In this document: positions 1 to 64,000 of the stretch, in pieces
Numbering within the stretch: the stretch's first letter is position 1
Layout: the number at the start of each line of letters is the position of its first letter
IMG/VR virus record: IMGVR_UViG_3300030085_002431
Span: 62,001-126,000 of that record
Strand: one strand, 5' to 3'
Length of the DNA: 64,000 nt
Position numbers and translations under genes: made by a program
The notes under the pieces: model-generated
Seen by the model: only the letters and a program-made list of their open reading frames with translations
Database searches by the model: none
What the model was told of the DNA's origin: nothing

Positions 1-680
1 TCTATATCTCCACCATATTTTTTTATGCAGCATTCCGCTACGTGCTGGAAACTTACTGGGGCACTAGTTCCAAGGTCATAGATTCCTGAACCTTTTTTAT
101 TATCCAGGACAACTTTAACAATGTCATCAACACAAATAAAGTCCCTTAGGAAGTCTTGAGAACCTTCAAATAATTTTAGTTTTCCAGTCTCTTCTATTTC
201 TTTAGCAAATTTACTTACTGGACTTGCTTGGTTTCCTTTATCATTCTCACCATCACCATAGACATTGAAGTAACGGAATCCTTGAATTAATGGAAATCTA
301 TCCATATTATCTTGAACCCAATAATCTGTTGTTACTTTGGATAATGCGTAGTAATTGAGTGGGTTGATAATTCCTTGTTCATTACCATAAACAGAAGCAG
401 ATGAAGCATACTTAACTGGAATTTCATGTTTTGCTGCTTGCTCAAACAACCACTCACTAAATTCAATATTGAATGTAAATATTTGCTTTAAGTTTGTATT
501 TGTAGTAGAGGACATGGCACCTTGGTGGATAATGCATTCTACTTCTTTCCACCTATAGAAATTTTTTCTCCAATGCCAACTATTGTTCTTCTCTACTTCT
601 ATTACTTCTTTACCTTTTTTCTTTAGGGCGGCAAGAAATTTCTTTCCAATGAATCCCTTAGAACCAGTTAATATAATCAT
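1..680 (-). CDS. hldD: NAD-dependent epimerase, ADP-L-glycero-D-manno-heptose 6-epimerase-like (runs off the window start)
   Basis: Not in the ORF track. Manual reverse-strand translation from ATG at 680: MIILTGSKGFIG (Rossmann GxxGxxG), IHQGAMSSTT, YASSASVYG, PLNYYALSK (YxxxK), GFRYFNVYG, RDFICVDD. Confidence 0.85.
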   Translation of the reverse strand, partial: MIILTGSKGFIGKKFLAALKKKGKEVIEVEKNNSWHWRKNFYRWKEVECIIHQGAMSSTTNTNLKQIFTFNIEFSEWLFEQAAKHEIPVKYASSASVYGNEQGIINPLNYYALSKVTTDYWVQDNMDRFPLIQGFRYFNVYGDGENDKGNQASPVSKFAKEIEETGKLKLFEGSQDFLRDFICVDDIVKVVLDNKKGSGIYDLGTSAPVSFQHVAECCIKKYGGDI

Positions 681-687
681 ATAAATA
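680..687 (+). promoter_or_regulatory. T4-type late promoter TATAAATA
   Basis: Exact TATAAATA about 30 nt upstream of a structural gene; overlaps the divergent hldD start codon. Confidence 0.7.
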
Positions 688-716
688 CTAAAAATAGCTG
701 TATATTGGGGTATAAA

Positions 717-2042
717 ATGGCCTTTGGCTTACTACAATCAATTATACCAGAAGTTGATAAGAACACAACCTTATATGGTGCTCCAAGTCAGACATTGGCG
801 CAAGGAAAGATTTCAATTTCTAGTAAAAATTATAATCCAGTACGAGTACGTGTTTGCTTATCAACCACATCTGCGTATGATGATGTTGAGTATTTAGAAT
901 ATGATAGGTATATCAATTATGGTGAAACCTATGAGACTGGAATTATTAGTGTTGGAAACGGCCAACGAATTGTAGTACGAGCTGACCATACAAAAGTAAA
1001 TTTTGTATTTACTGGAGAAGAATTTAATGAAGGTTCTGGAATACTCAATGGAAATTATTCTGGATTATTGGGTAATGTAATATCTACTAATTCTGATGAT
1101 AAGTTACTATACTCTGTTCCTACTGGATTAAAGGCCAATACAGCAACATTAAACATCGTTAATTTAAAATCATTCCCAGCAAAAGCAAGGATTGGTTTAT
1201 TAAAATCCGTAGATGCAATTACAGATTTTAGTTCTGAGGATTATATTGAATATGATGTAGAAATTGGACCAAATGATACTTATGTAAGGTCTGACTTAAA
1301 ATTAGATGAATCACAAAAAATTGTTGTATCATCATCTAATGATTCTAGGCTACAGTTTTTAGTTCATGGAAGACTTAGATCTACTCTTTCAGGAGGACAA
1401 GATGACTTTGATGTAGATGGAAGATTATATGTTGCTGGTCCTGCAGGTATTGGAACTGTCCCAAGAGCAAAACTGGATGTAATTGGTGGTGCTCTTATTT
1501 CTGGTCAGGCAAAAGTTGGTCTAGGAATGACCATCGGTAATGAACTATTTGTTGGTCAAAACTTATCAGTTGGTGGGACAATTACTGGAACATTTGACCC
1601 AACAGATATAAGCAATGCAATTTTCACACAAGGTTCATTACCTGCTGTTGATGGTTCTGCACTGACTGGAGTTACCGCACAGGGTACTGGTGTTGTAATT
1701 CAAGATGACACAGTGCCTCAAGGTACTGCCACTACTTTAAACTTTAATGGTGGTATTGCAGCAGTAACTAATGGTAGTACTGCTACTGTTAGTTTGGCAA
1801 ATCAAGTTAATGTTCTTCAAACATTGACTGTTAATAGTAATAAATTTATTGTGGAAGGTGCAACTGGAAATACTACAGTTGCTGGAAATGTCAATGTTCA
1901 ATCAAATCTCACAGTTTCTGGTCATATTGATGTACTAAATAGTCATATCGTGAATGTTGGGTATCCAACATCAGATCATCATGCGGTGTCAAGGTCATAT
2001 GTTGACTCTAAAACAACTGCAATGTCAATAGCCCTCTCATAA
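717..2042 (+). CDS. Virion structural / fibre-like protein with two tandem N-terminal beta domains
   Basis: ATG at 717 is in frame with the track ORF. Internal duplication GLL..LY..P...EY(L/I)EYD..I; beta-rich stalk; C-terminal VGYPTSDHHAVSRSYVD neck-like motif; late promoter upstream. Confidence 0.6.
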   Translation: MAFGLLQSIIPEVDKNTTLYGAPSQTLAQGKISISSKNYNPVRVRVCLSTTSAYDDVEYLEYDRYINYGETYETGIISVGNGQRIVVRADHTKVNFVFTGEEFNEGSGILNGNYSGLLGNVISTNSDDKLLYSVPTGLKANTATLNIVNLKSFPAKARIGLLKSVDAITDFSSEDYIEYDVEIGPNDTYVRSDLKLDESQKIVVSSSNDSRLQFLVHGRLRSTLSGGQDDFDVDGRLYVAGPAGIGTVPRAKLDVIGGALISGQAKVGLGMTIGNELFVGQNLSVGGTITGTFDPTDISNAIFTQGSLPAVDGSALTGVTAQGTGVVIQDDTVPQGTATTLNFNGGIAAVTNGSTATVSLANQVNVLQTLTVNSNKFIVEGATGNTTVAGNVNVQSNLTVSGHIDVLNSHIVNVGYPTSDHHAVSRSYVDSKTTAMSIALS

Positions 2043-2074
2043 ACTTATCATTCTTTGTATAGGAGAATCAATAC

Positions 2075-5000
2075 ATGGCAAAAAAGCAAATTAAGAACTA
2101 TGTGTTCCTTCCTGGCGCCGCAGGAGTAGGTAAAATAAAAGTTCTAGACAAGATTGACCAAGAGTCAATTTTGCTAATTACGAATACGACAGATAATACA
2201 ACCCTTTATAACTTTGGTGATGGTTCCAAAAAAATCACCACAACATTCCAAAGAGTACAGGATAACGAGGATCCACATTTCCCATATGCTACCTCCACTT
2301 CGGAAGGTATTACGCATATTATATTCCAATTTGATACATCAACACAAAGTTCTACTGACAACCTACAAATTTTTGTAGAAGCAGAAGAAGCAGTTTTTAG
2401 ACCATATAAGTTTGGTACTGATGCTATTGAGAGGATGCGTATTGCAGCACCTCAATCAATGATTGATGCTGACTTTGAATATGGTCTACAACCAACTAAG
2501 TGGCAGACTATTGATATTCAAAGAGGGTATCCATCAATCTTTGAAATACCTGGTTCTGAAACCACAATTGACACAATCACAACTGATGCATCATCAGCAA
2601 CTAGTGGTATTGGTGACTCATTGATTACAGTAACCACTGTTGTTAATCATGATATGGAAGTTGGTCAACCAATCAGAATTTCTGGTACAGATGATGATGT
2701 AACTGGAAGTTCCAGAGCAAACGGTTCCTTCATCATTAGTGATGTTCCTTATGCAAATCAATTTACCTATTATGCAAAGGGTAGGGTTGGTACTACCAAT
2801 GGTGAAAGTATTAAATCATCATACACCAGCCTAAAGAAAGGTGGATTCTACACTGGTGCAGAAATTGGAACTCCAACCTTTACTGTAGAATCTCAAGGTT
2901 CTAGTGGAACAGTATATTCATTCTTCAATCTTCCTGCTGGTTCAAATAGAGTTGCTTATGGTGGAACTGGTGGTGCAGTAGTTGGTTCACCTCTTTCAGG
3001 AACAGGAATTGCTAATGGTACTCAGGTAACAGGTTTAACAGGAGTAACAACAACAAAAACCGTTAATACAGATGTATTTTCTGGTCAAAACTCTATTATT
3101 CTTGATGATACTGCGACTGTCGCAGTTGGTGCTGCATTAAGTACCAATGTTTCTGGTGTAGCAACTGCACTATTTGTTACTAATATCGTAAACAATACTC
3201 TAAGTTTAAGTGGACCTCTGCAAGAGTCATATCTTGGTGGTTCTTCTGATCTAGGTCAAAAGGAAGTACAATCATTACATTCCAATGGAAGTGGTGCATT
3301 ATTTGATGTAACTAGAAGAAATGGACATTATGCTGTTGCTTTAACTAATATTTCAAAATCCATAACTGGTACTTCTGGCACTACAATTATTGGTGTTAAT
3401 AATATAACAAATCTACTTGTTGGAATGACGGTATCTGGTTCCAGTATTGGTGCTGGAACAACCATTGTTGGATTGGGAACAAATACTGTTGAGATATCCC
3501 AAGGAACTTCTGGTGCGGTTAGCACTGCAAACTTCAGTAATCCAGGTGTAGGATACACAACTAATGACAGAATTCGTCTCCGTGGTAATTTCTTAGGTGG
3601 TGGATTAAATAATGATTGTATCGTAAGAGTTGTTGAAACTGGTGCTGGTGGAAGTATATCATCGATTTCTTCTTCTAAGGTTGTTACTCCAGTTAGCACT
3701 GCAAAGATTAGTACAGCACAAGCAAAAACTGGTGGTTCATCACTGCTTCTGAATGGAACTTCTGATGGTATTACTATCACTGATGCAATTACTGATGTAA
3801 ATTATTCTGAACTATACATTGGTGATAATGATTTCTCAATAGATTTTTGGATTTATAGAAATCGTATTAGTGTTGCAGAAGTTTTGGTTGATGCTCGTAC
3901 CACTGCCTCCACTGATGTAAGACCACATATTATCATTAATGCTAACAACAATGTAGTTTATGGTGTAGGTGGTAATACAAGAATTACTGGTACAACACAA
4001 ATATTAGCATCCACATGGACACATATTGCTGTTTCTAGAAATTCGGGAACTACAAGACTATTTGTTAATGGTGTCGAAGATGGTACAGACACAAACAATG
4101 ATACATTTGCTACAGCAGCATCATATGTGGTAACTGTTGGTAAACTTGGATATGGAGCTTCTGGATATGCTTCTGCATATATTGATAACTTTAGAATGAC
4201 ATATTCTTATGGAAGATTCGCATCAGCATTTGATGCATCTGCTTTAGCTATTTCTAATGATGTCTATAATTCAGTATTGTGTAACTTTAGAGGTCTTAAT
4301 AATGCAACTACTTTCCAAGATGATTCAAAGGGACGAGCAATTTTAAGTAGTGCTATTTACACCAATGTTCAAGGTTTATCTTCACAAAATGGTAGTGGAG
4401 CAACATACACAATCACAAGAAGTGGTGGTGGTTCTTCTACCTATAGTGTAACTCAGACTTCTGGTGGTTCTGGATATGTTGCTACCGAAACAATTACTGT
4501 TGATGGTTCTGTTCTCGGTGGTGTAAGTACTGTAAACGACCTAACGATAACTGTTAATACTGTTGATGCAAATGGAACAGTTCTAACTTCATCTGCTAAT
4601 GGTACTGCATCTGATGGTTATTTGACTTCCATTTTAATGGGAGATTTTAATAATAAGGCATCTAATAGTGGTACTGGACTTGAAGTTAGTGTATCTAGAG
4701 GAAATGGTGTATATGGTGTAACTGTGGACACTGCTGGTAATGGATATTATCCAGAGTACCAGGAGTTTATTCCTGGAAATCAACTTGGTGGTCAAACTCC
4801 TGCAAACGATCTAACACTTACAACTAATAATCTAAGTACTTCTGCATTTGGTGCTGTAAATAGTGTATCTGTTTCTGGCACACCAATTGCTGCAGATTCC
4901 ATTACATTCTATCCAAGTTTAACATTAAGTGAACCTACTACAGCAACCCTTGCTGATGATACTGCAATAACTTTCTCATCTATTGCTTCTATTGGATGCA

Positions 5001-7345
5001 CATTTGCATCTAATCATGGTCTAACACCTGGAAGTCCAGTTTTTGTTACAGTTGGTTCTAGTGGTCAAAATCATGATTTGGTTGGTGGACCTAGAATTAT
5101 TGAAAGTATTCCAGAACTCGATAAGATTGTATTTAAAGCAAGGTCTGCTGGACAAGTTGGTGCTGCAATTACTGGAGAGATTTATACAAGACCAGACTGC
5201 TTCTATATCCACAGACCATTTGATGGTGGTGTTCTCCTAGGAACTGGAAGTCCAACGCATGGTGTTACTGCTGTTCGTCAATCTAAGAAGTATCTTCGTT
5301 ATCAGTCAGGTAAAGGTATCATGTTTACCACTGGTACTTTGATGGCACCAAGTTATGACTTAAGGTCTGGAACTTCAAATGGAACTGCAGTTGGTAGTAT
5401 TGTAACATTTATTACTGATGATGTTGAGCATGGTCTACAAGCAGGTGCAGAAATTATAATTAAAGGTTTCTCAACTTCTGGATATAATGGTCACTATGAA
5501 GTCCAAACAATTGTTGATGAGTATACATTTACAGTTCTTGCAAATGAAACACTTGGAGCAACCAATGCTCTACTAGCTGACCAACCTCAAGTATCATTGT
5601 ATCAGTGGAAAGGTTCAACTGTTCGTGCTGGTGCATTTGATGACCAAAATGGAATTTACTGGCAATATGATGGAATCAATCTTTCCATTGGTCTAAGATC
5701 ATCTACATATCAAATTGCAGGAACTATTGCAGTTAATACAGATTCAAATACTGTTACTGGAACAAATACTCGTTTTAGAGAGCAGTTAATTGCTGGTAAT
5801 AAAATTGTTATTCGTGGTATGACACATACTGTTACCCACATTGCTAGCAATACAGAATTGACAGTAACTCCAGACTTCAGAGGTGTAAATAACGTATCTG
5901 GTGTCAAAGCAGCACTAATCAAAGATATATTGATTCCACAGAGTCAGTGGAACTTGGATAGAGGTGATGGTACTGGTCCTTCTGGATATAAGATTGAAGT
6001 CAATAAGATGCAGATGTATGGTTTCCAGTATTCCTGGTATGGTGCTGGTTTCATCGACTGGATGCTTCGTGGACCAAATGGTGACTATCTATATGTACAT
6101 AGACTCAAGAATAACAACAGAAACACGGAAGCATTTATGCGTTCTGGTAACCTACCTGTACGTTATGAGGTTATTAATGAAGGTGCTAAGACAAAACTAA
6201 CTGCACCAGTTGGAACTGGTTCAACAACATTAAGTATTGATGACGTAAGACTGTTACCAACAGCAGGTTCATTGTATATTGATAACGAAATTATTAATTA
6301 CACTGGTGTAACTACAGCAACTAATACTCTAACAGGTATTACAAGAGAAGGAACATACAGTAATTATTATTCTGGTTCTACCAGAACATATTCTGCAGGT
6401 ATTGCAACCGATCACAGTAGTGGAACAGGTGCAATTCTTCTTTCCAACACTGCAACTCCAATTATCAGTCACTGGGGTTCTGCTTACTTGACTGATGGTC
6501 TATTTGATACAGATAGAGGTTACATCTTCAACTATCAGGCAACTGGTTTTGATATCTCAACCGTTAAGCAGACTGCGTTCTTAATCCGTCTATCACCTAG
6601 TGTTTCTAATGCAATTCTTGGTGACCTTGGTGAGAGAGAACTAATTAACCGAGCACAGTTACTACTTAAAGGTCTTGAGTTTACTGCAACTGGTGGTACG
6701 GCTACTCAAGGTGTTGTCATCGAGGGTGTTCTAAACCCACAAAACTATCCAACAAATCCAGATGACGTTGAATGGTTCCCACTAAACAACGTTTCTGTTG
6801 GTGGACAACCATCATTCGCACAGATTGCGGATGGTACTCGGGTTACATGGCCTGGTGCAACAACTACTTACCAATATACCAACTCACTTGATAGACCCTA
6901 TAAGACTACGTGGGTTCCATTCCTTGCCTCAGAAGCAGCAAACTTAAGAGTTGGTATGCAAGTATCTGCTTCTGGACTAAAAGGTGGTACTACAATTAGA
7001 AAAATTGAAAGTTATACTTTCCAGAGTGGTGGTCAAACACATAGGTGGGTCGTACTCACTAACCGTGTCAATGCTGGTACTGCTGGTAGTACTCAATTTA
7101 CCTTCACTACTGTTGATAATCGTGCAATCCCAGGTGAAACTATCTTCTCGTTCATCGGAAGTGGTGGTGGAGGAAATGCTACCTCTTTAGATTTGTCTGA
7201 CCTTAAGGAATTAAACAATACCCCAATCGGTGGTAGAGGTGCATTCCCCAACGGACCTGATGTTCTTGCAATTAACGTTTATACTACGGATGGTAGTGAC
7301 TTTACTGGTAACCTCGTTCTTAGATGGTCTGAGGCACAGGCATAA
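2075..7345 (+). CDS. Large virion structural protein (fibre/baseplate-associated) with a LamG/concanavalin-like domain
   Basis: 1756 aa, Gly/Thr/Ser-rich. FSIDFWIY...WTHIAVSRNSGTTRLFVNG is LamG-like; AGGAGA RBS; lies upstream of gp13. Confidence 0.7.
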   Translation: MAKKQIKNYVFLPGAAGVGKIKVLDKIDQESILLITNTTDNTTLYNFGDGSKKITTTFQRVQDNEDPHFPYATSTSEGITHIIFQFDTSTQSSTDNLQIFVEAEEAVFRPYKFGTDAIERMRIAAPQSMIDADFEYGLQPTKWQTIDIQRGYPSIFEIPGSETTIDTITTDASSATSGIGDSLITVTTVVNHDMEVGQPIRISGTDDDVTGSSRANGSFIISDVPYANQFTYYAKGRVGTTNGESIKSSYTSLKKGGFYTGAEIGTPTFTVESQGSSGTVYSFFNLPAGSNRVAYGGTGGAVVGSPLSGTGIANGTQVTGLTGVTTTKTVNTDVFSGQNSIILDDTATVAVGAALSTNVSGVATALFVTNIVNNTLSLSGPLQESYLGGSSDLGQKEVQSLHSNGSGALFDVTRRNGHYAVALTNISKSITGTSGTTIIGVNNITNLLVGMTVSGSSIGAGTTIVGLGTNTVEISQGTSGAVSTANFSNPGVGYTTNDRIRLRGNFLGGGLNNDCIVRVVETGAGGSISSISSSKVVTPVSTAKISTAQAKTGGSSLLLNGTSDGITITDAITDVNYSELYIGDNDFSIDFWIYRNRISVAEVLVDARTTASTDVRPHIIINANNNVVYGVGGNTRITGTTQILASTWTHIAVSRNSGTTRLFVNGVEDGTDTNNDTFATAASYVVTVGKLGYGASGYASAYIDNFRMTYSYGRFASAFDASALAISNDVYNSVLCNFRGLNNATTFQDDSKGRAILSSAIYTNVQGLSSQNGSGATYTITRSGGGSSTYSVTQTSGGSGYVATETITVDGSVLGGVSTVNDLTITVNTVDANGTVLTSSANGTASDGYLTSILMGDFNNKASNSGTGLEVSVSRGNGVYGVTVDTAGNGYYPEYQEFIPGNQLGGQTPANDLTLTTNNLSTSAFGAVNSVSVSGTPIAADSITFYPSLTLSEPTTATLADDTAITFSSIASIGCTFASNHGLTPGSPVFVTVGSSGQNHDLVGGPRIIESIPELDKIVFKARSAGQVGAAITGEIYTRPDCFYIHRPFDGGVLLGTGSPTHGVTAVRQSKKYLRYQSGKGIMFTTGTLMAPSYDLRSGTSNGTAVGSIVTFITDDVEHGLQAGAEIIIKGFSTSGYNGHYEVQTIVDEYTFTVLANETLGATNALLADQPQVSLYQWKGSTVRAGAFDDQNGIYWQYDGINLSIGLRSSTYQIAGTIAVNTDSNTVTGTNTRFREQLIAGNKIVIRGMTHTVTHIASNTELTVTPDFRGVNNVSGVKAALIKDILIPQSQWNLDRGDGTGPSGYKIEVNKMQMYGFQYSWYGAGFIDWMLRGPNGDYLYVHRLKNNNRNTEAFMRSGNLPVRYEVINEGAKTKLTAPVGTGSTTLSIDDVRLLPTAGSLYIDNEIINYTGVTTATNTLTGITREGTYSNYYSGSTRTYSAGIATDHSSGTGAILLSNTATPIISHWGSAYLTDGLFDTDRGYIFNYQATGFDISTVKQTAFLIRLSPSVSNAILGDLGERELINRAQLLLKGLEFTATGGTATQGVVIEGVLNPQNYPTNPDDVEWFPLNNVSVGGQPSFAQIADGTRVTWPGATTTYQYTNSLDRPYKTTWVPFLASEAANLRVGMQVSASGLKGGTTIRKIESYTFQSGGQTHRWVVLTNRVNAGTAGSTQFTFTTVDNRAIPGETIFSFIGSGGGGNATSLDLSDLKELNNTPIGGRGAFPNGPDVLAINVYTTDGSDFTGNLVLRWSEAQA

Positions 7346-7372
7346 ATATAATTACGGGTAAGTAGGTAGTAA

Positions 7373-8203
7373 ATGGCATCACCCAATTCTAGAGCAAGTT
7401 TAATCGAATATTGTCTCAGGAAACTGGGTAAACCAGTTCTTGAGATTAATGTCGATGATGACCAAATCGGTGATTTGGTAGATGATGCCTTACAATATTT
7501 TAATGAAAGGCATTATGATGGTGCTGTTCGTACTTACTTAAAGCATCAATTAACTGCAGATAATAAAGCAGCAATTCTTTCAAAATCAACTGAACAAAAA
7601 ACAAATACTGCTACTGTTGGTATTGCAACTGTTTCTGGAACAACAGATTTTGAAGAAGGAAATAATTTCTTGGAATTACCAGATAGTATTATTGGAGTCA
7701 ACAATGTTTTCAAAGTTGACTCTAGTACAATATCATCTGGTCTTTTTAATATTAAATATCAGATATTTTTAAACGACTTATATTACTATGGTGCTCTAGA
7801 CCTAATGAACTATGCGATGGTCAAGACTCACCTGGAAGATATTAGTAGATTACTAACACCTGATGTTCAGTTAAGATTCAACAAGAAACAACATAGACTA
7901 TATCTTGATATTGACTGGAAACAAGTAGATGAAGACCAGTACATTGTTTTAGATTGTATTAGAATAGTCAATCCAAATGATTTTACAGCAGTTTATAATG
8001 ACTGGTGGGTCAAGAGGTATACTACTGCACTAATTAAAAGACAGTGGGGGCAAAACCTTATTAAGTTTAATGGGGTGCAACTTCCTGGTGGCATCAGTCT
8101 TAATGGTAGAGAAATCTATGAAGATGCTATTCGAGAAATTGATAAGTTAGAGGAAGAACTCCATAATGATTATGAATTACCTCCAATGGATATGATTGGT
8201 TGA
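7373..8203 (+). CDS. gp13: Neck protein gp13
   Basis: YCLRKLGKPVLEINVDDDQ, KRQWGQNLIKF..VQLPGG; synteny; TAAATA at 7343. Confidence 0.95.
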   Translation: MASPNSRASLIEYCLRKLGKPVLEINVDDDQIGDLVDDALQYFNERHYDGAVRTYLKHQLTADNKAAILSKSTEQKTNTATVGIATVSGTTDFEEGNNFLELPDSIIGVNNVFKVDSSTISSGLFNIKYQIFLNDLYYYGALDLMNYAMVKTHLEDISRLLTPDVQLRFNKKQHRLYLDIDWKQVDEDQYIVLDCIRIVNPNDFTAVYNDWWVKRYTTALIKRQWGQNLIKFNGVQLPGGISLNGREIYEDAIREIDKLEEELHNDYELPPMDMIG

Positions 8204-8204
8204 T

Positions 8205-11200
8205 ATGGCACCTTTAAACTCTTATTTCTTACAAGGTTCTCCTAGTGAGCAAAGACTTGTACAGGATTTAATTAACGAACAACTAAGCATTTATGGGCAA
8301 GATGTTGTATACATGCCCAGAAAAATCATCAATGAAGAGAAAGTAATCAAGGAAATTACTGTCTCTAAATTTGATGATAGTTTTCGTATTGAGGCATATA
8401 TCTCAACGTTTGATGGTTATGGTGGACAAGGTGATATCCTTAGTAAGTTTGGTGTAAGAAGCACAGATGAGATTACTTTCGTAATCTCGAAAGAACGTTA
8501 TGCAGACTTCATTACCCCAAAGATTAGTTTATTTAAGGACCAAGTAAAAACTGCAGAAAGACCACAAGAAGGTGATTTAATCTATCTTCCATTAGACAAT
8601 AGTCTCTTTGAGATTAAGTATGTTGAGATGAAGGCACCCTTCTATCAACTCAATAATCTTTATGTCTATGAACTCCGTTGTGAGCTCTTTGAATATGAGG
8701 ATGAAATTATTGATACTGATATTGCAGAAGTTGATGAGTCTGTACAAGACTTTGGTTACATACAGACTTTGGTTATGCATAACAGCACTACCTTTATTCA
8801 AGCTAGAGCAAGCTCAATTGACTTACATGCATCATTAGTAGGTACTCGTCCAGGTTTACCTAAGTATGGTGTTGTTTATATTGATATTATTAATGGTGGT
8901 TCTGGATATCTTACTCCACCAGAAGTTAGGTTTAAGAAACCTGGTGGTTTTGGAATATTACCAACGGTAGAGGCAATCCTCGATAGGGGGTCCATATCTA
9001 AGGTATTAATTAGTCACCCTGGCATGGGTTATACCTTTGCTCCAGAAATTACATTCCACGGTGGTGGAGGAGTAGGTGCTGCTGCTACAGCAGTTATTGC
9101 TAAGGGAATTCCTTTAGTTGGACTTACAACAGGTGGTGTTGGATACTCTACTGCACCTAATGTATACATTAATAATCCAGTAAATCCAAATAGTCCTAAT
9201 GGTTTCGACCCAATCTTCAATCCTAAGTATATTACTAGACTAAATTCTGTAGGTAATGTTGTCTCAATACTTGCAGAACAGGTTGGTGGCAAGTATGACG
9301 AGTTTGCATCTGGTGCGGGATTACCACCATCAGCTGCTATAGATCCACAATCCCCAACTTTCATTAATCGTCAGGGAGCAACAGCAACTGCGACAGTTGG
9401 TGCTGGTGGGTCTGTCACGGCAATTAGCATAACAAACGGTGGTGCAGGATATAACTCTGCACCAGTGGTAAGTATTTCCACGGCACCAGATACAACTACA
9501 ACCAGTATAGAAACAATATTACTTGAGGATGTTGGATTAGGTTATACTGTCGGTACATATACATTAAGACCTTTCCCAGGACAGAACCCAACTCCTGTGG
9601 GAGCAAATGGTATTGTTAGTATAGATTCAGTTGGTGTTGGTGGAAGTATCACAGGAATATCAGTTTCTGCTGGAGGAACTAATTTTGCTGTAGGGGAAAG
9701 ATATATATTTGGTGGTAATGTGGGTGCATCAACAATTACCAGTTCTTTACTTGGAGCAGCATCACTTACCGCATCAACTGAACCAACAGAATACCAAGAT
9801 AATGATGATGATTGGTGGGAACTCGATCTCCCATGGAATATCATATATGCTGGCAGTGAATATGCGAAAGTTTTTGTTAGTACAAATAACTTCCTGACCT
9901 TTATTGAAGGAAGTGACGAGTATGATCACGAGTACCCCGATACTCCAGAACTTCCTAAGATTCGTATTCGAGCTGATGATAACTCAGTACAAAGAATATA
10001 CTATGGTACAGAAGGAACTGCACCAAATAGAACATTCAGAATCCGTTCAGAGGGAACTAATGATACTGAGGGTATACTAGGTGATCCAAACATGGTATAT
10101 GAAGCTATTTTCTATGAAGCAACTCCAAATCAGATTGATATTCAAAATGGAGAATTGGCAAGAAACGACCAATCAGATTATCCTGGAGTAAGTGGTGCGT
10201 TTTCAGATGATGCTCTTCTTGTGACTGGAAATCTCGGAACCCCATTTAGTGGAACTCGGTTAACAAGTAGTGCTCTGCCTGGTAACGGAGCACGTATAAA
10301 TGTTACTGGTCTAGCAACAGATATAGGAGTAACTGCAACAGCAACCGCAGTAGTTGGATCTGGTGGTACTATTGGTGCGATTACAATAACAAACCCAGGA
10401 GCTGGATATACTATTACACCAACAGTGGATATTGCTCTTCCAATCATACCTAATAGTGCTAATTTCAGAGAAGCAACAGCAACTTCAACAATAGGTACTT
10501 CTGGAACTGTCACATCACTAACTATAACAGATAATGGTTTGGGATACGGTTCAGCACCAGTTGTAAGTATTTCCACAGCACCTTATAGAGATGATTCCAT
10601 TCAGCACTTTAGATTGAATAGTTCTGGTATCCGAACAGGTGATGTATATACACAAGGACCAGGTGGAAACAGCAGTGGTGTTGGTGGATTCTCAGGAAGT
10701 CATGGTTCCAATTATGACGTTGGTGATATACTCAGAATGGATCCTCCTTCCCACCTGACTGGTTCGGGTGCAATAATCCGTGTTGATTCTGTTCAATCTG
10801 AAGGTAGTGTTACTGGATTTACCATGCTCTATGGTGGTTCTAACTATCAAACAGTACAGAATTTCTCAATGGATTTATATGATGCAACATATGTTACTGC
10901 AGCAGGACTTGGAACTGGCACACAGCTTAGATTGGTAGTAGATACAGTTGAAACAGTTCAAGGAGTAAATGCAACAGCAACCGCAGTTTTAGGTGTTGGT
11001 GGTAGTGTCACTGGTTTAACAATAACAAATCCTGGTCTTGGATATAGCAATGCACCAACAGTTACTATGAGTCCAGCAACAGCTCCTGGTTCCAATACAA
11101 TTGGAATAACAACAGGGCACTTCAAATTCAATGAGACTGTCACTGGTCAAACTAGTGGAGTTACTGGAGTTGTTAAATCTTGGGACCATGATACCAGAAC

Positions 11201-11396
11201 ACTAAAAGTTTCTATCGTCAGTGGTACTTTCCAGAAAGGAGAAAAAATCGTTGGTAATGAGAGTTCTGCATCTCACAAGATTAATTCAATTTTCTCAGAT
11301 GACATCTATGATGATTTCGCAGAGAATGATGTTATAGAGACTGAAGCAGACAAGATTCTTGACTTCACTGAAAAGAACCCATTTGGAGAGCTCTAA
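8205..11396 (+). CDS. gp14: Neck protein gp14 with a very large repeat/adhesin-like insertion
   Basis: N-terminal gp14 motifs (EQRLVQDLINEQL.IYGQDVVYMPR, RPQEGDLIYLP, PFYQL) and C-terminal ILDFTEKNPFGE; about 800 aa inserted between them. Start is 8205 (ATG) or 8196. Confidence 0.9.
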   Translation: MAPLNSYFLQGSPSEQRLVQDLINEQLSIYGQDVVYMPRKIINEEKVIKEITVSKFDDSFRIEAYISTFDGYGGQGDILSKFGVRSTDEITFVISKERYADFITPKISLFKDQVKTAERPQEGDLIYLPLDNSLFEIKYVEMKAPFYQLNNLYVYELRCELFEYEDEIIDTDIAEVDESVQDFGYIQTLVMHNSTTFIQARASSIDLHASLVGTRPGLPKYGVVYIDIINGGSGYLTPPEVRFKKPGGFGILPTVEAILDRGSISKVLISHPGMGYTFAPEITFHGGGGVGAAATAVIAKGIPLVGLTTGGVGYSTAPNVYINNPVNPNSPNGFDPIFNPKYITRLNSVGNVVSILAEQVGGKYDEFASGAGLPPSAAIDPQSPTFINRQGATATATVGAGGSVTAISITNGGAGYNSAPVVSISTAPDTTTTSIETILLEDVGLGYTVGTYTLRPFPGQNPTPVGANGIVSIDSVGVGGSITGISVSAGGTNFAVGERYIFGGNVGASTITSSLLGAASLTASTEPTEYQDNDDDWWELDLPWNIIYAGSEYAKVFVSTNNFLTFIEGSDEYDHEYPDTPELPKIRIRADDNSVQRIYYGTEGTAPNRTFRIRSEGTNDTEGILGDPNMVYEAIFYEATPNQIDIQNGELARNDQSDYPGVSGAFSDDALLVTGNLGTPFSGTRLTSSALPGNGARINVTGLATDIGVTATATAVVGSGGTIGAITITNPGAGYTITPTVDIALPIIPNSANFREATATSTIGTSGTVTSLTITDNGLGYGSAPVVSISTAPYRDDSIQHFRLNSSGIRTGDVYTQGPGGNSSGVGGFSGSHGSNYDVGDILRMDPPSHLTGSGAIIRVDSVQSEGSVTGFTMLYGGSNYQTVQNFSMDLYDATYVTAAGLGTGTQLRLVVDTVETVQGVNATATAVLGVGGSVTGLTITNPGLGYSNAPTVTMSPATAPGSNTIGITTGHFKFNETVTGQTSGVTGVVKSWDHDTRTLKVSIVSGTFQKGEKIVGNESSASHKINSIFSDDIYDDFAENDVIETEADKILDFTEKNPFGEL
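9460..10582 (+). repeat. Near-identical 28-nt direct repeats within the gp14 insertion
   Basis: caccagtggtaagtatttccacggcacc (about 9460) versus caccagttgtaagtatttccacagcacc (about 10555); protein repeat ATATA..G..G.V....ITN.G.GY..AP.V.IS occurs at least 4 times. Confidence 0.7.
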
Positions 11397-11420
11397 ATAC
11401 TTTTATCATAATATATTGAC

Positions 11421-12467
11421 ATGTTTGGTTCCTATCACTATCACGAAATTATAAAGAGGACAATCGTTGCTTTTGGCACATTGTTCAACAATCTTTATAT
11501 CAAACACCAGGATGGCACTGGTGCTGATAATAGTGTCATAAAGGTTCCTATTTCATATGGTCCTGTTCAGAAGTTTCTTGCCAGATTAGATGAGAAACCA
11601 GATCTGAGAAGAAGAGTTGCAATTACTCTTCCTCGGATGTCATTTGAGATGACAGATATTGTTTATGATGCTTCCAGAAAAGTATCTTCCGTTCAGAAGT
11701 TTCAAGCAAATAGAGAAGGAGTTGGACCAATTCAGGTTTATATGCCTGCACCATACAATCTTAGTATTGAACTGAGTATTATAACTAAGTATCAAGATGA
11801 CATGCTCCAAATTTTGGAGCAGATTTTACCATACTTCCAACCACAGTTTAATCTAACAGTTGACTTGGTAAATTCTATTGGTGAAAAGAGAGATATTCCA
11901 ATCACCCTAGAAGGAATTAGTATGCAAGATGACTATGAGGGTGACTATACAACTAGAAGAAGTTTAGTATATACTCTTAGATTTACTGCTAAGACATCAA
12001 TCTTTGGTAAGATTGACGATAAGGAAGGACCAATCATCAAGAAAGTTACCGTTGATTATTATGGTGATACTGACAGACAAGAAGCTTCCAGACAGTTGAG
12101 ATATCAGGTAACACCAAGAGCAATTAAAGATTATAACAATGATAATACTACGACTCTTGAAGCAGACATCAGTGAAACACAAAGAACATTTGATGTATCT
12201 AATGCATCTCAGTTTGTAGTAGATTCATATATTATGATTAATGAAGAGTCAATGCTGATTACCAAGATTGCAGGTAATACATTGACGGTTACAAGAGGTA
12301 TGGATAAGACAATCAATGCCAAGCATCAAGTTGGTGATCAAATCAATATGATTAATGCTGCTGACGATGCACTCATTAACTATGATGATGAGTTTGGTTT
12401 CAATGAAGACCTCTTCGACTTTGGAGATGGACGACTGTATAGTCCCAGAAAGGATACTGACGTATGA
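11421..12467 (+). CDS. gp15: Tail terminator / sheath stabiliser gp15
   Basis: YHEIIKRTIVAFGTLFNN, KVPISYGP.QKFLARL, LPRMSFE, QILEQILPYFQP. Confidence 0.95.
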   Translation: MFGSYHYHEIIKRTIVAFGTLFNNLYIKHQDGTGADNSVIKVPISYGPVQKFLARLDEKPDLRRRVAITLPRMSFEMTDIVYDASRKVSSVQKFQANREGVGPIQVYMPAPYNLSIELSIITKYQDDMLQILEQILPYFQPQFNLTVDLVNSIGEKRDIPITLEGISMQDDYEGDYTTRRSLVYTLRFTAKTSIFGKIDDKEGPIIKKVTVDYYGDTDRQEASRQLRYQVTPRAIKDYNNDNTTTLEADISETQRTFDVSNASQFVVDSYIMINEESMLITKIAGNTLTVTRGMDKTINAKHQVGDQINMINAADDALINYDDEFGFNEDLFDFGDGRLYSPRKDTDV

Positions 12468-12889
12468 AGAATGATTTTGATGCGATAAACGATTCACTGG
12501 ATATAGAAGCAACTCCTACTGAGATTGTTTCTACTCCCGATACTTCTCTTAGAAAAACTCCTAAAAAGGGAGAAAAAGAAGAGACTGACTATGATTATGA
12601 TTATACTAGAGGGCAACTCTATAGTCTAATAGAAAAAGGACAAGAAGCAGTTGATGGAATCTTAGATATTGCTCAGCAGTCTGACTCTCCAAGAGCATAT
12701 GAAGTTGCTGGTCAACTTATTAAAAACGTTGCTGATACAACAGATAAGTTACTAGACCTTCAAGCAAAACTTAAAAAGTTAAAAGAAGAAGAAGCAGGTC
12801 CAAAGAATGTTACCAACAACAATACTATGTTTGTTGGTTCAACAGCAGAACTACAAAAACTGCTGAAGAAAGGTTTACCAAAAGAATAA
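12464..12889 (+). CDS. gp16: Terminase small subunit gp16
   Basis: DYDYTRGQLYSLIEKGQEA, SPRAYEVAGQLIK, FVGSTAELQK. Confidence 0.95.
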   Translation: MKNDFDAINDSLDIEATPTEIVSTPDTSLRKTPKKGEKEETDYDYDYTRGQLYSLIEKGQEAVDGILDIAQQSDSPRAYEVAGQLIKNVADTTDKLLDLQAKLKKLKEEEAGPKNVTNNNTMFVGSTAELQKLLKKGLPKE

Positions 12890-12912
12890 ATAGTTAAAAA
12901 TTGTATCTTCCA

Positions 12913-13620
12913 ATGAAATCTTTTGCGGAATTTATTGATGAATCGAAGAGTGGTGATAGTTCTCTGCGTGACTGGTTTAGCAAGAGTTCTTCTGATGATG
13001 GCACCCCTGGTTGGGTTCAGTTGGGTGGCAAATATGCAGGGAAACCCTGTGCAAGACAACCAGGACAAAAGACCAAACCAAAGTGTGGGTCTTCAAAAAT
13101 GAAGAGAAACCTCTCAAAGGAAGAGGAAGAAAAGGCATTTAGACGCAAGAACCGTGAAGACGGTAATCCAGATCGCAGAGGTAAAGCAAAGAACGTTGCT
13201 ACTGAAGAAACTGTTCTGGAGAAAGCAGGTGAAAAGGATGCGTGCTATAAAAAGGTCAAGTCTCGTTATAGAGTTTGGCCAAGTGCATACGCATCTGGAG
13301 CACTTGTAAAATGTCGCAAAGTTGGTGCTGCGAACTGGGGTAATAAAACTAAGAAGGAAGACTTCTCCCCAAAAGCAACAGCACTAGTGGAGAGATATAC
13401 TAAATTACAGGAGAGAGGCAAAACTTATCACGTCCGTTTTCAGTGGAGAGGGAAGTACGAAGGTATCCAAATATTCTTCCCAAGTCTGACAACACCCACT
13501 AAAATGGAAGTGTCTGCCCAGATTGAAAAAATCTATCCTGGTGCAACAGTAATCTCTTTTGGTCCACACTTTAGAGACCCAACCCAACCATTACTACATG
13601 TAGGAGAAGACAACCCATGA
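12913..13620 (+). CDS. Conserved basic modular phage protein, putative internal head protein
   Basis: Starts MKSFAEFIDE (T4 capsid-targeting-like); contains DACYKKVKSRYRVWPSAYASGALVKCRK; TAAATA at 12887. Confidence 0.6.
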   Translation: MKSFAEFIDESKSGDSSLRDWFSKSSSDDGTPGWVQLGGKYAGKPCARQPGQKTKPKCGSSKMKRNLSKEEEEKAFRRKNREDGNPDRRGKAKNVATEETVLEKAGEKDACYKKVKSRYRVWPSAYASGALVKCRKVGAANWGNKTKKEDFSPKATALVERYTKLQERGKTYHVRFQWRGKYEGIQIFFPSLTTPTKMEVSAQIEKIYPGATVISFGPHFRDPTQPLLHVGEDNP

Positions 13621-13793
13621 ATCCTGATGAAATAACACTTGATTCTCTTTCCAAGACGTTTGAATACGAGAAACAAGTACGAGAAATCGAGGACTGTGAT
13701 GATATTAAAACAATCAAAAATATTTGTAAAGCATATATTAAGTTATATCTAAAACAGCAAGAAACAGTTGCTGCAATTGGTTTAATGAGTTAA
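13617..13793 (+). CDS. 58-aa helix-loop-helix protein, NblA-like (phycobilisome degradation adaptor candidate)
   Basis: Below the track cutoff. MNPDEITLDSLSKTFEYEKQVREIEDCDDIKTIKNICKAYIKLYLKQQETVAAIGLMS; AGGAGA upstream; ATGA overlap with the previous stop. Confidence 0.5.
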   Translation: MNPDEITLDSLSKTFEYEKQVREIEDCDDIKTIKNICKAYIKLYLKQQETVAAIGLMS

Positions 13794-13802
13794 AAATTTT
13801 TC

Positions 13803-15452
13803 ATGGCTGACAAACATTATAAGGGCAATCCAAATCTCAAAGCAGAGAATGTCCAGGTTGAATTTACTGAAGAGCAAATTTCTGAGTATCTAAAATGCAA
13901 AGCAGATCCAGTTTATTTTGCACTTAAGTATATTCGTATCGTTTCTCTGGATGAGGGTTTGATTCCCTTTGACATGTATGACTTCCAGAAAGATTTAATT
14001 AAAAACTTTCACGAACAACGTTTTAATATTGCGAAACTACCTCGTCAGACTGGAAAGTCTACGACTGTGGTTTCGTATCTACTTCATTATGCACTGTTCA
14101 ACGATAATATTAGGATTGCAATCCTAGCAAACAAAGCAGAGACTGCAAGAGAACTGCTTCAGAGGTTGCAACTTTCTTATGAGAATTTACCAAAGTGGTT
14201 ACAGCAAGGTGTTGGTTCTTGGAACAAGGGTTCTCTAGAACTTGAGAATGGTTCTAAGATTATTGCTGCATCCACCTCCAGTTCTGCTGTCCGAGGAAAT
14301 TCATTTAACATCATTTTCTTGGACGAATTTGCGTTCATCCCAAACCATATTGCAGAGCAGTTCTTTAGTTCTGTATATCCAACGATTTCATCTGGTAAAA
14401 CAACCAAGGTTATTATCATTTCTACCCCTAACGGGATGAATATGTTCTATAAACTTTGGCACGATGCTGAACGTGGAAAGAATGATTACAAACCATTAGA
14501 AGTTCATTGGAGTGCAGTTCCTGGTAGGGATGCAAAATGGAAAGAAGAAACCATACGTAATACATCAGAGAGACAGTTTACTCAGGAGTTTGAGTGTGAG
14601 TTCCTGGGGTCTGTTGATACTCTTATTGCGCCTTCTAAACTTAGAAATATGGTCTATAGTGATCCTATACAAAGAAATAAGGGTCTAGATGTATATGAAG
14701 AACCAAAACCAGACCACCAATACTTAATGACAGTTGACGTTGCCAGAGGAACTGGAAAAGACTACTCTGCGTTTGTCATGTTTGATATTACAAGTTTCCC
14801 GTACAAGATTGTTGCAAAGTATAGGAATAATGAAATTAAACCAATGCTATTCCCAAATATTATTGATAGGGTAGGAAAGGCATATAATAAATCTTTCATT
14901 CTAGTTGAGGTCAATGATATTGGTGAACAGGTTTCCAGTATGCTTCAATTTGATTTGGAGTATGACAACCTTCTGATGTGTGCCATGAGAGGTAGAGCAG
15001 GTCAAATGGTTGGTCAGGGATTTTCTGGTAAGAAATCTCAGTTAGGAATTAAAATGTCCAAAACTGTAAAACAAGTTGGGTGCTCCAACTTAAAAACAGT
15101 TATTGAAGATGATAAGTTGCTTATAAATGATTATGATATCATCAGTGAATTAACAACATTTATTCAAAAGAATCAAACATTTGTAGCAGAAGATGGTTGC
15201 CATGACGACCTTGCTATGTGTCTTGTTATTTTCTCTTGGTTGATTGTTCAACCATACTTTAAAGAAATGACGGATAATGATATCCGAAAAAGAATTTATG
15301 AGGACCAAAGAGACCAGATTGAACAAGACATGGCACCATTCGGATTTGTAAGTGATGGTTTATCTGACGACAGTTCATTTGTAGATGCTGCTGGTGATAG
15401 ATGGCATACAGATGAGTATGGTGACCGTTCATATATGTGGGAGTATTATTGA
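13803..15452 (+). CDS. gp17: Terminase large subunit gp17
   Basis: PRQTGKST Walker A, IIFLDEFAF Walker B, ISTPNG, RNase H-like DVARG...HDDL. Confidence 0.98.
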   Translation: MADKHYKGNPNLKAENVQVEFTEEQISEYLKCKADPVYFALKYIRIVSLDEGLIPFDMYDFQKDLIKNFHEQRFNIAKLPRQTGKSTTVVSYLLHYALFNDNIRIAILANKAETARELLQRLQLSYENLPKWLQQGVGSWNKGSLELENGSKIIAASTSSSAVRGNSFNIIFLDEFAFIPNHIAEQFFSSVYPTISSGKTTKVIIISTPNGMNMFYKLWHDAERGKNDYKPLEVHWSAVPGRDAKWKEETIRNTSERQFTQEFECEFLGSVDTLIAPSKLRNMVYSDPIQRNKGLDVYEEPKPDHQYLMTVDVARGTGKDYSAFVMFDITSFPYKIVAKYRNNEIKPMLFPNIIDRVGKAYNKSFILVEVNDIGEQVSSMLQFDLEYDNLLMCAMRGRAGQMVGQGFSGKKSQLGIKMSKTVKQVGCSNLKTVIEDDKLLINDYDIISELTTFIQKNQTFVAEDGCHDDLAMCLVIFSWLIVQPYFKEMTDNDIRKRIYEDQRDQIEQDMAPFGFVSDGLSDDSSFVDAAGDRWHTDEYGDRSYMWEYY

Positions 15453-15676
15453 TGGACCTCGGTGATGATTTTTCTTTTTCATTTCCTAAAGATAGAAAAT
15501 GTAGAGTTTGTGGAAAGGTGAAAGACTTAGAGACTGGATTCTACAAAACTAGAAAAGAAAAAGGAAGTTCGTCAGGTGCGTATTCATATGAGTGTAAGGA
15601 TTGCACAATTAGGAGAGTTTCCAGAAAAAAGAATAAAATAAAGAAGTTTATAGAGAGTGACTATCCAGACTGGTAA
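15452..15676 (+). CDS. Small zinc-finger protein (CxxC...CxxC)
   Basis: CRVCG...YECKDC; TGATG overlap with the gp17 stop. Confidence 0.6.
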   Translation: MDLGDDFSFSFPKDRKCRVCGKVKDLETGFYKTRKEKGSSSGAYSYECKDCTIRRVSRKKNKIKKFIESDYPDW

Positions 15677-15759
15677 ATGTTTCCCCAGTTTCCCCACTAA
15701 AAAGAGTCTGATTTCTAAATATTAGTAGACTAATATGAACTTCTTTAAGAGGGGACAAA

Positions 15760-18144
15760 ATGGCGTTAAATTTAGTATCACCAGGAGTACAGATAAGAGA
15801 GGTTGACTTAACTGTTGGAGCAATTACTGCTGCTAACGATCAAGTCGGTGCCTTTGCTGCTCCATTTTCAAAAGGTCCTGTCAATGAGCCTGTTCTCATT
15901 ACAACCGAAGCAGAGCTTCTCGATACTTTTGGAAAACCATCTGAAACTGATGGTCAAAATGAGTACTGGTTGTCAGCATCTAACTACCTCTCTTACGGTG
16001 GTGTAATGAGAGTTGTAAGAGTAAATGGAACTTCTCTTAACAATGCAAACTCAGATTCTCTTGTAGATCTATCGATTTTAAACGAAGAGGATTACGACAC
16101 AAATCATACATCAGATACAACTTGGGAATATGCTGCAAGAACTCCTGGTTCTTGGGCAAATGACCTGAAGGTTTGTACCATTGATGGAATGGCAGACCAA
16201 ACCATTTCTGGAATTGGAACCACTGCTACATCTGTAACTACAACAACCACAGTAGCAACTAAAACTGGTGATGTTGGTATTACCACCAACTTAATCACAG
16301 GAATCACTACTTCTTCACTAACTGTTGGTGACGAAGTTGTCAACGCAAACTTCCCAGCAGATACTCAAATTCTATCAATTGGTGTATCTCAGATTATAGT
16401 AGATGATGATTCAACCAATACTGGTGCATTAACAGCAGAAACTTTCACATTTACACAAGATACAACATCAACTGTTGCTACTGATGTTGTTGTTGGTTAT
16501 GCTGTAACCCAGGCACTTTCTTCTAGTTATGCAGAAGATGGTGAAGTTAAAACCTTCAATGGACAAATTAGAGGAATTATTACTGGAATTGGCCAAGAAG
16601 AAATCTACGTTAAGGTTGTAGATAGAATTCCATCAAGTACTGGAATTCCTGAACCAATTGAGTATAAGAATCCTGGACAGGGAACTAATGCATACTCATT
16701 CCAGAATGATGCTACTACTGATGTTCACATCGTAACTCAAGCAGGAATTACTACAAATAGTTTTTCCAGCACAGAGGCAAATGACTGGTATGAAACTCAG
16801 AAGTTAGGTTTATCTAACCAAACCATCTTCTGGAAGTCTATTGCACCAAAACCTGGAACCTCACAGTATGCTGAAGATAGAAGTGGTAAGAATGACCAAA
16901 TTCATATTGTAGTTGTTGATGACACTGGTAAAGTAAGTGGTACTGCTGGTTCTATTTTAGAGAAGTATACATTCCTTTCTAAGGCATACGACGCAAAAAT
17001 TAGTCCAACACAGGGAATTTACTACAAGGATTATCTAGCAACAAACTCGCAAAATATTTTTGCTGGTGTTGCAAGAGCACTTGTTGGTTCAAGCATACTT
17101 CCTGGTTCTGGAGGTGCATTTACTGTACCACTAGGTTCATGGGGTTCTGAGGCACAGGGAACATCATTTAATGTTTCTGGTAGTCAGTCTTATAAGTTCA
17201 GCAATGGTGTTGATTACTCTTCAACAAATGGAATGGCACCTACCCTAGGGGATGTGAATACAGCTTATGAAATCTTTAGAAATCCAGCAGAATATGATAT
17301 TGATTATCTAATCATGGGTCCATCTGGTGGAGCCAGCATATTTGAGTCACAAGCAAAGGCAACAACTCTGATGTCTATTGCAGATGAAAGAAAGGATTGC
17401 ATAGCAGTTATTTCTCCACACAGAGGTGATATTGTTGCACAGGCAAATACCACCACTCAAACTGATAAAGTTATTGAGTTCTTTGAACCACTTCCTTCAT
17501 CTTCTTATGCAGTATTTGACAGTGGTTATAAGTATACATTCGATAGATTTAATAACAAGTTTATCTATCTAGCACTTAATAGTGATATTGCAGGATTGAT
17601 GGCAAGAACAACTGCCGAAGATTTTGCTTGGTTCTCACCTGCAGGTGCTAATAGAGGTGCAATTAATAATGCTATCAAACTTGCATATAATCCATCTAAG
17701 GCACAGAGAGATCTACTTTACACTAAGAGAATCAATCCAGTGATTGCTTCTTCTGGACAAGGTATTATTCTCTTTGGTGATAAAACTGCTCTTGGTTATG
17801 CTTCTGCGTTCGACAGAATTAACGTTCGTAAACTCTTCCTCGCACTTGAAGATTCAATCGAGGGAGCAGCAAGAGCACAACTCTTTGAGTTCAATGATAC
17901 CACCACAAGAACAAACTTTATCAATATTGTTGAACCTTTCCTGAGAGATGTTAAGGGTAAGAGAGGTATCACAGAATTCATTATCGTTTGTGACGAAACT
18001 AACAACACACCTGATGTTGTTGATTCAAATCAGTTTAAAGCTGATATCTTCGTGAAACCAGCAAGATCAATTAACTTCATTGGTCTCACCTTCGTTGCTA
18101 CCCGTACTGGTGTTAGCTTCTCCGAAGTAGTTGGAACTGTTTGA
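15760..18144 (+). CDS. gp18: Tail sheath protein gp18 (with a Thr-rich inserted domain)
   Basis: LVSPGVQIREVDLT, WFSPAG..RG, FDRINVRKLF, IFVKPARSINFI; TAAATA at 15716. Confidence 0.97.
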   Translation: MALNLVSPGVQIREVDLTVGAITAANDQVGAFAAPFSKGPVNEPVLITTEAELLDTFGKPSETDGQNEYWLSASNYLSYGGVMRVVRVNGTSLNNANSDSLVDLSILNEEDYDTNHTSDTTWEYAARTPGSWANDLKVCTIDGMADQTISGIGTTATSVTTTTTVATKTGDVGITTNLITGITTSSLTVGDEVVNANFPADTQILSIGVSQIIVDDDSTNTGALTAETFTFTQDTTSTVATDVVVGYAVTQALSSSYAEDGEVKTFNGQIRGIITGIGQEEIYVKVVDRIPSSTGIPEPIEYKNPGQGTNAYSFQNDATTDVHIVTQAGITTNSFSSTEANDWYETQKLGLSNQTIFWKSIAPKPGTSQYAEDRSGKNDQIHIVVVDDTGKVSGTAGSILEKYTFLSKAYDAKISPTQGIYYKDYLATNSQNIFAGVARALVGSSILPGSGGAFTVPLGSWGSEAQGTSFNVSGSQSYKFSNGVDYSSTNGMAPTLGDVNTAYEIFRNPAEYDIDYLIMGPSGGASIFESQAKATTLMSIADERKDCIAVISPHRGDIVAQANTTTQTDKVIEFFEPLPSSSYAVFDSGYKYTFDRFNNKFIYLALNSDIAGLMARTTAEDFAWFSPAGANRGAINNAIKLAYNPSKAQRDLLYTKRINPVIASSGQGIILFGDKTALGYASAFDRINVRKLFLALEDSIEGAARAQLFEFNDTTTRTNFINIVEPFLRDVKGKRGITEFIIVCDETNNTPDVVDSNQFKADIFVKPARSINFIGLTFVATRTGVSFSEVVGTV

Positions 18145-18180
18145 TTTATTATTGATTAAAACATTAAGAGGAACCTATCG

Positions 18181-18831
18181 ATGTCAAACGCAACTAACAA
18201 CACCCCACTTTACAATACCAGAACACTCAGTGATTTTAAATCAAGACTAGTTGGTGGTGGTGCAAGACCCAATCTCTTTGAGTGTGTTCTTGCATTCCCC
18301 TCTGGTCTTAGCACCGAAGTTAAAGTTGATGAAGACTTCACCTTCATGGTGAAGGCTGCTCAACTTCCAGCATCCAATGTCAACGTAATTGACATTCCTT
18401 TCAGAGGCAGAAACCTCAAAGTTGCTGGTGATAGAACATTCGATCCATGGACAATCACTGTCATTAACGACACCAACTTCAAACTCAGAAATGCGTTTGA
18501 AAGATGGATGAACTTCATCAACAGACATGATGATAATGCAGGTGTTATCACTCCTGCTGCTTATCAGACTGAGATGCTAGTTCACCAACTTGGTAGAGGA
18601 AATGAAGTAAATGGAACTAATGGAAAACTTCCATCAAATAATGCAAAAATCCCAGTTCTCAAAACTTACAAGTTCTATGGAACTTTCCCAACAAACGTAA
18701 GTCCAATTGAACTTTCTTATGATGCAGCAGATTCCGTTGAGGAATTCACAGTTGACCTACAGGTTCAGTGGTGGGATGCTCTTGATCCAGAATCTGGCAA
18801 TTCAATTCTTGGTACTTCAGAAACCACCTAA
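18181..18831 (+). CDS. gp19: Tail tube protein gp19
   Basis: GGGARPNLFE, PFRGRNLKVAGDRTFDPWTITVIND, EEFTVDLQVQWW. Confidence 0.97.
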   Translation: MSNATNNTPLYNTRTLSDFKSRLVGGGARPNLFECVLAFPSGLSTEVKVDEDFTFMVKAAQLPASNVNVIDIPFRGRNLKVAGDRTFDPWTITVINDTNFKLRNAFERWMNFINRHDDNAGVITPAAYQTEMLVHQLGRGNEVNGTNGKLPSNNAKIPVLKTYKFYGTFPTNVSPIELSYDAADSVEEFTVDLQVQWWDALDPESGNSILGTSETT

Positions 18832-18865
18832 ATACTAGGACAAGACAGTCCAGTATTTCGTAGAG

Positions 18866-20512
18866 ATGCCTAAATTATTTGGTTACAAGTTTGAGGAATC
18901 GGATAATAAGAAGAACGATTCGGTTCTTTCTCCGATTCCTCAAAATGATGAGGATAAGTCTGATTTTTACTTATCTAGTGGTTTTTATGGTCAATATGTA
19001 GATATTGAAGGTGTCTATAAAAACGAACAAGATTTAATTCGTAGATATAGAGAAATGGCACTACACCCTGAGTGTGATAGTGCCATTGAAGATATTGTTG
19101 ATGAAGCAATCGTCTCAGACCTGAACGATTCACCAGTGGAAATCGAACTTTCTAATGTTCCTGGTTCGGATAAACTAAAGGAAAGCATTAGAGAAGAGTT
19201 CAAATACATTAAGGAAATCATGGACTTCGATAAGAAGGCTCATGAGATTTTTCGTAACTGGTATATTGATGGAAGAGTCTATTACCATAAGGTAATTGAT
19301 GTCAAAAAACCAGAAGAGGGTTTGAAAGAAGTCCGTTATGTTGACCCTCTTAAAATTCGTTACGTAAGAAAGTTAAAGAAGAACAAAGAGGATAATCTTT
19401 CTGGAATTACTAGAGCAATTGCAGCACAAGATAATTCTTTCACAAACCCAGAAATAGAAGAGTATTATCTCTACAATCCTAATGGTGCTCTTAAGGGTGG
19501 TGGTGCAACTTATTCTGCTTCAAATTCAGATAACAAAGCAGTAAAAATTGCACCCGATTCAATTTCATTTGTTACTTCTGGTCTAGTTGATAGAAATAAG
19601 CAAACAATTCTTTCATATCTTCATAAAGCAATCAAATCTCTCAATCAACTTCGTATGATTGAGGACTCTCTTGTCATCTACAGATTATCAAGAGCACCAG
19701 AACGTAGAATTTTCTACATTGATGTTGGCAATCTTCCTAAGATTAAAGCAGAACAGTATCTGCGTGATGTCATGAATCGTTATCGTAACAAGTTGGTTTA
19801 CGATGCAAACACTGGTGAGATTCGTGATGATAGAAAATACATGGCAATGCTTGAGGATTTCTGGCTCCCTCGTCGTGAAGGTGGCAGAGGAACAGAAATC
19901 TCTACACTTCCTGGTGGTCAGAACTTAGGTGAACTTGCTGATATTGAGTATTTCCAGAAAAAACTATTCCGTTCACTGAATGTTCCAGAGACAAGAACTA
20001 ATGGAAGTAGTGGTTTTAGTCTTGGTCGTTCTTCTGAAATTCTAAGAGATGAAGTTCGTTTTACTAAATTTGTAGGAAGACTTCGCAAGAGATTTACAAG
20101 CCTCTTCAACGATATGTTGAAGACTCAACTTGTTCTAAAAAATATTGTTGCTCTAGAAGATTGGGATAGACTTTCCGACCATATTCAGTATGACTTCCTG
20201 TATGACAATCATTTCTCTGAACTAAAAGAAACCGAACTTCTCAATGATAAGTTGGCAGCATGTGCAGCAATCGAACCTTATCTTGGTAAGTACTTCTCTG
20301 CTGAGTATGTAAGAACCAAAATCCTTAAGCAAACTGATGGTGAGATTAAGGAAATGGATAAGCAGATGAAGAAAGAAATTGATGATGGAATCATTATGGA
20401 TCCTAAACTAATGAACATGCCTGAAGACCCTGCTGCAGCACCACCAATAGCAGGTGGACAAGCACCAGCAATGGGAGATGCTATCAGTGAACCAGGAGCT
20501 GGTGAAATCTGA
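18866..20512 (+). CDS. gp20: Portal protein gp20
   Basis: IYRLSRAPERRIFYIDVGNLP, EDFWLPRREGGRGTEI. Confidence 0.98.
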   Translation: MPKLFGYKFEESDNKKNDSVLSPIPQNDEDKSDFYLSSGFYGQYVDIEGVYKNEQDLIRRYREMALHPECDSAIEDIVDEAIVSDLNDSPVEIELSNVPGSDKLKESIREEFKYIKEIMDFDKKAHEIFRNWYIDGRVYYHKVIDVKKPEEGLKEVRYVDPLKIRYVRKLKKNKEDNLSGITRAIAAQDNSFTNPEIEEYYLYNPNGALKGGGATYSASNSDNKAVKIAPDSISFVTSGLVDRNKQTILSYLHKAIKSLNQLRMIEDSLVIYRLSRAPERRIFYIDVGNLPKIKAEQYLRDVMNRYRNKLVYDANTGEIRDDRKYMAMLEDFWLPRREGGRGTEISTLPGGQNLGELADIEYFQKKLFRSLNVPETRTNGSSGFSLGRSSEILRDEVRFTKFVGRLRKRFTSLFNDMLKTQLVLKNIVALEDWDRLSDHIQYDFLYDNHFSELKETELLNDKLAACAAIEPYLGKYFSAEYVRTKILKQTDGEIKEMDKQMKKEIDDGIIMDPKLMNMPEDPAAAPPIAGGQAPAMGDAISEPGAGEI

Positions 20513-20542
20513 TAAATAGTAAAAGTTAATTATTTTTAAACT

Positions 20543-20737
20543 ATGGAAGACGAAACTATGGAAGTGGAACAAGAATATGAGGCACCACGTCTTGTAGACA
20601 TTTTGGACAGTGATGATTCGTCCCGCATTAGTGATGCAATCAAAGATGTTTTGATGCAAAAGTCAGTCGAAAGAGTCGAATCTCAGAGACAAGCAGTTGT
20701 TTCTCAGATGTTCGATTTGGAAGATAATGCCGAGTGA
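20543..20737 (+). CDS. Small acidic protein, probable prohead core (gp67-like position)
   Basis: 64 aa acidic protein directly after gp20; TAAATA at 20513. Confidence 0.5.
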   Translation: MEDETMEVEQEYEAPRLVDILDSDDSSRISDAIKDVLMQKSVERVESQRQAVVSQMFDLEDNAE

Positions 20738-20770
20738 GTCTAAATAGAATATATCAGTACACATAGATAG

Positions 20771-21013
20771 ATGATTATCAAACCACTGGACACTGAAAGG
20801 TCGCCTAATGCGATTGAGATTACAACGTCTAAGCTCGTTAGACTGGTAAATAAGCACGCTACTGATTCCTCTCTAATTGCAATTGCAAATGCAACTGCTG
20901 CTGAGTTTACCCTTTTACCATTATCTAGTGAGATTGTTGAGAAAGAAATCGGTGCAGTAATTACTGCTTCTGGTGGTACTGTTTTAGCAACTCCAGTAGC
21001 ATTTACGAATTAA
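20771..21013 (+). CDS. Hypothetical protein in the head module
   Basis: 80-aa ORF with TAAATA at 20741. Confidence 0.55.
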   Translation: MIIKPLDTERSPNAIEITTSKLVRLVNKHATDSSLIAIANATAAEFTLLPLSSEIVEKEIGAVITASGGTVLATPVAFTN

Positions 21014-21017
21014 TCCA

Positions 21018-21668
21018 ATGAAATTAATTACCGAAGAAATCGAAAAGGTTGAACTTATTGTCGAAGAAAAGAACGGCAAGAAGAACCTGTTTATTGAGGG
21101 TATTTTCCTTCAGGCAAATAAGCCTAACAGAAACAAAAGACTCTATGAGATGAACATCCTAGAGAAAGAAGTTAAGCGTTACAACGAAAACTTCGTTCAA
21201 AAGGGTCGTGCTCTTGGAGAACTTGGTCACCCCGATGGACCTACTGTCAATCTAGACAGAGTATCTCACAAGATTACCATGCTTGAGAGAAAGGGTGATA
21301 ATTTTGTTGGAAAAGCAAAAATCCTAGAAACCCCAATGGGTAAGATTGCATCTAATCTTTTAAGTGAAGGTGTATCTTTAGGTGTGTCTTCCCGTGGTGT
21401 TGGTTCACTAAAACCAACATCTGAAGGTTATTCCTTAGTTGGTGAAGACTTCATGCTAGCAACTGCTGCTGACATCGTTGCTGATCCTTCTGCACCTGAT
21501 GCATTTGTTCAGGGTGTTATGGAAGGAAAAGAATGGGTGTGGGACGGGGGAATCCTCCGTGAGCAACTAGCAGAGAAAACTTATAAGAGAATAAATACTC
21601 TAGTTGACCAGAAGGTACTAGACGAGCATAAGCTCAATTTATTCCAAGAGTTCCTTTCAAATCTATAA
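21018..21668 (+). CDS. gp21: Prohead protease gp21
   Basis: MKLITEE, ALGELGHP, GVSSRGVGSL, DIVADPSAPDAFV. Confidence 0.97.
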   Translation: MKLITEEIEKVELIVEEKNGKKNLFIEGIFLQANKPNRNKRLYEMNILEKEVKRYNENFVQKGRALGELGHPDGPTVNLDRVSHKITMLERKGDNFVGKAKILETPMGKIASNLLSEGVSLGVSSRGVGSLKPTSEGYSLVGEDFMLATAADIVADPSAPDAFVQGVMEGKEWVWDGGILREQLAEKTYKRINTLVDQKVLDEHKLNLFQEFLSNL

Positions 21669-21723
21669 CTAATAAATAAATATAGATTAAGTATAATATA
21701 GTCTAAAATTTCGGAGAGTTCAA

Positions 21724-22890
21724 ATGTCCCGTGGTAACGATTTACAGGAAATGGAAGTAGGCACAGCACAATCCAAATCTGCCGTTAATGCAGGTGCTAA
21801 GCCAGCAGAAGGTATGCCAGCAGCAGGTTCTAATGCTTCTGGTGTATCTACTCCTGGTCAAAGCCCTTCCTACGAAGATCTAGGTGGTCCATCACCAGAT
21901 AACTATAAGCCTGATGACGATTCAGCAAAGCTGAAGACTCCAGGTGCTTCCTTGTCCCAGGTAAAAGACGTAGTTAATGCAAAGGCAAAGCCTGCAGATG
22001 CTATGAAGTCTATGGCAAGAGAAGAAGTAGAAGCAGAAGAGGAAGCAATCTCTGAAGAGGAAGTAACTACTGATGAAGTAGTTGCTGAATCTGAAGAGGC
22101 AACCGAAGAGACCATTTCTGAGGAAGAAGTAGAGTCCGAAGCAGTTGCATCTATCGAAGAAGCAATTGAAGAAGATGTAAACGCACTTCTTTCTGGTGAA
22201 GAACTCTCCGAAGAGTTCCGTGACAAGGCAAAGACAATCTTTGAGGCAGCAATCAATGCTCGCACTCAACAGATTGAAGAAGCAGTTGCGGCACATTATG
22301 AAGCACAGTTCAACGAGCAAGTCGAAGAACTGAATGAATCACTGACTGCACGTCTTGATTCATATCTTGAGTATGTTGCTGAAGAGTGGTTCCAAGAGAA
22401 CGCACTCGCAGTTGAAAAAGGAATCCAAGCTCAGGCAACTGAGTCATTCCTATCTGGCCTGAAGGGCCTTTTTGAAGAACATTATGTATCAATCCCTGAA
22501 GAGAAATATGATGTGCTTGAGAGCATGGTAGAAAAACTTGATGAAATGGAGTCAAAACTCAACGAGCAAATCGATAAGAACGTTGCTCTAAACAAGAGAT
22601 TGGCAGAATCAGTAACCGACGTAATCTTTGCAGAGGTTTCTGAAGGACTAGCTCTTTCCCAAAAGGAAAAGCTTGCTACTCTCGCAGAAAATGTTGAGTT
22701 TGGTAGTGAACAGGACTATCGTGAGAAACTAGTAACTTTGAAGGAATCATACTTCTCTTCAAATACAGTTACTCAGAGAGATTCTCAAGATTATATTGCT
22801 GAAGAAACTACCACTTTAAACGAGCAAGTCGATGTAACTGGCTCAATGGGTATGTATCTAGAAGCACTACAGAGAGTTTCTAAAAAGTGA
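21724..22890 (+). CDS. gp22: Prohead scaffolding protein gp22
   Basis: Acidic coiled coil; LSEEF..KAKTIFEAA, YLEYVAEEW; sits between gp21 and gp23. Confidence 0.95.
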   Translation: MSRGNDLQEMEVGTAQSKSAVNAGAKPAEGMPAAGSNASGVSTPGQSPSYEDLGGPSPDNYKPDDDSAKLKTPGASLSQVKDVVNAKAKPADAMKSMAREEVEAEEEAISEEEVTTDEVVAESEEATEETISEEEVESEAVASIEEAIEEDVNALLSGEELSEEFRDKAKTIFEAAINARTQQIEEAVAAHYEAQFNEQVEELNESLTARLDSYLEYVAEEWFQENALAVEKGIQAQATESFLSGLKGLFEEHYVSIPEEKYDVLESMVEKLDEMESKLNEQIDKNVALNKRLAESVTDVIFAEVSEGLALSQKEKLATLAENVEFGSEQDYREKLVTLKESYFSSNTVTQRDSQDYIAEETTTLNEQVDVTGSMGMYLEALQRVSKK

Positions 22891-22934
22891 TTTTTAGATA
22901 ATAATCAAACTTAAATTTTCCGAGGACAACTAAA

Positions 22935-24332
22935 ATGCAAATGTTCAATGCTGAACAACTGCAGGAAAAGTGGGCACCTCTCCTAGACTACAACGGTCTA
23001 GGTGAAATCAAGGATTCCCACAGAAGAGCAGTTACTGCTATCCTGCTAGAGAACCAAGAGAAGGCACTCCGTGAAGAGCGTGAGTTCCTCTACGAGACTC
23101 CAACCGTAAATACTGACCCAGGTGCATCAGGTAATGCTGGCTTCTCTGGTGCAGCAGCTCCAGGTGGTCCAGTTGCAGGTTTCGACCCTGTTCTGATCTC
23201 CCTAATCCGTCGTTCAATGCCTAACTTGGTCGCATATGACCTAGCAGGCGTCCAACCAATGAACGCACCAACAGGACTCATCTTTGCGATGCGTTCTAAG
23301 TATGTCGATCAAAACGGTGCAGAAGCACTATTCGACGAAGCAGATACCGCATTCGCAGGACAGAATGCTGGTAAGGGCCTCTCCGCAGGTATGACCAACT
23401 CTGCAGTTGGTTTCGGTACTACCTCCCAGGACGGCACCAACCCAGGTCTGCTTAACCCAACCGCTACCTCAACCGACACCTATAACGTTGGTCAGGGTAT
23501 GTCAACTGCTGAAGCAGAAGGACTTGATGGTTCTGGCTCAGCAGCGTTCAACGAGATGGCATTCTCAATCGAGAAAGTCACCGTAACCGCAAAGTCAAGA
23601 GCACTCAAAGCTGAGTACTCACTAGAACTCGCACAAGACCTCAAGGCAATCCATGGTCTGAATGCTGAGGCTGAACTCGCAAACATTCTCTCCACAGAGA
23701 TTCTTGCTGAGATCAACCGTGAAGTCATCAGAACCATCTACAAGATTGCTGAGCAGGGTGCAACCCTCAACACAGCAAATGCAGGTGTATTCGACCTCGA
23801 CGTTGACTCCAACGGCAGATGGTCAGTTGAGAAGTTCAAGGGACTTATCTTCCAAATCGAGAGAGATGCGAACCAAATCGCACAAAGAACTCGTAGAGGA
23901 AAGGGTAACATGATCCTCTGCTCCGCAGACGTTGCATCAGCACTTACCCACGCAGGTCTTCTTGACTACACCCCTGCACTCAACGCAAACCTCAACGTTG
24001 ACGATGCTGGTAACACCTTCGCAGGTGTTCTCAACGGTCGTTACAGAGTATACATTGACCCATATGCTGCTAATAACAGCCAGGATCAATACTACGTTGT
24101 TGGTTATAAGGGTTCTTCACCTTACGACGCAGGTCTGTTCTATTGCCCATACGTACCTCTCCAGATGGTCCGTGCAGTTGGTGAGAACAGCTTCCAGCCC
24201 AAGATTGGCTTCAAGACTCGTTACGGCATTGTTGCAAACCCCTTCGCAGAAGGAACCAATGCTGGTCTTGGCCGTCTCGAGCGCAACTCCAACCGTTACT
24301 ACAGAAGAGTCAAGGTCGCAAACCTCATGTGA
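22935..24332 (+). CDS. gp23: Major capsid protein gp23
   Basis: GVQPMNAPTGLIFAMRS, KSRALKAEYSLELAQDLKAIHG, FQPKIGFKTRYG. Confidence 0.99.
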   Translation: MQMFNAEQLQEKWAPLLDYNGLGEIKDSHRRAVTAILLENQEKALREEREFLYETPTVNTDPGASGNAGFSGAAAPGGPVAGFDPVLISLIRRSMPNLVAYDLAGVQPMNAPTGLIFAMRSKYVDQNGAEALFDEADTAFAGQNAGKGLSAGMTNSAVGFGTTSQDGTNPGLLNPTATSTDTYNVGQGMSTAEAEGLDGSGSAAFNEMAFSIEKVTVTAKSRALKAEYSLELAQDLKAIHGLNAEAELANILSTEILAEINREVIRTIYKIAEQGATLNTANAGVFDLDVDSNGRWSVEKFKGLIFQIERDANQIAQRTRRGKGNMILCSADVASALTHAGLLDYTPALNANLNVDDAGNTFAGVLNGRYRVYIDPYAANNSQDQYYVVGYKGSSPYDAGLFYCPYVPLQMVRAVGENSFQPKIGFKTRYGIVANPFAEGTNAGLGRLERNSNRYYRRVKVANLM

Positions 24333-24352
24333 TTCTTTTTCACGGTTTTCTC

Positions 24353-24378
24353 AGAGGTCCTTCGGGACCTCTTTTTTT
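24353..24378 (+). terminator. Intrinsic terminator after gp23 (C-UUCG-G tetraloop)
   Basis: AGAGGTCC-TTCG-GGACCTCT followed by a T run. Confidence 0.9.
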
Positions 24379-24431
24379 ATGTCTAAATAGTGTCAGGAAC
24401 TTGCATATTATTCAAGGTGGCAGAAACAATA

Positions 24432-24968
24432 ATGCCTTTAGATAGGCAATTAGCAAATAGAAATTTCCTACAACCAACAGGGTTTAAGTTTACTCTGGGC
24501 AAGTATCCTAAGGTAGATTTCTTTTCTAATACTGCTCAAATTCCTTCAATAAACCTTGGAGTTGCATTCCAACCAACTTACCTAAAAGATATTCCCATCC
24601 CAGGTGATAAGTTAACTTACGACGACTTAACACTTAGCTTCTTAGTTGATGAGGACTTGGTTAACTACAGAATAGTTCATCAGTGGTTAGAGAGATTTGG
24701 TTATCCAGAATCTGTAGAACAGTATCAAGACCTTTTAGACTTAGAAGAAGGATTTACTAAAGGTAGGCAATTTGCAGAAGCAGGACAGAGTGATGGAACA
24801 CTCATAATCTATAACAGTAATTTTAATCCAGTTGCTTCTGTTGTTTTTACAGGATTGTTTCCTGTATCTCTATCAACAATTGAATTTGATGCTAAGGCAA
24901 CTGACGTTGAATATGTCACAGCATCAGTAACCTTTAAGTACACTCACTATACTATTACAAAATACTGA
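24432..24968 (+). CDS. gp3: Tail tube terminator / completion protein gp3
   Basis: NRNFLQPTGFKF, PGDKLTYDDL.L.FLVDE, FPVSLS; TAAATA at 24384; ATG at 24432 is in frame. Confidence 0.9.
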   Translation: MPLDRQLANRNFLQPTGFKFTLGKYPKVDFFSNTAQIPSINLGVAFQPTYLKDIPIPGDKLTYDDLTLSFLVDEDLVNYRIVHQWLERFGYPESVEQYQDLLDLEEGFTKGRQFAEAGQSDGTLIIYNSNFNPVASVVFTGLFPVSLSTIEFDAKATDVEYVTASVTFKYTHYTITKY

Positions 24969-24973
24969 TTGGT

Positions 24974-25402
24974 ATGAACCTTGATGAAATACAGGCGTCT
25001 TGGGCAGAGGATTCAAAACTCGACCCAGACAACTTACATAATGAGTCCATTAAAATTCCATCTTTACATTCAAAATACTACAATATCTACAACAATATAG
25101 TTCTCTTAAAGAAGATGGAGGAGAACAAGTATAAAATTTTAAAAAAGAAAAAGTGGTTGTATTACACAGGAAAAGCAGAACCTGACGTGTACAAAGAAAA
25201 CCCCTTTGACCATAAGGTCTTAAAACCAGATATTGATAAGTACATGGATGCAGACGAAGACATAATGCGTCTTGTATCCAAAATTGAATACTACCAAACG
25301 ATGTTGAGTTTTATCGATAGTATTCTCAAAACTATCTTAAATAGAACTTACCAGATTAAAAATGCGATTGAATTCATGAGATTCACTGCTGGTTATGACT
25401 AA
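24974..25402 (+). CDS. uvsY: Recombination mediator UvsY
   Basis: ESIKIPSLHSKY, WLYYTGKA, RTYQIKNAIEF. Confidence 0.93.
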   Translation: MNLDEIQASWAEDSKLDPDNLHNESIKIPSLHSKYYNIYNNIVLLKKMEENKYKILKKKKWLYYTGKAEPDVYKENPFDHKVLKPDIDKYMDADEDIMRLVSKIEYYQTMLSFIDSILKTILNRTYQIKNAIEFMRFTAGYD

Positions 25403-26858
25403 CTTAAAGATTAGAAAAAAGAACGAAGTCTATTTGACTATTGAAGCAGAACCTTTTGTCAAACAGGAACTGTGTGATTATTTCACTTTTGAAGTTCCTG
25501 GGGCAAAGTTTATGCCGCAGTATCGTAGTAAATATTGGGATGGAAAGATTAGATTATTCTCACCACACAATGGTGAAATTTATATTGGTTTATTAGATAA
25601 AGTTTGCTCTTGGGCAAAGAAATCTGGATTCACTGTAGAGTTTATTGATAACAAATTCTATGGAACACCCTTTGAGGTAAATGACCATATCTCTTATGAG
25701 GGTACGAAAGACTTTATGTCTAGACTTACCAGTTATCAACCTAGAGATTATCAAGTTGATGCAGTATATGATGCACTTAAGTACAATCGAAAACTAATTG
25801 TATCACCTACTGGTTCAGGTAAGTCATTGATGATTTACTCTGTAGTGAGATACTTTGCAGAAACGGATAGAAAGATTCTTCTAATTGTTCCTACTACTTC
25901 TCTTGTTGAACAAATGTTCAAAGACTTTGAGGACTATGGTTGGGATGCAGAATCTAACTGTCATAAAATTTATTCTGGTAGAGATAAAACATCTGGAAAG
26001 AGTGTAGTAATTACAACTTGGCAATCAATCTATAAACTTCCTAGGTCTTGGTTTGAACCATTTGATGTGGTTATTGGTGATGAAGCACACTTGTTTAAAT
26101 CAAAATCTTTAGTCAGTATCATGACTAAGATGGATAATGCAAAATATAGATTTGGTTTCACGGGAACACTTGATGGATCTCAAACTCACAAGTGGGTTCT
26201 AGAGGGGTTGTTTGGTCCTTCTTATAAAGTAACACAGACAAAGGACCTTATTGAGAAAGGTCATCTATCAAAACTTCAAATCAAAGTTCTTCTTCTTAAG
26301 CATGATGAACATCAGTTTGGTGAGTATGAAGATGAAATCCAATATATTATTGGTCATGAAAAAAGAAATAAGTTCATCAAAAATCTTACTGTTGATTTAA
26401 AGGGTAATAGTCTTGTTCTCTTCAATCGAGTTGAAACTCATGGGGAACCAATTTACAATTTGATAAATAACTCTGTAGAAGAGGGACGACAAGTATTCTT
26501 TGTCTATGGAGGAGTCCCTGCCCAGGAAAGAGAAAGAGTAAGAGAGATTACTGAGAAAGAAAATAATGCAATTATTGTTGCATCGTATGGAACTTTTTCT
26601 ACGGGGATTAACATCAAGAATCTACATAATGTAATTTTTGCATCACCATCTAAGTCTAGAGTCCGAAACCTACAGTCTATTGGTAGGGTACTTAGAAAGG
26701 GAGACAATAAGTCTCAAGCAGTTCTATATGATATTGCTGACGATATTACGTTTAAGTCAAGAAAAAACTACACACTCAATCACTTAATTGAGAGAATCAA
26801 AATTTATAACGAAGAAAATTTCAATTATGAGGTATTGCAGATTAATTTCAGAGGGTAA
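25395..26858 (+). CDS. uvsW: SF2 helicase UvsW
   Basis: SPTGSGKS, DEAH, GFTGT, QSIGRVLR. Confidence 0.97.
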   Translation: MTNLKIRKKNEVYLTIEAEPFVKQELCDYFTFEVPGAKFMPQYRSKYWDGKIRLFSPHNGEIYIGLLDKVCSWAKKSGFTVEFIDNKFYGTPFEVNDHISYEGTKDFMSRLTSYQPRDYQVDAVYDALKYNRKLIVSPTGSGKSLMIYSVVRYFAETDRKILLIVPTTSLVEQMFKDFEDYGWDAESNCHKIYSGRDKTSGKSVVITTWQSIYKLPRSWFEPFDVVIGDEAHLFKSKSLVSIMTKMDNAKYRFGFTGTLDGSQTHKWVLEGLFGPSYKVTQTKDLIEKGHLSKLQIKVLLLKHDEHQFGEYEDEIQYIIGHEKRNKFIKNLTVDLKGNSLVLFNRVETHGEPIYNLINNSVEEGRQVFFVYGGVPAQERERVREITEKENNAIIVASYGTFSTGINIKNLHNVIFASPSKSRVRNLQSIGRVLRKGDNKSQAVLYDIADDITFKSRKNYTLNHLIERIKIYNEENFNYEVLQINFRG

Positions 26859-26861
26859 AAA

Positions 26862-27278
26862 ATGGAAGAAGAATTTTACGCAGTTATTAAATTAATTTCA
26901 GGGGAAGAGATATTCTCAAAGGTTTGTCCCTGTGAAGAGGAAGATAGGACAATCTTGCTTTTAGATAATCCAGTTACTATTGAGACATTTAATATGAGAC
27001 AGATGGGAGTCTCTGGACTAAAGATTAACCCATGGATTAAATATACTGATGACTCAATGTTTGTTATGGACATGGATAGAGTTATTACTATGTCTGAAGT
27101 AACAGACGAAGAGATGCTCTTCATGTATGCTAAGTATATTAAAAAGAAAAATAAAAAACCCAGTGTCTCTAACAAACCATCAGAGAGTATGGGTTACTTA
27201 AAATCTATAACTGAAGCAAGAGTCTCCTTAGAAAAAATATTTAAAGAGTCTGGTGAAAAAGATCCTAAAGATACTTAA
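26862..27278 (+). CDS. Conserved hypothetical protein (Sm-like fold candidate)
   Basis: IKLISGEEIF...NP...PW pattern; position after uvsW. Confidence 0.65.
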   Translation: MEEEFYAVIKLISGEEIFSKVCPCEEEDRTILLLDNPVTIETFNMRQMGVSGLKINPWIKYTDDSMFVMDMDRVITMSEVTDEEMLFMYAKYIKKKNKKPSVSNKPSESMGYLKSITEARVSLEKIFKESGEKDPKDT

Positions 27279-27337
27279 TTAAATATATTATTAACCTTGA
27301 ACGTCTACAGACTCATTATACACATTATCATCAACCC

Positions 27338-27366
27338 TTGTCAACTAACTCTAAAAGATGTATACT
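27338..27366 (+). promoter_or_regulatory. Sigma70-type promoter upstream of gp55
   Basis: TTGTCA-N17-TATACT. Confidence 0.6.
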
Positions 27367-27389
27367 CTTTACAGAAATCAAAATAATTA

Positions 27390-27860
27390 ATGGTTAGAGA
27401 ACGTAAAAATCCTCACTATGTGAATAATAAAGATTTCCATCTTGCTCTCATTGAGTATAAGAAGAAAGTCGAACATGCAAAAGAGAATGGACTAGAACCA
27501 CCTAGAATTACAAACTATTTGGGTGATTGTTTTCTAAAGATTGCTACTCACCTGTCTTATCGTCCTAATTTTGTGAACTATATGTTCCGTGAAGACATGA
27601 TTAGTGATGGTGTAGAGAACTGTGTTCATTATATTAATAATTTCAACACAGAAAGAACTAATCCGTTTGCTTACTTCACTCAGATTGTTTACTATGCATT
27701 TCTGAGAAGAATCCATAAAGAGAAGAAGCAGATGGAGATTAAAGAAAAGATTATTGAGAAGTCGGGTTACGACGAAGTATTCTCTGTGGATGGTGACAAT
27801 TACAACTCCTCGGATTATAATACTATTAAGGACAATATCCAGATTAAACTTTATCAATGA
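27390..27860 (+). CDS. gp55: Late-transcription sigma factor gp55
   Basis: HYVNNKDF, IATHLSYRPNFVNY, NPFAYFTQI.YYAFLRRI.KEKKQ. Confidence 0.96.
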   Translation: MVRERKNPHYVNNKDFHLALIEYKKKVEHAKENGLEPPRITNYLGDCFLKIATHLSYRPNFVNYMFREDMISDGVENCVHYINNFNTERTNPFAYFTQIVYYAFLRRIHKEKKQMEIKEKIIEKSGYDEVFSVDGDNYNSSDYNTIKDNIQIKLYQ

Positions 27861-28894
27861 AGATTGCCTTAATTACTGATACTCACTATAACTTCAAAAA
27901 AGCAAATAAAAATTTTCATGATTACTTTGAGAAGTTCTATGAAGATATCTTTTTTCCTTATCTAAAAGAACACGATATCAAACATTGTATTCACTTGGGG
28001 GATGCTTTTGATAATCGGAAAGGAGTAGACTACTGGGCACTTGATTGGGCAAAGAAGAATGTATATGATAAGTTTTTAGAATTAGGAGTTAATGTTTTTA
28101 GTATCTGTGGGAATCATGATACTTATTATAAGAATACTAATTCTGTAAATTCTATTGACATTCTTCTGAACGAATATTTTAATGTCGTAAAAATTTCTTC
28201 TCCCAAAGAAGTCAAGGTTGGTGACCTGGATTTTGTCATGCTTCCTTGGATTAATGCTGATAATCAAGAGGAAACTTTTGAGTTATTGGAGACTAGTAGA
28301 AACAAGTTTGTTTGTGGTCATCTTGAACTGAGTGGATTCCCAGTTTTTCCTGGGCAAGACCAAATCCGTGGTATGGATAAGGAAGTATTCTCTAAGTTTA
28401 CTAGAGTATTTTCTGGTCACTATCACACTCGCAGTAATGATGGCAAGATTTTCTATCTTGGTAATCCATATCAAATGTTCTGGAATGATTGGAATGATGT
28501 GAGGGGTTTTAATATTTTTGATACAGAAACCCTACAGTTAGAGCATATTCCCAATCCATACACTATCTTTGAAAAGATATACTATGATGATTACACTGAG
28601 ATTGGTGACCTTGACATTGAAAACAAGTTCGTTAAACTTATCGTAAAGAGTAAAAAAAATCAAAAAAACTACGACAAGTTTTTAGATGAACTGTTGTCTA
28701 GAAAACCACTAGACGTAAAGATATCTGAAATCCTCGATGTTGATGATACTAATTTCCAATATCAGGAGTCTGATGTTGAAGATACTCTTACAACACTAAA
28801 CTCATACATAGAAGAGTCTGAATTTGATTTGGATAAAAAAATCGCAAAACAAATTATAAAAGATGTTTATCTTGAAGCAATGGAGATTGAGTAG
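27857..28894 (+). CDS. gp47: Recombination endonuclease subunit gp47 (Mre11/SbcD-like)
   Basis: DTH, HLGD.FD, GNHD, GHLE, SGHYH metallophosphoesterase motifs. Confidence 0.96.
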   Translation: MKIALITDTHYNFKKANKNFHDYFEKFYEDIFFPYLKEHDIKHCIHLGDAFDNRKGVDYWALDWAKKNVYDKFLELGVNVFSICGNHDTYYKNTNSVNSIDILLNEYFNVVKISSPKEVKVGDLDFVMLPWINADNQEETFELLETSRNKFVCGHLELSGFPVFPGQDQIRGMDKEVFSKFTRVFSGHYHTRSNDGKIFYLGNPYQMFWNDWNDVRGFNIFDTETLQLEHIPNPYTIFEKIYYDDYTEIGDLDIENKFVKLIVKSKKNQKNYDKFLDELLSRKPLDVKISEILDVDDTNFQYQESDVEDTLTTLNSYIEESEFDLDKKIAKQIIKDVYLEAMEIE

Positions 28895-29391
28895 TGAAAG
28901 TAATTGATAATTATCTTCCAGAACAATACATGGATGAACTGATTAGTATCATTTGTTCGGATGAGTTTCAGGCATGGTCTTTTTGTCCTAGAGTTGCTTC
29001 TGGGGATGAAAAAATCAGTAATAACAATTATTACTTCATACATAAAATCTATCAAGATTATTCTCCAATGTCATTCTTATGGGGAAAACTTGAACCCTTT
29101 GTAAAAGAACTTGCACCAGATGCTGTCATACGAGCAAGAGTGTTGATGTACAGTAATGTTGGAGAATTTATTGAGCATGAACCACACATAGACTTTCCTT
29201 ATTCCCATACTGCCGCATTACTGTATTTGAATACAAATAATGGATATACTGGGTTCGTTGATGGAACTAAAGTAGAATCTAAAAGAAATAGACTATTGCT
29301 ATTTGATGGTTCTGTACCACATCACAGTACTACTTGTACTGATGAACAATCAAGATATGTTTTGTCTATGAACTACTTAAGACAAGAATAA
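28894..29391 (+). CDS. 2OG-Fe(II) oxygenase-like protein
   Basis: PHID (HxD), LYLNTNNGYT, NRLLLFDG..PH, distal R. Confidence 0.8.
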   Translation: MKVIDNYLPEQYMDELISIICSDEFQAWSFCPRVASGDEKISNNNYYFIHKIYQDYSPMSFLWGKLEPFVKELAPDAVIRARVLMYSNVGEFIEHEPHIDFPYSHTAALLYLNTNNGYTGFVDGTKVESKRNRLLLFDGSVPHHSTTCTDEQSRYVLSMNYLRQE

Positions 29392-29417
29392 ATAAAGACA
29401 AGATTGCTTGTAGAAAT

Positions 29418-29702
29418 ATGTTTATACTAGCACTCAAAGATGATTCCGATGAAGGAGCATATGCTGTCCAGAATGATGATGGAGAGCAGGTTGTTTACTT
29501 TTTTGAGGATGAAGATGATGCCATTCGTTATAATGGGTTACTAGAAGCAGAGGATTATCCAGAGATGGGTATCGTCGAGGTTGACCCAGAGGTTGCTGTG
29601 AAAACATGTGACATGTATGACTACAAGTATGCTATAATAACAACTAATGACTTTGTGATACCACCAAGAGATGATTATATTCCAGAAGATTCGGTTTCGT
29701 AA
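29418..29702 (+). CDS. Conserved acidic cyanophage hypothetical protein
   Basis: EGAYAV...FEDEDDAIRY...DFVIPP; lies between gp47 and gp46. Confidence 0.65.
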   Translation: MFILALKDDSDEGAYAVQNDDGEQVVYFFEDEDDAIRYNGLLEAEDYPEMGIVEVDPEVAVKTCDMYDYKYAIITTNDFVIPPRDDYIPEDSVS

Positions 29703-31386
29703 CTTCCTTTCAACAGGCAATAATTTCACGGAACTAAATTTTCTAGACAATAAAACAACACTTATAATGGGAGCAAACGGGAGTGGAAAATCTACCCTCC
29801 TAGATGCTCTCTGTTTTGTTTTATTTAATAAAGCATTCCGTAAGATTACTAAGGGACAATTAGTAAACTCAACTAATGAAAAAGATTCTGTTGTAGAGAT
29901 TGAATTTGAGACAGCAGGATATCAATGGAAAATACGAAGAGGTATAAAACCAGCAATATTTGAAATTTATAAGAATGATGTAGTGATGGACCAACTTGCA
30001 TCTGCTGCAGACCAGCAGAATTGGTTGGAGAAAAATGTTCTTAAGTTGAATTATAAGTCGTTTACTCAGATTGTTATCTTGGGTAGTGCATCTTTTGTGC
30101 CATTTATGCAACTGTCTACATCACACCGTAGAGAGATTGTAGAGGACCTCCTAGACATCAAAGTTTTCTCTTCTATGAACACTCTCTTAAAGGAGAAAAT
30201 TAAACTCCTCAGAGACAAGCAGAAGGATATTGAGATGAAGAGGGAATCAACGTTTGAAAAGATAGAAATGCAGGAGAGTTTTATTAAGACTCTTGAGACT
30301 AATACTGCATTAGAAGTTGAGGAGAAGACTAAACAAATTGAAAAAATAGATGAATCGATTCACGAAACAAGAGTATTAGTTGGACAGATTAATAAAACCT
30401 TGATGAATGAACTTCAACCAAAGCTTGATGAGTTCTCTAATGCTAGTGCTAAGATTCGTAAGTTAGAAAATCTTAAAATAAAAATTGAAGAGAAGGTATA
30501 TTCCGAAACACAATTACTAGACTTTTTTGAAAATAATACGGTATGCCCTACATGCACTCAAAGTATTGAAGATGGGTTGAGGTTAAATAAAGTTAGGGAC
30601 CATCACGATACTATTTCTGAACTGAGAGACGGTCTCATGGACATGCACAAAACTCTTCTAAAGGAAGAGGAAAGGCAGTCTGAGTTTGTCCAATTAAGTA
30701 AGGAGATTACTAAACTCAACAATGACGTTTCTAACCACAATCTTGAAGTTAGCCAAAACCAGAAACGAAAGGGAGAACTGGAACTTGAAGTTCAAAGACT
30801 TACCAGAAAAAATGAAGACAAAAGTGTTGAGCAAAGTGTCCTAGCAAAGTTAAAAAAACAACTGAATAAACTCGACCATGATAGGTCCAAATATAGAGAA
30901 CTCCATTCCTATTATGCCTTCACTCAGAACCTCCTGAAAGATGGAGGGGTGAAGGCTAAAATCATTCAGAAATACTTACCATTGATGAATCAGCAGATTA
31001 ATAAGTATCTGCAGATGATGGACTTTTACATTAACTTCACTCTTGATGAAGAGTTCAATGAAGATATAAAGTCTGCTGTTCATGAAGATTTTTCATATGC
31101 CTCTTTTAGTGAGGGTGAAAAAATGAGAATCAACCTTGCTCTTCTGTTTACATGGAGAGAGATTGCAAGGATGAAGAACTCAGTAAGAACAAATCTACTC
31201 ATTCTTGATGAGGTATTTGATAGTTCCCTCGATGGTGCGGGAATTGATTACTTCAGTAAGATTATTAGATATACGATTGATGATGCAAATATTGTTGTCA
31301 TTTCACACAAAACAGATGAACTTATTGACCTGTTTGAAAACGTGATAAAGGTAGAGAAGGTCAAGGGTTTCAGCAAAATGACTTGA
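29671..31386 (+). CDS. gp46: Recombination endonuclease ATPase subunit gp46 (Rad50/SbcC-like)
   Basis: GANGSGKST, CPTC zinc hook, FSEGEK signature, LILDEVFD. Confidence 0.97.
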   Translation: MIIFQKIRFRNFLSTGNNFTELNFLDNKTTLIMGANGSGKSTLLDALCFVLFNKAFRKITKGQLVNSTNEKDSVVEIEFETAGYQWKIRRGIKPAIFEIYKNDVVMDQLASAADQQNWLEKNVLKLNYKSFTQIVILGSASFVPFMQLSTSHRREIVEDLLDIKVFSSMNTLLKEKIKLLRDKQKDIEMKRESTFEKIEMQESFIKTLETNTALEVEEKTKQIEKIDESIHETRVLVGQINKTLMNELQPKLDEFSNASAKIRKLENLKIKIEEKVYSETQLLDFFENNTVCPTCTQSIEDGLRLNKVRDHHDTISELRDGLMDMHKTLLKEEERQSEFVQLSKEITKLNNDVSNHNLEVSQNQKRKGELELEVQRLTRKNEDKSVEQSVLAKLKKQLNKLDHDRSKYRELHSYYAFTQNLLKDGGVKAKIIQKYLPLMNQQINKYLQMMDFYINFTLDEEFNEDIKSAVHEDFSYASFSEGEKMRINLALLFTWREIARMKNSVRTNLLILDEVFDSSLDGAGIDYFSKIIRYTIDDANIVVISHKTDELIDLFENVIKVEKVKGFSKMT

Positions 31387-31411
31387 CTAAAACGTGGGTA
31401 GTCGATATACT
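31383..31411 (+). promoter_or_regulatory. Sigma70-type promoter
   Basis: TTGACT-N17-TATACT. Confidence 0.7.
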
Positions 31412-31438
31412 GATATTGGCTACCTATTTCTTTTTATT

Positions 31439-31948
31439 ATGACAATTGGAACCTCCTTTGGTGGAGATACCGTAATCTTTGGGGGAGAAGGTTCAGATAC
31501 CATCAGTTCTTGGGCTGCTGCGGAAGATTATCCTGTGTATGCAGCAGGACCTGTTGACTTCCCTTACTGGGCTGAAGATGGAATCAGCATCACAGGCAAT
31601 CCCTATGCTGCACCTGACACTATTTCTTTTGACACGAACATGACTACTAGTAATAATCCTAATCGATTTAAGTATAGTGAAGAACGTATTCTTAAAGAAC
31701 TGACTGACTATATTTCCTCAACGTACAATCAGCACTATTCTGCTGGTGATGATGCCGTTCAAACACTTGATTTGATTGAAGCATGTGGTGATGGTGAGTC
31801 TTTCTGCCGCAGCAACATCCTCAAGTATGCATCCCGTTATGATAAGAAGGGCACTGCACGACGTGACATTATGAAGATTTTGCACTATGCTGTGCTACTG
31901 ATGCATTTCAACGACAAGAATGCACAACGTGAAACCTACAACCAATGA
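31439..31948 (+). CDS. Conserved phage protein (DUF3310-like C-terminal domain) with an acidic N-terminal extension
   Basis: TYNQHYS...FCRSNILKYASRYDKKG...DIMKILHYA. Confidence 0.65.
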   Translation: MTIGTSFGGDTVIFGGEGSDTISSWAAAEDYPVYAAGPVDFPYWAEDGISITGNPYAAPDTISFDTNMTTSNNPNRFKYSEERILKELTDYISSTYNQHYSAGDDAVQTLDLIEACGDGESFCRSNILKYASRYDKKGTARRDIMKILHYAVLLMHFNDKNAQRETYNQ

Positions 31949-32616
31949 GCATGAAACTATCACCTGAAACTATTACTATTCTCAAAAACTTTGCTTCGAT
32001 TAACCAATCAATTCTTGTTAAAGGTGGTAACCAACTTCGCACTATCAGTGTGATGAAGAACATCCTTGCAGAAGCAGAGGTAAAAGAACAATTTCCTAAA
32101 GACTTTGCTATCTATGACCTTAATCAGTTTCTGAATGGTCTCAGTCTTCACCAAGACCCTGACTTGGATTTTTCTAACGATGCACACTTGATTATTCGTG
32201 AAGGCAAACGTCGAGTTAAGTATTTCTTTGCAGACCCAGAAGTCATTGTTGTTCCTCCTGATAAAGAACTTTCTCTTCCTACTGAAGATGTATGTTTCCA
32301 ACTGGAGCACTCCCAACTTGACCGATTGATTAAAGCATCTGCAGTGTATCAACTGCCCGACCTGTCTGCTGTTGGTGAAGCAGGAGTTGTACGTCTCGTC
32401 GTTCGTGATAAGAAGAACGATACTTCTAACACCTTTTCTATTGATGTTGGTGAGACCTCAGCAGAATTCTGCTTCAATTTCAAAGTAGAGAATATCAAAA
32501 TTATTCCTGGAACTTATGATGTTGTTGTTTCTCAGAAACTCCTGTCTAAGTTTACTAATTCACGTCACAACCTGAACTACTATATTGCTCTGGAACCTGA
32601 CTCCACCTTTGGTTGA
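31945..32616 (+). CDS. gp45: Sliding clamp gp45
   Basis: LKNFASINQSIL, FAIYDLNQFL, YYIALEPDS. Confidence 0.97.
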   Translation: MSMKLSPETITILKNFASINQSILVKGGNQLRTISVMKNILAEAEVKEQFPKDFAIYDLNQFLNGLSLHQDPDLDFSNDAHLIIREGKRRVKYFFADPEVIVVPPDKELSLPTEDVCFQLEHSQLDRLIKASAVYQLPDLSAVGEAGVVRLVVRDKKNDTSNTFSIDVGETSAEFCFNFKVENIKIIPGTYDVVVSQKLLSKFTNSRHNLNYYIALEPDSTFG

Positions 32617-32632
32617 TTAAACCTTTTTTATT

Positions 32633-33577
32633 ATGCGTGATGAATTTCTTTGGGTTGAAAAGTATCGACCCAAAACTATTGAAGATTGCATTCTCCCTGC
32701 TTCTACTAAGAAAACTTTCAAAGATTTTGTTGAACGGGGAGAAGTTCCTAACTTGTTACTTGCTGGACCTGCTGGTTGTGGCAAGACAACTGTTGCAAAA
32801 GCACTATGCCATGAACTGGGGGTAGATTATTATGTCATCAACGGATCCGATGAAGGACGTTTCCTCGATACCGTCCGAAACAATGCGAAGAATTTTGCTT
32901 CGACCGTCTCGCTTACGGCAACTGCTAAACACAAAGTCATCATCATTGATGAGGCAGATAACACAACCAATGACGTACAACTCCTCCTACGGGCATTTAC
33001 TGAGGAGTTTAGTGGCAACTGCAGATTCATCTTTACCTGCAACTACAAAAATAAAATCATCGAACCCCTCCATTCCCGTTGTGCCGTTGTGGAGTTTTCC
33101 ATCACAGGAAAGCAAAAACCAGGAATTGCTGCAAAGTTTTTCTCAAGACTTCAGTCTATCCTCACCGACGAAGGAATCAAGTTCGACAACAAAGTCCTCG
33201 TTGAACTCATCAACAAACACTTCCCAGACTGGAGAAGAGTCCTCAATGAGTGCCAAAGGTACTCGGTGGGTGGGGAGATTGATACAGGCATCCTTGCGTC
33301 CTTTGCAGAAGTAAAAACTGATGAACTTATTAAGAACCTTAAGGAAAAAAACTTTCCTGAAGTACGTAAATGGGTCGTCAGTAACCTGGACAATGATTCT
33401 GGTGTACTTCTTCGTCGTGTTTACGATGCTTGTTACGAAACCCTCGACGGTCCTAGTATTGCTGCTGCTGTTCTTATTGTTGCTAAGTATCAGTATCAAG
33501 CAGCTTTCGTAGCAGACCAAGAAATTAATCTTCTTGCAGCATTAACGGAAATTATGGTGGAGTGTAATTTTAAGTGA
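32633..33577 (+). CDS. gp44: Clamp loader large subunit gp44
   Basis: LWVEKYRP, GPAGCGKTT, IIDEAD, PLHSRC. Confidence 0.97.
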   Translation: MRDEFLWVEKYRPKTIEDCILPASTKKTFKDFVERGEVPNLLLAGPAGCGKTTVAKALCHELGVDYYVINGSDEGRFLDTVRNNAKNFASTVSLTATAKHKVIIIDEADNTTNDVQLLLRAFTEEFSGNCRFIFTCNYKNKIIEPLHSRCAVVEFSITGKQKPGIAAKFFSRLQSILTDEGIKFDNKVLVELINKHFPDWRRVLNECQRYSVGGEIDTGILASFAEVKTDELIKNLKEKNFPEVRKWVVSNLDNDSGVLLRRVYDACYETLDGPSIAAAVLIVAKYQYQAAFVADQEINLLAALTEIMVECNFK

Positions 33578-33783
33578 CAAACGAACTGTATACTACAAAT
33601 AGAAACGAACTAATGCACCAACGTCTACAGGCATGGTTACGTGAAAATAAAAGTGATGACGTTGAATACCTTGGATATTATGATGATGTTCTTGGTCAAC
33701 CGAACTATTGGTATCGCATTGGTAAATATGATGTGACTGTAGACTGTATTGAAGACATTACCCTAGCAGAAGAAAATGATTGA
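33574..33783 (+). CDS. Hypothetical protein
   Basis: 69-aa ORF translationally coupled to gp44. Confidence 0.55.
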   Translation: MTNELYTTNRNELMHQRLQAWLRENKSDDVEYLGYYDDVLGQPNYWYRIGKYDVTVDCIEDITLAEEND

Positions 33784-34069
33784 CATTAAACTTATTCGAT
33801 TGATTACTGGTGAAGAAGTAGTTGCAGAAGTTCTTGAGGATACGGGAACTACTGTTAAAGTCCAGAATGCCCTCGTAGTTATTCCTCAGAGTACTGGTGT
33901 TGGTTTTGCACCTTGGGCAACAGTTATCTCTAAGGACAATCCTGAGATTGTGTTGAAGCAAGAACATATTGTCTACATTGTAGAAGTTCAAGAAGAAGTT
34001 GCTGGTAAATACAATGAGATGTTTGGCAGTAAACTTGTTACTCCAGCAGCTAAAAAACTCGTTTTGTGA
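33776..34069 (+). CDS. Hypothetical protein (Sm-like fold candidate)
   Basis: IKLIRLITGEEVVAEV...FAPW...YNEMFGS. Confidence 0.65.
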   Translation: MIDIKLIRLITGEEVVAEVLEDTGTTVKVQNALVVIPQSTGVGFAPWATVISKDNPEIVLKQEHIVYIVEVQEEVAGKYNEMFGSKLVTPAAKKLVL

Positions 34070-34072
34070 ATT

Positions 34073-34273
34073 ATGAAAATCCCTAGACAAAAGAAATCCA
34101 GAACGTATTACTACTTCTGGTCATTTATGGCACTTACCGTGTTCTTTGGACAACTATATGTTGGATATGGATACCGTCTGATGCATGGAAGTATTCTCGA
34201 TCTACTGGATAAAGTTGATGGAGTTCTTCTACATAAAAATGAAGTTGAAGATAACCATCGCAAGTATCTATGA
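34073..34273 (+). CDS. Small single-pass membrane protein
   Basis: Hydrophobic stretch YYYFWSFMALTVFFGQLYVGYGY. Confidence 0.55.
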   Translation: MKIPRQKKSRTYYYFWSFMALTVFFGQLYVGYGYRLMHGSILDLLDKVDGVLLHKNEVEDNHRKYL

Positions 34274-34413
34274 ACTGCGAAGTAACTTTATTCAAAGCAG
34301 GTCAGGTATTTAAAGAAAAGGTTGTTGCAAGGGATTACGAGGATGCACGTAAAGTTGCTCTTGCTCGTAATCCTGGAGCAACTGTAGTAGGTGTGAACGC
34401 AGTATTTAAGTAG
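34270..34413 (+). CDS. 47-aa hypothetical protein
   Basis: Not in the track. MNCEVTLFKAGQVFKEKVVARDYEDARKVALARNPGATVVGVNAVFK fills the gap exactly, with an ATGA overlap. Confidence 0.6.
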   Translation: MNCEVTLFKAGQVFKEKVVARDYEDARKVALARNPGATVVGVNAVFK

Positions 34414-34416
34414 ATT

Positions 34417-34803
34417 ATGGGAATTGAATTGAAGGACTGGTTGAATTCCATCAACCAGACTAAAAAGAATATTATTGATGAAGACCCTTCGACAGAGAAA
34501 CAATATCCTCCATACATTGTTAATAAATGCTTGAGTGGAAGCATTGATTGTCTCATGCTAGTTAATGAGATGAATATGCATCATCAATTAGAAAAGAGAC
34601 TCCAATACGATTTCCTTATAAATACTATACGATCCAAGAAAAGATTCAATCCTTGGATAAAGAAAGAGAAAATTAAAGACCTTGAATGTGTAAAATCTTA
34701 CTATGGGTATAGTAACGAAAAAGCAGAGCAAGCTCTGAGAATTTTGTCTGATGAGCAACTTAAATTTATTAAATCTAAACTTGATATTGGAGGAACAAGA
34801 TGA
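34417..34803 (+). CDS. gp62: Clamp loader small subunit gp62
   Basis: DWLNSIN, YPPYIVNKCLS, YYGYSNEKA. Confidence 0.93.
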   Translation: MGIELKDWLNSINQTKKNIIDEDPSTEKQYPPYIVNKCLSGSIDCLMLVNEMNMHHQLEKRLQYDFLINTIRSKKRFNPWIKKEKIKDLECVKSYYGYSNEKAEQALRILSDEQLKFIKSKLDIGGTR

Positions 34804-35240
34804 GCGTCGTTCAGGAACCTGAGGTAAGATGGTCACCAGACAAAATGGTGGAAGTTATTCTCAACGAACCTGATGACTTTTTGAAAGTGAGAGAAACACT
34901 AACTAGAATTGGTGTAGCATCCCGCAAAGAAAAAAAGATTTATCAGTCATGCCATATCCTGCATAAGCAGGGTAAATATTATCTAGTACACTTCAAGGAA
35001 CTGTTTGCTCTTGATGGCAAACCAGCAAACTTAACTGTCAATGATGTTCAACGTCGTAATAGAATTACCCAACTCTTAGCAGATTGGGGTTTGATTAACG
35101 TTGTTGATGCAGAAAAAATTCAAGATATTGCACCATTGAATCAAATTAAGGTTCTCCCTTATAGGGATAAGCAAGATTGGATTCTAGAAACCAAGTATAA
35201 TATTGGCACAAAGAAAAAGAAGGTTGAGGAAACCGAATGA
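34800..35240 (+). CDS. regA: Translational repressor RegA
   Basis: DDFLKVRETLTRIG, QSCHILHKQG.YY.VHFKELF. Confidence 0.97.
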   Translation: MSVVQEPEVRWSPDKMVEVILNEPDDFLKVRETLTRIGVASRKEKKIYQSCHILHKQGKYYLVHFKELFALDGKPANLTVNDVQRRNRITQLLADWGLINVVDAEKIQDIAPLNQIKVLPYRDKQDWILETKYNIGTKKKKVEETE

Positions 35241-35246
35241 TAAGGT

Positions 35247-35270
35247 AGGGGGTTCCGAACCCCCTTTTTT
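35247..35270 (+). terminator. Intrinsic terminator after regA
   Basis: AGGGGGTT-CCG-AACCCCCT followed by a T run. Confidence 0.85.
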
Positions 35271-35280
35271 AATGTCACCA

Positions 35281-35348
35281 TATAAATAGACATGGATGCC
35301 TTCGGGGTCCACACAAAAACAAACTCGCTTAATAAAGGAGCTAGAATA
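35281..35348 (+). promoter_or_regulatory. Late promoter TATAAATA plus a structured 5' leader of hsp20
   Basis: TATAAATA at 35281, then a GGATGCC-TTCG-GGGTCC hairpin, an A/C-rich spacer and an AAGGAG RBS. Confidence 0.6.
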
Positions 35349-35783
35349 ATGGGTAACCTCCAACGATGGAGTGCAGCAGACCTGCCTGCGCTCATGGAAA
35401 GAATCAACCGAAATAGTATCGGGATGGATGAGTACTTTGACCGTCTTTTTCACCTACATGAAAGTACCTCAAACTATCCGCCATATAACCTAGTGCAAGT
35501 TAATAATGTAGAGTCTAGACTTGAATTAGCACTAGCTGGATTCAAAAAAGAAGAAGTCAATGTCTACACGGAATACGGTAAACTCTTTATTGAAGGCAAG
35601 AAAGAGGATAAAGAAACACAGTCTTCATACGTCCACAAAGGTTTGGCTCAACGGTCGTTTACACGAACCTGGACTCTCAGTGACGACACGGAAATTGGAT
35701 CAGTTAATTTTGAAAATGGGCTTTTAGAGATTGTCCTTAAAAAAGTAGTACCAGATCATCATGCTCGTAAAGATTGGTTTTGA
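35349..35783 (+). CDS. hsp20: Small heat shock protein Hsp20 (IbpA-like)
   Basis: YPPYNL, ELALAGF, HKGLAQRSFTR, NGLLEI; ATG at 35349 follows AAGGAG. Confidence 0.95.
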   Translation: MGNLQRWSAADLPALMERINRNSIGMDEYFDRLFHLHESTSNYPPYNLVQVNNVESRLELALAGFKKEEVNVYTEYGKLFIEGKKEDKETQSSYVHKGLAQRSFTRTWTLSDDTEIGSVNFENGLLEIVLKKVVPDHHARKDWF

Positions 35784-35823
35784 TTTCATAACAGTCTCTT
35801 TATAATTTAGTCACCGATGCTAC

Positions 35824-35850
35824 AAAAGTGTATCAACGTGATACACTTTT
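35824..35850. promoter_or_regulatory. Perfect 12-bp inverted repeat (operator or AT-rich terminator) upstream of a -10 box
   Basis: AAAAGTGTATCA-ACG-TGATACACTTTT; TATAAT at 35856-35861. Confidence 0.55.
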
Positions 35851-35882
35851 TGCTATATAATATGTACTTTGGAGGACGACTT

Positions 35883-35966
35883 ATGAATCTCACAGCCGCC
35901 ACTCTTACAATTGGGACCGCAATGACTCTTTTTTTCAACGGGTTCCTTGGGGGCGCATTCCCCTAA
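35883..35966 (+). CDS. 27-aa hydrophobic micropeptide
   Basis: GGAGG RBS; MNLTAATLTIGTAMTLFFNGFLGGAFP. Confidence 0.5.
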   Translation: MNLTAATLTIGTAMTLFFNGFLGGAFP

Positions 35967-36008
35967 TAGTCCACCCAGTATAGAGTCCTTTTACTTTACA
36001 ACTCCATA

Positions 36009-36119
36009 ATGGCAATTTTCGCAACTATCGCATTTATTGGTTCAGCAATTTTCGGAGCATATCAACTAACACCCAAAACAGCAAAAGTAACTGTTGATGA
36101 CGAGTTACTTCCTTATTGA
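36009..36119 (+). CDS. 36-aa single-pass membrane micropeptide
   Basis: MAIFATIAFIGSAIFGAYQLTPKTAKVTVDDELLPY. Confidence 0.45.
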   Translation: MAIFATIAFIGSAIFGAYQLTPKTAKVTVDDELLPY

Positions 36120-36120
36120 A

Positions 36121-36189
36121 TAAATAAAACTGAATATCGTCGCCGCAGGGGACCGACTGGCAAAATCCAGTTGAATCCCCTCTTTTTTT
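36121..36189 (+). ncRNA. Candidate late small RNA (about 55-60 nt) ending in a terminator hairpin
   Basis: TAAATA at 36121, no ORF, GC-rich 5' segment ATATCGTCGCCGC, stem AGGGGA..CGACTGG/CCAGTTG..TCCCCT, then T7. Confidence 0.4.
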
Positions 36190-36199
36190 GTATTATAAT
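36171..36199 (+). promoter_or_regulatory. Sigma70-type promoter for ndhD, overlapping the terminator
   Basis: TTGAAT-N17-TATAAT, 15 nt before the ndhD ATG. Confidence 0.65.
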
Positions 36200-36214
36200 A
36201 GTTAGTGAAACTTT

Positions 36215-37774
36215 ATGAACCATACTATGCCTTGGTTGAGTTTATCTATTCTAGTTCCTATCGTTGCTGCTTTATTCATCCCCTTCATTCCAGATAAAGG
36301 TGATGGAAAGGTTGTCAGATGGTATGGACTATCGACTACATTAGTTACATTTTTAATTACTGTAGCAGCATATCTAACTGGATACGACCCAAGTGTAAGT
36401 GGTCTCCAGATGGTAGAGAAGGTTTCTTGGATTCCCTCACTGGGTCTGCAGTGGTCTGTGGGGGCAGATGGACTGTCTATGCCACTAATCCTTCTAACTA
36501 GTTTTATCACTAGTCTTGCTGCCCTTGCCGCATGGCCTCTACGATTCAAACCTAAACTATTTTACTTCCTTCTTTTGTTGATGGATGGTGGGCAGATTAT
36601 GGTTTTTGCGGTACAGGATTTGATTCTTTTCTTCCTGTCATGGGAACTAGAACTTGTTCCTGTTTACATGATGCTCTCTATTTGGGGAGGAAAGAAACGT
36701 CAATATGCTGCTACAAAGTTTATTATTTACACAGCAGGTAGTTCTTTGTTTATTCTTCTGGCAGGACTTGCCATGGGATTCTGGGCATCTAATGGTGCTC
36801 CAAACTTTGACTACACATATCTAATGCAGCAGGGATTCCCAAAGAGTTTTCAACTTTGGTGTTATGCTGGATTCTTAATTGCCTTTGGTGTAAAACTCCC
36901 TATTGTTCCATTACATACATGGTTACCTGATGCACACGGGGAAGCAACTGCGCCAGTCCATATGCTTCTGGCAGGTATCCTTCTGAAGATGGGTGGATAT
37001 GCACTGCTGCGATTTAACTGTCAACTTCTTCCAGAAGCACATACAGTATTTGCACCTATCTTGATTGTCCTTGGTGCTGTGAATATCATTTATGCAGCAT
37101 TGACATCATTTGCACAACGCAACCTCAAACGCAAGATTGCATATAGTTCTATCAGTCACATGGGATTTGTACTTATCGGTATTGGGAGTTATAGTGCTCT
37201 TGGAACCAGTGGTGCTATGCTCCAGATGGTAAGTCACGGTTTGATTGGTGCATCTCTGTTCTTCCTGGTGGGTGCAACCTATGACAGGACCCATACTCTT
37301 GAACTTGCTGAGATGGGTGGTGTGGGCAAGAGTATGAAGATTATGTTTGCAATGTGGGTTGTCTGTACAATGGCATCTTTGGCACTTCCAGGAATGAGTG
37401 GATTTGCAAGTGAACTGATGGTCTTCACTGGATTTGCAACTGACACAATGTATAGTGTGCCGTTCCGTGTATTCATTTGTATTCTTTCTGCCATTGGTGT
37501 TATTCTTACACCCATTTATTTGCTATCGATGCTTCGTGAGATATTCTTTGGCAAAGAGAATAAGGAACTTGTCAATCATACAAACCTAGTTGATGCAGAA
37601 CCAAGGGAAATATATATTATTAGTTGTCTTCTTGTTCCTATCATCGGACTTGGAGTGTTCCCAAGAATTATGACTGATACATATCAGAGTTCTATCGAAG
37701 CACTAGTTGAAAGAGATAAGGCACCATTGGTAAGACCCCATCTAGTTAGAATGTATACACCCCCAACAGTATGA
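36215..37774 (+). CDS. ndhD: NAD(P)H-quinone oxidoreductase (NDH-1) subunit 4, cyanobacterial NdhD1/D2-type
   Basis: Multi-TM protein. [84 protein letters not shown]. Confidence 0.96.
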
Positions 37775-38316
37775 ACCTAGATATTTGTGATAAGATAGCA
37801 GAAAAACTTATATTAGAAACTAATACTAGTAAACGCACATCTTTCTTTAAAGGTGACCACAATGTATATTCTATGAGTATTGCATTTACAAAAGATGGAA
37901 TTGAAGAATTGCTAGAAAATTATGGTTACTTAAAACCTTTTATTGATGAAGCTGTTGATACTGATACTTACAATGTTTTTTGGTTAAATTCATTGATAAT
38001 TGGAAACGGGGAAGAGATACAACGACATAGAGATGCTACAATAAGTAGATATACTAAAGTTCCCATCTTGGCAGATAGAGTAACTGTACTTTATGTAAAA
38101 GTTCCTAGTGATATGATTGGTGGAGAACTTAAAATATATCATTATCGTCGTATAGAAACAGTAACACCAGAGAAGGGGAAAATGGTAATTTTTAAAAATC
38201 AAACTCATTCTATTGATGAAGTTACTACAGATAGTGAGAGAATTAGTTTAGTTCTTGAGAGTTACTATCTTGATGAAATAGACTTTCCTAAAATACCCAA
38301 GTATGATAAAGAATAA
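37771..38316 (+). CDS. 2OG-Fe(II) oxygenase-like protein
   Basis: HRD (HxD), VTVLYV, GGEL, P.KGKMVIF...H, RISLV. Confidence 0.7.
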
Positions 38317-38320
38317 ATCT

Positions 38321-38359
38321 AAGGGGAGGTTTGACACCTCCCTTTTTTATTGCTAAAAT
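38321..38359 (+). promoter_or_regulatory. Fused terminator hairpin and sigma70 promoter
   Basis: AGGGGAGGT-TTGAC-ACCTCCC.. hairpin plus T run; TTGACA(38331)-N17-TAAAAT(38354). Confidence 0.8.
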
Positions 38360-38381
38360 TCTAAGAGGAAACGAGTGGTTT

Positions 38382-38711
38382 ATGGCTGTTAAACTTGCTG
38401 TATTGAAGTCTGGTGAAGACGTAGTTGCCGACATTAAAGAACTCTGTGACGAGCAGGATAATGTTGTAGCACTAGTGTTTAGTAACCCTGTTGTTGTGAA
38501 GTTGATTACTAATCAGACTTTACTTGAAAGTGAAAATGCTGATGAATATAAAGTAGCATTTTATCCTTGGCAACCACTCTCGGCGGAAAGAGATATTCCT
38601 GTTCGGTCTGACTGGATTGTTAGTATTTCTGAACCTATTGAACTTGTAAAAACATCTTATCAGGAGAAAATGAATGGAAGAAACAGCACTGATGGTAGCA
38701 GTCCTGAATAG
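38382..38711 (+). CDS. Conserved hypothetical protein (Sm-like fold candidate)
   Basis: VKLAVLKSGEDVVADIKE...FYPW.PLS; ATG at 38382. Confidence 0.7.
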   Translation: MAVKLAVLKSGEDVVADIKELCDEQDNVVALVFSNPVVVKLITNQTLLESENADEYKVAFYPWQPLSAERDIPVRSDWIVSISEPIELVKTSYQEKMNGRNSTDGSSPE

Positions 38712-38934
38712 TGGAATTGCTCTGATTACTGAGATTGAAGAAGTTGCTGCTTCAATTCCTGGTGAACCAGATTGTAAATTTATAAATCCCTTTGAAATAA
38801 AGGGTGACACCCTGGTTCCTTGGTTGTATGATTACACTGACGAACGCACCGTCATGATTAGTTCTGACAGGATTCTTACTCTTGTAGAACCAAAGAAAAC
38901 ATTCCTTGAAAAGTACAAAGACCTTACGAAATGA
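38674..38934 (+). CDS. Conserved hypothetical protein upstream of gp43
   Basis: IPGEPDCK.INP...PWL...SSDRILTLVEP. Confidence 0.7.
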   Translation: MEETALMVAVLNSGIALITEIEEVAASIPGEPDCKFINPFEIKGDTLVPWLYDYTDERTVMISSDRILTLVEPKKTFLEKYKDLTK

Positions 38935-41435
38935 GATTCTATACCAACGTCTACGAAAAGTTCAATAAGATTCTAGTTCGTGGTTATGACAACGGTAGAT
39001 ACTTTCAGACAGAGGAGGATTTTAATCCTACATTCTTCGTCACTTCAAAGAAAAAGACACAGTATAAAACTTTAGATGGAACTGTGGTTGAACCGATTCA
39101 ACCTGGTTCCATTTCTGATTGTAGGGAATTTATCAAGAAGTATTCAGAGGTTGAGGGATTTGCTGTATTTGGCAATGATAACTTCAAGGCACAGTATATC
39201 TCTGAGAAATATCCAGAGGACGAAATTAAGTTTGATATTAACAAAATCAGACTGTTTACGATTGACATTGAGGTCTCTGCAGAAAACGGATTCCCTAATG
39301 TATTTGAATGTGCAGAAGAACTTCTGACTATCACACTTCAAAACTATGCTACTAAGCAGATTATCTGTTTTGCAAATAACCGTGACTACGAGAATACTCG
39401 TAAGGATGTCATGTATGTGAAATGTGATAGTGAACAGGACATGGCACTGAAGTTCTTGGCATTCTGGGAGCAGAATACTCCTGATGCAATCACTGGATGG
39501 AACTGTGAACTGTATGATATTCCATACATTGCTGGAAGGTTTGAACGTATTCTTGGAACAAAAGACACCCGTCGTCTTTCTCCATGGAAGAATGTTCGAC
39601 GTAAAGAATTTGTGATTCAGGGACGTGAACAAATCTCTTATGAGATTGCTGGTGTTTCTGTTATTGATTATCTTGACCTCTATAAGAAGTTTACTTACAA
39701 GGCACAAGAATCATATCGATTGGACCACATCGCATTTGTGGAACTTGGACAGAAGAAGTTGGACCACTCTGAGTTTGATACCTTTAAGGACTTCTATACA
39801 AAGGACTGGCAGAAGTTTGTTGACTACAACATCAAAGACGTTGAACTTGTTGACCGTCTGGAAGACAAGATGAAACTCATTGAACTCTGTATGACTATGG
39901 CATACGATGCGAAGATTAACTATAATGATGTTTTCTTCCAGGTACGTACATGGGATGCAATTATCTACAATTATCTGAAGAAAAGGAATATCGTAATTCC
40001 TCCAAAAGATAGGAGTGAGAAGAATGAGAAGTATGCAGGTGCGTATGTTAAGGAACCGATTCCTGGGGTATATGATTGGGTTGTCAGTTTTGACCTCAAT
40101 AGCCTGTACCCTCACCTTATTATGCAGTACAATATCTCACCAGAGACACTCCAGGATTCGAGGCATCCCTCAGCAACAGTTGATAAGATACTTAATCAAC
40201 AGGTGACATTTGAGATGTATAAGGACAGTGCGGTTTGTGCTAATGGAGCAATGTATCGCAAGGATGTCCGTGGATTCCTACCTGAACTGATGGAGAAGAT
40301 GTATGGGGACAGAGTTGTATTCAAGAAACGAATGCTTGAAGCAAAGCAGCAGTACGAGAAGACTCCTACTAAAGCACTTGAGAAAGAAATCGCACGTTGT
40401 AACAACATTCAAATGGCGAAGAAGATTTCTCTTAACTCTGCTTATGGNNNNNNNNNNATTGGTAATCAATACTTCAGGTATTACAAACTAGCAAACGCAG
40501 AAGCAATTACTTATTCTGGTCAGGTATCAATCCGTTGGATTGAAAATAAAATGAATAAGTATCTAAATAGATTGTTGAAAACAAGTGATGTCGATTATGT
40601 TATTGCTTCTGATACTGATAGTATCTACCTTAACATGGGTCCTTTGGTCGAAATTGTATACAAGGGAAGAGAAAAAACTAATGAAAAGGTTGTCAATTTC
40701 CTTGACAAGATCTGTAAAATGGAACTTGAGCCTTATATTGAAAGTTCTTACCAAGAACTGGCGGACTATGTGAACGCATACGACCAAAAGATGCAGATGA
40801 AACGGGAAAACATTGCCAACCGTGGAATTTGGACAGCAAAGAAACGATACATCCTTAATGTATGGGATAGTGAAGGTGTTCGATACGAAGAACCTAAACT
40901 AAAAATCATGGGCATTGAAGCAGTAAAGTCTTCAACTCCTGCTCCATGCCGTAAGATGATTAAGGATGGACTCAAAATTGCTATGACTAAGACAGAAGAT
41001 GAGTTGATTGATTTTATTGAAGAGTCGAGAAAGCAATTTAATCAATATGGACCTGAGGAAATTTCTTTTCCTAGGACAGCATCTGATGTCATGAAGCATA
41101 AAGCACATGCAACAATCTACGGAAAGGGAACACCAATCCATGTAAGAGGTGCATTGCTTTATAATCACATGATTAAAGAAAGGGGATTGGATAAGAAGTA
41201 TGCTTCTATTCAGAATGGTGAGAAAATTAAGTTCTGCTATTTGAAACTTCCAAATCCTATTCGTGAGAATGTTATATCTTTCATCTCTGATTTCCCTGTG
41301 GAACTCGGACTAGACAAATATATCGACTATGACCTACAATTCTCAAAGGCATTCCTTGATCCCATGAAGGTCGTTTTGGATGCAATTGGTTGGAAAGTCG
41401 AACGAACCGTTACCCTAGAATCATTTTTTTCCTAA
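38931..41435 (+). CDS. gp43: Family B DNA polymerase gp43 (spans an assembly gap)
   Basis: DIE exonuclease motif, SFDLNSLYP, KKISLNSAYG, SDTDS, KKRY; Ns at 40448-40457. Confidence 0.97.
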   Translation: MRFYTNVYEKFNKILVRGYDNGRYFQTEEDFNPTFFVTSKKKTQYKTLDGTVVEPIQPGSISDCREFIKKYSEVEGFAVFGNDNFKAQYISEKYPEDEIKFDINKIRLFTIDIEVSAENGFPNVFECAEELLTITLQNYATKQIICFANNRDYENTRKDVMYVKCDSEQDMALKFLAFWEQNTPDAITGWNCELYDIPYIAGRFERILGTKDTRRLSPWKNVRRKEFVIQGREQISYEIAGVSVIDYLDLYKKFTYKAQESYRLDHIAFVELGQKKLDHSEFDTFKDFYTKDWQKFVDYNIKDVELVDRLEDKMKLIELCMTMAYDAKINYNDVFFQVRTWDAIIYNYLKKRNIVIPPKDRSEKNEKYAGAYVKEPIPGVYDWVVSFDLNSLYPHLIMQYNISPETLQDSRHPSATVDKILNQQVTFEMYKDSAVCANGAMYRKDVRGFLPELMEKMYGDRVVFKKRMLEAKQQYEKTPTKALEKEIARCNNIQMAKKISLNSAYXXXXIGNQYFRYYKLANAEAITYSGQVSIRWIENKMNKYLNRLLKTSDVDYVIASDTDSIYLNMGPLVEIVYKGREKTNEKVVNFLDKICKMELEPYIESSYQELADYVNAYDQKMQMKRENIANRGIWTAKKRYILNVWDSEGVRYEEPKLKIMGIEAVKSSTPAPCRKMIKDGLKIAMTKTEDELIDFIEESRKQFNQYGPEEISFPRTASDVMKHKAHATIYGKGTPIHVRGALLYNHMIKERGLDKKYASIQNGEKIKFCYLKLPNPIRENVISFISDFPVELGLDKYIDYDLQFSKAFLDPMKVVLDAIGWKVERTVTLESFFS
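40448..40457. other. Scaffold gap (10 N)
   Basis: Run of N inside polymerase motif B. Confidence 0.95.
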
Positions 41436-41605
41436 TGGAACTCCCTATCAACGATAAAGAATTGAACACTATTGTAAGTGCTTTGCGTCTTGGTGGAGAT
41501 ACATCTTTGTATCAGAAATTGAAGACTATCAAGGAAATTCGTGAAAATAATCCTGGTGGTGCCTATAAAAAAGTTGCCCGTGAACAATTTGGTTTTGTGC
41601 TATGA
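41435..41605 (+). CDS. Small conserved hypothetical protein
   Basis: MELPINDKELNTIVSALRLGGDTSLYQKL; TAATG overlap. Confidence 0.6.
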   Translation: MELPINDKELNTIVSALRLGGDTSLYQKLKTIKEIRENNPGGAYKKVAREQFGFVL

Positions 41606-42237
41606 CGTTTGAGGAAGATACATGGTATACAATAATTCCCAGCAATGTGAATTTATACAAGTGTGAACTTGGTCCTACTGCTGTAGGATATCTTTGGGAT
41701 AGGGTGAAGCAAGCAACTGAAAATCCACGTTCTTTTAAACAAACTCTTGCTGGTAATATCAATGAGAGTTTGATTTTAGTTGATAAGGGTAATTATTTTT
41801 TTAAAAATCATTTAGAGTATGCTGCTCATAAGTACATACAAGATAATGGACACAGAGCAATACAACATGTTAAAGATAACAAACTGAAACTAGAATCTTT
41901 TTGGGTAAACTTTCAAAATAAGCACGACTTTAATCCAGTTCATTATCATATTGGAATATTATCATTTGTTATTTGGATGAAAATTCCGACAAGACACAAA
42001 GAGCAGTATAGTCTTCCAATTTCTGCTAACTCAAACAATCCATGTGCTTCTGATTTTGAGTTTTTATACACTAATATTCTTGGTGATATTGAACGAATGG
42101 ATGTTAAGATGGATCCAGAAGTTGAAGGAACTATGTTTATTTTTCCTTCATCTCTAACGCATCAAGTGTATCCATTTTATAATACGGATGATCAAAGAAT
42201 ATCTATATCTGGAAATATTGCTATCGATGAGGAGTAA
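41602..42237 (+). CDS. 2OG-Fe(II) oxygenase-like protein
   Basis: WVNFQ...[32 protein letters not shown]. Confidence 0.8.
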
Positions 42238-42239
42238 TT

Positions 42240-43247
42240 ATGGATTTTTTAAAAGACATTGTAAAAGAAATTGGTGGTGAATACACCCAACTAGCATCTG
42301 CGATTGATGAAACAGAAACTTATGTGGACACAGGTTCGTACATTTTTAACGGACTTGTTTCAGGGTCTTTATTTGGTGGTGTATCTGGGAATAAGATTAC
42401 TGCCATTGCTGGGGAGTCTAGTACTGGAAAAACTTTTTTCTCCCTCGCAGTGGTTAAAAACTTCCTTGATAATAATCCTGACGGTTATTGTCTTTACTTT
42501 GACACTGAAGCCGCAGTTAATAAGTCTCTCCTTGAATCAAGGGGTGTTGATTTGGAACGAGTTGTTGTCGTCAACGTCGTAACTATTGAAGAGTTTCGTA
42601 GTAAAGCACTCAAGGCAGTTGACATGTATTTGAAGGCACCTGAGGCAGACCGTAAACCCTGCATGTTTGTTCTTGATTCTCTTGGAATGCTTTCTACTGA
42701 GAAGGAAATCACAGATGCTCTTAATGAGAAGCAGGTCAGGGATATGACCAAATCACAACTGGTCAAAGGAGCATTCCGTATGCTAACCTTAAAGATGGGA
42801 CAGGCAAAGATTCCCATGATTGTCACCAACCATACCTATGATGTTGTGGGTGCTTATGTTCCTACAAAAGAAATGGGTGGAGGTAGTGGACTCAAGTATG
42901 CAGCATCTACTATCATCTATCTTTCTAAAAAGAAAGAGAAAGATGGTACAGACATCGTTGGTAACATTATCAAAGCAAAGACTCAAAAGTCTCGTTTGAG
43001 TAAAGAAAATCAGCAAGTCGAAGTTCGTCTATACTATGATGAACGTGGATTGGATAAGTACTATGGTCTTCTTGACCTAGCAGAGAAGTATGATATCTTT
43101 CCTAAGAAAGGTACAAGGTATCAGTGCCCAGATGGCACAACTCAGTATGGGAAAACCATTATGGAAAACCCAGAAAAATATTTCACTCAAGAAGTAATGA
43201 TTGAGTTGGATAAAGCAGCAGAAAAAGAATTCTCTTACGGAGGGTAA
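42240..43247 (+). CDS. uvsX: RecA-like recombinase UvsX
   Basis: [26 protein letters not shown]. Confidence 0.97.
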
Positions 43248-44620
43248 TGGAAAACGTCGAGACTACTATTCTTAGGAATCTGATTTTTAATAATGACTAC
43301 TGCAGAAAGGTTCTACCTTTTATCAAAAGTGAATACTTTGAAAATCTCCATGAGAAGGTAGTCTTTGAGGAGATTACTAATTTCATTACTCAGTATGAGA
43401 AACTTGCTACTAAAGAAGTTCTGCTTATTGAGGCAGAGAATCGTACTGACATCAGTGAAGAGACTTATCGAACTATTTGTGAGTATGTCACTAATATCAA
43501 TGAAGTAGAAGCAGATAGTCAGTGGTTGGAAGACACCACAGAAAAGTGGTGTCGTGATCGTGCTATATATCTTGCACTCATGGAGTCCATCAAGATTGCT
43601 GATGGGGATGATGAGAAAAAGAATCGTGATGCTATCCCTAGCATCTTGTCTGATGCCCTAGCAGTGTCATTCGATAACAACATCGGACATGACTACTTCA
43701 AAGACATCGAAGCACGATACGACTTCTACCACGAACGTGAGGATAAAATTCCTTTCGATCTGGAATACTTCAACAAAATTACAAAGGGTGGTCTTCCTAA
43801 CAAGACTCTCAATGTTGCTCTTGCGGGTACTGGTGTGGGTAAGTCTTTGTTCATGTGTCATTGTGCCGCTTCTACTCTCTTACAGGGCAAAAATGTTCTG
43901 TATATCACTATGGAGATGGCCGAAGAAAGGATTGCAGAAAGGGTAGATGCTAACCTTCTCAATGTGAATATTCAGGATATTCAAACATTACCTAAAATTA
44001 TGTTTGAGAGCAAAGTAAATAGTGTTAGTAAGAAAAGTCAAGGGACTTTGATTATTAAGGAATATCCTACTGCTTCTGCACATGCTGGACACTTTAGGGC
44101 ACTTCTTAACGAACTTGCACTTAAGAAGTCATTTAGACCTGATATTATTTTCATTGATTACCTTAATATATGTGCTTCCAGCAGATATAAGCAGGGTGGT
44201 TCTATCAATTCATATAGCTATATTAAGAGCATTGCAGAAGAACTTAGAGGACTGGCTGTTGAAGCAAACGTCCCTATCGTTTCTGCCACGCAGACCACTC
44301 GTTCTGGTTATAGTAGCAGTGATGTTGACCTTACTGACACTAGTGAGTCCTTTGGTCTCCCTGCTACTGCTGATCTTATGTTTGCCCTTATTGGCACTGA
44401 GGAACTTGAATCGCTTGGACAGATTATGGTGAAGCAACTTAAGAACAGGTATAATGACCTTGCAATGAACAGAAGGTTTGTTGTTGGTATTGATAGAGCA
44501 AAGATGCGTCTGTATGATGTAGAGCAAAGTGCTCAGAAAGATATTCTTGATTCTGGTCAGGACGAAGAGTATGATCCAGAAGAAGACAAAACAAGTAAAT
44601 TCTCTGGATTTAAATTCTAG
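43247..44620 (+). CDS. gp41: Replicative helicase gp41 (DnaB-like)
   Basis: AGTGVGKS, ITMEMAEE, IFIDYLNI, SESFGLPATAD, QLKNRY. Confidence 0.97.
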   Translation: MENVETTILRNLIFNNDYCRKVLPFIKSEYFENLHEKVVFEEITNFITQYEKLATKEVLLIEAENRTDISEETYRTICEYVTNINEVEADSQWLEDTTEKWCRDRAIYLALMESIKIADGDDEKKNRDAIPSILSDALAVSFDNNIGHDYFKDIEARYDFYHEREDKIPFDLEYFNKITKGGLPNKTLNVALAGTGVGKSLFMCHCAASTLLQGKNVLYITMEMAEERIAERVDANLLNVNIQDIQTLPKIMFESKVNSVSKKSQGTLIIKEYPTASAHAGHFRALLNELALKKSFRPDIIFIDYLNICASSRYKQGGSINSYSYIKSIAEELRGLAVEANVPIVSATQTTRSGYSSSDVDLTDTSESFGLPATADLMFALIGTEELESLGQIMVKQLKNRYNDLAMNRRFVVGIDRAKMRLYDVEQSAQKDILDSGQDEEYDPEEDKTSKFSGFKF

Positions 44621-44624
44621 AGGA

Positions 44625-44653
44625 TTGACACTTAATTAATAATTCAGTATAGT
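44625..44653 (+). promoter_or_regulatory. Sigma70-type promoter upstream of mazG
   Basis: TTGACA-N17-TATAGT. Confidence 0.75.
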
Positions 44654-44674
44654 AAACAAAAAGAACACAGCATT

Positions 44675-45082
44675 ATGTCCCGAATTGATTTCAAGCGTTA
44701 CGAAAAGTTTGTTGATGCAGTCACTAGTGACCCATCTAAAGACTTTGTTGGTCTTGCAGACCGTATGGTTGAACTGGATGAGAAGGGTGCAAACATCGAA
44801 CGTCTTCTGACTGCTGGTGTTGGTATCAATGCCGAGGGTGGTGAGTTCCTTGAGATTATCAAGAAGATGATTTTCCAGGGCAAACCGTTCAGTCCCGAAA
44901 ACAAAGAGCACATGATTATCGAACTTGGTGATTTGATGTGGTATGTTGCTCAGGCATGTATGGCACTTGAAGTTGACTTTGACAAAGTGATTGACCGTAA
45001 CGTTAAGAAACTTGAGAAACGTTATCCTGGTGGTGCATTTGATGTATACTATTCCGAGAATCGTGAAGAGGGAGACCTGTGA
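44675..45082 (+). CDS. mazG: MazG-like nucleotide pyrophosphohydrolase
   Basis: AEGGEF.E..KK, ELGDLMWY, N..KL..RYP; follows gp41. Confidence 0.93.
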   Translation: MSRIDFKRYEKFVDAVTSDPSKDFVGLADRMVELDEKGANIERLLTAGVGINAEGGEFLEIIKKMIFQGKPFSPENKEHMIIELGDLMWYVAQACMALEVDFDKVIDRNVKKLEKRYPGGAFDVYYSENREEGDL

Positions 45083-45267
45083 TTAATCTTGAGATGAGTA
45101 TGCATGATGCAGTTCTTTTACGTCATACTCTTTTCATGCACACAAAAGACCATCCTGGTTTCTTTACTGATGAAGGTATTCTAAAGATTAGAGGAATATC
45201 TCAACAGTTAGATAAGCAGATTGAGATGGAGTTTGAAAATCAGCAAAAGGAGGTTGAAGATGATTAA
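45079..45267 (+). CDS. Hypothetical protein (paralogue of the next gene)
   Basis: MINLE...A..LR..LF..T...IR....LD.QIE. Confidence 0.6.
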   Translation: MINLEMSMHDAVLLRHTLFMHTKDHPGFFTDEGILKIRGISQQLDKQIEMEFENQQKEVEDD

Positions 45268-45433
45268 TGTAGAATTAGAACTACGTCAAGCAGCAGCAGT
45301 ACGTGAAGCATTGTTTCGGTCTACATCACAAGACAGTTACGAGTTTCCTTCTCAAAGAACTGTAGAGATTAGAGAAGCAATTCGTATTCTTGATGAACAA
45401 ATTGAGAGGTCAATTGAAAATGATAATCAATAA
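45260..45433 (+). CDS. Hypothetical protein (paralogue of the previous gene)
   Basis: AGGAGG RBS, ATG at 45260; MINVE...A..VR..LF..T...IR....LD.QIE. Confidence 0.6.
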   Translation: MINVELELRQAAAVREALFRSTSQDSYEFPSQRTVEIREAIRILDEQIERSIENDNQ

Positions 45434-46061
45434 TCTAGAGCAAGATAAAAATCAAAGTTGGTTCAAAGAAAATCAAGTAAATTTATTTTACAGTAAAATA
45501 TACTACTGTAAGATTGAGAGATATCAATCTGTAGATGCAGAACTGAAGGAAGCACTGAAGGATGTAGATTGGCGCAGGAAAGATTCATGGGGTAAAACTC
45601 ATTTTTTGTCAGACCCAACATTTAAAGAAAACTTTATTGAAGAAAAAAATCTCAAGATATTTAAGCAAGAAATTGAATATCATGTAGGGCAATATACAAA
45701 GTTGCATGGGAAAGTTTTAAAAAAATTCGCAAAGAATTATGATATCGTAGATTCTTGGGCTGCAAAGTTTGAACCTGGAGATTATGCACATGTCCATAAT
45801 CATGGATATGCAGATATTGCGGGAGTTTACTATTATAAACGTCCTACTTCTAAAAGTAAGCATTGTGGAAATATTTTTTTCAATGCTCCAGGTCCAGAAT
45901 ATAATGCTAATCCACTATATTCTCCAATGGCAAGAGCATCTTGGTACTTCCCTGAAGGTACTTTGGTCTTATTCCCTGGTTTCTTACCCCATGGTGTTGA
46001 AACTAATGAGACGGAAAAGGATAGAATTAGTATCTCATTTAATATTAGACTAAGAAGATGA
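45420..46061 (+). CDS. 2OG-Fe(II) oxygenase-like protein
   Basis: HVHNH, AGVYY, LVLFPGFLPHGV, RISISFN. Confidence 0.8.
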   Translation: MIINNLEQDKNQSWFKENQVNLFYSKIYYCKIERYQSVDAELKEALKDVDWRRKDSWGKTHFLSDPTFKENFIEEKNLKIFKQEIEYHVGQYTKLHGKVLKKFAKNYDIVDSWAAKFEPGDYAHVHNHGYADIAGVYYYKRPTSKSKHCGNIFFNAPGPEYNANPLYSPMARASWYFPEGTLVLFPGFLPHGVETNETEKDRISISFNIRLRR

Positions 46062-46063
46062 TT

Positions 46064-46099
46064 AAATCCCTCTCTAAATAATAGAGAGGGATTTTTTTT
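46064..46099 (+). terminator. Terminator hairpin with a late promoter (CTAAATA) at its loop
   Basis: AAATCCCTCTCTA / TAGAGAGGGATTT arms followed by a T run. Confidence 0.8.
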
Positions 46100-46105
46100 A
46101 TTTCC

Positions 46106-47113
46106 ATGGCAGGAACTAGGTCAGCCCAAGAAGTAAATCTTCTAGCAAAAGTTAAGAAGTTCCAAGAGAAGTGTGGTGGAAAACCAATCAACATAGTATT
46201 TTCTAACCAGGGTTTTGGTTCAGTTGGACCAGCTGCTGGAGGTCAGATTGAAGATATAACTAACTTCCTTGAAAACCCTCAAGGTGATAGGTCTGCTGCG
46301 GATATTGTTGCTATTGATAGTAGTCAAAGGCAATATAGTATTTCATGTAAGCAATACAATCCAGGAAACTTCTGTGGACAGGGACTAAAAAGTTTTACAG
46401 AAGAAAATAAAGTTATGAATTTATGGATGCATCAGGTTCTTGGTAGTGTTGCGGCATTTTATCAAAAGAAAACTGACGATGCTGTTAAATATGCTATTGA
46501 TTATCTTTTAAAAATAATTAGAAATAGTCCTGCCAATCAACCATTAACTCCTGTGCAACAGCAGGCAATAGAAAGACAATGGAAAAAAGCTAAGGGATTG
46601 ATGCTTCCTAACTTATACATACCCATTCCTGCAGGAATGAGAAGAGCATTATTTGAATGTAAGCAAATTTACACTGGAGAGGTTGTCACTCATTATATAA
46701 CTGGTGGAACTGCAAATAATCCAGATGAGGATGTAAAAAAAAGAACAATTACTTTTAGTGATTGTACTCTTAAAACTGTTGATGAAATGGTACAGGATTC
46801 TGGTATGATATATCTTGTGATTAGGAAGAGAAGAGCAGACCAGTTTCTTAATATCACAGATAGAAGTGGAAACCCGATAAAAGATTCTCGTAAGTTTTTA
46901 CAAATTTTTGGAGCTGGTATAAAGGGTGAAAGTGGTAGAAGAGTTCAAGTTAGGCAGCAGAGGCAGTTGCCTACTAAATTGAGAAATAATGTTTTCTTAG
47001 ATAATGGTCAGAAGACATCAAGAGCAAGTAAAACATCTGATTCTGAGATTTTAGAAGTGCCATTGAGTGAAGTTCTAAATGGTATTGCTGCCGCAAAATA
47101 CAATAATAAATAA
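46106..47113 (+). CDS. Hypothetical protein, possible PD-(D/E)xK-fold nuclease
   Basis: ADIVAID...YSISCK resembles the D...(S/E)xK nuclease core. Confidence 0.45.
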   Translation: MAGTRSAQEVNLLAKVKKFQEKCGGKPINIVFSNQGFGSVGPAAGGQIEDITNFLENPQGDRSAADIVAIDSSQRQYSISCKQYNPGNFCGQGLKSFTEENKVMNLWMHQVLGSVAAFYQKKTDDAVKYAIDYLLKIIRNSPANQPLTPVQQQAIERQWKKAKGLMLPNLYIPIPAGMRRALFECKQIYTGEVVTHYITGGTANNPDEDVKKRTITFSDCTLKTVDEMVQDSGMIYLVIRKRRADQFLNITDRSGNPIKDSRKFLQIFGAGIKGESGRRVQVRQQRQLPTKLRNNVFLDNGQKTSRASKTSDSEILEVPLSEVLNGIAAAKYNNK

Positions 47114-47135
47114 AACATAAGAGGTAATCATATTA

Positions 47136-48308
47136 ATGAAGAGTTTTGCTCACTTTTTTCAAGAAGCAGTAGAAACCCTTGCATCTACTGAAGCAAAGAA
47201 CCGTGGTCTCCAGGGCAACGGTCATGGAGACTGGTACGATGCCAAGGGTAACTTTGTAGCAAAAACTGTAGGTGGAAAGTTAAAGTATTTTGGTGCTGGT
47301 GATACTAAGTCTGTAGACGGAAAACCTGGTGAGGAAGTAAAAAGACAGAAACCACAGAGAGCAAAACCAGCAGTACAACAGACAGAGCAAGAACCAGAGA
47401 ATGGATTGGTTGTTGTTCTTGGTAAGTTCAATCCCCCATCAAAGAATCATGAGGGTCTTTTGAGAGCAGGATTCTCTCAGGCCAATAGACTTGGATATGA
47501 GTTTAGAATTTATCCAAGTAGAGCAACAGATCCACAGTCAAACCCACTCAATCCAACTGCTAAAATTGATTATATGAAGCAGTTGTTCCCCAAGTATGCT
47601 GACTATGTTGTTGATAGTGAAGAGTCTAGAACTATCTTTGATATCCTCCAGTCAACATATAATGATGGGTACACTGCAATCACATTAGTCGTAGGACAAG
47701 AAAGACTAGGTGAATTCCAGAGTCTTGTTCATAAGGGTGAAGGGCAAGGATATGAGTTTAATAATATTGAAGTAATTTCTGCAGGGGTCAAAGACCCAGA
47801 CAGTGATGTTGAGTCTCCTGGTTCAGCAGCACTTATGAGAGCAGCAGTTGCTATGGATGACTTTGAGAACTTTAAGGGTGGGGTTCCGATGGGAATCTCT
47901 GATGCTGTAAAGAGAAAACTATTCTCAACCATGAAGAAATCCATGGAAGCAACGGAAGTTACTGAAGCATGGAAGATTGCACCAGAACTTGACCGTGATG
48001 GATTGAGATGGAATTATAAGAATAATGGACTGTTTGAAGTTGGAACCATTGTAGAAAGTCTTAGTAATGGTCTCAGAGGTATTATCAAGAGACGTGGTGC
48101 TAACTATCTGATTTGTGTAACTGAAGATGGAATTATGTTCAAGAGTTGGTTGAGAGATGTTATGGAAGTCCATGAGGTTGGGACGGATGAATATAGAGAG
48201 TATCTTCAGCAACTCACTCCAGGTGAGACAAAGCATAGATTTACTGATGGTGTCGTACCAAATACTTACCCGAAAAAGAAATCTATAAATAATAAAAGGA
48301 AAAAGTAG
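47136..48308 (+). CDS. Cytidylyltransferase-like (HxGH nucleotidyltransferase fold) protein
   Basis: GKFNPPSKNH, D...NPL....K...MK.LFP, VVGQER, ISAG, SAALMRAA; N-terminus MKSFAHFFQE. Confidence 0.8.
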   Translation: MKSFAHFFQEAVETLASTEAKNRGLQGNGHGDWYDAKGNFVAKTVGGKLKYFGAGDTKSVDGKPGEEVKRQKPQRAKPAVQQTEQEPENGLVVVLGKFNPPSKNHEGLLRAGFSQANRLGYEFRIYPSRATDPQSNPLNPTAKIDYMKQLFPKYADYVVDSEESRTIFDILQSTYNDGYTAITLVVGQERLGEFQSLVHKGEGQGYEFNNIEVISAGVKDPDSDVESPGSAALMRAAVAMDDFENFKGGVPMGISDAVKRKLFSTMKKSMEATEVTEAWKIAPELDRDGLRWNYKNNGLFEVGTIVESLSNGLRGIIKRRGANYLICVTEDGIMFKSWLRDVMEVHEVGTDEYREYLQQLTPGETKHRFTDGVVPNTYPKKKSINNKRKK

Positions 48309-48319
48309 ACCTATTTGAG

Positions 48320-49924
48320 ATGGCTGAAAGCAACTACGCCAAATTCCAGAGACAGAAAAGAGAAAGAGCACAAGCAAAAAGAACTGCTGCTGCGAAGAGA
48401 GCTGCTGCTAATAAGATTATTAATGACCTTGCAAAGGAAGGTAAGAAGGAGAAGGCAGGTAAAGGTGAAGATTCTCCTTGGTTCCAACTGCAAAAGCAGC
48501 AGTTTGAACTGAGAAAGAAGAAGTACGAAGACCAGAGAAATAAAGAAAAAAGCAAAGATAAGGGAGAGGAAGATAAGAGGGGTGCTAGGAGAGCACTCTC
48601 TTCATTAGGACAGGGACAAAGAATTTCATCAGACGAAGGTGGTGCTACAGCATCTCAAAAAGCATTTAGTAATGCTGCTGGTGATGTTGGCAAACTAGCA
48701 AAGGCAGCTTTCTTAGGAGCCCGTGGTGCCCTTAAGACTGTTAAAGGCAAGAGGGATGCTGCATCGAGACCAGACAAAAAGGAAATGGGTAAGGGTGGAA
48801 GACCACGCAAACTTCAAGCACCCACTCCACCAAAACCAGAAATGAAGCAAATTGGTGGAACCCAAGTTAAGGGACTTCTTCCACCAGAAAGAAGGAAGAA
48901 TAAAATTGGTAGACAACTACCTCCTGCCTCTAGTCCTGACCCAACTAAGAAACCAACTGTTGGACAACCTGCTGCAGGAAGTAGACCAATGCTTCCAGGT
49001 AGCATGAAGAGAAGAATGTTACCTGGTGCAGGTGAGAGTGGTCCAACTAGAACTGCTAAAGGTACGATTGGAACTTCTAGAGTTGGCCAACCAACACCAA
49101 AAAGACCTGCATTACCTATGGCTGTTGATAAGAGAAAGATGCTTCCCCCAGCATCAAAAAGTGATGGTCCAGCAAAAGTTGCAGGTGGAAAGTCCTATGG
49201 TAAACTCGGACAGTCAGCAAGAGCAAATCCTGCCTTGAGAGCAAAACTAACCAAGGAAAGAGGTGGTCAGACTGACTTTAAGAAGGCAAAGAGAAAGGTT
49301 CTTGGTCTTGAGGAGTTTTCATATAAAGAGCAACTCCTTATTGAAAAAGTTGAGTTTCTTCAAGAAGTAGATAATAAAGAGGATAAAAAGAAAAAGAGAA
49401 AGGATGTCATCGACATCATGAAGGGTAAGAATAAAGTTACTATTAATCCGATGGAGGAATCCAAGGATTATGAGGGCAAGATGGCAAGGAACCAACTTAA
49501 TACTATGGAGAGAGCAATTAAATCTCTTCGTAAAAAGTTAGGGAACGACCATCAAGAACTTCCTGCTTGGGTTCAGTCTAAGATTACCAAAGCAACTGAT
49601 TATATTGATACAGTTGCAGATTATATGGACAGTAGTGATGACATTTCTGAGGGCATAGATAAGTCTAAAATGAAATGCAATAAACCAAAAGCACAAGCAG
49701 TAGGTAACTCTCTCACTGGAAAGTCTCATGTTGTTAAGGCATGTGCTAATGGACAAGAAAAGATTATTCGTTTTGGTCAGAGGGGTGTAAAAGGTTCACC
49801 TAAAAAGAAAGGTGAGTCTAAGGAATATGCTTCTCGTCGCAATAGATTTAAATCTAGACATGCGAAGAATATTGCCAAAGGTAAAATGAGTGCAGCTTAT
49901 TGGGCTAATCGGGTCAAGTGGTGA
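48320..49924 (+). CDS. Large basic, low-complexity modular late protein
   Basis: TATAAATA at 48284; Lys/Pro/Gly-rich; modules DYEGKMARNQL..LPAWVQSKIT and IIRFG...FKSRH...YWANRVKW. Confidence 0.65.
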   Translation: MAESNYAKFQRQKRERAQAKRTAAAKRAAANKIINDLAKEGKKEKAGKGEDSPWFQLQKQQFELRKKKYEDQRNKEKSKDKGEEDKRGARRALSSLGQGQRISSDEGGATASQKAFSNAAGDVGKLAKAAFLGARGALKTVKGKRDAASRPDKKEMGKGGRPRKLQAPTPPKPEMKQIGGTQVKGLLPPERRKNKIGRQLPPASSPDPTKKPTVGQPAAGSRPMLPGSMKRRMLPGAGESGPTRTAKGTIGTSRVGQPTPKRPALPMAVDKRKMLPPASKSDGPAKVAGGKSYGKLGQSARANPALRAKLTKERGGQTDFKKAKRKVLGLEEFSYKEQLLIEKVEFLQEVDNKEDKKKKRKDVIDIMKGKNKVTINPMEESKDYEGKMARNQLNTMERAIKSLRKKLGNDHQELPAWVQSKITKATDYIDTVADYMDSSDDISEGIDKSKMKCNKPKAQAVGNSLTGKSHVVKACANGQEKIIRFGQRGVKGSPKKKGESKEYASRRNRFKSRHAKNIAKGKMSAAYWANRVKW

Positions 49925-49959
49925 TAAATAGTTGAGAAATTATTTTTGAGGATGAACCC

Positions 49960-50163
49960 ATGCTTGCATTTTTACTCCCACTAGCGTCCAAGGTAATCAG
50001 AGATGCAGTTAACCAAATTCCAGAGAATGAAGAACTCGGTGAGAAATTGGTTGAGATCTGTCTTGTTATCCTTGCTAAAGCGGTTAAGTTAACCAAGACC
50101 GATATGGATGACAAACTTCTCGAAGTTGTCACCGAAGCAATCAAGACAAGAGACGAAGCTTGA
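49960..50163 (+). CDS. Small conserved hypothetical protein
   Basis: TAAATA at 49925, GAGG RBS; KAVKLTKTDMDDKLLE. Confidence 0.65.
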   Translation: MLAFLLPLASKVIRDAVNQIPENEELGEKLVEICLVILAKAVKLTKTDMDDKLLEVVTEAIKTRDEA

Positions 50164-50179
50164 TACTAACTACCTTTAG

Positions 50180-50204
50180 GGGGGAGAAGTGATCTCCCCC
50201 TTTT
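50180..50204 (+). terminator. Intrinsic terminator
   Basis: GGGGGAGA-AGTGA-TCTCCCCC-TTTT. Confidence 0.75.
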
Positions 50205-50262
50205 AGTATCTAAACAATATTATAAATAAAAAAAGGTAAATGACTCATACGGAATAGAGAAC

Positions 50263-50757
50263 ATGGCACTTTGGGGAAACAAAGATACGGTGTACTCAAC
50301 TGGAACAGTAACTTCAGTTGATGCTGCTGGTGTAGTTACTGGTAATGGTACTACTTGGAATAGTGGAAATGGTGTTGTACCTGGTTTGGTAATCACTCTT
50401 GGTACTGGAAATGGTAGTGGTGTTATTAAGTCTGTTGATTCAACAACTCAACTTACTCTAGTATCTACTGCTGGTGTGTTGGGAACTGTTAACGCAGGCA
50501 CTGCATATAATATTTCTGAGCAACCAGTCTATCTCCCTGAAGATAGCAACTATACTGGTAATGAGATTTACGGTATTGATACCACAGAAATTGGTGTTGC
50601 AAAAACCACTGCATATGGTGGTGTTGCACATGCTGGATGGGTTGGTGTTACAACCTACACTGATACACACGGAAAACTGAGAGTCAAGAGTGAAGTGCTA
50701 GTTGCAGGCAGCAGCATTACAGCTGACGCAGCAGACGACGCAAGATTCGCAGAATGA
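50263..50757 (+). CDS. Probable virion structural protein
   Basis: TATAAATA at 50221; MALWG, HAGWV...G.LRVKSEVLVA; Gly/Thr-rich. Confidence 0.65.
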   Translation: MALWGNKDTVYSTGTVTSVDAAGVVTGNGTTWNSGNGVVPGLVITLGTGNGSGVIKSVDSTTQLTLVSTAGVLGTVNAGTAYNISEQPVYLPEDSNYTGNEIYGIDTTEIGVAKTTAYGGVAHAGWVGVTTYTDTHGKLRVKSEVLVAGSSITADAADDARFAE

Positions 50758-50771
50758 TAAGTTGATGGTAT

Positions 50772-51143
50772 ATGAAATTTACTGAATTGAACGAAGATAC
50801 ATATCTTTTATTTGCTATTAAAAACTATGAAAATCCTCACTATGTTACACAAGATGATTTCTATTGTGATTTAAAACGGTTTAAGTGGATAAAAAGATTA
50901 TTACGTAGATATAAGAAAAAAGGTGAGTTAAAAACTCACCTTTTGATTAATCATTTTATAGTTTTGTATAATGTCTTTGGTGATGCTGCCACACCTCTAC
51001 TATTCTATAAGATTGATAGAGAGTTCTGGAGTACACTAAAAACTTTTATTGTATATCTTGATAGGTTGCCAGATTATCCATTAACAAGCATTCATGGTAT
51101 TGAACTAGACAAATTTTGTCTAGACGAACTTCAAAAAATTTAA
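50772..51143 (+). CDS. Conserved T4-like hypothetical protein
   Basis: FAIKNYENP...DLKRFK.IKRL...LINH..VLYNVFG. Confidence 0.7.
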   Translation: MKFTELNEDTYLLFAIKNYENPHYVTQDDFYCDLKRFKWIKRLLRRYKKKGELKTHLLINHFIVLYNVFGDAATPLLFYKIDREFWSTLKTFIVYLDRLPDYPLTSIHGIELDKFCLDELQKI

Positions 51144-51340
51144 TGAAAAAATTAGAGGACATTTTAAAAATCATAAGAGAAGAAATAGCAATGGCTGCTC
51201 CTACCAATAACGTAGGTGGAGGTAAAATTGCTGGTACTGCTGAGGCAGGTGATGATCCCCCTGTAAGGAAGAAGAAGAAACCTCCTATCCTTGCTAGAGG
51301 TAAGATGCCTGGTGCCAGAAAACGTTGGATGCAAAAGTAA
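51143..51340 (+). CDS. Small basic hypothetical protein
   Basis: MKKLEDILKIIREE-IAMAAPTNNV...DDPPV; TAATG overlap. Confidence 0.6.
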   Translation: MKKLEDILKIIREEIAMAAPTNNVGGGKIAGTAEAGDDPPVRKKKKPPILARGKMPGARKRWMQK

Positions 51341-51352
51341 TCGAGAAGAAAA

Positions 51353-51766
51353 ATGCCTTTTGGAATCGGTAGATTATCGGTTTTAGAATCAAAAGTAAGT
51401 ATCTACGAAGAGTTGTCTAAGGAGATGTTAGGCAAACTCGAAAATGCAGTAGCAACTATTTCTGAGAACAGTAATAAGGTTGCTGTGATTCTAGAAAGGC
51501 ATGAGAATAGGTTGAATGAGAGTGATAAAAATGATGCTCTAATCATTAGTATGCTAGAGGACGTAAAGGTAGCAAATACAAAAGAGCATAAGCAAGTTTT
51601 AAGCAGAATCGAATCAGTAGAGAATAGAATATCAGAGTTATCTAAGTTCCGTTGGATTGCAGTTGGCATTGCTATTGCTGCTGTGACAGTCCTGAAAGCA
51701 CCTGATATCTTCAGAGGTGTCTTGACACCCCCACCTGAGACGGTTATCATACAGGAAGGTAAGTAG
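51353..51766 (+). CDS. Coiled-coil protein with a C-terminal TM helix
   Basis: Heptad-like region followed by FRWIAVGIAIAAVTVL. Confidence 0.6.
   Translation: MPFGIGRLSVLESKVSIYEELSKEMLGKLENAVATISENSNKVAVILERHENRLNESDKNDALIISMLEDVKVANTKEHKQVLSRIESVENRISELSKFRWIAVGIAIAAVTVLKAPDIFRGVLTPPPETVIIQEGK
51722..51750 (+). promoter_or_regulatory. Sigma70-type promoter for primase-nrdAB
   Basis: TTGACA-N17-TATCAT inside the 3' end of the upstream gene. Confidence 0.65.
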
Positions 51767-51780
51767 TACCCTCCTGTAGA

Positions 51781-52773
51781 ATGAGTTTCGTTGATTCCAA
51801 GTACATTGGACTGGTATCTTCACGGTTAGTTAAGTTTGCCAAGAAGAAAGAAGGTCTTTATAATTTTCGATGCCCCTACTGTGGAGACAGTCAGAAGCAG
51901 AAGAATAAAGCACGAGGGTATATTTACAAATTAAAAAACGACCATAACTTTAAGTGTCATAATTGTGGTGTTTCTAGAACATTTACAAACTTTCTTAAGG
52001 ATATGGATACTGTTCTCTATGACCAGTATGTTATGGAGAGATATAAGAATGGACTGACTGGAAGGGGAAGTCAGACAAAGAACCCAGAGATTAAAATTGA
52101 CAAGCCGAGTTTTGCCAAGAAGGCATTTAATCTTCCAAGAATCTCTCAACTAAATAAAGAACACTTGGCAAGAAAATATCTAGAAGACAGGAAAATTCCA
52201 GAAGAATATTTCCGTGATTTGTATTTTTGTGAGAACTTTAAGGAGTGGACAAACACTCAAAAACATACTTTCGATAAGGTAGACAAAGACGAACCACGAA
52301 TCATTATCCCACTCATCAACGAGGGAAAAATCATAGGGTTTCAAGGTCGAAGTTTACAGAAGAAATCAAAAATTAAATATATCACTATAATGTTGGAGGA
52401 GGATGCACCGAAGATTTACGGACTCGATAGAATCAAAAAAGGAGATAGAATCTATGTTACTGAAGGACCTTTCGACAGCACGTTCATTCGCAACTCGATT
52501 GCTCTTTGCGGAGCTGACGGTGATATTGGCAAGTGGGTTACTGGCGATACTGTTTGGATTTATGATAACGAACCCCGCAATCGAGAGATTGTCTCCAGAA
52601 TCGAACGTACAATCAACAACGGTGCAAGGGTAGTAATTTGGCCAAAAGATATCCAAGAGAAGGATATTAATGATATGTTTTTATCTGGACTTAACGTACA
52701 GTCCGTGGTAGAATCGAACATATTCTCTGGTTTAGAAGCAAAACTTAAATTTAACACTTGGAAGAAAGTATGA
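51781..52773 (+). CDS. gp61: DNA primase gp61
   Basis: CPYCGDS...CHNC zinc finger, TEGPFDS, YDNEPRN, KDIND. Confidence 0.96.
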   Translation: MSFVDSKYIGLVSSRLVKFAKKKEGLYNFRCPYCGDSQKQKNKARGYIYKLKNDHNFKCHNCGVSRTFTNFLKDMDTVLYDQYVMERYKNGLTGRGSQTKNPEIKIDKPSFAKKAFNLPRISQLNKEHLARKYLEDRKIPEEYFRDLYFCENFKEWTNTQKHTFDKVDKDEPRIIIPLINEGKIIGFQGRSLQKKSKIKYITIMLEEDAPKIYGLDRIKKGDRIYVTEGPFDSTFIRNSIALCGADGDIGKWVTGDTVWIYDNEPRNREIVSRIERTINNGARVVIWPKDIQEKDINDMFLSGLNVQSVVESNIFSGLEAKLKFNTWKKV

Positions 52774-55031
52774 GTAACGGTACAAAAGTAATTAAACGGA
52801 ATGGTCGTGTTGAGTCCCTTGACCTGAATAAGATTCATCTCATGGTTGATGAAGCATGTAAGGACCTCGCAGGGGTCTCTGCTTCTCAGGTTGAAATGCA
52901 ATCTGGTATTCAATTTTATGATGGCATCACAACTGCTGAGATTCAAGAAATCTTGATTAAGAGTGCATCTGACTTGATTGATTTGGAAAATCCAAACTAT
53001 CAGTTTGTTGCTGCAAGGCTTTTGCTTTTTGCAGTTAGAAAATCCCTAAATGGTAAGGTACAGGATCATCCTGGTTTCGTTGACCATATTACTAAGTGTG
53101 TAGAACTTGGAGTCTATGATGCTTCAATCTTTACTAACTATACTGAAGAGGAACTTACCAAATGTGGTAATTACCTTAATCATCACCGTGACTATCTGTT
53201 CACTTATGCAGGTCTACGTCAAGTCGTTGACAAGTACCTGGTGCAAGATAGAAGCACGGGGAAGGTTTACGAGACTCCCCAGTTTATGTACATGATGATT
53301 GCTCTGACTATTTTTGCAGAGTATCCAAAAGAAACGAGAATCTCTTACGTCAAAAAGTATTATGACGCAATCTCCAAACACAAAATCAACATTCCCACAC
53401 CTATCATGGCAGGAGTGCGAACTCCACTTCGACAATTTNNNNNNNNNNCTGATATGGCTATCGGCAGATATGTTGCACAAAGGGCGGGAATCGGTATCAA
53501 CGCAGGCAGAATCCGTGGCATCAACGCTAAAATCAGAGGCGGAGAGGTACAACACACAGGTGTGGTCCCCTTCCTTAAAAAGTTTGAATCAACTGTGCGA
53601 TGCTGCACACAAAACGGCATCAGAGGTGGTTCAGCTACAGTCCACTTTCCTATCTGGCATCAGGAAATCGAAGACATCATCGTCCTGAAGAACAACAAAG
53701 GAACTGAAGACAATCGTGTTCGTAAACTCGATTACTCAATCCAAATCTCTAAACTCTTCTATGAACGATTCATCACCGATGGAGAAATCTCACTTTTCTC
53801 TCCGCACGACGTTCCTGGTCTGTATGATGCTTTTGGTACTCCTGGATTTGACGACTTGTATGTGGGTTATGAACGAGATCAGTCTATTCCAAGAAAGACT
53901 ATCGGAGCTCAAGAACTCATTCTGGACCTTCTGAAAGAACGTGCAGAGACTGGTCGTTTGTATCTTATGAACATTGACCACTGCAACTCCCACTCTTCCT
54001 TCAAGGATAAAGTGGAGATGAGTAACCTGTGTCAGGAAATTACACTCCCCACCAAACCACTCCAACATATCGATGACCCAGAGGGTGAAATTGCTCTTTG
54101 TATTCTTTCTGCAGTCAATGTTGGTAAGGTGAAAGATAATGATGAGTTTGAAGAACTCTGCAGTCTTGCTGTACGTGGTCTTGAAGAACTTATTGACTAC
54201 CAAGATTATCCTGTAGTTGCCGCAGAGAAGTCCACAAAGGCACGTCGTTCCCTTGGAGTAGGATTTATTGGTCTGGCACATTATCTTGCCAAACTAGGTT
54301 TCTCCTACGACTCTCAAGAAGCATGGGATGCCGTTCATGGTCTTTCAGAATCTTTCCAGTATTACCTCCTTAAGGCATCAAATGAGGTAGCAAAAGAAAA
54401 AGGTGCTTGTGAATACTTTAATCGGACCAAGTACTCAGATGGACTTCTTCCGATTGATACATATAAGCAGGATGTCGATGAAGTTTCATCTATAGAATAT
54501 CAACATGATTGGGAGTCTCTTAGAGTATCTATCTCCAAATACGGACTGCGACACAGCACGTTGTCCGCACAGATGCCATCGGAGAGCAGTTCCGTTGTGT
54601 CAAATGCAACAAATGGAATCGAACCACCTAGAGGATACTTGTCCGTTAAAAAGAGCAAAAAAGGACCCCTTAAGCAGATTGTTCCGCAGTATACCTCGTT
54701 AAAGAATAACTACACACTGTTGTGGGATATGACCTCTAATGAGGGTTATATCAATGTCGTTGCAGTGATGCAAAAATTCTTTGACCAGGCAATTTCTGGC
54801 AACTGGAGTTATAATCCAGAGAACTATCCAGACAATGAGGTTCCTGTTTCAGTAATGGCACAAGACTTCTTGACAACATACAAGTTGGGATGGAAAACTA
54901 GTTACTATCAGAATACATATGACAACAAAACTGATGAGGTAAAGGAGGCATCAGACAAAGCAGACGCAGACCTAATCGCAGAAATTTTAAGTTCAGAAGG
55001 AGAAGAAGATTGTGAATCCTGTAAAATTTAG
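52770..55031 (+). CDS. nrdA: Ribonucleotide reductase class Ia alpha subunit (spans an assembly gap)
   Basis: ATP cone VIKRNG, PTPIMAG, SNLCQEI, C-terminal CESC; Ns at 53439-53448. Confidence 0.97.
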   Translation: MSNGTKVIKRNGRVESLDLNKIHLMVDEACKDLAGVSASQVEMQSGIQFYDGITTAEIQEILIKSASDLIDLENPNYQFVAARLLLFAVRKSLNGKVQDHPGFVDHITKCVELGVYDASIFTNYTEEELTKCGNYLNHHRDYLFTYAGLRQVVDKYLVQDRSTGKVYETPQFMYMMIALTIFAEYPKETRISYVKKYYDAISKHKINIPTPIMAGVRTPLRQFXXXXDMAIGRYVAQRAGIGINAGRIRGINAKIRGGEVQHTGVVPFLKKFESTVRCCTQNGIRGGSATVHFPIWHQEIEDIIVLKNNKGTEDNRVRKLDYSIQISKLFYERFITDGEISLFSPHDVPGLYDAFGTPGFDDLYVGYERDQSIPRKTIGAQELILDLLKERAETGRLYLMNIDHCNSHSSFKDKVEMSNLCQEITLPTKPLQHIDDPEGEIALCILSAVNVGKVKDNDEFEELCSLAVRGLEELIDYQDYPVVAAEKSTKARRSLGVGFIGLAHYLAKLGFSYDSQEAWDAVHGLSESFQYYLLKASNEVAKEKGACEYFNRTKYSDGLLPIDTYKQDVDEVSSIEYQHDWESLRVSISKYGLRHSTLSAQMPSESSSVVSNATNGIEPPRGYLSVKKSKKGPLKQIVPQYTSLKNNYTLLWDMTSNEGYINVVAVMQKFFDQAISGNWSYNPENYPDNEVPVSVMAQDFLTTYKLGWKTSYYQNTYDNKTDEVKEASDKADADLIAEILSSEGEEDCESCKI
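53439..53448. other. Scaffold gap (10 N)
   Basis: Run of N after RQF; the expected SC-containing segment is not visible. Confidence 0.95.
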
Positions 55032-56211
55032 AGTCAGTTCGGACGATGAGTTTAATAAAAAGATGACTAGCGTTAAAGGCATGACTGTCTTTAACACAGA
55101 TAAGACAGAACTTAAAAAACAACCTATGTTCTTTGGTGCTCCTCTTGGAGTTCAAAGATATGATTCCTACAAGTATCCTATCTTTGATAAACTAACCACT
55201 CAGCAACTAGGTTATTTTTGGAGACCAGAAGAAGTCTCCCTTCAAAAAGACAGGTCAGATTACAAGACCCTTCGTCCTGAACAAAAGCATATCTTTACTT
55301 CTAATCTGAAGTATCAGATTCTGCTTGACTCTGTTCAGGGTCGTGGTCCTGGTATGGCATTCATTCCTTATTGCTCTCTTCCTGAACTGGAAGCATGTAT
55401 GGAAGTCTGGGGATTCATGGAAATGATTCATTCCCGTTCCTATACTTACATCATTAAGAATGTCTACCCTGATGCTGCAGAGGTATTTGATACTATTCTT
55501 GATGATGAAAGAATCATTGATCGTGCTAAGAGTGTTACTCAGGCATATGATGATTTCATTCAAGCAGCACAACAGTATGGTAATACTAGTGAGTGGGAGA
55601 TGGCACAAGAGGGTGCTGGATATTTCCGTGAAAACCGTAAAGAACTAAAGAGAAAACTATATAGAGCAGTTGCCAACGTCAATATCCTAGAGGGGATTAG
55701 ATTCTATGTTTCGTTTGCTTGCTCGTTTGCGTTTGGTGAACTCAAACTTATGGAAGGATCCGCTAAAATCATCTCTCTCATCGCAAGAGACGAAAATCAG
55801 CATCTTGCAATTACTCAAAACATCCTCAACAAGTGGAGTTCAGGGGATGACCCAGAGATGGCAGAAATTGCTAAAGAGGAAGAAGAGTGGGTGATTGGTG
55901 CTTTCCGCAACTGTGTTAATGAAGAGAAGGAATGGGCAAACTATCTGTTCAAAGATGGTTCCATGATTGGTCTTAATGACAAACTTCTCCATAATTATGT
56001 TGAGTGGGTTGCTAATCGTCGTATGAAGTCGATTGGTCTCAAACCAGTGTTTGATATTCCTGCTAAGAACAATCCTCTTCCTTGGACAGAGCATTGGATT
56101 TCTTCAAAAGGTCTTCAAGTTGCTCCTCAAGAAACAGAAGTTGAGTCTTATGTTGTTGGTGGAATCAAGCAAGATGTCAAGAAAGACACATTTAGTGGAT
56201 TCAAACTCTGA
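55012..56211 (+). CDS. nrdB: Ribonucleotide reductase class Ia beta subunit
   Basis: FWRPEEV, EMIHSRSY, LEGIRFYVSF, RDENQH, VAPQETE. Confidence 0.97.
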   Translation: MNPVKFRVSSDDEFNKKMTSVKGMTVFNTDKTELKKQPMFFGAPLGVQRYDSYKYPIFDKLTTQQLGYFWRPEEVSLQKDRSDYKTLRPEQKHIFTSNLKYQILLDSVQGRGPGMAFIPYCSLPELEACMEVWGFMEMIHSRSYTYIIKNVYPDAAEVFDTILDDERIIDRAKSVTQAYDDFIQAAQQYGNTSEWEMAQEGAGYFRENRKELKRKLYRAVANVNILEGIRFYVSFACSFAFGELKLMEGSAKIISLIARDENQHLAITQNILNKWSSGDDPEMAEIAKEEEEWVIGAFRNCVNEEKEWANYLFKDGSMIGLNDKLLHNYVEWVANRRMKSIGLKPVFDIPAKNNPLPWTEHWISSKGLQVAPQETEVESYVVGGIKQDVKKDTFSGFKL

Positions 56212-56231
56212 CAAATTGAATATTTTGTGGT

Positions 56232-56261
56232 TAAATAGGGGTAGTTAATACCCCTATTTTT
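56232..56261 (+). promoter_or_regulatory. Hairpin/terminator with a late-promoter core in its 5' arm, abutting the glgP start
   Basis: TAAATA at 56232; AAATAGGGGTA-GTTAA-TACCCCTATTT; ATG at 56262. Confidence 0.6.
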
Positions 56262-58652
56262 ATGCCAACTACTGATATACGCAGTGGAATCAATGAACGT
56301 CTCCTTTATACATTAGGAAAAAGACCAGAGGATGCCACTGTAAATGATGTATATAAAGCATTATGCTATGCCGTAAGGGATAGAATGGTTTCCGATTATC
56401 TTGAAGAGAAACCAGCACAGAAAGAAGTTGCATATCTCTCTGCTGAGTTCTTGATTGGACCTCAGTTAGGAAATAATCTTTTCAATCTAGATATACAGAA
56501 AGAAGCAGAGACTGCGGTAAAAGAATACGGATATACCCTTGATGATGTCTTAGAGGAGGCATGTGAACCTGGACTAGGAAATGGTGGTCTGGGTCGTCTT
56601 GCTGCTTGCTACATTGAGTCCTTGTCAACTCTCAAGGTTCCTGCAGTTGGATATGGAATCCGATATAAGTATGGTATTTTTAAACAGAGTATCAAAGATA
56701 ACAAGCAGGTAGAAGTAACGGATAACTGGTTACATGGTGATTGGCCATGGGAACTTTGCTATCCTGACCAGTCGGTTACAGTCTCATTTGGTGGGAAGGT
56801 AGAGCACTACACTTCAGATAAGAATAACTACAGAACTCGTTGGGTTCCTGAAGAGCAAGTAGTTGCTGTCCCTTATGATGTTTTGCAGGCAGGATATAAG
56901 GTCAATAAGTGCAATAAACTTAGACTATGGAGAGCAGATGCTATTGATGTATTTGATTATTCTGCTTTCAATAGTGGGGATTACTTTGGTTCAGTTGAAA
57001 ATAGAGTAGCATCAGAAACTATCTCTAAGGTTCTTTATCCAAATGATGAAACTACACAGGGAAAAGAACTGAGACTCAAGCAACAGTTCTTCTTTGTTAG
57101 TGCTTCTATCCAAGATATGGTAAGAAGTCTCAAGGAAAGAAATCTACCACTGGAAGATTTCCATGAGCATTATCAAGTTCAATTAAATGATACCCACCCA
57201 TCAGTTGCAGTTGCTGAACTGATGAGAATTCTCACTGATGAGAATCATATGGATTGGGATTTGGCATGGGATATCACAAACAAGTCTATTGCATATACAA
57301 ACCATACACTACTTCCAGAGGCACTGGAGAAGTGGGACCTAACCTTGTTTGGTAACTTACTCCCAAGGCACCTAGAAATAATCTATGAAATCAATCATAG
57401 GTTCTTGCAGATTGTTCGACTGAGATATCCTGGTGATGATGATATGCTTAGAAAGTTGTCCATCATTGACGAGTCTGGAAAACGTTCAGTTCGGATGGCA
57501 CACCTTGCAACAGTTGGGTCTCATCATGTGAATGGTGTTGCAGAAATCCATTCTGATTTGGTGAAGACAAAACTAATGCCAGAGTTCTATGCTCTTTGGC
57601 CTCACAAGTTTACTAATGTTACTAATGGTGTGACACCACGTCGATGGTTGGCATGTTCAAATCCAGACCTAGCAAAAGTTCTTAATCACTATGTTGGACC
57701 TGAGTGGGTATCAGATACTAGTCTCTTAAGTCACTTGGAAAATCATGTTGATGATAGTGAACTTCTAGAGAAACTAAACTTAACAAAACTAGAGGGAAAA
57801 CGTAAACTGTCTCGATATATACAAAACACACTTGGTATATCGGTTGATCCGACAAGTATGTTTGACGTACAGGTAAAGAGGATTCATGAGTACAAACGAC
57901 AGCATCTCCTTGCTTTATGGATTGTTAGTAGGTATATGTACATTAAGAATCACAAAGACGATTATGTTGTTCCTCGTACAATAATCTTTGGTGGTAAGGC
58001 AGCACCTGGATATTGGATGGCAAAACTAATCATCCAATTTATTTGCAACCTTGCCGAGACAATCAATTCCGACCCAGACATGGATGGAAAGTTGCGTGTT
58101 GTATTCTTACCTAACTACAGTGTTAAGTTGGGTGAGAAGGTTTATCCTGCTGCAGATTTGTCGGAGCAAATTTCTACTGCTGGTAAGGAAGCATCTGGTA
58201 CTGGTAATATGAAGTTCCAAATGAACGGTGCTTTAACTATTGGAACACTTGATGGTGCAAACGTTGAGATTAGGGACCTTGTAGGTGAAGAAAACTTCTT
58301 CTTGTTTGGTAACACTGAACCAGAGATTGAAGAACTTTGGAAGAATGGATATAATCCTAAACTCTTTATGAGTGCTGGATTGTTTAATTCTCTTGAACTT
58401 ATTTCCTCAGGTCATTTCTCCAATGGTGATAAAGAAGTATTCAAACCTCTGGTCTTGGATATCATGAACAAAGACCCATTCTGTGTTGCTGCTGACTTTG
58501 ATGATTATTGTCGTGCTCAAAGTGTAGTAGATACATGTTGGGGTAATAGAGAAGAGTGGAATAAAAAAGCACTCATTAATATTGCACGTTCTGGTTTCTT
58601 TTCTTCTGATAGGTCTATTGAAGACTACTGTGATAATATCTGGAAGATGTAG
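56262..58652 (+). CDS. glgP: Glycogen/alpha-glucan phosphorylase (GT35, PLP-dependent)
   Basis: YLSAEFLIG, GLGNGGLGRLAAC, ELRLKQQFF, QLNDTHP, YTNHTLLPEALE, VKRIHEYKRQ, EASGTGNMK (PLP lysine), TLDGANVE, FSSDRSI. Confidence 0.97.
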   Translation: MPTTDIRSGINERLLYTLGKRPEDATVNDVYKALCYAVRDRMVSDYLEEKPAQKEVAYLSAEFLIGPQLGNNLFNLDIQKEAETAVKEYGYTLDDVLEEACEPGLGNGGLGRLAACYIESLSTLKVPAVGYGIRYKYGIFKQSIKDNKQVEVTDNWLHGDWPWELCYPDQSVTVSFGGKVEHYTSDKNNYRTRWVPEEQVVAVPYDVLQAGYKVNKCNKLRLWRADAIDVFDYSAFNSGDYFGSVENRVASETISKVLYPNDETTQGKELRLKQQFFFVSASIQDMVRSLKERNLPLEDFHEHYQVQLNDTHPSVAVAELMRILTDENHMDWDLAWDITNKSIAYTNHTLLPEALEKWDLTLFGNLLPRHLEIIYEINHRFLQIVRLRYPGDDDMLRKLSIIDESGKRSVRMAHLATVGSHHVNGVAEIHSDLVKTKLMPEFYALWPHKFTNVTNGVTPRRWLACSNPDLAKVLNHYVGPEWVSDTSLLSHLENHVDDSELLEKLNLTKLEGKRKLSRYIQNTLGISVDPTSMFDVQVKRIHEYKRQHLLALWIVSRYMYIKNHKDDYVVPRTIIFGGKAAPGYWMAKLIIQFICNLAETINSDPDMDGKLRVVFLPNYSVKLGEKVYPAADLSEQISTAGKEASGTGNMKFQMNGALTIGTLDGANVEIRDLVGEENFFLFGNTEPEIEELWKNGYNPKLFMSAGLFNSLELISSGHFSNGDKEVFKPLVLDIMNKDPFCVAADFDDYCRAQSVVDTCWGNREEWNKKALINIARSGFFSSDRSIEDYCDNIWKM

Positions 58653-58656
58653 TCAT

Positions 58657-58686
58657 AGGGGGCATTGCCCCCTTTTTTTATAAATA
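58657..58686 (+). terminator. Terminator after glgP, followed immediately by late promoter TATAAATA
   Basis: AGGGGGCA-T-TGCCCCCT plus a T run; TATAAATA at 58679-58686. Confidence 0.75.
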
Positions 58687-58706
58687 AAAGAAACTGTGTC
58701 CATAAG

Positions 58707-61388
58707 ATGTCAAATATAGATGACGTAAAAAATCTGTATGAGGGAATTGCGGCAGAAGCATATAAAATGCCTGATCGAGTTGACCCAGCAGATATTAGAA
58801 AAGCACAACGTGCAAAGAAAGTAAGAAACCTTGCAACCGATGGTGCTACTGAAGGTGAAAGGGCAGCAGCAGAAAGAAAGACTAAAGGTCCTAAGATGTT
58901 TGGTGAAGGTAAGTACTCCAACTCTGAGACTTATGTAAAGGGTACTGCACCAGTTAGAGCAACTTATGGTGGGAAAACTGAATCTTTTCCTAAAGAAACT
59001 TATAAGAAGAAATCAAAAAAGAACGTAACTGAAGATACTTGTCCAGTTTGTGGGTTTGATCCATGCCAGTGCCTAGAAGGTACTTTGGTTGAGAAGAAGA
59101 AAGATTGTGTCAAGGCAGACAAAAAGACCATGCACAATTGTGCTAAGAAAGTCTGCTCTGAGCAGTGGGGTGTTGGTGAGTGCATCTATGGACAACATGC
59201 TGTCCCTGATGCTGAAGGTAACGTCGCATGGTATGACGTATTGTTCGAGCATGGCATCGAGAAAGGTGTAGATATCTCGACACTGGAAGTCCTGGAAGAA
59301 GGTTCACATAATGAGCATGTTGAGCACAGTGCTGAACTCACTGAAAAGAAGAAAGATGAGGCAAATATTGGTGGTGGCAACCTAAAGAAACTTGCTAAGA
59401 AAGCAACTAAGAGAGTTGACTCCAATGTAGATGGCACTGTAAACAGCAGTGACATGAAGGATTCTGATGTCGGTGAGTTTGTACCTGGACCAACTGGTGG
59501 CAAGGTAAAGACTAAGGCAAGATTTGAGAACTGGAGAAGTGATATGCATCCTCTCGTTGAGAGGACTATGACTGCTAAAGATAAGAAGAAAGAAGACCGT
59601 CTCAAGGATAAGTATGATGATTCTGAGATGAAGCAGAATATGATTGATAAGTACGGAAAGGAAGAAGGTGAAAAGATTTATTATGCAACAATCCGTAAGC
59701 AGGCAATGAAGGAGGAGATTGATAAGAGAAGAGCACCAGCAGAGCTGGTTTCTAGACTGAGTGCGAAACGTGAAGGTCACATGGCACAGGATGGACCTAA
59801 CAAAGCAGCATATGATGCTAAGCAGAGACTCCTTGCTAAGTCAAAAGCAAAAAGAGTTGATGAAGCAAAGTTCTTCCCTAATGCAGAAGACCCATTTGGT
59901 GCAACTGATAGACTTAAGAAGGTAAAACGTCCTGGCACAATCAAAAACAAAGGTGCTGGATATAAGGAGGGACAATCACTCAAGCACACTATCTTGAAGA
60001 AAGAAGGTCGCAAGGGTAAGGAAGGTATTGAATCTGCTGTTACAAGTCAAAAAGATAAACTAAGACAAAGAGGAAGACTTGCTGTTCCAACTCCTAAAGC
60101 CGTTTCTGATATGAGAAAGGCAAGTCTTGAAAAGTCTATGAGTAAAAAATCAAAGACTCCAGACCATGAGACTACTAGAGCAAAACTTGATAAGTCTCTG
60201 AAGTCTAAGTTGGGTGGTGACAGCAAGATGCAAAAGGCAGCAGATGATATTCTGTCTAGGGCAGCAAAAGATTCGGCAGTTGGTCCAGAATCTAAAGCAG
60301 CAGCATCTAGAGTCTTTAGTGGAAATATCAGTGGTAAGGGTGAAGAGAAACTAGTTGGTGGTGGTAAGCAACCAACTAAGAGACAGAGAGCAAAACTCAA
60401 TATGAGCAGAGACCTTGCGAAAGCAGGTGTTTCAATGAAAAAGGAACCATCCAAGAAAGTTAGTAGAAAACTTGAAAATACAACAGCAGGTGGTCCAGTA
60501 AAAGTTGTTAAAGCAGCACAAGATAAAAACAATAGTCCAAAGAAAGACAAAAGGTCTGAACCAAAGAGAAAAATCAAAAAGTCTCTTGGTGAGGAATACC
60601 TTGCACTCTATGGAGATGTGATTGCAGCACTTCTCGATTCCGAGTATGCAATCAACGAAGAGTCTGCAAACAATCTATTTGATTGCATGACTGAGGATGC
60701 TCTTACTGTAATCACTGAGCAGTATCTAGAGGAAAAAGCAAGAGGCACTAGAAAGAAATCTACTGCACACATCTATGATATGGACGAGACTCTTTATGGT
60801 CATGACCACTCTAAGGTAAGAGTCCACGTCAATGATAAGTCTGGTAAGAGAATTCAGAGTCTGAGCAATCAGGAGTTCAATACTCACAAACTAGATAAAG
60901 CTAAGGGTCATAAGTATGACTTCTCCGAGTTCGGTAGTTCAAAGACTTTCCAAAAGTCTGCGAAACCACTCAAGAAGATGATTAAGCATATGAAGAGACA
61001 GAAGGCAAGAGGATATGATACCCATATCGTCACTGCACGTTCTGACTTTGATGATAAGAAGCATCTTGCAAAGCAGCTCAATAAGCATGGTGTTGACATC
61101 ACACCAAATAAGAAAGGGACACACACTCACCTACACCGTTCTGGTAATGAAGAGGGTGATGATGTAGGTAAGAAGAAGCAAAGAGTTCTTTCAAGACTTG
61201 CTAAGAGACATGGGTACAAAAAAATCCACATGTACGATGATGCCGAGAAAGTCCATAAGGCAACTCATGGAAAGACTCCTGGCACTAAAGTCAAAGGACA
61301 TATGGTAAAACCAAATAAAAAAGGTGAGGTTACTTCCCGTCCTTACAAACCTACCAAACCTGGAACTGGTAGAAATAACAACAAATGA
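58707..61388 (+). CDS. Large modular late protein with a C-terminal HAD-family phosphatase domain; putative internal head polyprotein
   Basis: ATG at 58707 follows the late promoter; basic modules are separated by hydrophobic-x-Glu sites; HAD motifs DMDET, IVTAR, K, YDD. Confidence 0.65.
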   Translation: MSNIDDVKNLYEGIAAEAYKMPDRVDPADIRKAQRAKKVRNLATDGATEGERAAAERKTKGPKMFGEGKYSNSETYVKGTAPVRATYGGKTESFPKETYKKKSKKNVTEDTCPVCGFDPCQCLEGTLVEKKKDCVKADKKTMHNCAKKVCSEQWGVGECIYGQHAVPDAEGNVAWYDVLFEHGIEKGVDISTLEVLEEGSHNEHVEHSAELTEKKKDEANIGGGNLKKLAKKATKRVDSNVDGTVNSSDMKDSDVGEFVPGPTGGKVKTKARFENWRSDMHPLVERTMTAKDKKKEDRLKDKYDDSEMKQNMIDKYGKEEGEKIYYATIRKQAMKEEIDKRRAPAELVSRLSAKREGHMAQDGPNKAAYDAKQRLLAKSKAKRVDEAKFFPNAEDPFGATDRLKKVKRPGTIKNKGAGYKEGQSLKHTILKKEGRKGKEGIESAVTSQKDKLRQRGRLAVPTPKAVSDMRKASLEKSMSKKSKTPDHETTRAKLDKSLKSKLGGDSKMQKAADDILSRAAKDSAVGPESKAAASRVFSGNISGKGEEKLVGGGKQPTKRQRAKLNMSRDLAKAGVSMKKEPSKKVSRKLENTTAGGPVKVVKAAQDKNNSPKKDKRSEPKRKIKKSLGEEYLALYGDVIAALLDSEYAINEESANNLFDCMTEDALTVITEQYLEEKARGTRKKSTAHIYDMDETLYGHDHSKVRVHVNDKSGKRIQSLSNQEFNTHKLDKAKGHKYDFSEFGSSKTFQKSAKPLKKMIKHMKRQKARGYDTHIVTARSDFDDKKHLAKQLNKHGVDITPNKKGTHTHLHRSGNEEGDDVGKKKQRVLSRLAKRHGYKKIHMYDDAEKVHKATHGKTPGTKVKGHMVKPNKKGEVTSRPYKPTKPGTGRNNNK

Positions 61389-61480
61389 CTTGTCCCAAGT
61401 GGCAGAACCCTCTCTGCCACTGAGAATAAATAAACGATAAATATAATTATAACGAAGGTAAAATCCACTACCCTAGAAAG

Positions 61481-62818
61481 ATGAATAGAGAAGACTTAGG
61501 TGCGCTGAAAAATTTGTATGAAGGATTGCAATCATCTCCTTCATCCGAGACAGATAAACCAACAGTAACCAAAACAATCACAACTGGGTTGGACATTTAC
61601 GAGTCCCAAATCCAAAATACAACTACTGAAGAAACTGCATCTAATGTGCTTTCTGAGGAAGTAGAAACTGTGACAAAAATTACAGCATCTACACCTTCAA
61701 CAACTCCTTTAAAGAATACTACAGGAACCTTCTCTGAGGCATCATGGGGAACCATGTCCACAGTTAAGGATATCGCAGATATCTATTCTAATCTATACGA
61801 GAAGAAAGATCAAGATAAAGATGGTGATAATGACTTTGATGATGTTCGCATTGCGAGAATGATTGCTTCTGGCATGTCCAGAGAAGAAGCAATGAAGAAA
61901 GTCAAGGAAGATCCTAAAGGTGATGAAGTAAAGGAAGAGACCGAGACTGTAGATGAAGTCTACAAGGGTAAGCACGGTCAATCTGATAAAGAGTATGCTG
62001 CTTCCCGTTCACAGGGTGGCAAGATGATTTCTGGTGATGACAAGATGAGTGGTGCTGAATACACTCACGGTCGTAGAGTCAAGGCAGCAAACCCTGGAAT
62101 GCAACCTGATGTAGGTGGCAAGACCAAGCCCAAGTCCCAGGGTAAAATGGACAGAGGTACAAAAGCAGACCTCATGTACCGCAAAGCAAATCTTAAGAAA
62201 GCAAACGAGGAAACTGAAATGGCAAATGAGTACGAAGTCTACAATGTAGTCTCCACTTATCTTCTGGAGAACAACTTTGCAGAATCACAAGAAGGTGCTG
62301 ATGCAATCATCGAGAACATGAGTTCTGAGTGGGTAGAGCAAGTTATCGAAGAGTACAACGAGTATGTAGATGAGTACAACCTCTTCCTTGAGGAACTCGA
62401 TGCAGTTGGTGTAGACCTCGATGAGTGGACCGATGAGGAACTAGAAGAAGCATACAAGAAGCTTCCATTCCGCAAGATGGTCAAGCAGGCAAAGAAGACT
62501 GGTAAGTCCCTCGACGACGTTATGAAGGTCTCCCAGAGCCACAACCCATCCAGAGTAAAGGGTCGTTCTGAAGCAAACAAGATGGCAGGTGCTATCACTG
62601 GAGGACGTGCAGCAGACCGTAACCCACCAAAGGCAGATAAGTCTAAGGACGAGCCAGGTGGATATGGTGATATGTCCAAGTACACTGGTGACATCTATGC
62701 TAAGAAGTTCAAGCCAGGTAAGACAGTTCCTAAGGTAATGAAGTTCGGCAGACCTTTCGGTAAGTACAAGCCAAGAAGCATCAAGTTCGATGACATCAAG
62801 AAGCAAGGTCTCGATTGA
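61481..62818 (+). CDS. Modular late protein, putative internal head protein
   Basis: TAAATA at 61427 and 61438; KNLYEG N-terminal motif shared with the upstream gene; alternating acidic and basic blocks. Confidence 0.6.
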   Translation: MNREDLGALKNLYEGLQSSPSSETDKPTVTKTITTGLDIYESQIQNTTTEETASNVLSEEVETVTKITASTPSTTPLKNTTGTFSEASWGTMSTVKDIADIYSNLYEKKDQDKDGDNDFDDVRIARMIASGMSREEAMKKVKEDPKGDEVKEETETVDEVYKGKHGQSDKEYAASRSQGGKMISGDDKMSGAEYTHGRRVKAANPGMQPDVGGKTKPKSQGKMDRGTKADLMYRKANLKKANEETEMANEYEVYNVVSTYLLENNFAESQEGADAIIENMSSEWVEQVIEEYNEYVDEYNLFLEELDAVGVDLDEWTDEELEEAYKKLPFRKMVKQAKKTGKSLDDVMKVSQSHNPSRVKGRSEANKMAGAITGGRAADRNPPKADKSKDEPGGYGDMSKYTGDIYAKKFKPGKTVPKVMKFGRPFGKYKPRSIKFDDIKKQGLD

Positions 62819-62843
62819 GACTCAACTTAAAACTGTATCACAC

Positions 62844-62879
62844 GGCACCCTTGACAGGGTGCTTTTTTATGCCTAAAAT
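62844..62879 (+). promoter_or_regulatory. Fused terminator hairpin and sigma70 promoter
   Basis: GGCACCC-TTGACA-GGGTGCT plus a T run; TTGACA(62851)-N17-TAAAAT(62874). Confidence 0.8.
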
Positions 62880-62940
62880 GACTCTGTGGAGTTTCAAGGT
62901 TATATTGTAGCCCTAAATACTTCATAATACTTTTTATATA

Positions 62941-63381
62941 ATGAGTACTTATGAAAATCCTTGGGTGTTCTTGGAACGAGATTTTGATAGCTCTGATGTT
63001 GGGGACCACTTTGGGTTTGTGTACCTCATTACCAATCTCAAGAACCAACGACAGTACATTGGGAGAAAGTATTTTTGGTCGTTCCGAACCCCAAAAGGTA
63101 AGAAACGAAAAGTAAAGTCAGAGTCTGACTGGAAAAAATATTATGGTTCTTGTCCAGAACTAAAAGAGGATATAAAAAAGTTTGGTAAGGAAAATTTTCG
63201 TAGAGAAATTATATCTTTACATCAAACTAAAGGCAAAGTGAACTACGAAGAAACCAGACAACTCTTTGTGAACGGTGTGTTGACCGAATCTCTTGACGAT
63301 GGCACACCCAAATACTATAATAGTAATGTCCTAGGACGATATTATCGTAAAGATTACTTCAATGAACAGTCTGGAAACTGA
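62941..63381 (+). CDS. GIY-YIG family nuclease-like protein
   Basis: GFVYLITN....QYIGRK, YYGS, F.REI, E...Q, YYN.N. Confidence 0.8.
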   Translation: MSTYENPWVFLERDFDSSDVGDHFGFVYLITNLKNQRQYIGRKYFWSFRTPKGKKRKVKSESDWKKYYGSCPELKEDIKKFGKENFRREIISLHQTKGKVNYEETRQLFVNGVLTESLDDGTPKYYNSNVLGRYYRKDYFNEQSGN

Positions 63382-63556
63382 AATCATCTGCAACACTATC
63401 ATTCAAAGTCATATTGACAGAATGCATCAACTATGTGATGATAAAAAGTTCATGGAAGCAGAAAGTCTTTACATGGAAATTCAACAGTGGGTTATTGAAA
63501 AGGATAATTTAGACGTTCTAACTCTTCCTTTGATTCCTGCTTCTGAATTTGAATAA
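63362..63556 (+). CDS. Hypothetical protein
   Basis: 64-aa ORF overlapping the upstream stop. Confidence 0.5.
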   Translation: MNSLETEIICNTIIQSHIDRMHQLCDDKKFMEAESLYMEIQQWVIEKDNLDVLTLPLIPASEFE

Positions 63557-63557
63557 T

Positions 63558-63628
63558 GCGAGTGTGGTGTAGCGGTAACATGCGAGCCTTCCAAGCTCTT
63601 GTCACGGGTTCGATCCCCGTCACTCGCT
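63558..63628 (+). tRNA. tRNA-Gly (anticodon TCC), CCA not encoded
   Basis: Acceptor stem GCGAGTG/CACTCGC, anticodon loop CTTCCAA, T-arm ACGGG-TTCGATC-CCCGT. Confidence 0.93.
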
Positions 63629-63644
63629 TGATTAAAATAGAACA

Positions 63645-63893
63645 ATGACTACAGTAAGATGCAAAAATTGTAATGTAGAATTGACAAGTACTAGCAAAGT
63701 ACAATGTTGCGGATGCGACAACCAAATGATGATAGTTGATGATAAAATAGGAGCAGTGAATCTCGATTTAGTTGAGATAGTTAATACTTCCTATAAAAAA
63801 GAAGGTAAAAACGTTCTTAGCAATGAGGATTTACAGTACCAAGAATCAAGACGTACACGAAAAGTAAGAAGAATAGACTTTGAAGAAAAGTAA
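63645..63893 (+). CDS. Small zinc-binding hypothetical protein
   Basis: CKNC...CCGCDN. Confidence 0.65.
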   Translation: MTTVRCKNCNVELTSTSKVQCCGCDNQMMIVDDKIGAVNLDLVEIVNTSYKKEGKNVLSNEDLQYQESRRTRKVRRIDFEEK

Positions 63894-64000
63894 ATTTCTT
63901 AATTTTTACTTAATGAGTGTTACGGGATGAACACATTTATGGTCAAGTGAGGCACTAGTTATTATTATATAATAAGTATAACTTCACGGAGACTAACCAC

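Follow-up and report, generated by a model that had tools for sequence, protein, structure and literature searches.

Predicted late genes of a T4-like cyanophage encoding candidate head-internal cargo proteins with T4-type leaders and Glu-joined modules

Five genes on the plus strand of a 64,000-nucleotide stretch of viral DNA (the window) are considered here as P0001 to P0005. The window is part of a 250.6-kb (250,613-bp) T4-like cyanomyovirus genome, and megablast of its 46–50 kb region against a phage collection found no near relative. An earlier note on this DNA had quoted sequence strings from these genes, all of which are present where it placed them, and had read the genes as polyproteins that are packaged in the capsid and processed by gp21. 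The observation holds as a whole; the interpretation is supported in part, through sequence comparison and published virion proteomes. Two runs of N, both assembly gaps, fall outside the five genes:

40448–40457: N run within the gp43 DNA polymerase; the XXX read in the window corresponds to a single residue in S-SM1
53439–53448: N run within NrdA, hiding about 14 residues more than the ten N suggest

At both, the flanks belong to the same gene in the same frame, and only the N lengths are wrong.

All five ORFs have the motif ATAAATA 20–48 nt upstream, at these positions:

12886–12892, plus strand: ATAAATA late-promoter-like motif upstream of P0001
47106–47112, plus strand: ATAAATA upstream of P0002
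48285–48291, plus strand: TATAAATA core upstream of P0003, within the 3' end of P0002
58680–58686, plus strand: TATAAATA core upstream of P0004, behind a terminator-like hairpin
61426–61443, plus strand: ATAAATA, twice, upstream of P0005
49960–50757, plus strand: two more late-promoter genes, a 67-aa ORF (phrog_402) and a 164-aa T4-GC425-like protein

Genome-wide, ATAAATA occurs 53 times on the plus strand and twice on the minus strand. TAAATA late promoters had been noted before most of these ORFs, and the motif precedes 5 out of 5, which supports the prediction that P0001 to P0005 are late genes. GC425 of S-SM1 and gp277 of S-SCSM1 are virion proteins; S-SCSM1 gp278, annotated as hypothetical, is the likely counterpart of the 67-aa ORF.

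P0001 lies between gp16 (12464–12889) and gp17 (13803–15452), and its parts are as follows:

12913–13620, plus strand: P0001, 235 aa, T4-GC119 family; leader, module A, module B, module C
12913–12942, plus strand: CTS-like leader MKSFAEFIDE; candidate gp21 site after E10, then S
12943–13221, plus strand: module A (KSGDSSLRDWF...), ending at junction site VLE103
13222–13392, plus strand: module B (EKDACY..SAYASGALVKCRK), ending at junction site LVE160
13393–13617, plus strand: module C, a small alpha/beta domain; no other part of P0001 is folded with confidence

Module C has an AF2 pLDDT of 83–91 over residues 167–227, and in S-SCSM1 gp030 and contig L265 it is the sole module after a leader. 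AF2 gives no confident fold for modules A and B, so the term module is defined here by recurrence and not by structure. A wide VIA-align structural search with the AF2 model of P0001 gave nothing above noise (best Z 5.0). Module B has a weak match to DUF5872.

The second leader-bearing gene encodes a protein of a different kind:

47136–48308, plus strand: P0002, 390 aa, cyanophage-core 'cytidylyltransferase' (T4-GC190)
47136–47165, plus strand: CTS-like leader MKSFAHFFQE; candidate site before A11

The leader is followed by a conserved mini-domain (residues 12–53), a Q/P/E linker, an NMNAT/PPAT-like nucleotidyltransferase (about 90–270) and a small beta domain (about 300–340). Residues 90–270 are modelled by AF2 with pLDDT of about 80–95 as a Rossmann-like nucleotidyltransferase fold, the top Foldseek matches in the PDB being NMNAT/NadD/NadM and PPAT (E 3e-5 to 5e-4; target-normalised TM 0.5–0.65). 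The family consensus is GRFNPP(T/S)xxH...SASK(M/L)R. Enzymes of this type are marked by (H/T)xGH and ISxxxxR-like signatures; at the position of the first, distant family members have T(V/I)GH and the window protein has SKNH. There is no Pfam match even at E <= 5, a PDB sequence search was empty, and the sole family match is PHROG 395, 'cytidyltransferase'. Virion-associated cyanomyovirus orthologues are 35–47% identical over the full length, leader included. An internal gp21 site (EVTE, then AW) was considered and rejected, the Glu being conserved and P3 being non-hydrophobic in most homologues. P0002 had been counted among the strings of cassettes; with no excess of sites (hydrophobic-x-Glu ratio 1.05), it is instead, on its model, a single predicted NMNAT-like enzyme with a leader.

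The N-termini of T4 IPII and IPIII are MKTYQEFIAE, then A, and P0001 and P0002 agree with them at positions 1, 2, 4 (aromatic), 7, 8 (hydrophobic) and 10. In T4, genetic work assigns targeting to residues 4 and 7 and processing to residues 8 and 10 (PMC9026906). The resemblance to the T4 capsid-targeting sequence proposed earlier is thus borne out, with a gp21-type site at the end of the pattern. A six-frame search of the whole 250,613-bp genome with M[KR].[FYW]..[FYWLI][ILFVM].E matched these two N-termini and nothing else. The same pattern has 16 matches in ten other cyanomyovirus genomes or contigs, and every match with examined context is at the start of an ORF; reversed, as a control, it has none in the ten genomes. 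A search of S-PM2 with the leader DNA pattern gave no match. Across the 80 loci of the P0002 family the pattern is matched exactly in 76, and in all 80 if a one-residue shift is allowed; M1, F4, F7, E10 and A11 never vary, and F, I, V or L stands at position 8. In the P0001 family such a leader opens 30 of 77 loci, with different modules after it.

The leader is also found before other cargo. The exact form MKTFKEF[LI]EE occurs 74 times in IMG/VR, with ATAAATA at most 60 nt upstream in 50 cases, and in marine viral contigs at least 15 unrelated cargos, 95–250 aa long, follow it. One of these is an S-AdoMet lyase family protein, on a contig with cobS, gp44 and gp43. These comparisons support the assignment of a T4-type capsid-targeting leader, ending in a gp21-type site, to P0001 and P0002. 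By analogy with T4, the leader would dock the precursor on the gp22 scaffolding core and gp21 would then cut it off after Glu10; removal from P0002 would leave an NMNAT-like nucleotidyltransferase inside the head. The GC119 protein of S-SM1 is without the N-terminal leader, yet is detected in virions, so the leader is not the sole route into the particle.

The proteins encoded by the remaining three genes are without the T4-type decapeptide, and in P0003 no recognisable leader was found:

48320–49924, plus strand: P0003, 534 aa, pI 10.3; residues 1–330 basic and of low complexity
about 49463–49660, plus strand: P0003 module G
49661–49921, plus strand: P0003 module I
58707–61388, plus strand: P0004, 893 aa from ATG; leader MSNIDDVKNLYE, then G
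from 59097, plus strand: P0004 Cys-rich module
59370–59561, plus strand: P0004 GGGNLKKL module, with a long basic stretch next
from 60594, plus strand: P0004 acidic helix
about 60735–61290, plus strand: P0004 HAD-type phosphatase domain, behind YLEE, then K
61481–62818, plus strand: P0005, 445 aa; leader MNREDLGALKNLYE, then G
61958–62230, plus strand: P0005 conserved module (phrog_1418), behind VDE, then V
62231–62455, plus strand: P0005 acidic helical region

Modules G and I of P0003 recur in GC119-family proteins (L042, L059), and its positional equivalents, S-SM1 GC1454 and S-SCSM1 gp280, are virion proteins. The ORF of P0004 spans 58665–61388, with 58707 as the true ATG start, in line with homologue L183. 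The GGGNLKKL module of P0004 matches the virion protein S-SCSM1 gp280 (E 2e-12). A 203-aa protein of contig L251 that carries a leader is a homologue of the P0004 HAD domain (E 5e-24). Residues 103–291 of P0005 are 52% identical to the virion protein S-SCSM1 gp089 (E 5e-51). The string KNLYEG is present in both P0004 and P0005, as had been noted (pairwise BLAST E = 0.56); the acidic helical module that the two were said to share has a pairwise BLAST E of 13 and is not significant. Both may carry a second type of leader, ending L-Y-E, then G. This is a candidate by resemblance, the L-Y-E being the same as in the predicted maturation site of the phage's own capsid protein.

No module shared between any of P0001 to P0005 was significant in pairwise BLAST. 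Sequence searches of Pfam and the PDB with the five proteins and their parts gave nothing above threshold, the weak Pfam matches being DUF5872, the HAD family Acid_phosphat_B and DUF5703, and PHROG and Pfam searches gave no match to internal virion protein or Alt families.

The T4-type processing machinery is encoded in the same window:

21018–21668, plus strand: gp21 prohead protease, 45% identical to T4 gp21
21724–22890, plus strand: gp22 scaffold, an acidic, h-x-E-dense protein at the gp22 position
23094–23096, plus strand: gp23 Glu54 in EFLYE, then T; positional equivalent of T4 gp23 SFLTE65, then A

The catalytic motifs GELxHP and GVSSRG of gp21 are kept in the alignment with T4 gp21, and the gp23 position reads SFLAE, then A, in S-SCSM1. 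Judged by these alignments, the protease is conserved, as is the L-x-E site at which the capsid protein would be cut. No other ORF in the genome has as high an [LIVMF]xE excess as gp21 itself, and gp22 has 28 hydrophobic-x-Glu (h-x-E) sites against 15.5 expected. Behind these two, P0005 ranks third and P0004 fifth among 174 ORFs for such sites relative to composition. The sites that had been described throughout the five proteins are present, with an excess in P0005, P0004 and P0001 (ratio 1.9) and none in P0002 or in P0003 (ratio 1.10).

Members of the P0001 family are mosaics in which small modules recur, and across cyanophage genes modules of 25–90 residues appear in differing orders. The proposed string of cassettes describes P0001, P0004, P0005 and the C-terminal third of P0003; it does not describe P0002, nor residues 1–330 of P0003, where one long stretch with few sites takes the place of Glu-delimited modules. 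It had also been proposed that Glu motifs coincide with module boundaries, and upstream of modules A to D a [LIVMF]xE lies at most 6 residues from the junction in 44 of 49 distinct contexts, against a background of 9.8% (p about 6e-39), while a Glu has a hydrophobic P3 in 63% of cases at junctions versus 17% elsewhere (p 3e-17); the contexts partly share ancestry and are not fully independent, so that these p-values are inflated. P3 at junctions is V, L or I, P2 is variable and P1' is A, K, G or S. Inside modules the sites are depleted (12 observed versus 28 expected), module A having none in 39 instances where 11.4 are expected. Five units, namely modules A, C and F, the HAD domain and the WS.KYKKSIDCNNPKGF module, each occur in two settings, immediately after a leader and after an internal h-x-E junction; in BLAST, the FLEE (then S) of L251 aligns with the YLEE (then K) of P0004. 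Only module C and the HAD domain are folded-looking domains among the recurrent shuffled modules. The sequence evidence supports the view that P0001, P0003, P0004 and P0005 are small-module mosaics with V/L/I-x-E, then A/K/G/S, at their junctions. Probably gp21 would cut at least some of these sites, freeing small, mostly basic products that would stay with the DNA.

Homologues of these proteins are found in the particles of other cyanophages, as had been anticipated. Mass spectrometry of S-SM1 virions reported GC190 with 25 peptide counts and GC119 (SSM1_115) with 13, together with the flanking GC1453, GC1454, GC1455, GC425 and GC426. S-SCSM1 virions contain the NMNAT-like gp281, gp029 (GC119 family), gp089, gp280, gp279 and gp277, and NMNAT-like or cytidyltransferase proteins have also been reported from virions of S-CBWM1, S-SZBM1 and S-CREM2. 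P0001, P0002 and P0005 have homologues in S-SM1 and S-SCSM1 virions, as does one module of P0004; these proteomes are of whole purified virions and report presence in the particle. Together with the sequence patterns, their conservation, the late-promoter motifs, the module shuffling and the junction statistics, this favours, with a probability of roughly 60%, the reading that P0001 to P0005 are late-expressed virion proteins, most likely head-internal, apparently handled by the T4 prohead cargo-loading scheme. Targeting, cleavage, location in the head, ejection and function are all predicted within that reading.

A further step can be offered tentatively. The heads of T4-like cyanophages may carry small proteins and enzymes in varying combinations, loaded singly behind a leader or as beads of a polyprotein, cut by gp21 at V/L/I-x-E and injected before gene expression as anti-defence or host-takeover factors, the Glu joint being both cleavage site and point of module exchange. 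The cargo would include the NMNAT-like enzyme, the HAD phosphatase and, in relatives, the SAM lyase. It is also possible, and held with low confidence, that the proteins are intact virion components that lose a leader at most, the V/L/I-x-E at junctions being an uncut linker, domain cap or part of a module. The peptides of GC119, GC1454 and gp029 were reported without size information, linkers are Glu-rich, and the Glu at a junction could have been inherited with its module or be a structural feature of the linker. The shared ancestry that inflates the junction p-values is in keeping with this, as is module I of P0003, which is common in marine podoviruses without a T4-type protease. Intact proteins are less readily reconciled with the same upstream motif before four unrelated modules (variable P2, V/L/I at P3, small P1'), with the depletion of sites inside modules, with the same modules as stand-alone genes whose leader Glu stands at the junction position, or with the ranking of P0004 and P0005 alongside gp21 and gp22.

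That the likeness to the T4 leader is a coincidence, reflecting translation-initiation or amphipathic-helix preferences, is unlikely. The proteins would then enter particles in another way, for instance by tail, neck or baseplate association or by DNA binding, or would co-purify as contaminants. The leader is just ten residues, the leaderless GC119 protein of S-SM1 is in the virion, basic proteins adhere to DNA and the neighbouring virion protein gp277 is annotated as tail-fibre-like; set against this are two matches in 250 kb of six-frame sequence, both at ORF starts behind late motifs, the empty reversed-pattern controls, invariance at exactly the positions critical in T4, portability to at least 15 cargos and retention of the gp21/gp22 machinery in the lineage. 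It is very improbable that these are ordinary intracellular late proteins, metabolic or DNA-binding, that stay outside the particle in this phage. P0002 does sit among replication and nucleotide-metabolism genes and the proteome data come from other phages, but orthologues or positional equivalents are in CsCl-purified virions of several cyanophages and the genes have their own late-type motifs within an otherwise early/middle region.

The favoured loading scheme is modelled on a known one, the CTS/gp21 system of T4. T4 IPI, IPII, IPIII and Alt (Mullaney & Black 1996; reviewed in PMC9026906) have a decapeptide of the same pattern and a gp21 site of I/L-x-E, then A/S. Likewise shared are predicted late expression, a homologous gp21, a gp22-type scaffold, and a conserved leader before variable, mostly basic cargo, with enzyme cargo as in Alt. 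The mature parts are without sequence homology to the four T4 proteins, the likeness being confined to the leader. Unlike in T4, the cargo includes an NMNAT-like enzyme that is core and universally conserved, and several cargos are strung together in a single polypeptide containing internal sites; for the window, targeting, cleavage and injection are predictions. The inner-body and ejection proteins of phiKZ, 201phi2-1 and SPN3US are processed by a gp21-related protease (PMC5694885) and are similar in having a short x-X-E motif cut after Glu, multiple sites per precursor, many head-internal proteins that are cut, and paralogues with identical N-terminal propeptides. Their motif is A/S-x-E rather than L/I/V-x-E, their cargos are unrelated in sequence, and their cleavages were shown by mass spectrometry, whereas those in the window are predicted.

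P0002 is an orthologue of the NMNAT-like or cytidyltransferase protein of cyanomyovirus virions (Sullivan 2010, PMC3037559; Wang 2022, PMC9602691; PMC10665884), for which those papers give virion presence alone and speculation on NAD metabolism. In the papers searched, neither a CTS-type leader nor gp21 processing was found mentioned for this protein. A T4-type leader would explain why it and many 'hypothetical' proteins recur in cyanomyovirus virion proteomes. Leader and late motif together could mark packaged, probably injected cargo in marine T4-like phages from sequence, and the SAM-lyase family cargo in related contigs suggests anti-restriction functions delivered with the DNA. In principle the leader might serve to load foreign proteins into the heads of cyanophages, an approach already used with T4. 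Strings of modules joined at protease-type sites would be a polyprotein layout not described for T4-like phages, and Glu joints, if they act as proposed, would let modules be exchanged without loss of function.

In phages and conjugative elements, polyvalent proteins (Iyer et al. 2017, PMC5512222) are defined by two to fifteen independent domains on a single polypeptide that is delivered with the virion, and proteolytic release of their modules has been proposed. The window proteins resemble these in that recurrent modules, apparently several to a polypeptide, are shuffled in various combinations between elements. They differ in that the modules are much smaller and release would be by the prohead protease; Pfam found neither polyvalent-type domains nor a peptidase of their own (zincin or papain-like) in P0001 to P0005. 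An HExxH motif was seen in just one protein, encoded on another contig (L251:7344–10985), where it stands together with a CT-type NTase, a P-loop and modules of the GC119 type.

Two ORFs of the window, P0001 and P0002, open with a decapeptide of the type found in the T4 capsid-targeting sequence (CTS), here called the leader. These ORFs, three others and the prohead protease are as follows, with ↓ marking a candidate gp21 cut after Glu.

12913-13620, + strand: P0001, starting MKSFAEFIDE↓S; a T4-GC119 member, the size-variable gene between gp16 and gp17
47136-48308, + strand: P0002, starting MKSFAHFFQE↓A; T4-GC190, a cyanophage-core 'cytidylyltransferase'
48320-49924, + strand: P0003, with a low-complexity stretch of pI 10.9 at residues 1-330
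58707-61388, + strand: P0004, N-terminal peptide ending KNLYE↓GI, C-terminus a HAD-type (DxDxT) phosphatase-like domain
61481-62818, + strand: P0005, N-terminal peptide ending KNLYE↓GL
21018-21668: gp21 prohead protease, 45% identical to T4 gp21 with the catalytic motifs aligned

The T4 counterparts, as given in the record of that phage, are MKTYQEFIAE↓A for IPII and IPIII and MKTFKEFTS for IPI. Run through all six frames of the whole genome, a regular expression for what these N-termini have in common matches only at the starts of P0001 and P0002, both of which stand five codons past an upstream stop. T4 genetics assigns targeting mainly to residues 4 and 7, and processing to residues 8 and 10 (PMC9026906). 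Across 80 IMG/VR loci of the P0002 family there is no variation at M1, F4, F7, E10 and A11 and hardly any at K2; position 8 is F, I, V or L, and the other leader positions vary freely. Of the 77 P0001-family loci whose 5' end is complete, 30 begin with a leader of this kind (e.g. MKTFQEFILE↓S), and at least six different sequences directly follow it. A probability of roughly 0.75 is given to a working role of the leaders of P0001 and P0002 as signals for targeting and cleavage. The likeness to the T4 CTS and internal-protein system is one of working; by sequence, there is no membership in any IP family.

The leader is not confined to these genes. In ten other genomes or long contigs of cyanomyoviruses its back-translated DNA pattern matches 16 times, against none for the reversed pattern in the same ten, and those matches that were examined are ORF starts. 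In one relative, complete at 247 kb, the leader starts four genes; two of these lie behind late motifs, and their products, of 152 and 122 aa, are small and basic and closely resemble the T4 internal proteins in this. IMG/VR has 74 instances of the exact leader MKTFKEF(L/I)EE, 50 of them with ATAAATA no more than 60 nt upstream, and this leader stands ahead of at least 15 unrelated cargos of 95–250 aa. The L-Y-E that ends the P0004 and P0005 peptides is that of the predicted site in the phage's own gp23, and related leaders ending (L/V/M)YE or FDE start S-SM1 GC1454, S-SCSM1 gp280 and IMG/VR homologues of P0005.

Virion proteomes of other cyanophages place such proteins in the particle. Purified S-SM1 virions contained GC190 (25 peptide counts) and GC119 (13 counts), along with the products of genes on either side of the cytidylyltransferase gene (GC1453, GC1454 and GC1455) and, from slightly downstream of that region, GC425 and GC426 (Sullivan et al. 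2010, PMC3037559, Table S8 for the counts). The P0002-type enzyme was detected in S-SCSM1 virions and named NMNAT (Wang et al. 2022, PMC9602691); it starts MKSFLQFLKE↓A. Also marked as virion proteins in the S-SCSM1 record are gp029 (GC119 family), gp089 (52% identical to P0005 residues 103-291, E 5e-51), gp280 (with a GGGNLKKL module in common with P0004, E 2e-12), gp279 and gp277. NMNAT-like or cytidyltransferase proteins are reported from virions of S-CBWM1, S-SZBM1, S-SCSM1 and S-CREM2, with the speculation that these proteins pass into the host (PMC10665884). The virion association of the NMNAT-like enzyme is already published. The literature searched gave no link of these virion proteins to a capsid-targeting sequence or gp21; as far as that search went, what is new is a T4-type leader to account for this association, the portability of that leader between numerous cargos of marine T4-like phages, and strings of modules with protease-type sites at their joints.

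Family members, from 60 distinct sequences, are built of short modules that recur in changing order; those tracked are as follows.

A: KSGDSSLRDWF...
B: EKDACY..SAYASGALVKCRK
C: small alpha/beta domain
D: KCWxGYEKKG
E: zinc-ribbon-like RYCPxC
F: ..AAWxRKEG...RAWNC
G: AWVQSKITKAADYID
H: IAKKH..EHEHT
I: ..KMKCN..SAAYWxNxVKW
In addition: the GGGNLKKL module

Pairwise comparison of the five window proteins gave no match to each other; P0003 has modules G and I and P0004 has GGGNLKKL, and the five therefore draw on one module pool. A confident fold was predicted for P0001 in module C only, for which a structure search gave no telling match. The C-terminal module of P0003 (residues 443-534, 49646-49921) is phrog_7595, with matches at up to 63% identity among the small ORFs of Roseobacter phage SIO1, pelagiphage HTVC106P, and cyanopodo- and siphoviruses, and therefore circulates well outside the T4-like phages.

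T4 cuts its capsid protein at SFLTE65↓A; the aligned sequences are SFLAE↓A in S-SCSM1 and EFLYE54↓T in this phage, and the L-x-E specificity of gp21 therefore looks conserved. The earlier note had hydrophobic-x-Glu sites delimiting modules throughout these ORFs. When the 174 ORFs of 100 aa or more are ranked by their excess of [LIVMF]-x-E over composition, gp21 comes first and the gp22 scaffold next, with P0005 third and P0004 fifth; P0001 has a ratio of 1.9. P0002 (about 1.05) and P0003 (about 1.10) show no enrichment. Upstream of modules A–D, an [LIVMF]-x-E ends within 6 residues in 44 of 49 distinct junction contexts, against a background of 9.8% of positions (binomial p about 6e-39). Where a Glu is present, the share of hydrophobic P3 residues is 63% at junctions vs 17% elsewhere (Fisher p 3e-17). 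Since the contexts have ancestry in common, both p-values exaggerate their independence. The junction consensus has V/L/I at P3, any residue at P2 and A/K/G/S at P1'. Inside modules the motif is depleted (12 observed vs 28 expected; module A, 0 vs 11.4).

Several modules also occur alone behind a leader: module C in S-SCSM1 gp030 and contig L265, the WS.KYKKSIDCNNPKGF module in L199 and L229, and module F in 95-aa proteins, where FLEE↓AKGMEGMT compares with internal NIEE↓GKGMEGMT. Module A follows the leader of P0001 directly (FIDE↓SKSGDSS vs internal GVSE↓SKSGDSS). The HAD-type domain of P0004 is matched by a 203-aa leader-bearing protein of L251, where it stands alone (E 5e-24), with FLEE↓S aligned opposite internal YLEE↓K of P0004. 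These are the strongest indirect argument that the junction Glu would be equivalent to leader Glu10. Adjoining that L251 gene is a 1214-aa protein of polyvalent-protein-like architecture (L251:7344-10985, IMG/VR contig 3300032288_001331), in which GC119-type modules A, B and F are combined with a P-loop domain, an HExxH motif (HELVHH) and an NTase domain of the cytidyltransferase type.

In the likeliest mechanism the genes would be transcribed late, and leader-bearing precursors would bind the gp22 core of the assembling prohead. The protease would cleave behind Glu10 to free the cargo of its leader (for P0004 and P0005, behind LYE) and might cut some or all V/L/I-x-E joints too; the products would stay in the head with the DNA and exit via the tail at infection. 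The chances that gp21 cuts the internal joints are evenly balanced, and the full picture of many injected effectors, as the earlier note had it, is rather doubtful. For P0002 the idea of a cassette polyprotein is contradicted by its model (30-sequence alignment, mean pLDDT 71.6), in which it is predicted to be one enzyme: the leader is a low-confidence helix, residues 12-53 a small conserved domain, then a disordered Q/P/E linker, a nucleotidyltransferase at residues 90-270 and a small beta domain. The best PDB structure matches of residues 90-270 are NMN/NaMN adenylyltransferases and phosphopantetheine adenylyltransferases. Among known systems, phiKZ and SPN3US head proteins (PMC5694885) share the Glu-specific processing that is predicted here, while polyvalent proteins are likewise modular but have a domain set that the window proteins lack (PMC5512222).

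In related contigs the leader also precedes an S-AdoMet lyase family protein (PF23780, 71 bits). SAM-degrading enzymes of T3-like phages counter restriction, and by analogy such a cargo of those contigs, rather than of the window, would suit delivery with the DNA. Proteins of this type (161-172 aa, leader MKTFKEFLEE↓S) are encoded at L230:1476-1958 and about 20 similar loci (L216-L271), most with a late motif upstream; in contig L269 cobS, gp44 and gp43 lie beside one.

Every string quoted in the earlier note was found in the window, and ATAAATA, as a putative late promoter, lies 20-48 nt upstream of all five ORFs. The ORF called from TTG at 58665 starts at ATG 58707 (P0004); a TATAAATA box precedes that ATG, and homologues begin MSNIDDVKNLYE there. 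Genome-wide, the + strand has 53 copies of ATAAATA and the - strand two, and the motif also stands upstream of many tail and baseplate genes, a distribution that fits a T4/cyanophage late promoter. A run of four genes with this late-type motif (47136-50757), made up of P0002, P0003, an ORF of 67 aa and one of 164 aa, is embedded among replication genes. Terminator-like G+C-rich hairpins with T runs (58640-58680, 50200-50225, 46060-46100) come just before the late motifs of P0004, orf50263 and orf46106, which suggests that late transcription units may be insulated.

The source is a single virus record of 250,613 bp (window, bases 62,001-126,000). The window has T4-type morphogenesis genes (gp16, gp17, gp20, gp21, gp22, gp23), replication genes (gp43, gp41, NrdA/B) and host-like metabolic genes. 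With a capsid gene at most 77% identical in DNA to that of any isolate, the nearest being Synechococcus phages Sf-FS3, S-SCSM1 and S-SM2 and Prochlorococcus phage P-SSM2, the phage is, on its sequence, a large T4-like cyanomyovirus with no near relative in culture. Both ten-N runs fall outside P0001-P0005. That at 40448-40457 breaks the NSAYG..IGNQYFRYY motif of gp43 DNA polymerase, where XXX stands for one residue in S-SM1, and that at 53439-53448 breaks NrdA, where four X stand for 18. With about 1 and about 18 residues missing, the run lengths are evidently placeholders rather than true gap sizes, and the flanks are continuous (same gene and frame on both sides).

Directly upstream of P0004, and with a TAAATA motif ahead of it, is a large host-like gene for a full-length carbohydrate (glycogen) phosphorylase (56262-58652, + strand, 796 aa, PF00343, 1033 bits). 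A second encodes an NdhD-like membrane protein (36215-37774, + strand, 519 aa, Pfam Proton_antipo_M, 217 bits), at which the local AT skew goes negative. Adjoining P0005 is a SegE-like GIY-YIG endonuclease (62941-63381, + strand, PF19835, 186 bits), whose best PHROG, 447, has the label 'NAD synthetase', which looks mistaken.

What the first reader, a model, noticed from the sequence alone, without database searches (positions are those of the whole stretch)
13617..13793. Unannotated NblA-like micro-ORF between the terminase genes
Seen: a 58-aa ORF with an RBS, coupled to the upstream gene. Its pattern is L.SLSK.FEYEK..REI....D...IK...K....Y..Q, with two amphipathic helices. Known: NblA is a roughly 60-aa helix-loop-helix adaptor that targets phycobilisomes to Clp proteases, and cyanophage NblAs exist. 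From recall, picocyanobacterial NblA-like proteins have L...Q.FE.E+..R.I....D...L...AK......Q. Inference: a late-expressed NblA-like gene in the morphogenesis module could release amino acids from antennae during capsid synthesis.
Basis: partly seen in the sequence, partly recalled or inferred. Interest (0 to 1): 0.6.

Follow-up and report, generated by a model that had tools for sequence, protein, structure and literature searches.

The report
NblA-like gene beside cyanophage terminase
A real, conserved 58-residue gene lies between the two terminase genes of a marine T4-like cyanophage. It belongs to a cyanophage family already proposed in the literature to be a distant relative of NblA, the adaptor that marks the cyanobacterial light-harvesting antenna for degradation, so this is a correct call of a known kind whose function is still untested.

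Summary
The ORF at 13617-13793 (+) is real. It is 58 aa long and has a GGAG 10 nt upstream. Its ATG overlaps the stop of a 239-aa ORF (ATGA). It lies between gp16 and gp17. It is under purifying selection (median dN/dS 0.31) and is intact in 81 of 81 related loci.

It is a full-length member of phrog_27081 (E 8.5e-26). That is a large family of 54-64-aa proteins found only in cyanophages. Members include S-TIM5 H6WG80, S-SCSM1 ORF237 and S-SCSM2R ORF118, all already published as predicted NblA.

Evidence for the NblA link:
- No HMMER-level match to Pfam NblA (PF04485).
- My profile-profile score is weak: 17% probability, P 0.0014, full length.
- The published HHpred result for the S-SCSM1 homologue is about 95%.
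- A pLDDT-93 helix-hairpin model ranks solved NblA chains 1st, 2nd and 6th of 48,161 chains.
- A homodimer prediction passes its controls (0.45 against 0.00).

The gene sits inside the virion module in two recurring slots. This fits late expression but does not show it.

It is a new member of a known kind, and its function is untested.

The parts
13617..13793 (+). 58-aa NblA-like ORF (P0001), a helix-loop-helix protein with helices 11-26 and 30-53
   Evidence: phrog_27081, E 8.5e-26; pLDDT 93; NblA chains ranked 1, 2 and 6; homodimer prediction; dN/dS 0.31
13603..13606 (+). GGAG Shine-Dalgarno-like site, 10 nt upstream of the ATG
   Evidence: read from the sequence
13617..13620 (+). ATGA start/stop overlap with the upstream ORF, which suggests translational coupling
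12901..13620 (+). 239-aa ORF of unknown function (phrog_727). It is the conserved upstream partner of the NblA-like gene in the gp16-gp17 slot. Its true start may be the ATG at 12913.
   Evidence: (22 of 80 loci share the order gp15-gp16-ORF239-this gene-gp17)
12464..12889 (+). gp16, terminase small subunit
   Evidence: PF11053; phrog_445, E 5.5e-54
13803..15452 (+). gp17, terminase large subunit; starts 9 nt after the NblA-like stop
12885..12892 (+). AATAAATA, which resembles a T4-type late promoter (NATAAATA) and overlaps the gp16 stop. A lead only.
   Evidence: The full TATAAATA motif is not enriched in the window.

Best explanation
The ORF encodes a small helix-loop-helix protein that forms a homodimer. 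It belongs to the cyanomyovirus branch of NblA-like proteins, alongside S-TIM5 H6WG80, S-SCSM1 ORF237 and S-SCSM2R ORF118.

The most likely function is that of a proteolysis adaptor during infection. One surface would bind host phycobiliproteins and another would recruit the host ClpC-ClpP protease. The antenna, and possibly other host proteins, would then be degraded, and the released amino acids would feed phage protein synthesis.

In this phage the gene is read together with the string gp15 - gp16 - ORF239 - gp17. Its product would therefore be made when virion and packaging proteins are made.

Shown here: a real gene under purifying selection, family membership, a hairpin fold closest to solved NblA, a predicted dimer, restriction to cyanophages, and recurrent placement in the virion module.

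Inferred: homology to NblA, binding to phycobiliproteins and ClpC, and late timing.
For: - Family: phrog_27081 at E 8.5e-26. The ORF is 48-61% identical to ORFs in 25 phage records, all Synechococcus phages. Two of these are annotated NblA or phycobilisome degradation protein.
- Literature: S-TIM5 H6WG80 is in the 2019 NblA data set. S-SCSM1 ORF237 gave HHpred 95.5% to Nostoc NblA and 95% to S. elongatus NblA, at E 0.24 and 0.27. S-SCSM2R ORF118 is listed as nblA.
- Language-model features: the nearest cluster bearing any Pfam family is PF04485 NblA, at 0.75, which is a lead only.
- Profile-profile: the family against classical NblA aligns over the full length, 53 columns, at P 0.0014. L8 and F15 fall on the L and F of the classical L-S/T-L-E-Q-x-F motif. 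Only 3 of 300 column shuffles reach the observed score.
- Dimer: score 0.45 against a best control of 0.00. That mark was reached by 20 of 30 proteins solved as pairs of one chain and by 1 of 23 solved as single chains. The runs agree in at least 92% of contacts, and the partner's pLDDT is at least 68.
- Distribution: 2,013 T4-like phage records carry a gp17 homologue, yet the ORF occurs only in cyanophages.
- Function of a viral NblA: in S-TIP37, deleting nblA lengthens the latent period and cuts production of morphogenesis proteins (PMC12695635).
Against: - Pfam PF04485 gives no hit at E up to 10 for the ORF, for 13 plus 150 family members, for the whole phage genome, or for five related phage genomes.
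- An hmmsearch of PDB sequences with the family profile finds no NblA.
- hhalign probability is only 17% against classical NblA and nil against the validated T7-like cyanophage NblAs. Those two recognised groups match each other at 91%, E 9e-7.
- Foldseek finds nothing in the PDB.
- The E-Q of the classical N-terminal motif is S-K in this family.
- No member of this myovirus family has been tested experimentally.
- The host of this phage is unknown. The genome has no cpeT or bilin reductase gene to tie it to phycobilisomes.
Confidence: 0.6

Rival explanations
1. It is a small accessory protein of virion assembly or DNA packaging, for example a chaperone or a partner of the terminase or neck. 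It merely shares the very common helical-hairpin dimer shape with NblA.
For: In 80 related loci the gene lies almost always inside the structural module. In 22 it sits between ORF239 and gp17. In about 45 it sits directly after a small virion structural protein (phrog_473) and before gp13. It overlaps the upstream gene in both slots. Sequence-level support for NblA is sub-significant.
Against: The gene is patchy, present in 25 of several hundred cyanomyovirus records, and absent from all other T4-like phages. A core assembly factor would be expected more widely. In S-TIM5, S-SKS1 and S-SCSM1 it sits among small accessory genes, host-like genes or a helicase, not among structural genes. The best structural matches are NblA itself over nearly its whole length.
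Confidence: 0.15
2. It is a true NblA relative whose target has changed. It would act as a Clp adaptor or disassembly factor for host proteins other than phycobilisomes, or it would work without ClpC.
For: Degradation directed by the S-TIP37 NblA is not confined to phycobilisome proteins, and nblA occurs in Prochlorococcus and its phages, which lack phycobilisomes (PMC12695635). The classical E-Q of the N-terminal motif is replaced by S-K in this family. S-SCSM1 and S-SCSM2R also infect Prochlorococcus.
Against: All 25 cultured carriers were isolated on phycobilisome-bearing Synechococcus. Nothing here points to another target.
Confidence: 0.15
3. It is an unrelated small regulator or anti-defence protein.
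For: The family profile gives a weak 20-residue match to the anti-CRISPR AcrIIA15 (E 0.07). Small helical dimers are typical of such proteins.
Against: The match is not significant and covers only helix 1. Structural ranking favours NblA. The family is confined to cyanophages.
Confidence: 0.05

Closest known systems
Predicted NblA of T4-like and other cyanomyoviruses: S-TIM5 H6WG80 (Nadel et al. 2019), S-SCSM1 ORF237 (PMC9602691), S-SCSM2R ORF118 (PMC12801897); phrog_27081
   Same: Same family: 48-50% identity over the full length (up to 61% to the S-SM2 homologue, which is annotated only as hypothetical), the same size of 54-60 aa, and the same conserved F-E-Y-E-K and K-L-Y-L-K-Q-Q-E blocks. 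The BFVD model of the S-SCSM1 protein superposes at TM 0.85-0.90.
   Different: The location differs. Here the gene lies between ORF239 and gp17. In S-SM2 and Bellamy it lies before gp13, in S-SCSM1 before a helicase, and in S-TIM5 among host-like genes. None of these proteins has been tested experimentally.
Classical cyanobacterial NblA (Pfam PF04485; PDB 1OJH, 2Q8V, 3CS5)
   Different: There is no HMMER match to PF04485. hhalign probability is 17%. E-Q in the L-S/T-L-E-Q-x-F motif is S-K here. There is no W-containing C-terminal tail.
NblA of T7-like cyanophages (S-TIP37), experimentally validated (PMC12695635)
   Same: A viral auxiliary gene in marine picocyanobacterial phages. It is small and overlaps its upstream gene. 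The proposed role is to feed phage protein synthesis.
   Different: No detectable profile similarity to this family (Prob 0.1%), whereas S-TIP37-type NblA matches classical NblA at 91%. It lies in the DNA replication and metabolism cluster downstream of the exonuclease gene, not in the morphogenesis module.
NblA of freshwater Microcystis phages (Ma-LMM01, MaMV-DC)
   Same: A myovirus-borne nblA placed among phage genes.
   Different: Those are clear PF04485 members with host-like sequence. They give no profile match to the window's family (Prob 0.3%). They lie between the nrdA and nrdB region genes.

Membership tests
phrog_27081 / cyanomyovirus NblA-like family | Full-length, significant match to the family profile and to named members | tested here: met
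   E 8.5e-26 over residues 1-56 of 59 profile positions; 48-61% identity to S-SM2, Bellamy, S-SKS1, S-TIM5 and S-SCSM1; S-TIM5 H6WG80 is the same ORF family
NblA (Pfam PF04485) | Score above the Pfam gathering cut-off (25 bits) | tested here: not met
   No hit at E up to 10 for the ORF, 163 family members, the whole phage genome or five related genomes. The authors of the 2019 study also note that marine cyanophage NblAs score low against this profile.
NblA (Pfam PF04485) | Profile-profile homology to recognised NblA | tested here: inconclusive
   hhalign without secondary structure gives Prob 17%, P 0.0014 over 53 columns against classical NblA. It gives nothing against T7-like phage NblA. 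The positive control, classical against T7-like, gives 91%. Only 3 of 300 shuffles reach the score. Published HHpred for the S-SCSM1 homologue is 95.5% at E 0.24.
NblA (Pfam PF04485) | A helix-loop-helix monomer of about 60 residues that superposes on solved NblA | tested here: met
NblA (Pfam PF04485) | Functional unit is a dimer | tested here: met
   This is a prediction only. Score 0.45 against a best control of 0.00. The mark was reached by 20 of 30 solved homo-pairs and by 1 of 23 single chains. Contact agreement is at least 92% and pLDDT at least 68. The interface runs along helix 2 (33-51) with helix 1. The geometry was not compared with the crystal dimers.
NblA (Pfam PF04485) | Conserved N-terminal motif (L-S/T-L-E-Q-x-F) reported to bind ClpC | tested here: inconclusive
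   L8 and F15 are invariant in the family and align with the L and F of the motif. The E-Q is S-K. The role of the motif is taken from PMC4103541, which cites Karradt 2008.
NblA (Pfam PF04485) | C-terminal motif that binds phycobiliproteins | not testable with these tools
   The family has a strongly conserved K-L-Y-L-K-Q-Q-E block in helix 2. Whether it is equivalent to the NblA binding residues cannot be established by sequence.
NblA (Pfam PF04485) | Occurs in phycobilisome-bearing organisms and their viruses | tested here: met
   All 25 phage records are Synechococcus phages. None of about 1,540 non-cyanobacterial T4-like records carries it. The only hits in prokaryote genomes are five MAG contigs that I take for mis-binned cyanophage (not checked).
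NblA (Pfam PF04485) | Induces phycobilisome degradation (bleaching) | not testable with these tools
   No experiment exists for any member of this myovirus family. It has been shown only for other viral NblAs.

The most novel reading that the evidence does not exclude
The cyanomyovirus NblA-like proteins may form a separate, very abundant clade that is built into late virion operons at two alternative slots: before gp13, and between gp16 and gp17. This clade has replaced the classical E-Q of the ClpC-binding motif. It would then be a late-timed antenna or proteome-degradation switch, with a mode of recruitment or a set of targets different from both host NblA and the middle-expressed NblA of T7-like cyanophages.
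Probability: 0.25. Interest if true: 0.55.

Novelty: new member of a known kind. Interest (0 to 1): 0.3.

Why it matters
Viral NblA was recently shown to speed up infection by a T7-like cyanophage and to lower light harvesting by its oceanic picocyanobacterial host (PMC12695635). T4-like cyanophages are the other major group of marine cyanophages. The family found here is very common in marine metagenomes: 5,844 proteins in a profile search and at least 534 IMG/VR loci. If it truly acts as NblA, antenna degradation by myoviruses would add to that global effect. Its placement in the late structural operon would also tie antenna breakdown to the peak demand for amino acids. As a finding it is a correct annotation rather than a discovery, because the family has carried the NblA label since 2019-2022. 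What is missing is an experiment.

Tried and rejected
- HMMER-level tests against Pfam and NCBIfam NblA models found nothing. The same was true against PDB sequences. This does not exclude NblA, since the published marine phage NblAs also score low.
- Foldseek against the PDB and the ESM-Atlas shape search gave nothing.
- hhalign against a narrow Microcystis-phage NblA alignment gave Prob 0.3%. Against T7-like cyanophage NblAs it gave Prob 0.1%.
- Picocyanobacterial NblAs are said in PMC9602691 to cluster with this family, but I could not reach them. The single genome-contig scan returned only MAG contigs labelled as non-cyanobacterial taxa, which I take for mis-binned phage without checking. 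Plasmid loci gave only W handles, which have no relatives. The psbA cluster listed no cyanobacterial genome.
- As a yardstick I folded the validated S-TIP37 NblA. The monomer model was poor (pLDDT 70, helix 2 broken) and did not retrieve PDB NblA in the top 50. It shows that the search does not return NblA for just any small cyanophage helical protein, but it gives no usable Z scale.
- Circular-shift controls for hhalign were not a valid null, because local alignment still finds the same segments.
- RNA evidence is weak. Contigs from two RNA libraries bridge the junction between ORF239 and this ORF, but DNA carry-over cannot be excluded and contigs show no level or strand. I do not count this as proof of transcription.
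- The sigma-70 and terminator scans were at chance level. TATAAATA is not enriched in the window.
- The weak AcrIIA15 match (E 0.07) was rejected as chance.
- No alternative genetic code was used.

Full report
**1. The observation.** The window carries an ATG-started ORF of 58 codons at 13617-13793 on the + strand. A GGAG lies 10 nt upstream of the start. The ATG overlaps the TGA of a 239-aa ORF (12901-13620) as ATGA, and the next gene starts 9 nt after its stop. The neighbours are T4-type late genes, all on the + strand and tightly packed:
- gp15 tail sheath stabiliser (11421-12467)
- gp16 small terminase (12464-12889)
- the 239-aa ORF (phrog_727, function unknown)
- the 58-aa ORF
- gp17 large terminase (13803-15452)
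- gp18 tail sheath (15760-18144)

The window is bases 62001-126000 of a 250,613-bp IMG/VR virus record, rated complete by CheckV. That record also carries psbA and psbD.

**2. It is a real gene.**
- The protein matches PHROG family phrog_27081 over its full length (E 8.5e-26).
- A word-indexed profile search found 5,844 related proteins, nearly all 54-64 aa and from marine metagenomes.
- An exhaustive HMMER search of 1.84 billion cluster representatives found 254 clusters at E up to 0.001.
- In the 80 best loci plus the window the frame is intact in all 81. Median pairwise dN/dS is 0.31 over 926 pairs with dS between 0.05 and 1.5.
- A strain variant in a metagenome from another study differs at six positions inside the ORF, and all six are synonymous. 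A second independent metagenome holds an identical 1.8-kb stretch.
- There is one copy in the phage genome.

**3. Who has it.**
- tblastn against 50,697 phage records finds 25 records, all phages isolated on Synechococcus: S-SM2 (61%), Bellamy, S-SKS1, S-TIM5 and its relatives, S-SCSM1, S-SCSM2R, S-SRM01, S-B05, S-B43 and others.
- The gp17 of the window finds 2,013 T4-like records, about 1,540 of them from non-cyanobacterial hosts, and none of those has the ORF.
- The collection holds too few Prochlorococcus phage records for their zero count to mean anything.
- In 185,579 prokaryote species genomes the only hits are five MAG contigs labelled as archaea, Bacteroidota, Planctomycetota or Alphaproteobacteria. 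I take these for mis-binned cyanophage DNA, which I did not check. The 2019 study reported mis-binning of this kind.

**4. What the literature already says.**
- Nadel et al. (bioRxiv 10.1101/494369) listed eleven marine cyanophages with unannotated nblA. Their alignment contains H6WG80 of S-TIM5, and its visible residues are those of the S-TIM5 ORF that I found at 48% identity.
- The S-SCSM1 paper (PMC9602691) predicted ORF237 (208951-209115, exactly my hit) as NblA by HHpred. Probabilities were 95.5% for Nostoc PCC 7120 NblA and 95% for S. elongatus NblA, at E 0.24 and 0.27. The paper found seven myovirus homologues.
- S-SCSM2R ORF118 is listed as nblA (PMC12801897).
- No member of this myovirus family has been tested.
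- Viral NblA function has been shown for other lineages: a MAG-derived gene complements an S. elongatus mutant, and deleting nblA in the T7-like phage S-TIP37 lengthens the latent period from 3 h to 8-10 h and reduces synthesis of morphogenesis proteins (PMC12695635).

**5. My own tests of the NblA link: sequence.**
- The Pfam model PF04485 gives nothing at E up to 10. This holds for the ORF, for 13 and then 150 diverse family members, for the whole phage genome and for five related phage genomes. NCBIfam is also blank, and so is an hmmsearch of PDB sequences with the family profile.
- For a profile-profile test I assembled real NblAs from tool output. The sources were ten plasmid-borne NblA/ycf18 genes of Nostoc, Acaryochloris, Chroococcidiopsis and Kovacikia, the Microcystis phage type, and 56 distinct T7-like cyanophage NblAs seeded with the validated S-TIP37 gene.
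- hhalign of 193 family members against classical NblA gives Prob 17%, P 0.0014 and 53 aligned columns. That is essentially the full length. The invariant L8 and F15 fall on the L and F of L-S/T-L-E-Q-x-F.
- Against T7-like phage NblA there is no match. The two recognised NblA groups match each other at Prob 91%, E 9e-7.
- Only 3 of 300 column shuffles reach the observed score.
- Sequence alone therefore leaves the homology suggestive but unproven.

**6. My own tests of the NblA link: structure.**
- AlphaFold2 with 123 family sequences gives a confident hairpin: pLDDT 93, helices 11-26 and 30-53.
- Foldseek finds nothing in the PDB.
- All three NblA chains listed among the matches stand in the top six and are covered end to end. 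The other top rows are fragments of large proteins. I take this as the strongest independent support.
- BFVD returns the S-SCSM1 protein (TM 0.85-0.90).
- Language-model features place PF04485 as the nearest Pfam-bearing cluster, at 0.75, which is a lead only.
- A homodimer prediction passes its controls: score 0.45 against a best control of 0.00. The mark was reached by 20 of 30 proteins solved as homo-pairs and by 1 of 23 solved as single chains. The runs agree in at least 92% of contacts, and the partner's pLDDT is at least 68. The interface is symmetrical along helix 2 with helix 1.
- A natural 134-aa protein with two tandem copies of the domain (P0127) fits a dimeric unit.

**7. Context and timing.** Among the 80 best IMG/VR loci, 22 share the window's order gp15 - gp16 - ORF239 - this gene - gp17, with gp17 only 73-99% identical. 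About 45 have the gene directly after a small virion structural protein (phrog_473) and upstream of gp13, as in S-SM2 and Bellamy. A few resemble S-SCSM1 (next to a helicase) or S-TIM5. These 80 loci are the ones most similar to the query, so the counts are not an unbiased census.

The gene behaves like a mobile accessory cassette:
- Its distribution is patchy.
- It occupies several different slots.
- Its G+C is 0.30, against 0.38 for the window.

It lands predominantly inside the late morphogenesis string, overlapping the gene before it. This fits late co-expression. An AATAAATA resembling the T4-type late promoter overlaps the gp16 stop. However, the timing is inferred. Promoter and terminator scans are at chance. 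The only RNA evidence is short contigs from two RNA libraries that bridge the upstream junction, and these could be DNA carry-over. In S-TIP37, nblA belongs to the replication and metabolism cluster.

**8. Verdict.** The best explanation is a dimeric NblA-like proteolysis adaptor of the cyanomyovirus type. My confidence is about 0.6 for the function and about 0.95 for family membership. The main rivals are a virion-assembly accessory protein with a look-alike fold (0.15) and an NblA relative with other targets (0.15).

This is a new member of a known, already published kind. The modestly new points are the recurrent gp16-gp17 slot, the predominance of structural-module placement, and the replacement of E-Q by S-K in the N-terminal motif.

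Noticed in passing
G000:C1:163609-164465 (outside the window; loci L017, L018): The phage psbD matches the Photo_RC model in two separate open frames, 163609-163821 and 163857-164465. psbA, by contrast, is one intact 360-aa ORF. The split could be a frameshift, an assembly error or an insertion.
   Followed up: no
window 12901-13620: This is the 239-aa ORF between gp16 and the NblA-like gene. It belongs to phrog_727 (unknown function), is rich in Lys/Arg/Glu, and gives only a weak DUF5872 hit. It is the conserved upstream partner in 22 of 80 related loci. The listed TTG start may be wrong, since an ATG lies at 12913.
   Followed up: partly
window 12885-12892: AATAAATA, which resembles a T4-type late promoter (NATAAATA), overlaps the gp16 stop codon just upstream of the 239-aa ORF. 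It is a single occurrence without statistical support.
   Followed up: partly
L003:3764-4177 (S-SKS1 SWZG_00226); proteins P0135, P0144, P0146: In some phages the NblA-like domain is fused in one frame to a roughly 70-aa domain of phrog_3426 (unknown function). The fusion occurs on either side: N-terminal in S-SKS1 and P0146, C-terminal in P0135 and P0144. The window's genome has no phrog_3426 match.
   Followed up: partly
protein P0127 (134 aa): A natural tandem duplication carries two NblA-like domains in one protein. This fits a dimeric functional unit.
   Followed up: no
L006-L010 (genome contigs): Contigs carrying this gene are binned in MAGs labelled Methanobacteriota, Euryarchaeota, Crocinitomicaceae, Pirellulaceae and Acetobacteraceae. 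They are most likely mis-binned cyanophage DNA. By their isolate names, three appear to come from a freshwater lake series, which would place the family in freshwater cyanophages as well.
   Followed up: no
window 15437-15676: A 79-aa ORF overlaps the end of gp17 by 16 nt. It has two Cys pairs (C-x-x-C ... C-x-x-C), which suggests a small zinc-ribbon protein between gp17 and gp18.
   Followed up: no
window 13617-13793: The G+C of the ORF is 0.30, against 0.35-0.43 for its neighbours and 0.38 for the window. This fits an inserted cassette, though the ORF is short.
   Followed up: partly

What the first reader, a model, noticed from the sequence alone, without database searches (positions are those of the whole stretch)
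13617..58652. Possible reserve-mobilisation / dark-infection programme: GlgP + NdhD + NblA-like
Seen: three dispersed genes in one scaffold. Known: in cyanobacteria, glycogen breakdown via GlgP and the OPP pathway with electron entry through NdhD1/D2-type NDH-1 is the night-time respiratory route, and NblA recycles antenna nitrogen; many cyanophages replicate poorly in the dark. Inference: this phage encodes the entry step (GlgP) and the specificity subunit of the exit step (NdhD) of that route, allowing replication on stored reserves under darkness or low light. Caveat: two scaffold gaps separate ndhD from glgP.
Basis: inference. Interest (0 to 1): 0.75.

Follow-up and report, generated by a model that had tools for sequence, protein, structure and literature searches.

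The report
Cyanophage glycogen phosphorylase and NdhD genes
A large marine cyanobacterial virus really does carry host-derived genes for glycogen breakdown (GlgP) and for an NDH-1 respiratory/cyclic-electron subunit (NdhD1), plus a possible antenna-degradation gene. They are separate add-on genes already seen in a cultured relative, and nothing yet shows they form a dark-infection programme.

Summary
The three genes are real and physically linked. The window is part of a 250.6-kb T4-like cyanomyovirus scaffold rated 100% complete by CheckV. Both N-gaps lie inside conserved core genes. Independent contigs and reads close them: 4 nt in the DNA polymerase and 52 nt in NrdA. glgP (56262-58652) is a full-length alpha-glucan phosphorylase with its catalytic motifs intact. 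It is 64-66% identical to every picocyanobacterial GlgP tested and lacks their conserved C-terminal tail. ndhD (36215-37774) is an NdhD1-type subunit, 79% identical to the host gene next to ndhF1. The 58-aa ORF (13617-13793) is a helix-loop-helix protein predicted to form a dimer. Its link to NblA rests only on weak profile similarity and on its restriction to Synechococcus phages. The same genome also encodes zwf, gnd, talC, cp12, ndhP, PTOX, petE, petF, psbA and psbD. Both genes co-occur in three complete genomes, including the cultured phage S-SCSM2R. However, each has its own flanking hairpins. ndhD occurs without glgP, and glgP occurs without ndhD at ndhD's usual site. The most likely reading is two independent host-derived metabolic genes that extend the known pentose-phosphate and electron-transport sets. 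The dark-infection idea is plausible but untested. Novelty is modest.

The parts
13617..13793 (+). 58-aa 'NblA-like' ORF. Its start overlaps the stop of the upstream ORF (ATGA), and it lies 10 nt upstream of the large terminase gene.
   Evidence: phrog_27081, E 8.5e-26. No Pfam hit. AlphaFold2 gives helix 13-26, a loop, then helix 30-54, mean pLDDT 79.5. Homodimer model scores 0.42 against a best control of 0.01. hhalign against bona fide NblA gives P 0.015.
35292..35783 (+). Small heat-shock protein gene, preceded by a hairpin terminator (35247-35265) and a TATAAATA late-promoter-like site (35281-35288). It marks the regA-to-gp43 variable region.
   Evidence: PF00011, E 8e-14.
36150..36199 (+). 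Hairpin plus T-run, followed by a sigma-70-like promoter (TTGAAT, 17 nt, TATAAT, 36171-36199) directly upstream of ndhD.
   Evidence: The same layout (hairpin, T-run, TATAAT or TAAAAT) is conserved upstream of ndhD in the 17 related loci examined.
36215..37774 (+). ndhD: NDH-1 subunit 4, NdhD1 type.
37771..38316 (+). 2OG-Fe(II) oxygenase gene overlapping the ndhD stop by 4 nt. It is absent from this position in S-SCSM2R.
   Evidence: PF13640, E 9e-9.
38321..38345 (+). Intrinsic-terminator-like hairpin that closes the ndhD-oxygenase unit.
   Evidence: Fold energy -14.6 kcal/mol, z -3.5.
38931..41435 (+). DNA polymerase (gp43) containing scaffold gap 1 (40448-40457).
52758..55031 (+). nrdA containing scaffold gap 2 (53439-53448).
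55012..56211 (+). nrdB, immediately upstream of glgP.
   Evidence: PF00268, E 4e-54.
56233..56259 (+). Stable 11-bp hairpin plus U-run, ending just before the glgP start codon.
   Evidence: Fold energy -18 kcal/mol, z -3.6; sequence.
56262..58652 (+). glgP: alpha-1,4-glucan (glycogen) phosphorylase.
58657..58686 (+). Terminator-like hairpin (58657-58673) followed by TATAAATA (58679-58686).
62941..63381 (+). SegE-like GIY-YIG homing endonuclease gene downstream of glgP.
   Evidence: PF19835, E 4e-55. The same neighbour follows glgP in CACFII010000001.1.

Best explanation
glgP and ndhD are two independently acquired, host-derived auxiliary metabolic genes of a clade of large (about 230-250 kb) T4-like cyanomyoviruses.

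Shown:
- Both proteins are full length and keep nearly all universally conserved residues.
- Both trace to picocyanobacterial genes.
- Both are embedded in contiguous phage DNA.

Inferred for GlgP:
- It phosphorolyses host glycogen to glucose-1-phosphate.
- Host phosphoglucomutase and debranching enzyme, which the phage lacks, pass this on as glucose-6-phosphate.
- The phage's own Zwf and Gnd then act on it, with TalC alongside and CP12 holding the Calvin cycle off.
- The products are NADPH and ribose-5-phosphate for deoxynucleotide synthesis.
- Because the phage enzyme lacks the host-type C-terminal tail, it probably escapes host control.

Inferred for NdhD:
- It inserts into the host NDH-1M core to form or replenish NDH-1L.
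- This sustains cyclic or respiratory electron flow and ATP supply during infection.
- The phage's NdhP, PTOX, PetE and PetF act in the same chain.

The 58-aa protein is a dimeric helix-loop-helix protein of Synechococcus phages. It may be a divergent NblA that marks phycobilisomes for proteolysis.

The three genes help in the same general direction but are not one regulated unit.
For: GlgP:
- PF00343 and TIGR02093 match at full length.
- The GLGNGGLGRLAAC, NDTHP, FGGKAAPGY and KEASGTGNMKF (pyridoxal-phosphate lysine) motifs are present.
- 229 of 236 columns invariant in 42 cellular GlgPs are retained.
- It is 61-66% identical to the main GlgP of all 41 picocyanobacterial genomes searched.
- Phage GlgPs form one clade (support 100) that is sister to picocyanobacterial GlgP.

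NdhD:
- The host ortholog lies beside ndhF1 and is 79% identical. The paralogs are 54% and 38% identical.
- The phage clade (support 100) groups with the host NdhD1 sequences, apart from the D2-like and D4-like paralogs.
- 334 of 358 host-invariant columns are retained.
- The conserved sequence blocks [24 protein letters not shown] and GMSGF..E align with T. elongatus NdhD1.

Pathway context:
- Pfam confirms zwf, gnd, talC, cp12, PTOX, petE and psbA in the same genome.
- gnd overlaps ndhP, and petE, PTOX and zwf are contiguous.
- No phosphoglucomutase or GlgX is present.

Independence:
- Each gene has its own flanking hairpins, and ndhD has its own conserved promoter.
- glgP sits in three different sites in different phages.
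- ndhD-only isolates exist.

Literature:
- Host glycogen phosphorylase is one of 12 host proteins still made during S-SM1 infection (work cited in PMC10452541).
- In other phages glgP overlaps or directly follows nrdB or regA, which fits expression with replication and nucleotide genes.
Against: - There are no expression, enzymatic or physiological data for any phage GlgP or NdhD.
- The hairpin abutting the glgP start could terminate transcripts from nrdB, so how glgP is transcribed here is unclear.
- Deleting the C-terminal extension lowered the activity of Synechocystis GlgP1, so loss of the tail need not mean a more active enzyme.
- Phage NdhD lacks about 26 C-terminal residues of the host protein, and its assembly into host NDH-1 is assumed.
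- In S-SCSM2R and G122 glgP is followed by an overlapping glycosyltransferase-like gene. In S-SCSM2R it also lies beside envelope-sugar genes, which hints at another use.
Confidence: 0.62

Rival explanations
1. One reading: the genes form a programme selected for infection in darkness or low light. Glycogen is burnt through the oxidative pentose phosphate pathway, and electrons enter NDH-1L and leave through PTOX or the oxidases, so that the phage can replicate without photosynthesis.
For: - The phage encodes a gene at nearly every step: glgP, zwf, gnd, talC, cp12, ndhD, ndhP, PTOX and petE.
- The NdhD is the respiratory/cyclic D1 type, not the CO2-uptake D3/D4 type.
- glgP and ndhD occur together in three complete genomes.
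- gnd overlaps ndhP, and PTOX adjoins zwf.
Against: - The same genome carries psbA, psbD, hli and petF.
- The two genes are separate cassettes, and each occurs without the other.
- Every step is equally useful in the light once CP12 shuts down the Calvin cycle.
- Run and sample names were coded, so depth and diel distribution could not be tested.
Confidence: 0.15
2. Phage NdhD1 acts by competition. By occupying the shared NDH-1M core it displaces NdhD3/NdhD4. This lowers CO2 uptake, in line with the phage's shutdown of carbon fixation, and shifts the complex pool towards cyclic flow.
For: - The host genome has three NdhD paralogs that, from established knowledge of cyanobacterial NDH-1, share one NDH-1M core.
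- The phage copy is strictly D1 type.
- The phage also carries cp12.
- ndhD has its own conserved sigma-70-like promoter, suggesting early expression by host RNA polymerase.
Against: This is pure inference. NdhD3/D4 need their own NdhF3/F4 and Cup partners, and no stoichiometry data exist. It is compatible with the best explanation rather than exclusive of it.
Confidence: 0.1
3. The phosphorylase serves glycan or envelope metabolism: synthesis or remodelling of a polysaccharide, or supply of glucose-1-phosphate for nucleotide sugars, rather than energy metabolism.
For: - In S-SCSM2R and G122 glgP is followed by an overlapping glycosyltransferase-like gene.
- In S-SCSM2R it also lies near kdsA/kdsB and many glycosyltransferases.
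- Glucose-1-phosphate is the precursor of UDP- and dTDP-glucose.
Against: - Here and in CACFII010000001.1 the gene follows nrdB, and in three other contigs it follows regA.
- It is an ortholog-like sister of host GlgP with all phosphorolysis motifs.
Confidence: 0.08
4. Assembly artefact: ndhD and glgP come from different co-occurring phages that were joined at conserved motifs.
For: - Both gaps sit in highly conserved motifs where word depth jumps 40- to 500-fold.
- Many assemblies break at that site.
- No independent contig of this same population carries both genes.
Against: - Independent contigs cross each gap at 99.8-100% identity, and they overlap each other by 8.67 kb.
- Gene order across both gaps equals S-SCSM2R.
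- A gap-free 238.9-kb contig and a cultured isolate both carry the two genes.
Confidence: 0.03

Closest known systems
Synechococcus phage S-SCSM2R (PQ898602.1; BMC Biol 2025, PMC12801897)
   Same: - It is a cultured 244-kb cyanomyovirus with NdhD (86% identity), a 'carbohydrate phosphorylase' (77%) and a 55-aa 'NblA' (48%).
- It also carries zwf, gnd, talC, cp12, ndhP, AOX/PTOX, psbA and psbD.
- It is syntenic with the window from the neck genes to nrdB.
   Different: - Core proteins are only 55-85% identical.
- glgP sits in the petF/peroxiredoxin-to-psbA island about 70 kb from ndhD, not after nrdB.
- No 2OG oxygenase follows ndhD.
- The paper calls ndhD the first in a cyanophage genome, and its main text never mentions glycogen or this phosphorylase gene.
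Picocyanobacterial GlgP (main paralog of Synechococcus and Prochlorococcus)
   Same: 64-66% identity over the full length, all catalytic motifs, and a sister position in the tree.
   Different: All 22 phage proteins stop at ...IWK(M/I). They lack the conserved host tail V.P(L/M).VEITCDV(R/N), and the host reading frames extend further at the N-terminus. The equivalent extension is a thioredoxin-sensitive switch in Synechocystis GlgP1.
Cyanobacterial NdhD1 of NDH-1L (e.g. Thermosynechococcus, 6HUM chain D; Synechococcus KORDI-100 ndhD beside ndhF1)
   Same: 759 bits to 6HUM_D, aligned from end to end. 79% identical to the host ortholog. The conserved sequence blocks are kept.
   Different: The phage proteins are 503-520 aa against 532-563 aa in hosts, with about 26 C-terminal residues missing. 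The gene stands alone, with no ndhF1 partner.
Known cyanophage carbon and electron-transport genes (cp12, talC, zwf, gnd; PTOX, petE, petF, ndhI, ndhP)
   Same: The logic is the same: host-derived genes, inserted between core modules, that push carbon to the pentose phosphate pathway and support electron flow (reviewed in PMC10452541).
   Different: glgP adds the step upstream of Zwf. It has been noted only in passing, as having homologs on phage genomes or viral fragments. ndhD adds a large membrane subunit rather than a small or peripheral one.
NblA (PF04485) and the marine cyanophage NblAs of Nadel et al. and the 2025 Nature study
   Same: - About 58 aa, predicted helix-loop-helix and predicted dimer.
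- Found only in Synechococcus phages.
- Homologs in S-TIM5 and S-SCSM1 were called NblA, the S-SCSM1 one by HHpred.
   Different: - No Pfam hit in any of 85 family members.
- No NblA found by profile search of solved structures, and Foldseek found no match at all.
- Only a weak profile-profile signal, P 0.015.
- The phage NblAs tested experimentally belong to other lineages.

Membership tests
Alpha-glucan/glycogen phosphorylase (GT35; PF00343, TIGR02093) | Full-length match above the curated cut-offs | tested here: met
   PF00343 scores 1033 bits over profile positions 2-713 of 713. TIGR02093 scores 1124 bits against a cut-off of 553.
Alpha-glucan/glycogen phosphorylase (GT35; PF00343, TIGR02093) | Pyridoxal-phosphate lysine motif and phosphate/glucan-binding motifs | tested here: met
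   KEASGTGNMKF, GLGNGGLGRLAAC, NDTHP and FGGKAAPGY are present. 229 of 236 universally invariant columns are kept.
Alpha-glucan/glycogen phosphorylase (GT35; PF00343, TIGR02093) | Substrate: glycogen rather than maltodextrin | not testable with these tools
   The NCBIfam GlgP and MalP equivalog models score equally (889 and 888 bits), and both are below their cut-offs.
Cyanobacterial GlgP (host ortholog group) | Groups with picocyanobacterial GlgP to the exclusion of other bacteria | tested here: met
   Phage plus picocyanobacterial clade has support 100. The phage clade is the sister of the host clade, not nested in it.
Cyanobacterial GlgP (host ortholog group) | Cyanobacteria-specific C-terminal extension | tested here: not met
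   Absent from all 22 phage sequences; seen in all 13 main-paralog host C-termini examined.
NdhD1/D2 class of NDH-1 subunit 4 | Closer to NdhD1 than to NdhD3/D4 | tested here: met
   - NF002713 scores 949 bits against a cut-off of 827.
- 6HUM_D (NdhD1) scores 759 bits and 6TJV_D (NdhD3) 299 bits.
- Identity to the three KORDI-100 paralogs is 79%, 54% and 38%.
- The tree agrees.
NdhD1/D2 class of NDH-1 subunit 4 | Conserved sequence blocks of the antiporter-like fold | tested here: met
   The blocks [24 protein letters not shown] and GMSGF..E align with T. elongatus NdhD1. Their role in proton translocation is taken from established knowledge of complex I, not tested here.
NdhD1/D2 class of NDH-1 subunit 4 | Assembles with NdhF1 into NDH-1L | not testable with these tools
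   No ndhF was seen in the window or among the AMGs mapped from S-SCSM2R, though the whole genome was not searched for it. The complex exceeds the size limit of the complex predictor.
NblA (PF04485) | Match to the family profile | tested here: not met
   - No hit at E <= 10 for the ORF.
- 0 of 85 family members hit PF04485 at E <= 1.
- No NblA chain was found by profile search of PDB sequences.
NblA (PF04485) | Profile-profile similarity to bona fide NblA | tested here: inconclusive
   hhalign gives P 0.015 and score 16.3 over 33 columns in the expected register. This is above all 100 column shuffles (maximum 14.7) and above the reversed alignment (12.6). The reported probability is only 3%.
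NblA (PF04485) | Helix-loop-helix monomer of about 60 aa that forms a dimer | tested here: met
   The AlphaFold2 model has two helices, pLDDT 79.5. The homodimer score is 0.42 against a best control of 0.01. That mark was reached by 20 of 30 solved homodimers and by 1 of 23 proteins solved as monomers. Foldseek found no PDB match. The fold is too simple to be specific.
NblA (PF04485) | Occurs where phycobilisomes exist, and degrades them | tested here: inconclusive
   All 25 phage records with a homolog are Synechococcus phages or cyanophages isolated on Synechococcus hosts. Function could not be tested.
Single co-regulated, co-inherited module (the 'programme') | Shared transcription unit or obligate co-occurrence | tested here: not met
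   - The genes are 18.5 kb apart here and 70-75 kb apart in relatives.
- Each is flanked by its own hairpins.
- ndhD-only isolates exist.
- glgP replaces ndhD in the regA-to-gp43 region of G128, G129 and G131.

The most novel reading that the evidence does not exclude
A clade of large cyanomyoviruses encodes a nearly self-sufficient, light-independent energy route. A GlgP stripped of the host's C-terminal regulatory tail releases glycogen carbon whatever the cell's redox state. Phage Zwf and Gnd turn that carbon into NADPH. Phage NdhD1 and NdhP rebuild NDH-1L, and phage PTOX drains plastoquinol to oxygen. The proton motive force and deoxynucleotide supply are thereby kept up at night or at depth, which lets these phages finish infections that other cyanophages abort in the dark.
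Probability: 0.15. Interest if true: 0.75.

Novelty: new member of a known kind. Interest (0 to 1): 0.45.

Why it matters
Cyanophages are known to shut the Calvin cycle and boost the pentose phosphate pathway. Where the glucose-6-phosphate comes from has mostly been assumed.

A phage-encoded glycogen phosphorylase would supply that missing first step:
- It is widespread, with at least 197 viral contigs and one monophyletic phage clade.
- It is catalytically intact.
- It lacks the host's regulatory tail.

It would also make the question testable in a cultured system, S-SCSM2R on Synechococcus WH7803. A phage NdhD1 likewise offers a handle on how viruses tune cyclic and respiratory electron flow.

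If the dark-infection reading were right, it would change estimates of night-time and deep-euphotic viral mortality of picocyanobacteria.

Tried and rejected
- The pattern-based scan of species genomes returned only Proteobacteria at 52-56% identity. That wrongly suggested a non-host origin for glgP. A direct search of 41 picocyanobacterial genomes showed 61-66% identity to their main GlgP, and the tree settled the matter.
- For the 58-aa ORF, Pfam, NCBIfam, profile searches of PDB sequences and Foldseek all found nothing NblA-like.
- PF04485 found almost nothing in picocyanobacteria. Bona fide NblAs therefore had to be taken from other cyanobacteria.
- Circular shifts proved an invalid null for hhalign.
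- I looked for one independent contig of the same population carrying both genes. None was found, because assemblies break in NrdA.
- The large contigs behind L038, L039 and L122 are not held, so they could not be searched.
- Run and sample names are coded, so depth, latitude and diel distribution could not be examined.
- RNA runs hold too little of the stretch to judge expression.
- The NMNAT-like ORF (47136-48308) has no Pfam support, so it is not used in the argument.

Full report
**What the window is.**
- The 64-kb window is bases 62001-126000 of a single 250,613-bp scaffold, JGI 3300030085 Ga0183739_1000001. It is an IMG/VR virus record that CheckV rates 100% complete, with 38% G+C and three 10-N gaps.
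- Almost all genes are on the + strand.
- They run from neck, terminase, sheath, portal and capsid genes through the replication genes to nrdA and nrdB.
- The closest cultured relative is Synechococcus phage S-SCSM2R (244 kb, host WH7803). The window is syntenic with it from about 101.6 to 163.5 kb, at 55-85% protein identity.

**The gaps, tested first.**
- Gap 1 (40448-40457) interrupts the DNA polymerase in motif B (NSAYG|.IGN). Compared with the S-SCSM2R polymerase, one residue is missing.
- An independent Tara contig (ERZ907638 k127_72760, 86.7 kb, 99.8-99.9% identical) runs from far upstream through ndhD and across gap 1. It is 6 nt shorter there than the scaffold with its 10 N, so about 4 nt are missing. 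It encodes an intact 832-aa polymerase.
- Gap 2 (53439-53448) interrupts NrdA, and about 18 residues are missing.
- Contig Ga0211506_1000075 (39 kb) is 100% identical on both flanks. It fills gap 2 with 52 nt and continues through nrdB, glgP and beyond.
- Contigs of four public runs were laid on 52500-58400. Loose ends at the two gap edges join into the same 52 nt, coding ASCVLVDVDDTLDSIFSS.
- Word depth jumps from about 15-60 to 1,400-9,000 just there. The break is therefore a graph collapse at a motif shared by many co-occurring phages. Several other assemblies stop at the same place.
- The two bridging contigs overlap each other by 8.67 kb.
- Contigs from two runs bridge nrdB into glgP, and glgP depth equals the phage baseline.
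- No independent contig of this population holds both genes, but the order across both gaps is that of S-SCSM2R.
- I consider linkage established beyond reasonable doubt.

**glgP (56262-58652).**
- It is a full-length alpha-glucan phosphorylase by Pfam and TIGRFAM.
- The best solved relative is an 855-aa alpha-1,4-glucan phosphorylase (9wvu, 1006 bits). The glycine loop, NDTHP, FGGKAAPGY and KEASGTGNMKF (pyridoxal-phosphate lysine) motifs are all present.
- A pattern-based scan of species genomes first returned only Proteobacteria at 52-56% identity. That was a sampling artefact.
- Every one of 41 picocyanobacterial genomes has a GlgP that is 61-66% identical over the full length.
- In a tree of 64 sequences the 22 phage proteins form one clade (support 100). 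That clade is sister to the main picocyanobacterial GlgP (joint support 100). A second cyanobacterial paralog and the Proteobacteria fall outside.
- This points to a single old capture from the host lineage.
- 229 of 236 columns invariant in 42 cellular enzymes are kept.
- One consistent difference stands out. All phage proteins end at ...DYC..IWK(M/I). All 13 main-paralog host C-termini examined continue with a conserved tail, V.P(L/M).VEITCDV(R/N).
- In Synechocystis GlgP1 the cyanobacterial C-terminal extension is a redox switch. Reduced thioredoxin inhibits the enzyme and oxidation activates it. Removing the extension gave the low-activity form (bioRxiv 10.1101/2022.11.21.517384).
- What loss of the tail does in the phage enzyme is therefore open, but the enzyme cannot be regulated through that tail.
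- The phage has no phosphoglucomutase and no GlgX-type debranching enzyme.

**ndhD (36215-37774).**
- It scores above the cut-off of the NdhD model NF002713.
- It aligns end to end with Thermosynechococcus NdhD1 of NDH-1L at 759 bits. The NdhD3 of the CO2-uptake complex scores 299 bits.
- In Synechococcus KORDI-100 the best match (79%) is the ndhD next to ndhF1, downstream of a LysR regulator. The other paralogs are 54% and 38% identical.
- Twenty phage NdhDs form one clade (support 100) that groups with the host NdhD1 sequences, apart from the D2-like and D4-like paralogs.
- 334 of 358 host-invariant columns and the conserved sequence blocks are kept.
- Phage proteins are 503-520 aa against 532-563 aa in hosts.

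**The 58-aa ORF (13617-13793).**
- It overlaps the stop of the upstream ORF and precedes the large terminase, as does S-SCSM2R ORF118, which is annotated NblA.
- It belongs to phrog_27081 and to a family with 234 representatives at 50% identity.
- None of 85 members hits Pfam NblA at E <= 1. Profiles of the family find no NblA among PDB sequences. Foldseek finds nothing.
- Against 17 bona fide NblAs taken from other cyanobacteria, hhalign gives P 0.015 in the expected register. This is better than 100 column shuffles and better than the reversed alignment, but the probability is only 3%.
- The model is a helix-loop-helix.
- A homodimer is predicted with score 0.42 against a best control of 0.01. 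That mark was reached by 20 of 30 solved homodimers and by 1 of 23 proteins solved as monomers.
- All 25 phage records with a homolog are Synechococcus phages or cyanophages isolated on Synechococcus hosts. The S-TIM5 and S-SCSM1 homologs have been called NblA, the S-SCSM1 one by HHpred.
- Marine phage NblAs are known to score poorly against Pfam.
- Verdict: a reasonable candidate, not a demonstrated member.

**Context and regulation.**
- ndhD is preceded by a hairpin with a T-run and a TTGAAT-17-TATAAT promoter. It overlaps a 2OG-Fe(II) oxygenase gene, and a strong terminator follows.
- The hairpin, T-run and -10 arrangement is conserved upstream of ndhD in the 17 related loci examined. ndhD is therefore an insulated cassette with its own host-type promoter.
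- glgP follows nrdB after 50 nt. Those 50 nt fold into an 11-bp hairpin with a U-run abutting the start codon. A terminator and a TATAAATA motif follow the gene.
- Elsewhere glgP directly follows nrdB (CACFII010000001.1), overlaps regA (three IMG/VR contigs), or follows peroxiredoxin in the petF-to-psbA island (S-SCSM2R). In ERZ28548058 it lies between a ferredoxin gene and the photosystem II genes.

**Rest of the genome.**
- Pfam confirms psbA, petE, PTOX, zwf, gnd, talC and cp12.
- Homology to S-SCSM2R adds ndhP, psbD, hli, petF, thyX and phoH.
- gnd overlaps ndhP, and petE, PTOX and zwf are contiguous.

**Co-occurrence.**
- Both genes occur in three complete genomes:
  - this scaffold;
  - S-SCSM2R;
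  - IMGVR_UViG_3300030099_004448 (238,937 bp). That contig has no N between ndhD at 87.6 kb and glgP at 162.6 kb.
- S-8S53 and S-8S56 have ndhD but no glgP.
- Three contigs carry gp62-regA-glgP-sHsp-DUF6561-polymerase, with no ndhD where it sits here. Two of them were searched whole for ndhD and had none. They are 24-35% of a genome, so ndhD elsewhere in those genomes cannot be excluded.
- With pattern-limited scans, 197 viral contigs carry glgP and 58 stretches in 57 contigs carry ndhD.
- The genes are therefore frequent companions in one clade but not an obligate pair.

**Interpretation.**
- The most economical reading is two independent host-derived metabolic genes.
- GlgP adds the entry step to the known phage-boosted pentose phosphate route.
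- NdhD1 joins NdhP, PTOX, PetE and PetF in supporting electron flow.
- The literature already lists ndhD on viral metagenome fragments and in S-SCSM2R. It notes that host glycogen phosphorylase keeps being made during infection and has homologs on phage genomes or viral fragments.
- No paper found discusses a phage GlgP.
- The dark-infection programme is a legitimate hypothesis that the gene set permits, but no evidence here singles out darkness.
- The tail-less GlgP is the most useful new lead.

Noticed in passing
window 58560-58652 (GlgP C-terminus); host loci L123, L130-L148: All 22 phage GlgPs stop at ...IWK(M/I). All 13 main-paralog picocyanobacterial GlgP C-termini examined carry a further conserved tail, V.P(L/M).VEITCDV(R/N). 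The equivalent extension is a thioredoxin-sensitive switch in Synechocystis GlgP1.
   Followed up: partly
L335 (G128) 9867-16300; L336 (G131) 1752-9891; L337 (G129) 5114-12261: In three other viral contigs glgP sits between regA (overlapping it) and sHsp. This is the same regA-to-gp43 variable region that holds ndhD here. That region is a hot spot that carries either gene.
   Followed up: partly
window 36115-36214 and 17 related loci (L275-L322, L001): The hairpin, T-run and TATAAT/TAAAAT element upstream of ndhD is conserved across phages whose NdhDs are 82-92% identical to the window's. The hairpin sequences themselves differ between the loci.
   Followed up: partly
window 62941-63381; L039 10434-10844: A SegE-like GIY-YIG homing endonuclease gene lies just downstream of glgP in both genomes where glgP follows nrdB. 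It could have moved the cassette.
   Followed up: no
genome 127424-128630 (L341 424-1630) and 160479-162891 (L340 2480-4892): gnd overlaps the 44-aa ndhP-like ORF, and petE, PTOX and zwf are contiguous. Pentose-phosphate and electron-transport genes are thus physically paired twice outside the window.
   Followed up: partly
genome 163847-163856 (outside the window): The third scaffold gap lies inside psbD. This is another highly conserved gene where assemblies of mixed cyanophage populations break.
   Followed up: no
window 53288-53681, 54470-54666, 55258-55454: Word depth in four metagenome runs spikes 20- to 500-fold over the phage baseline at short stretches of nrdA and nrdB. These mark sequence shared with many co-occurring phages.
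   Followed up: partly
window 34073-34413: Two small ORFs (66 and 47 aa) match S-SCSM2R genes that lie at 223.9-224.2 kb, far from their position here. One of them is annotated there as an RNA polymerase inhibitor.
   Followed up: no
window 705-7345: Two large ORFs (445 and 1756 aa, the latter with a concanavalin-like lectin domain) have no counterpart in S-SCSM2R. They are probably fibre or host-recognition proteins.
   Followed up: no
proteins P0008 and P0030 (contigs of 481,176 and 482,719 bp; L038): Contigs with glgP (one of them pilon-polished) are about twice the genome size of this phage group. They may be concatemers.
   Followed up: no
window 47136-48308: This ORF is 42% identical to the S-SCSM2R protein annotated NMNAT but has no Pfam match here, so the annotation is unverified.
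   Followed up: partly
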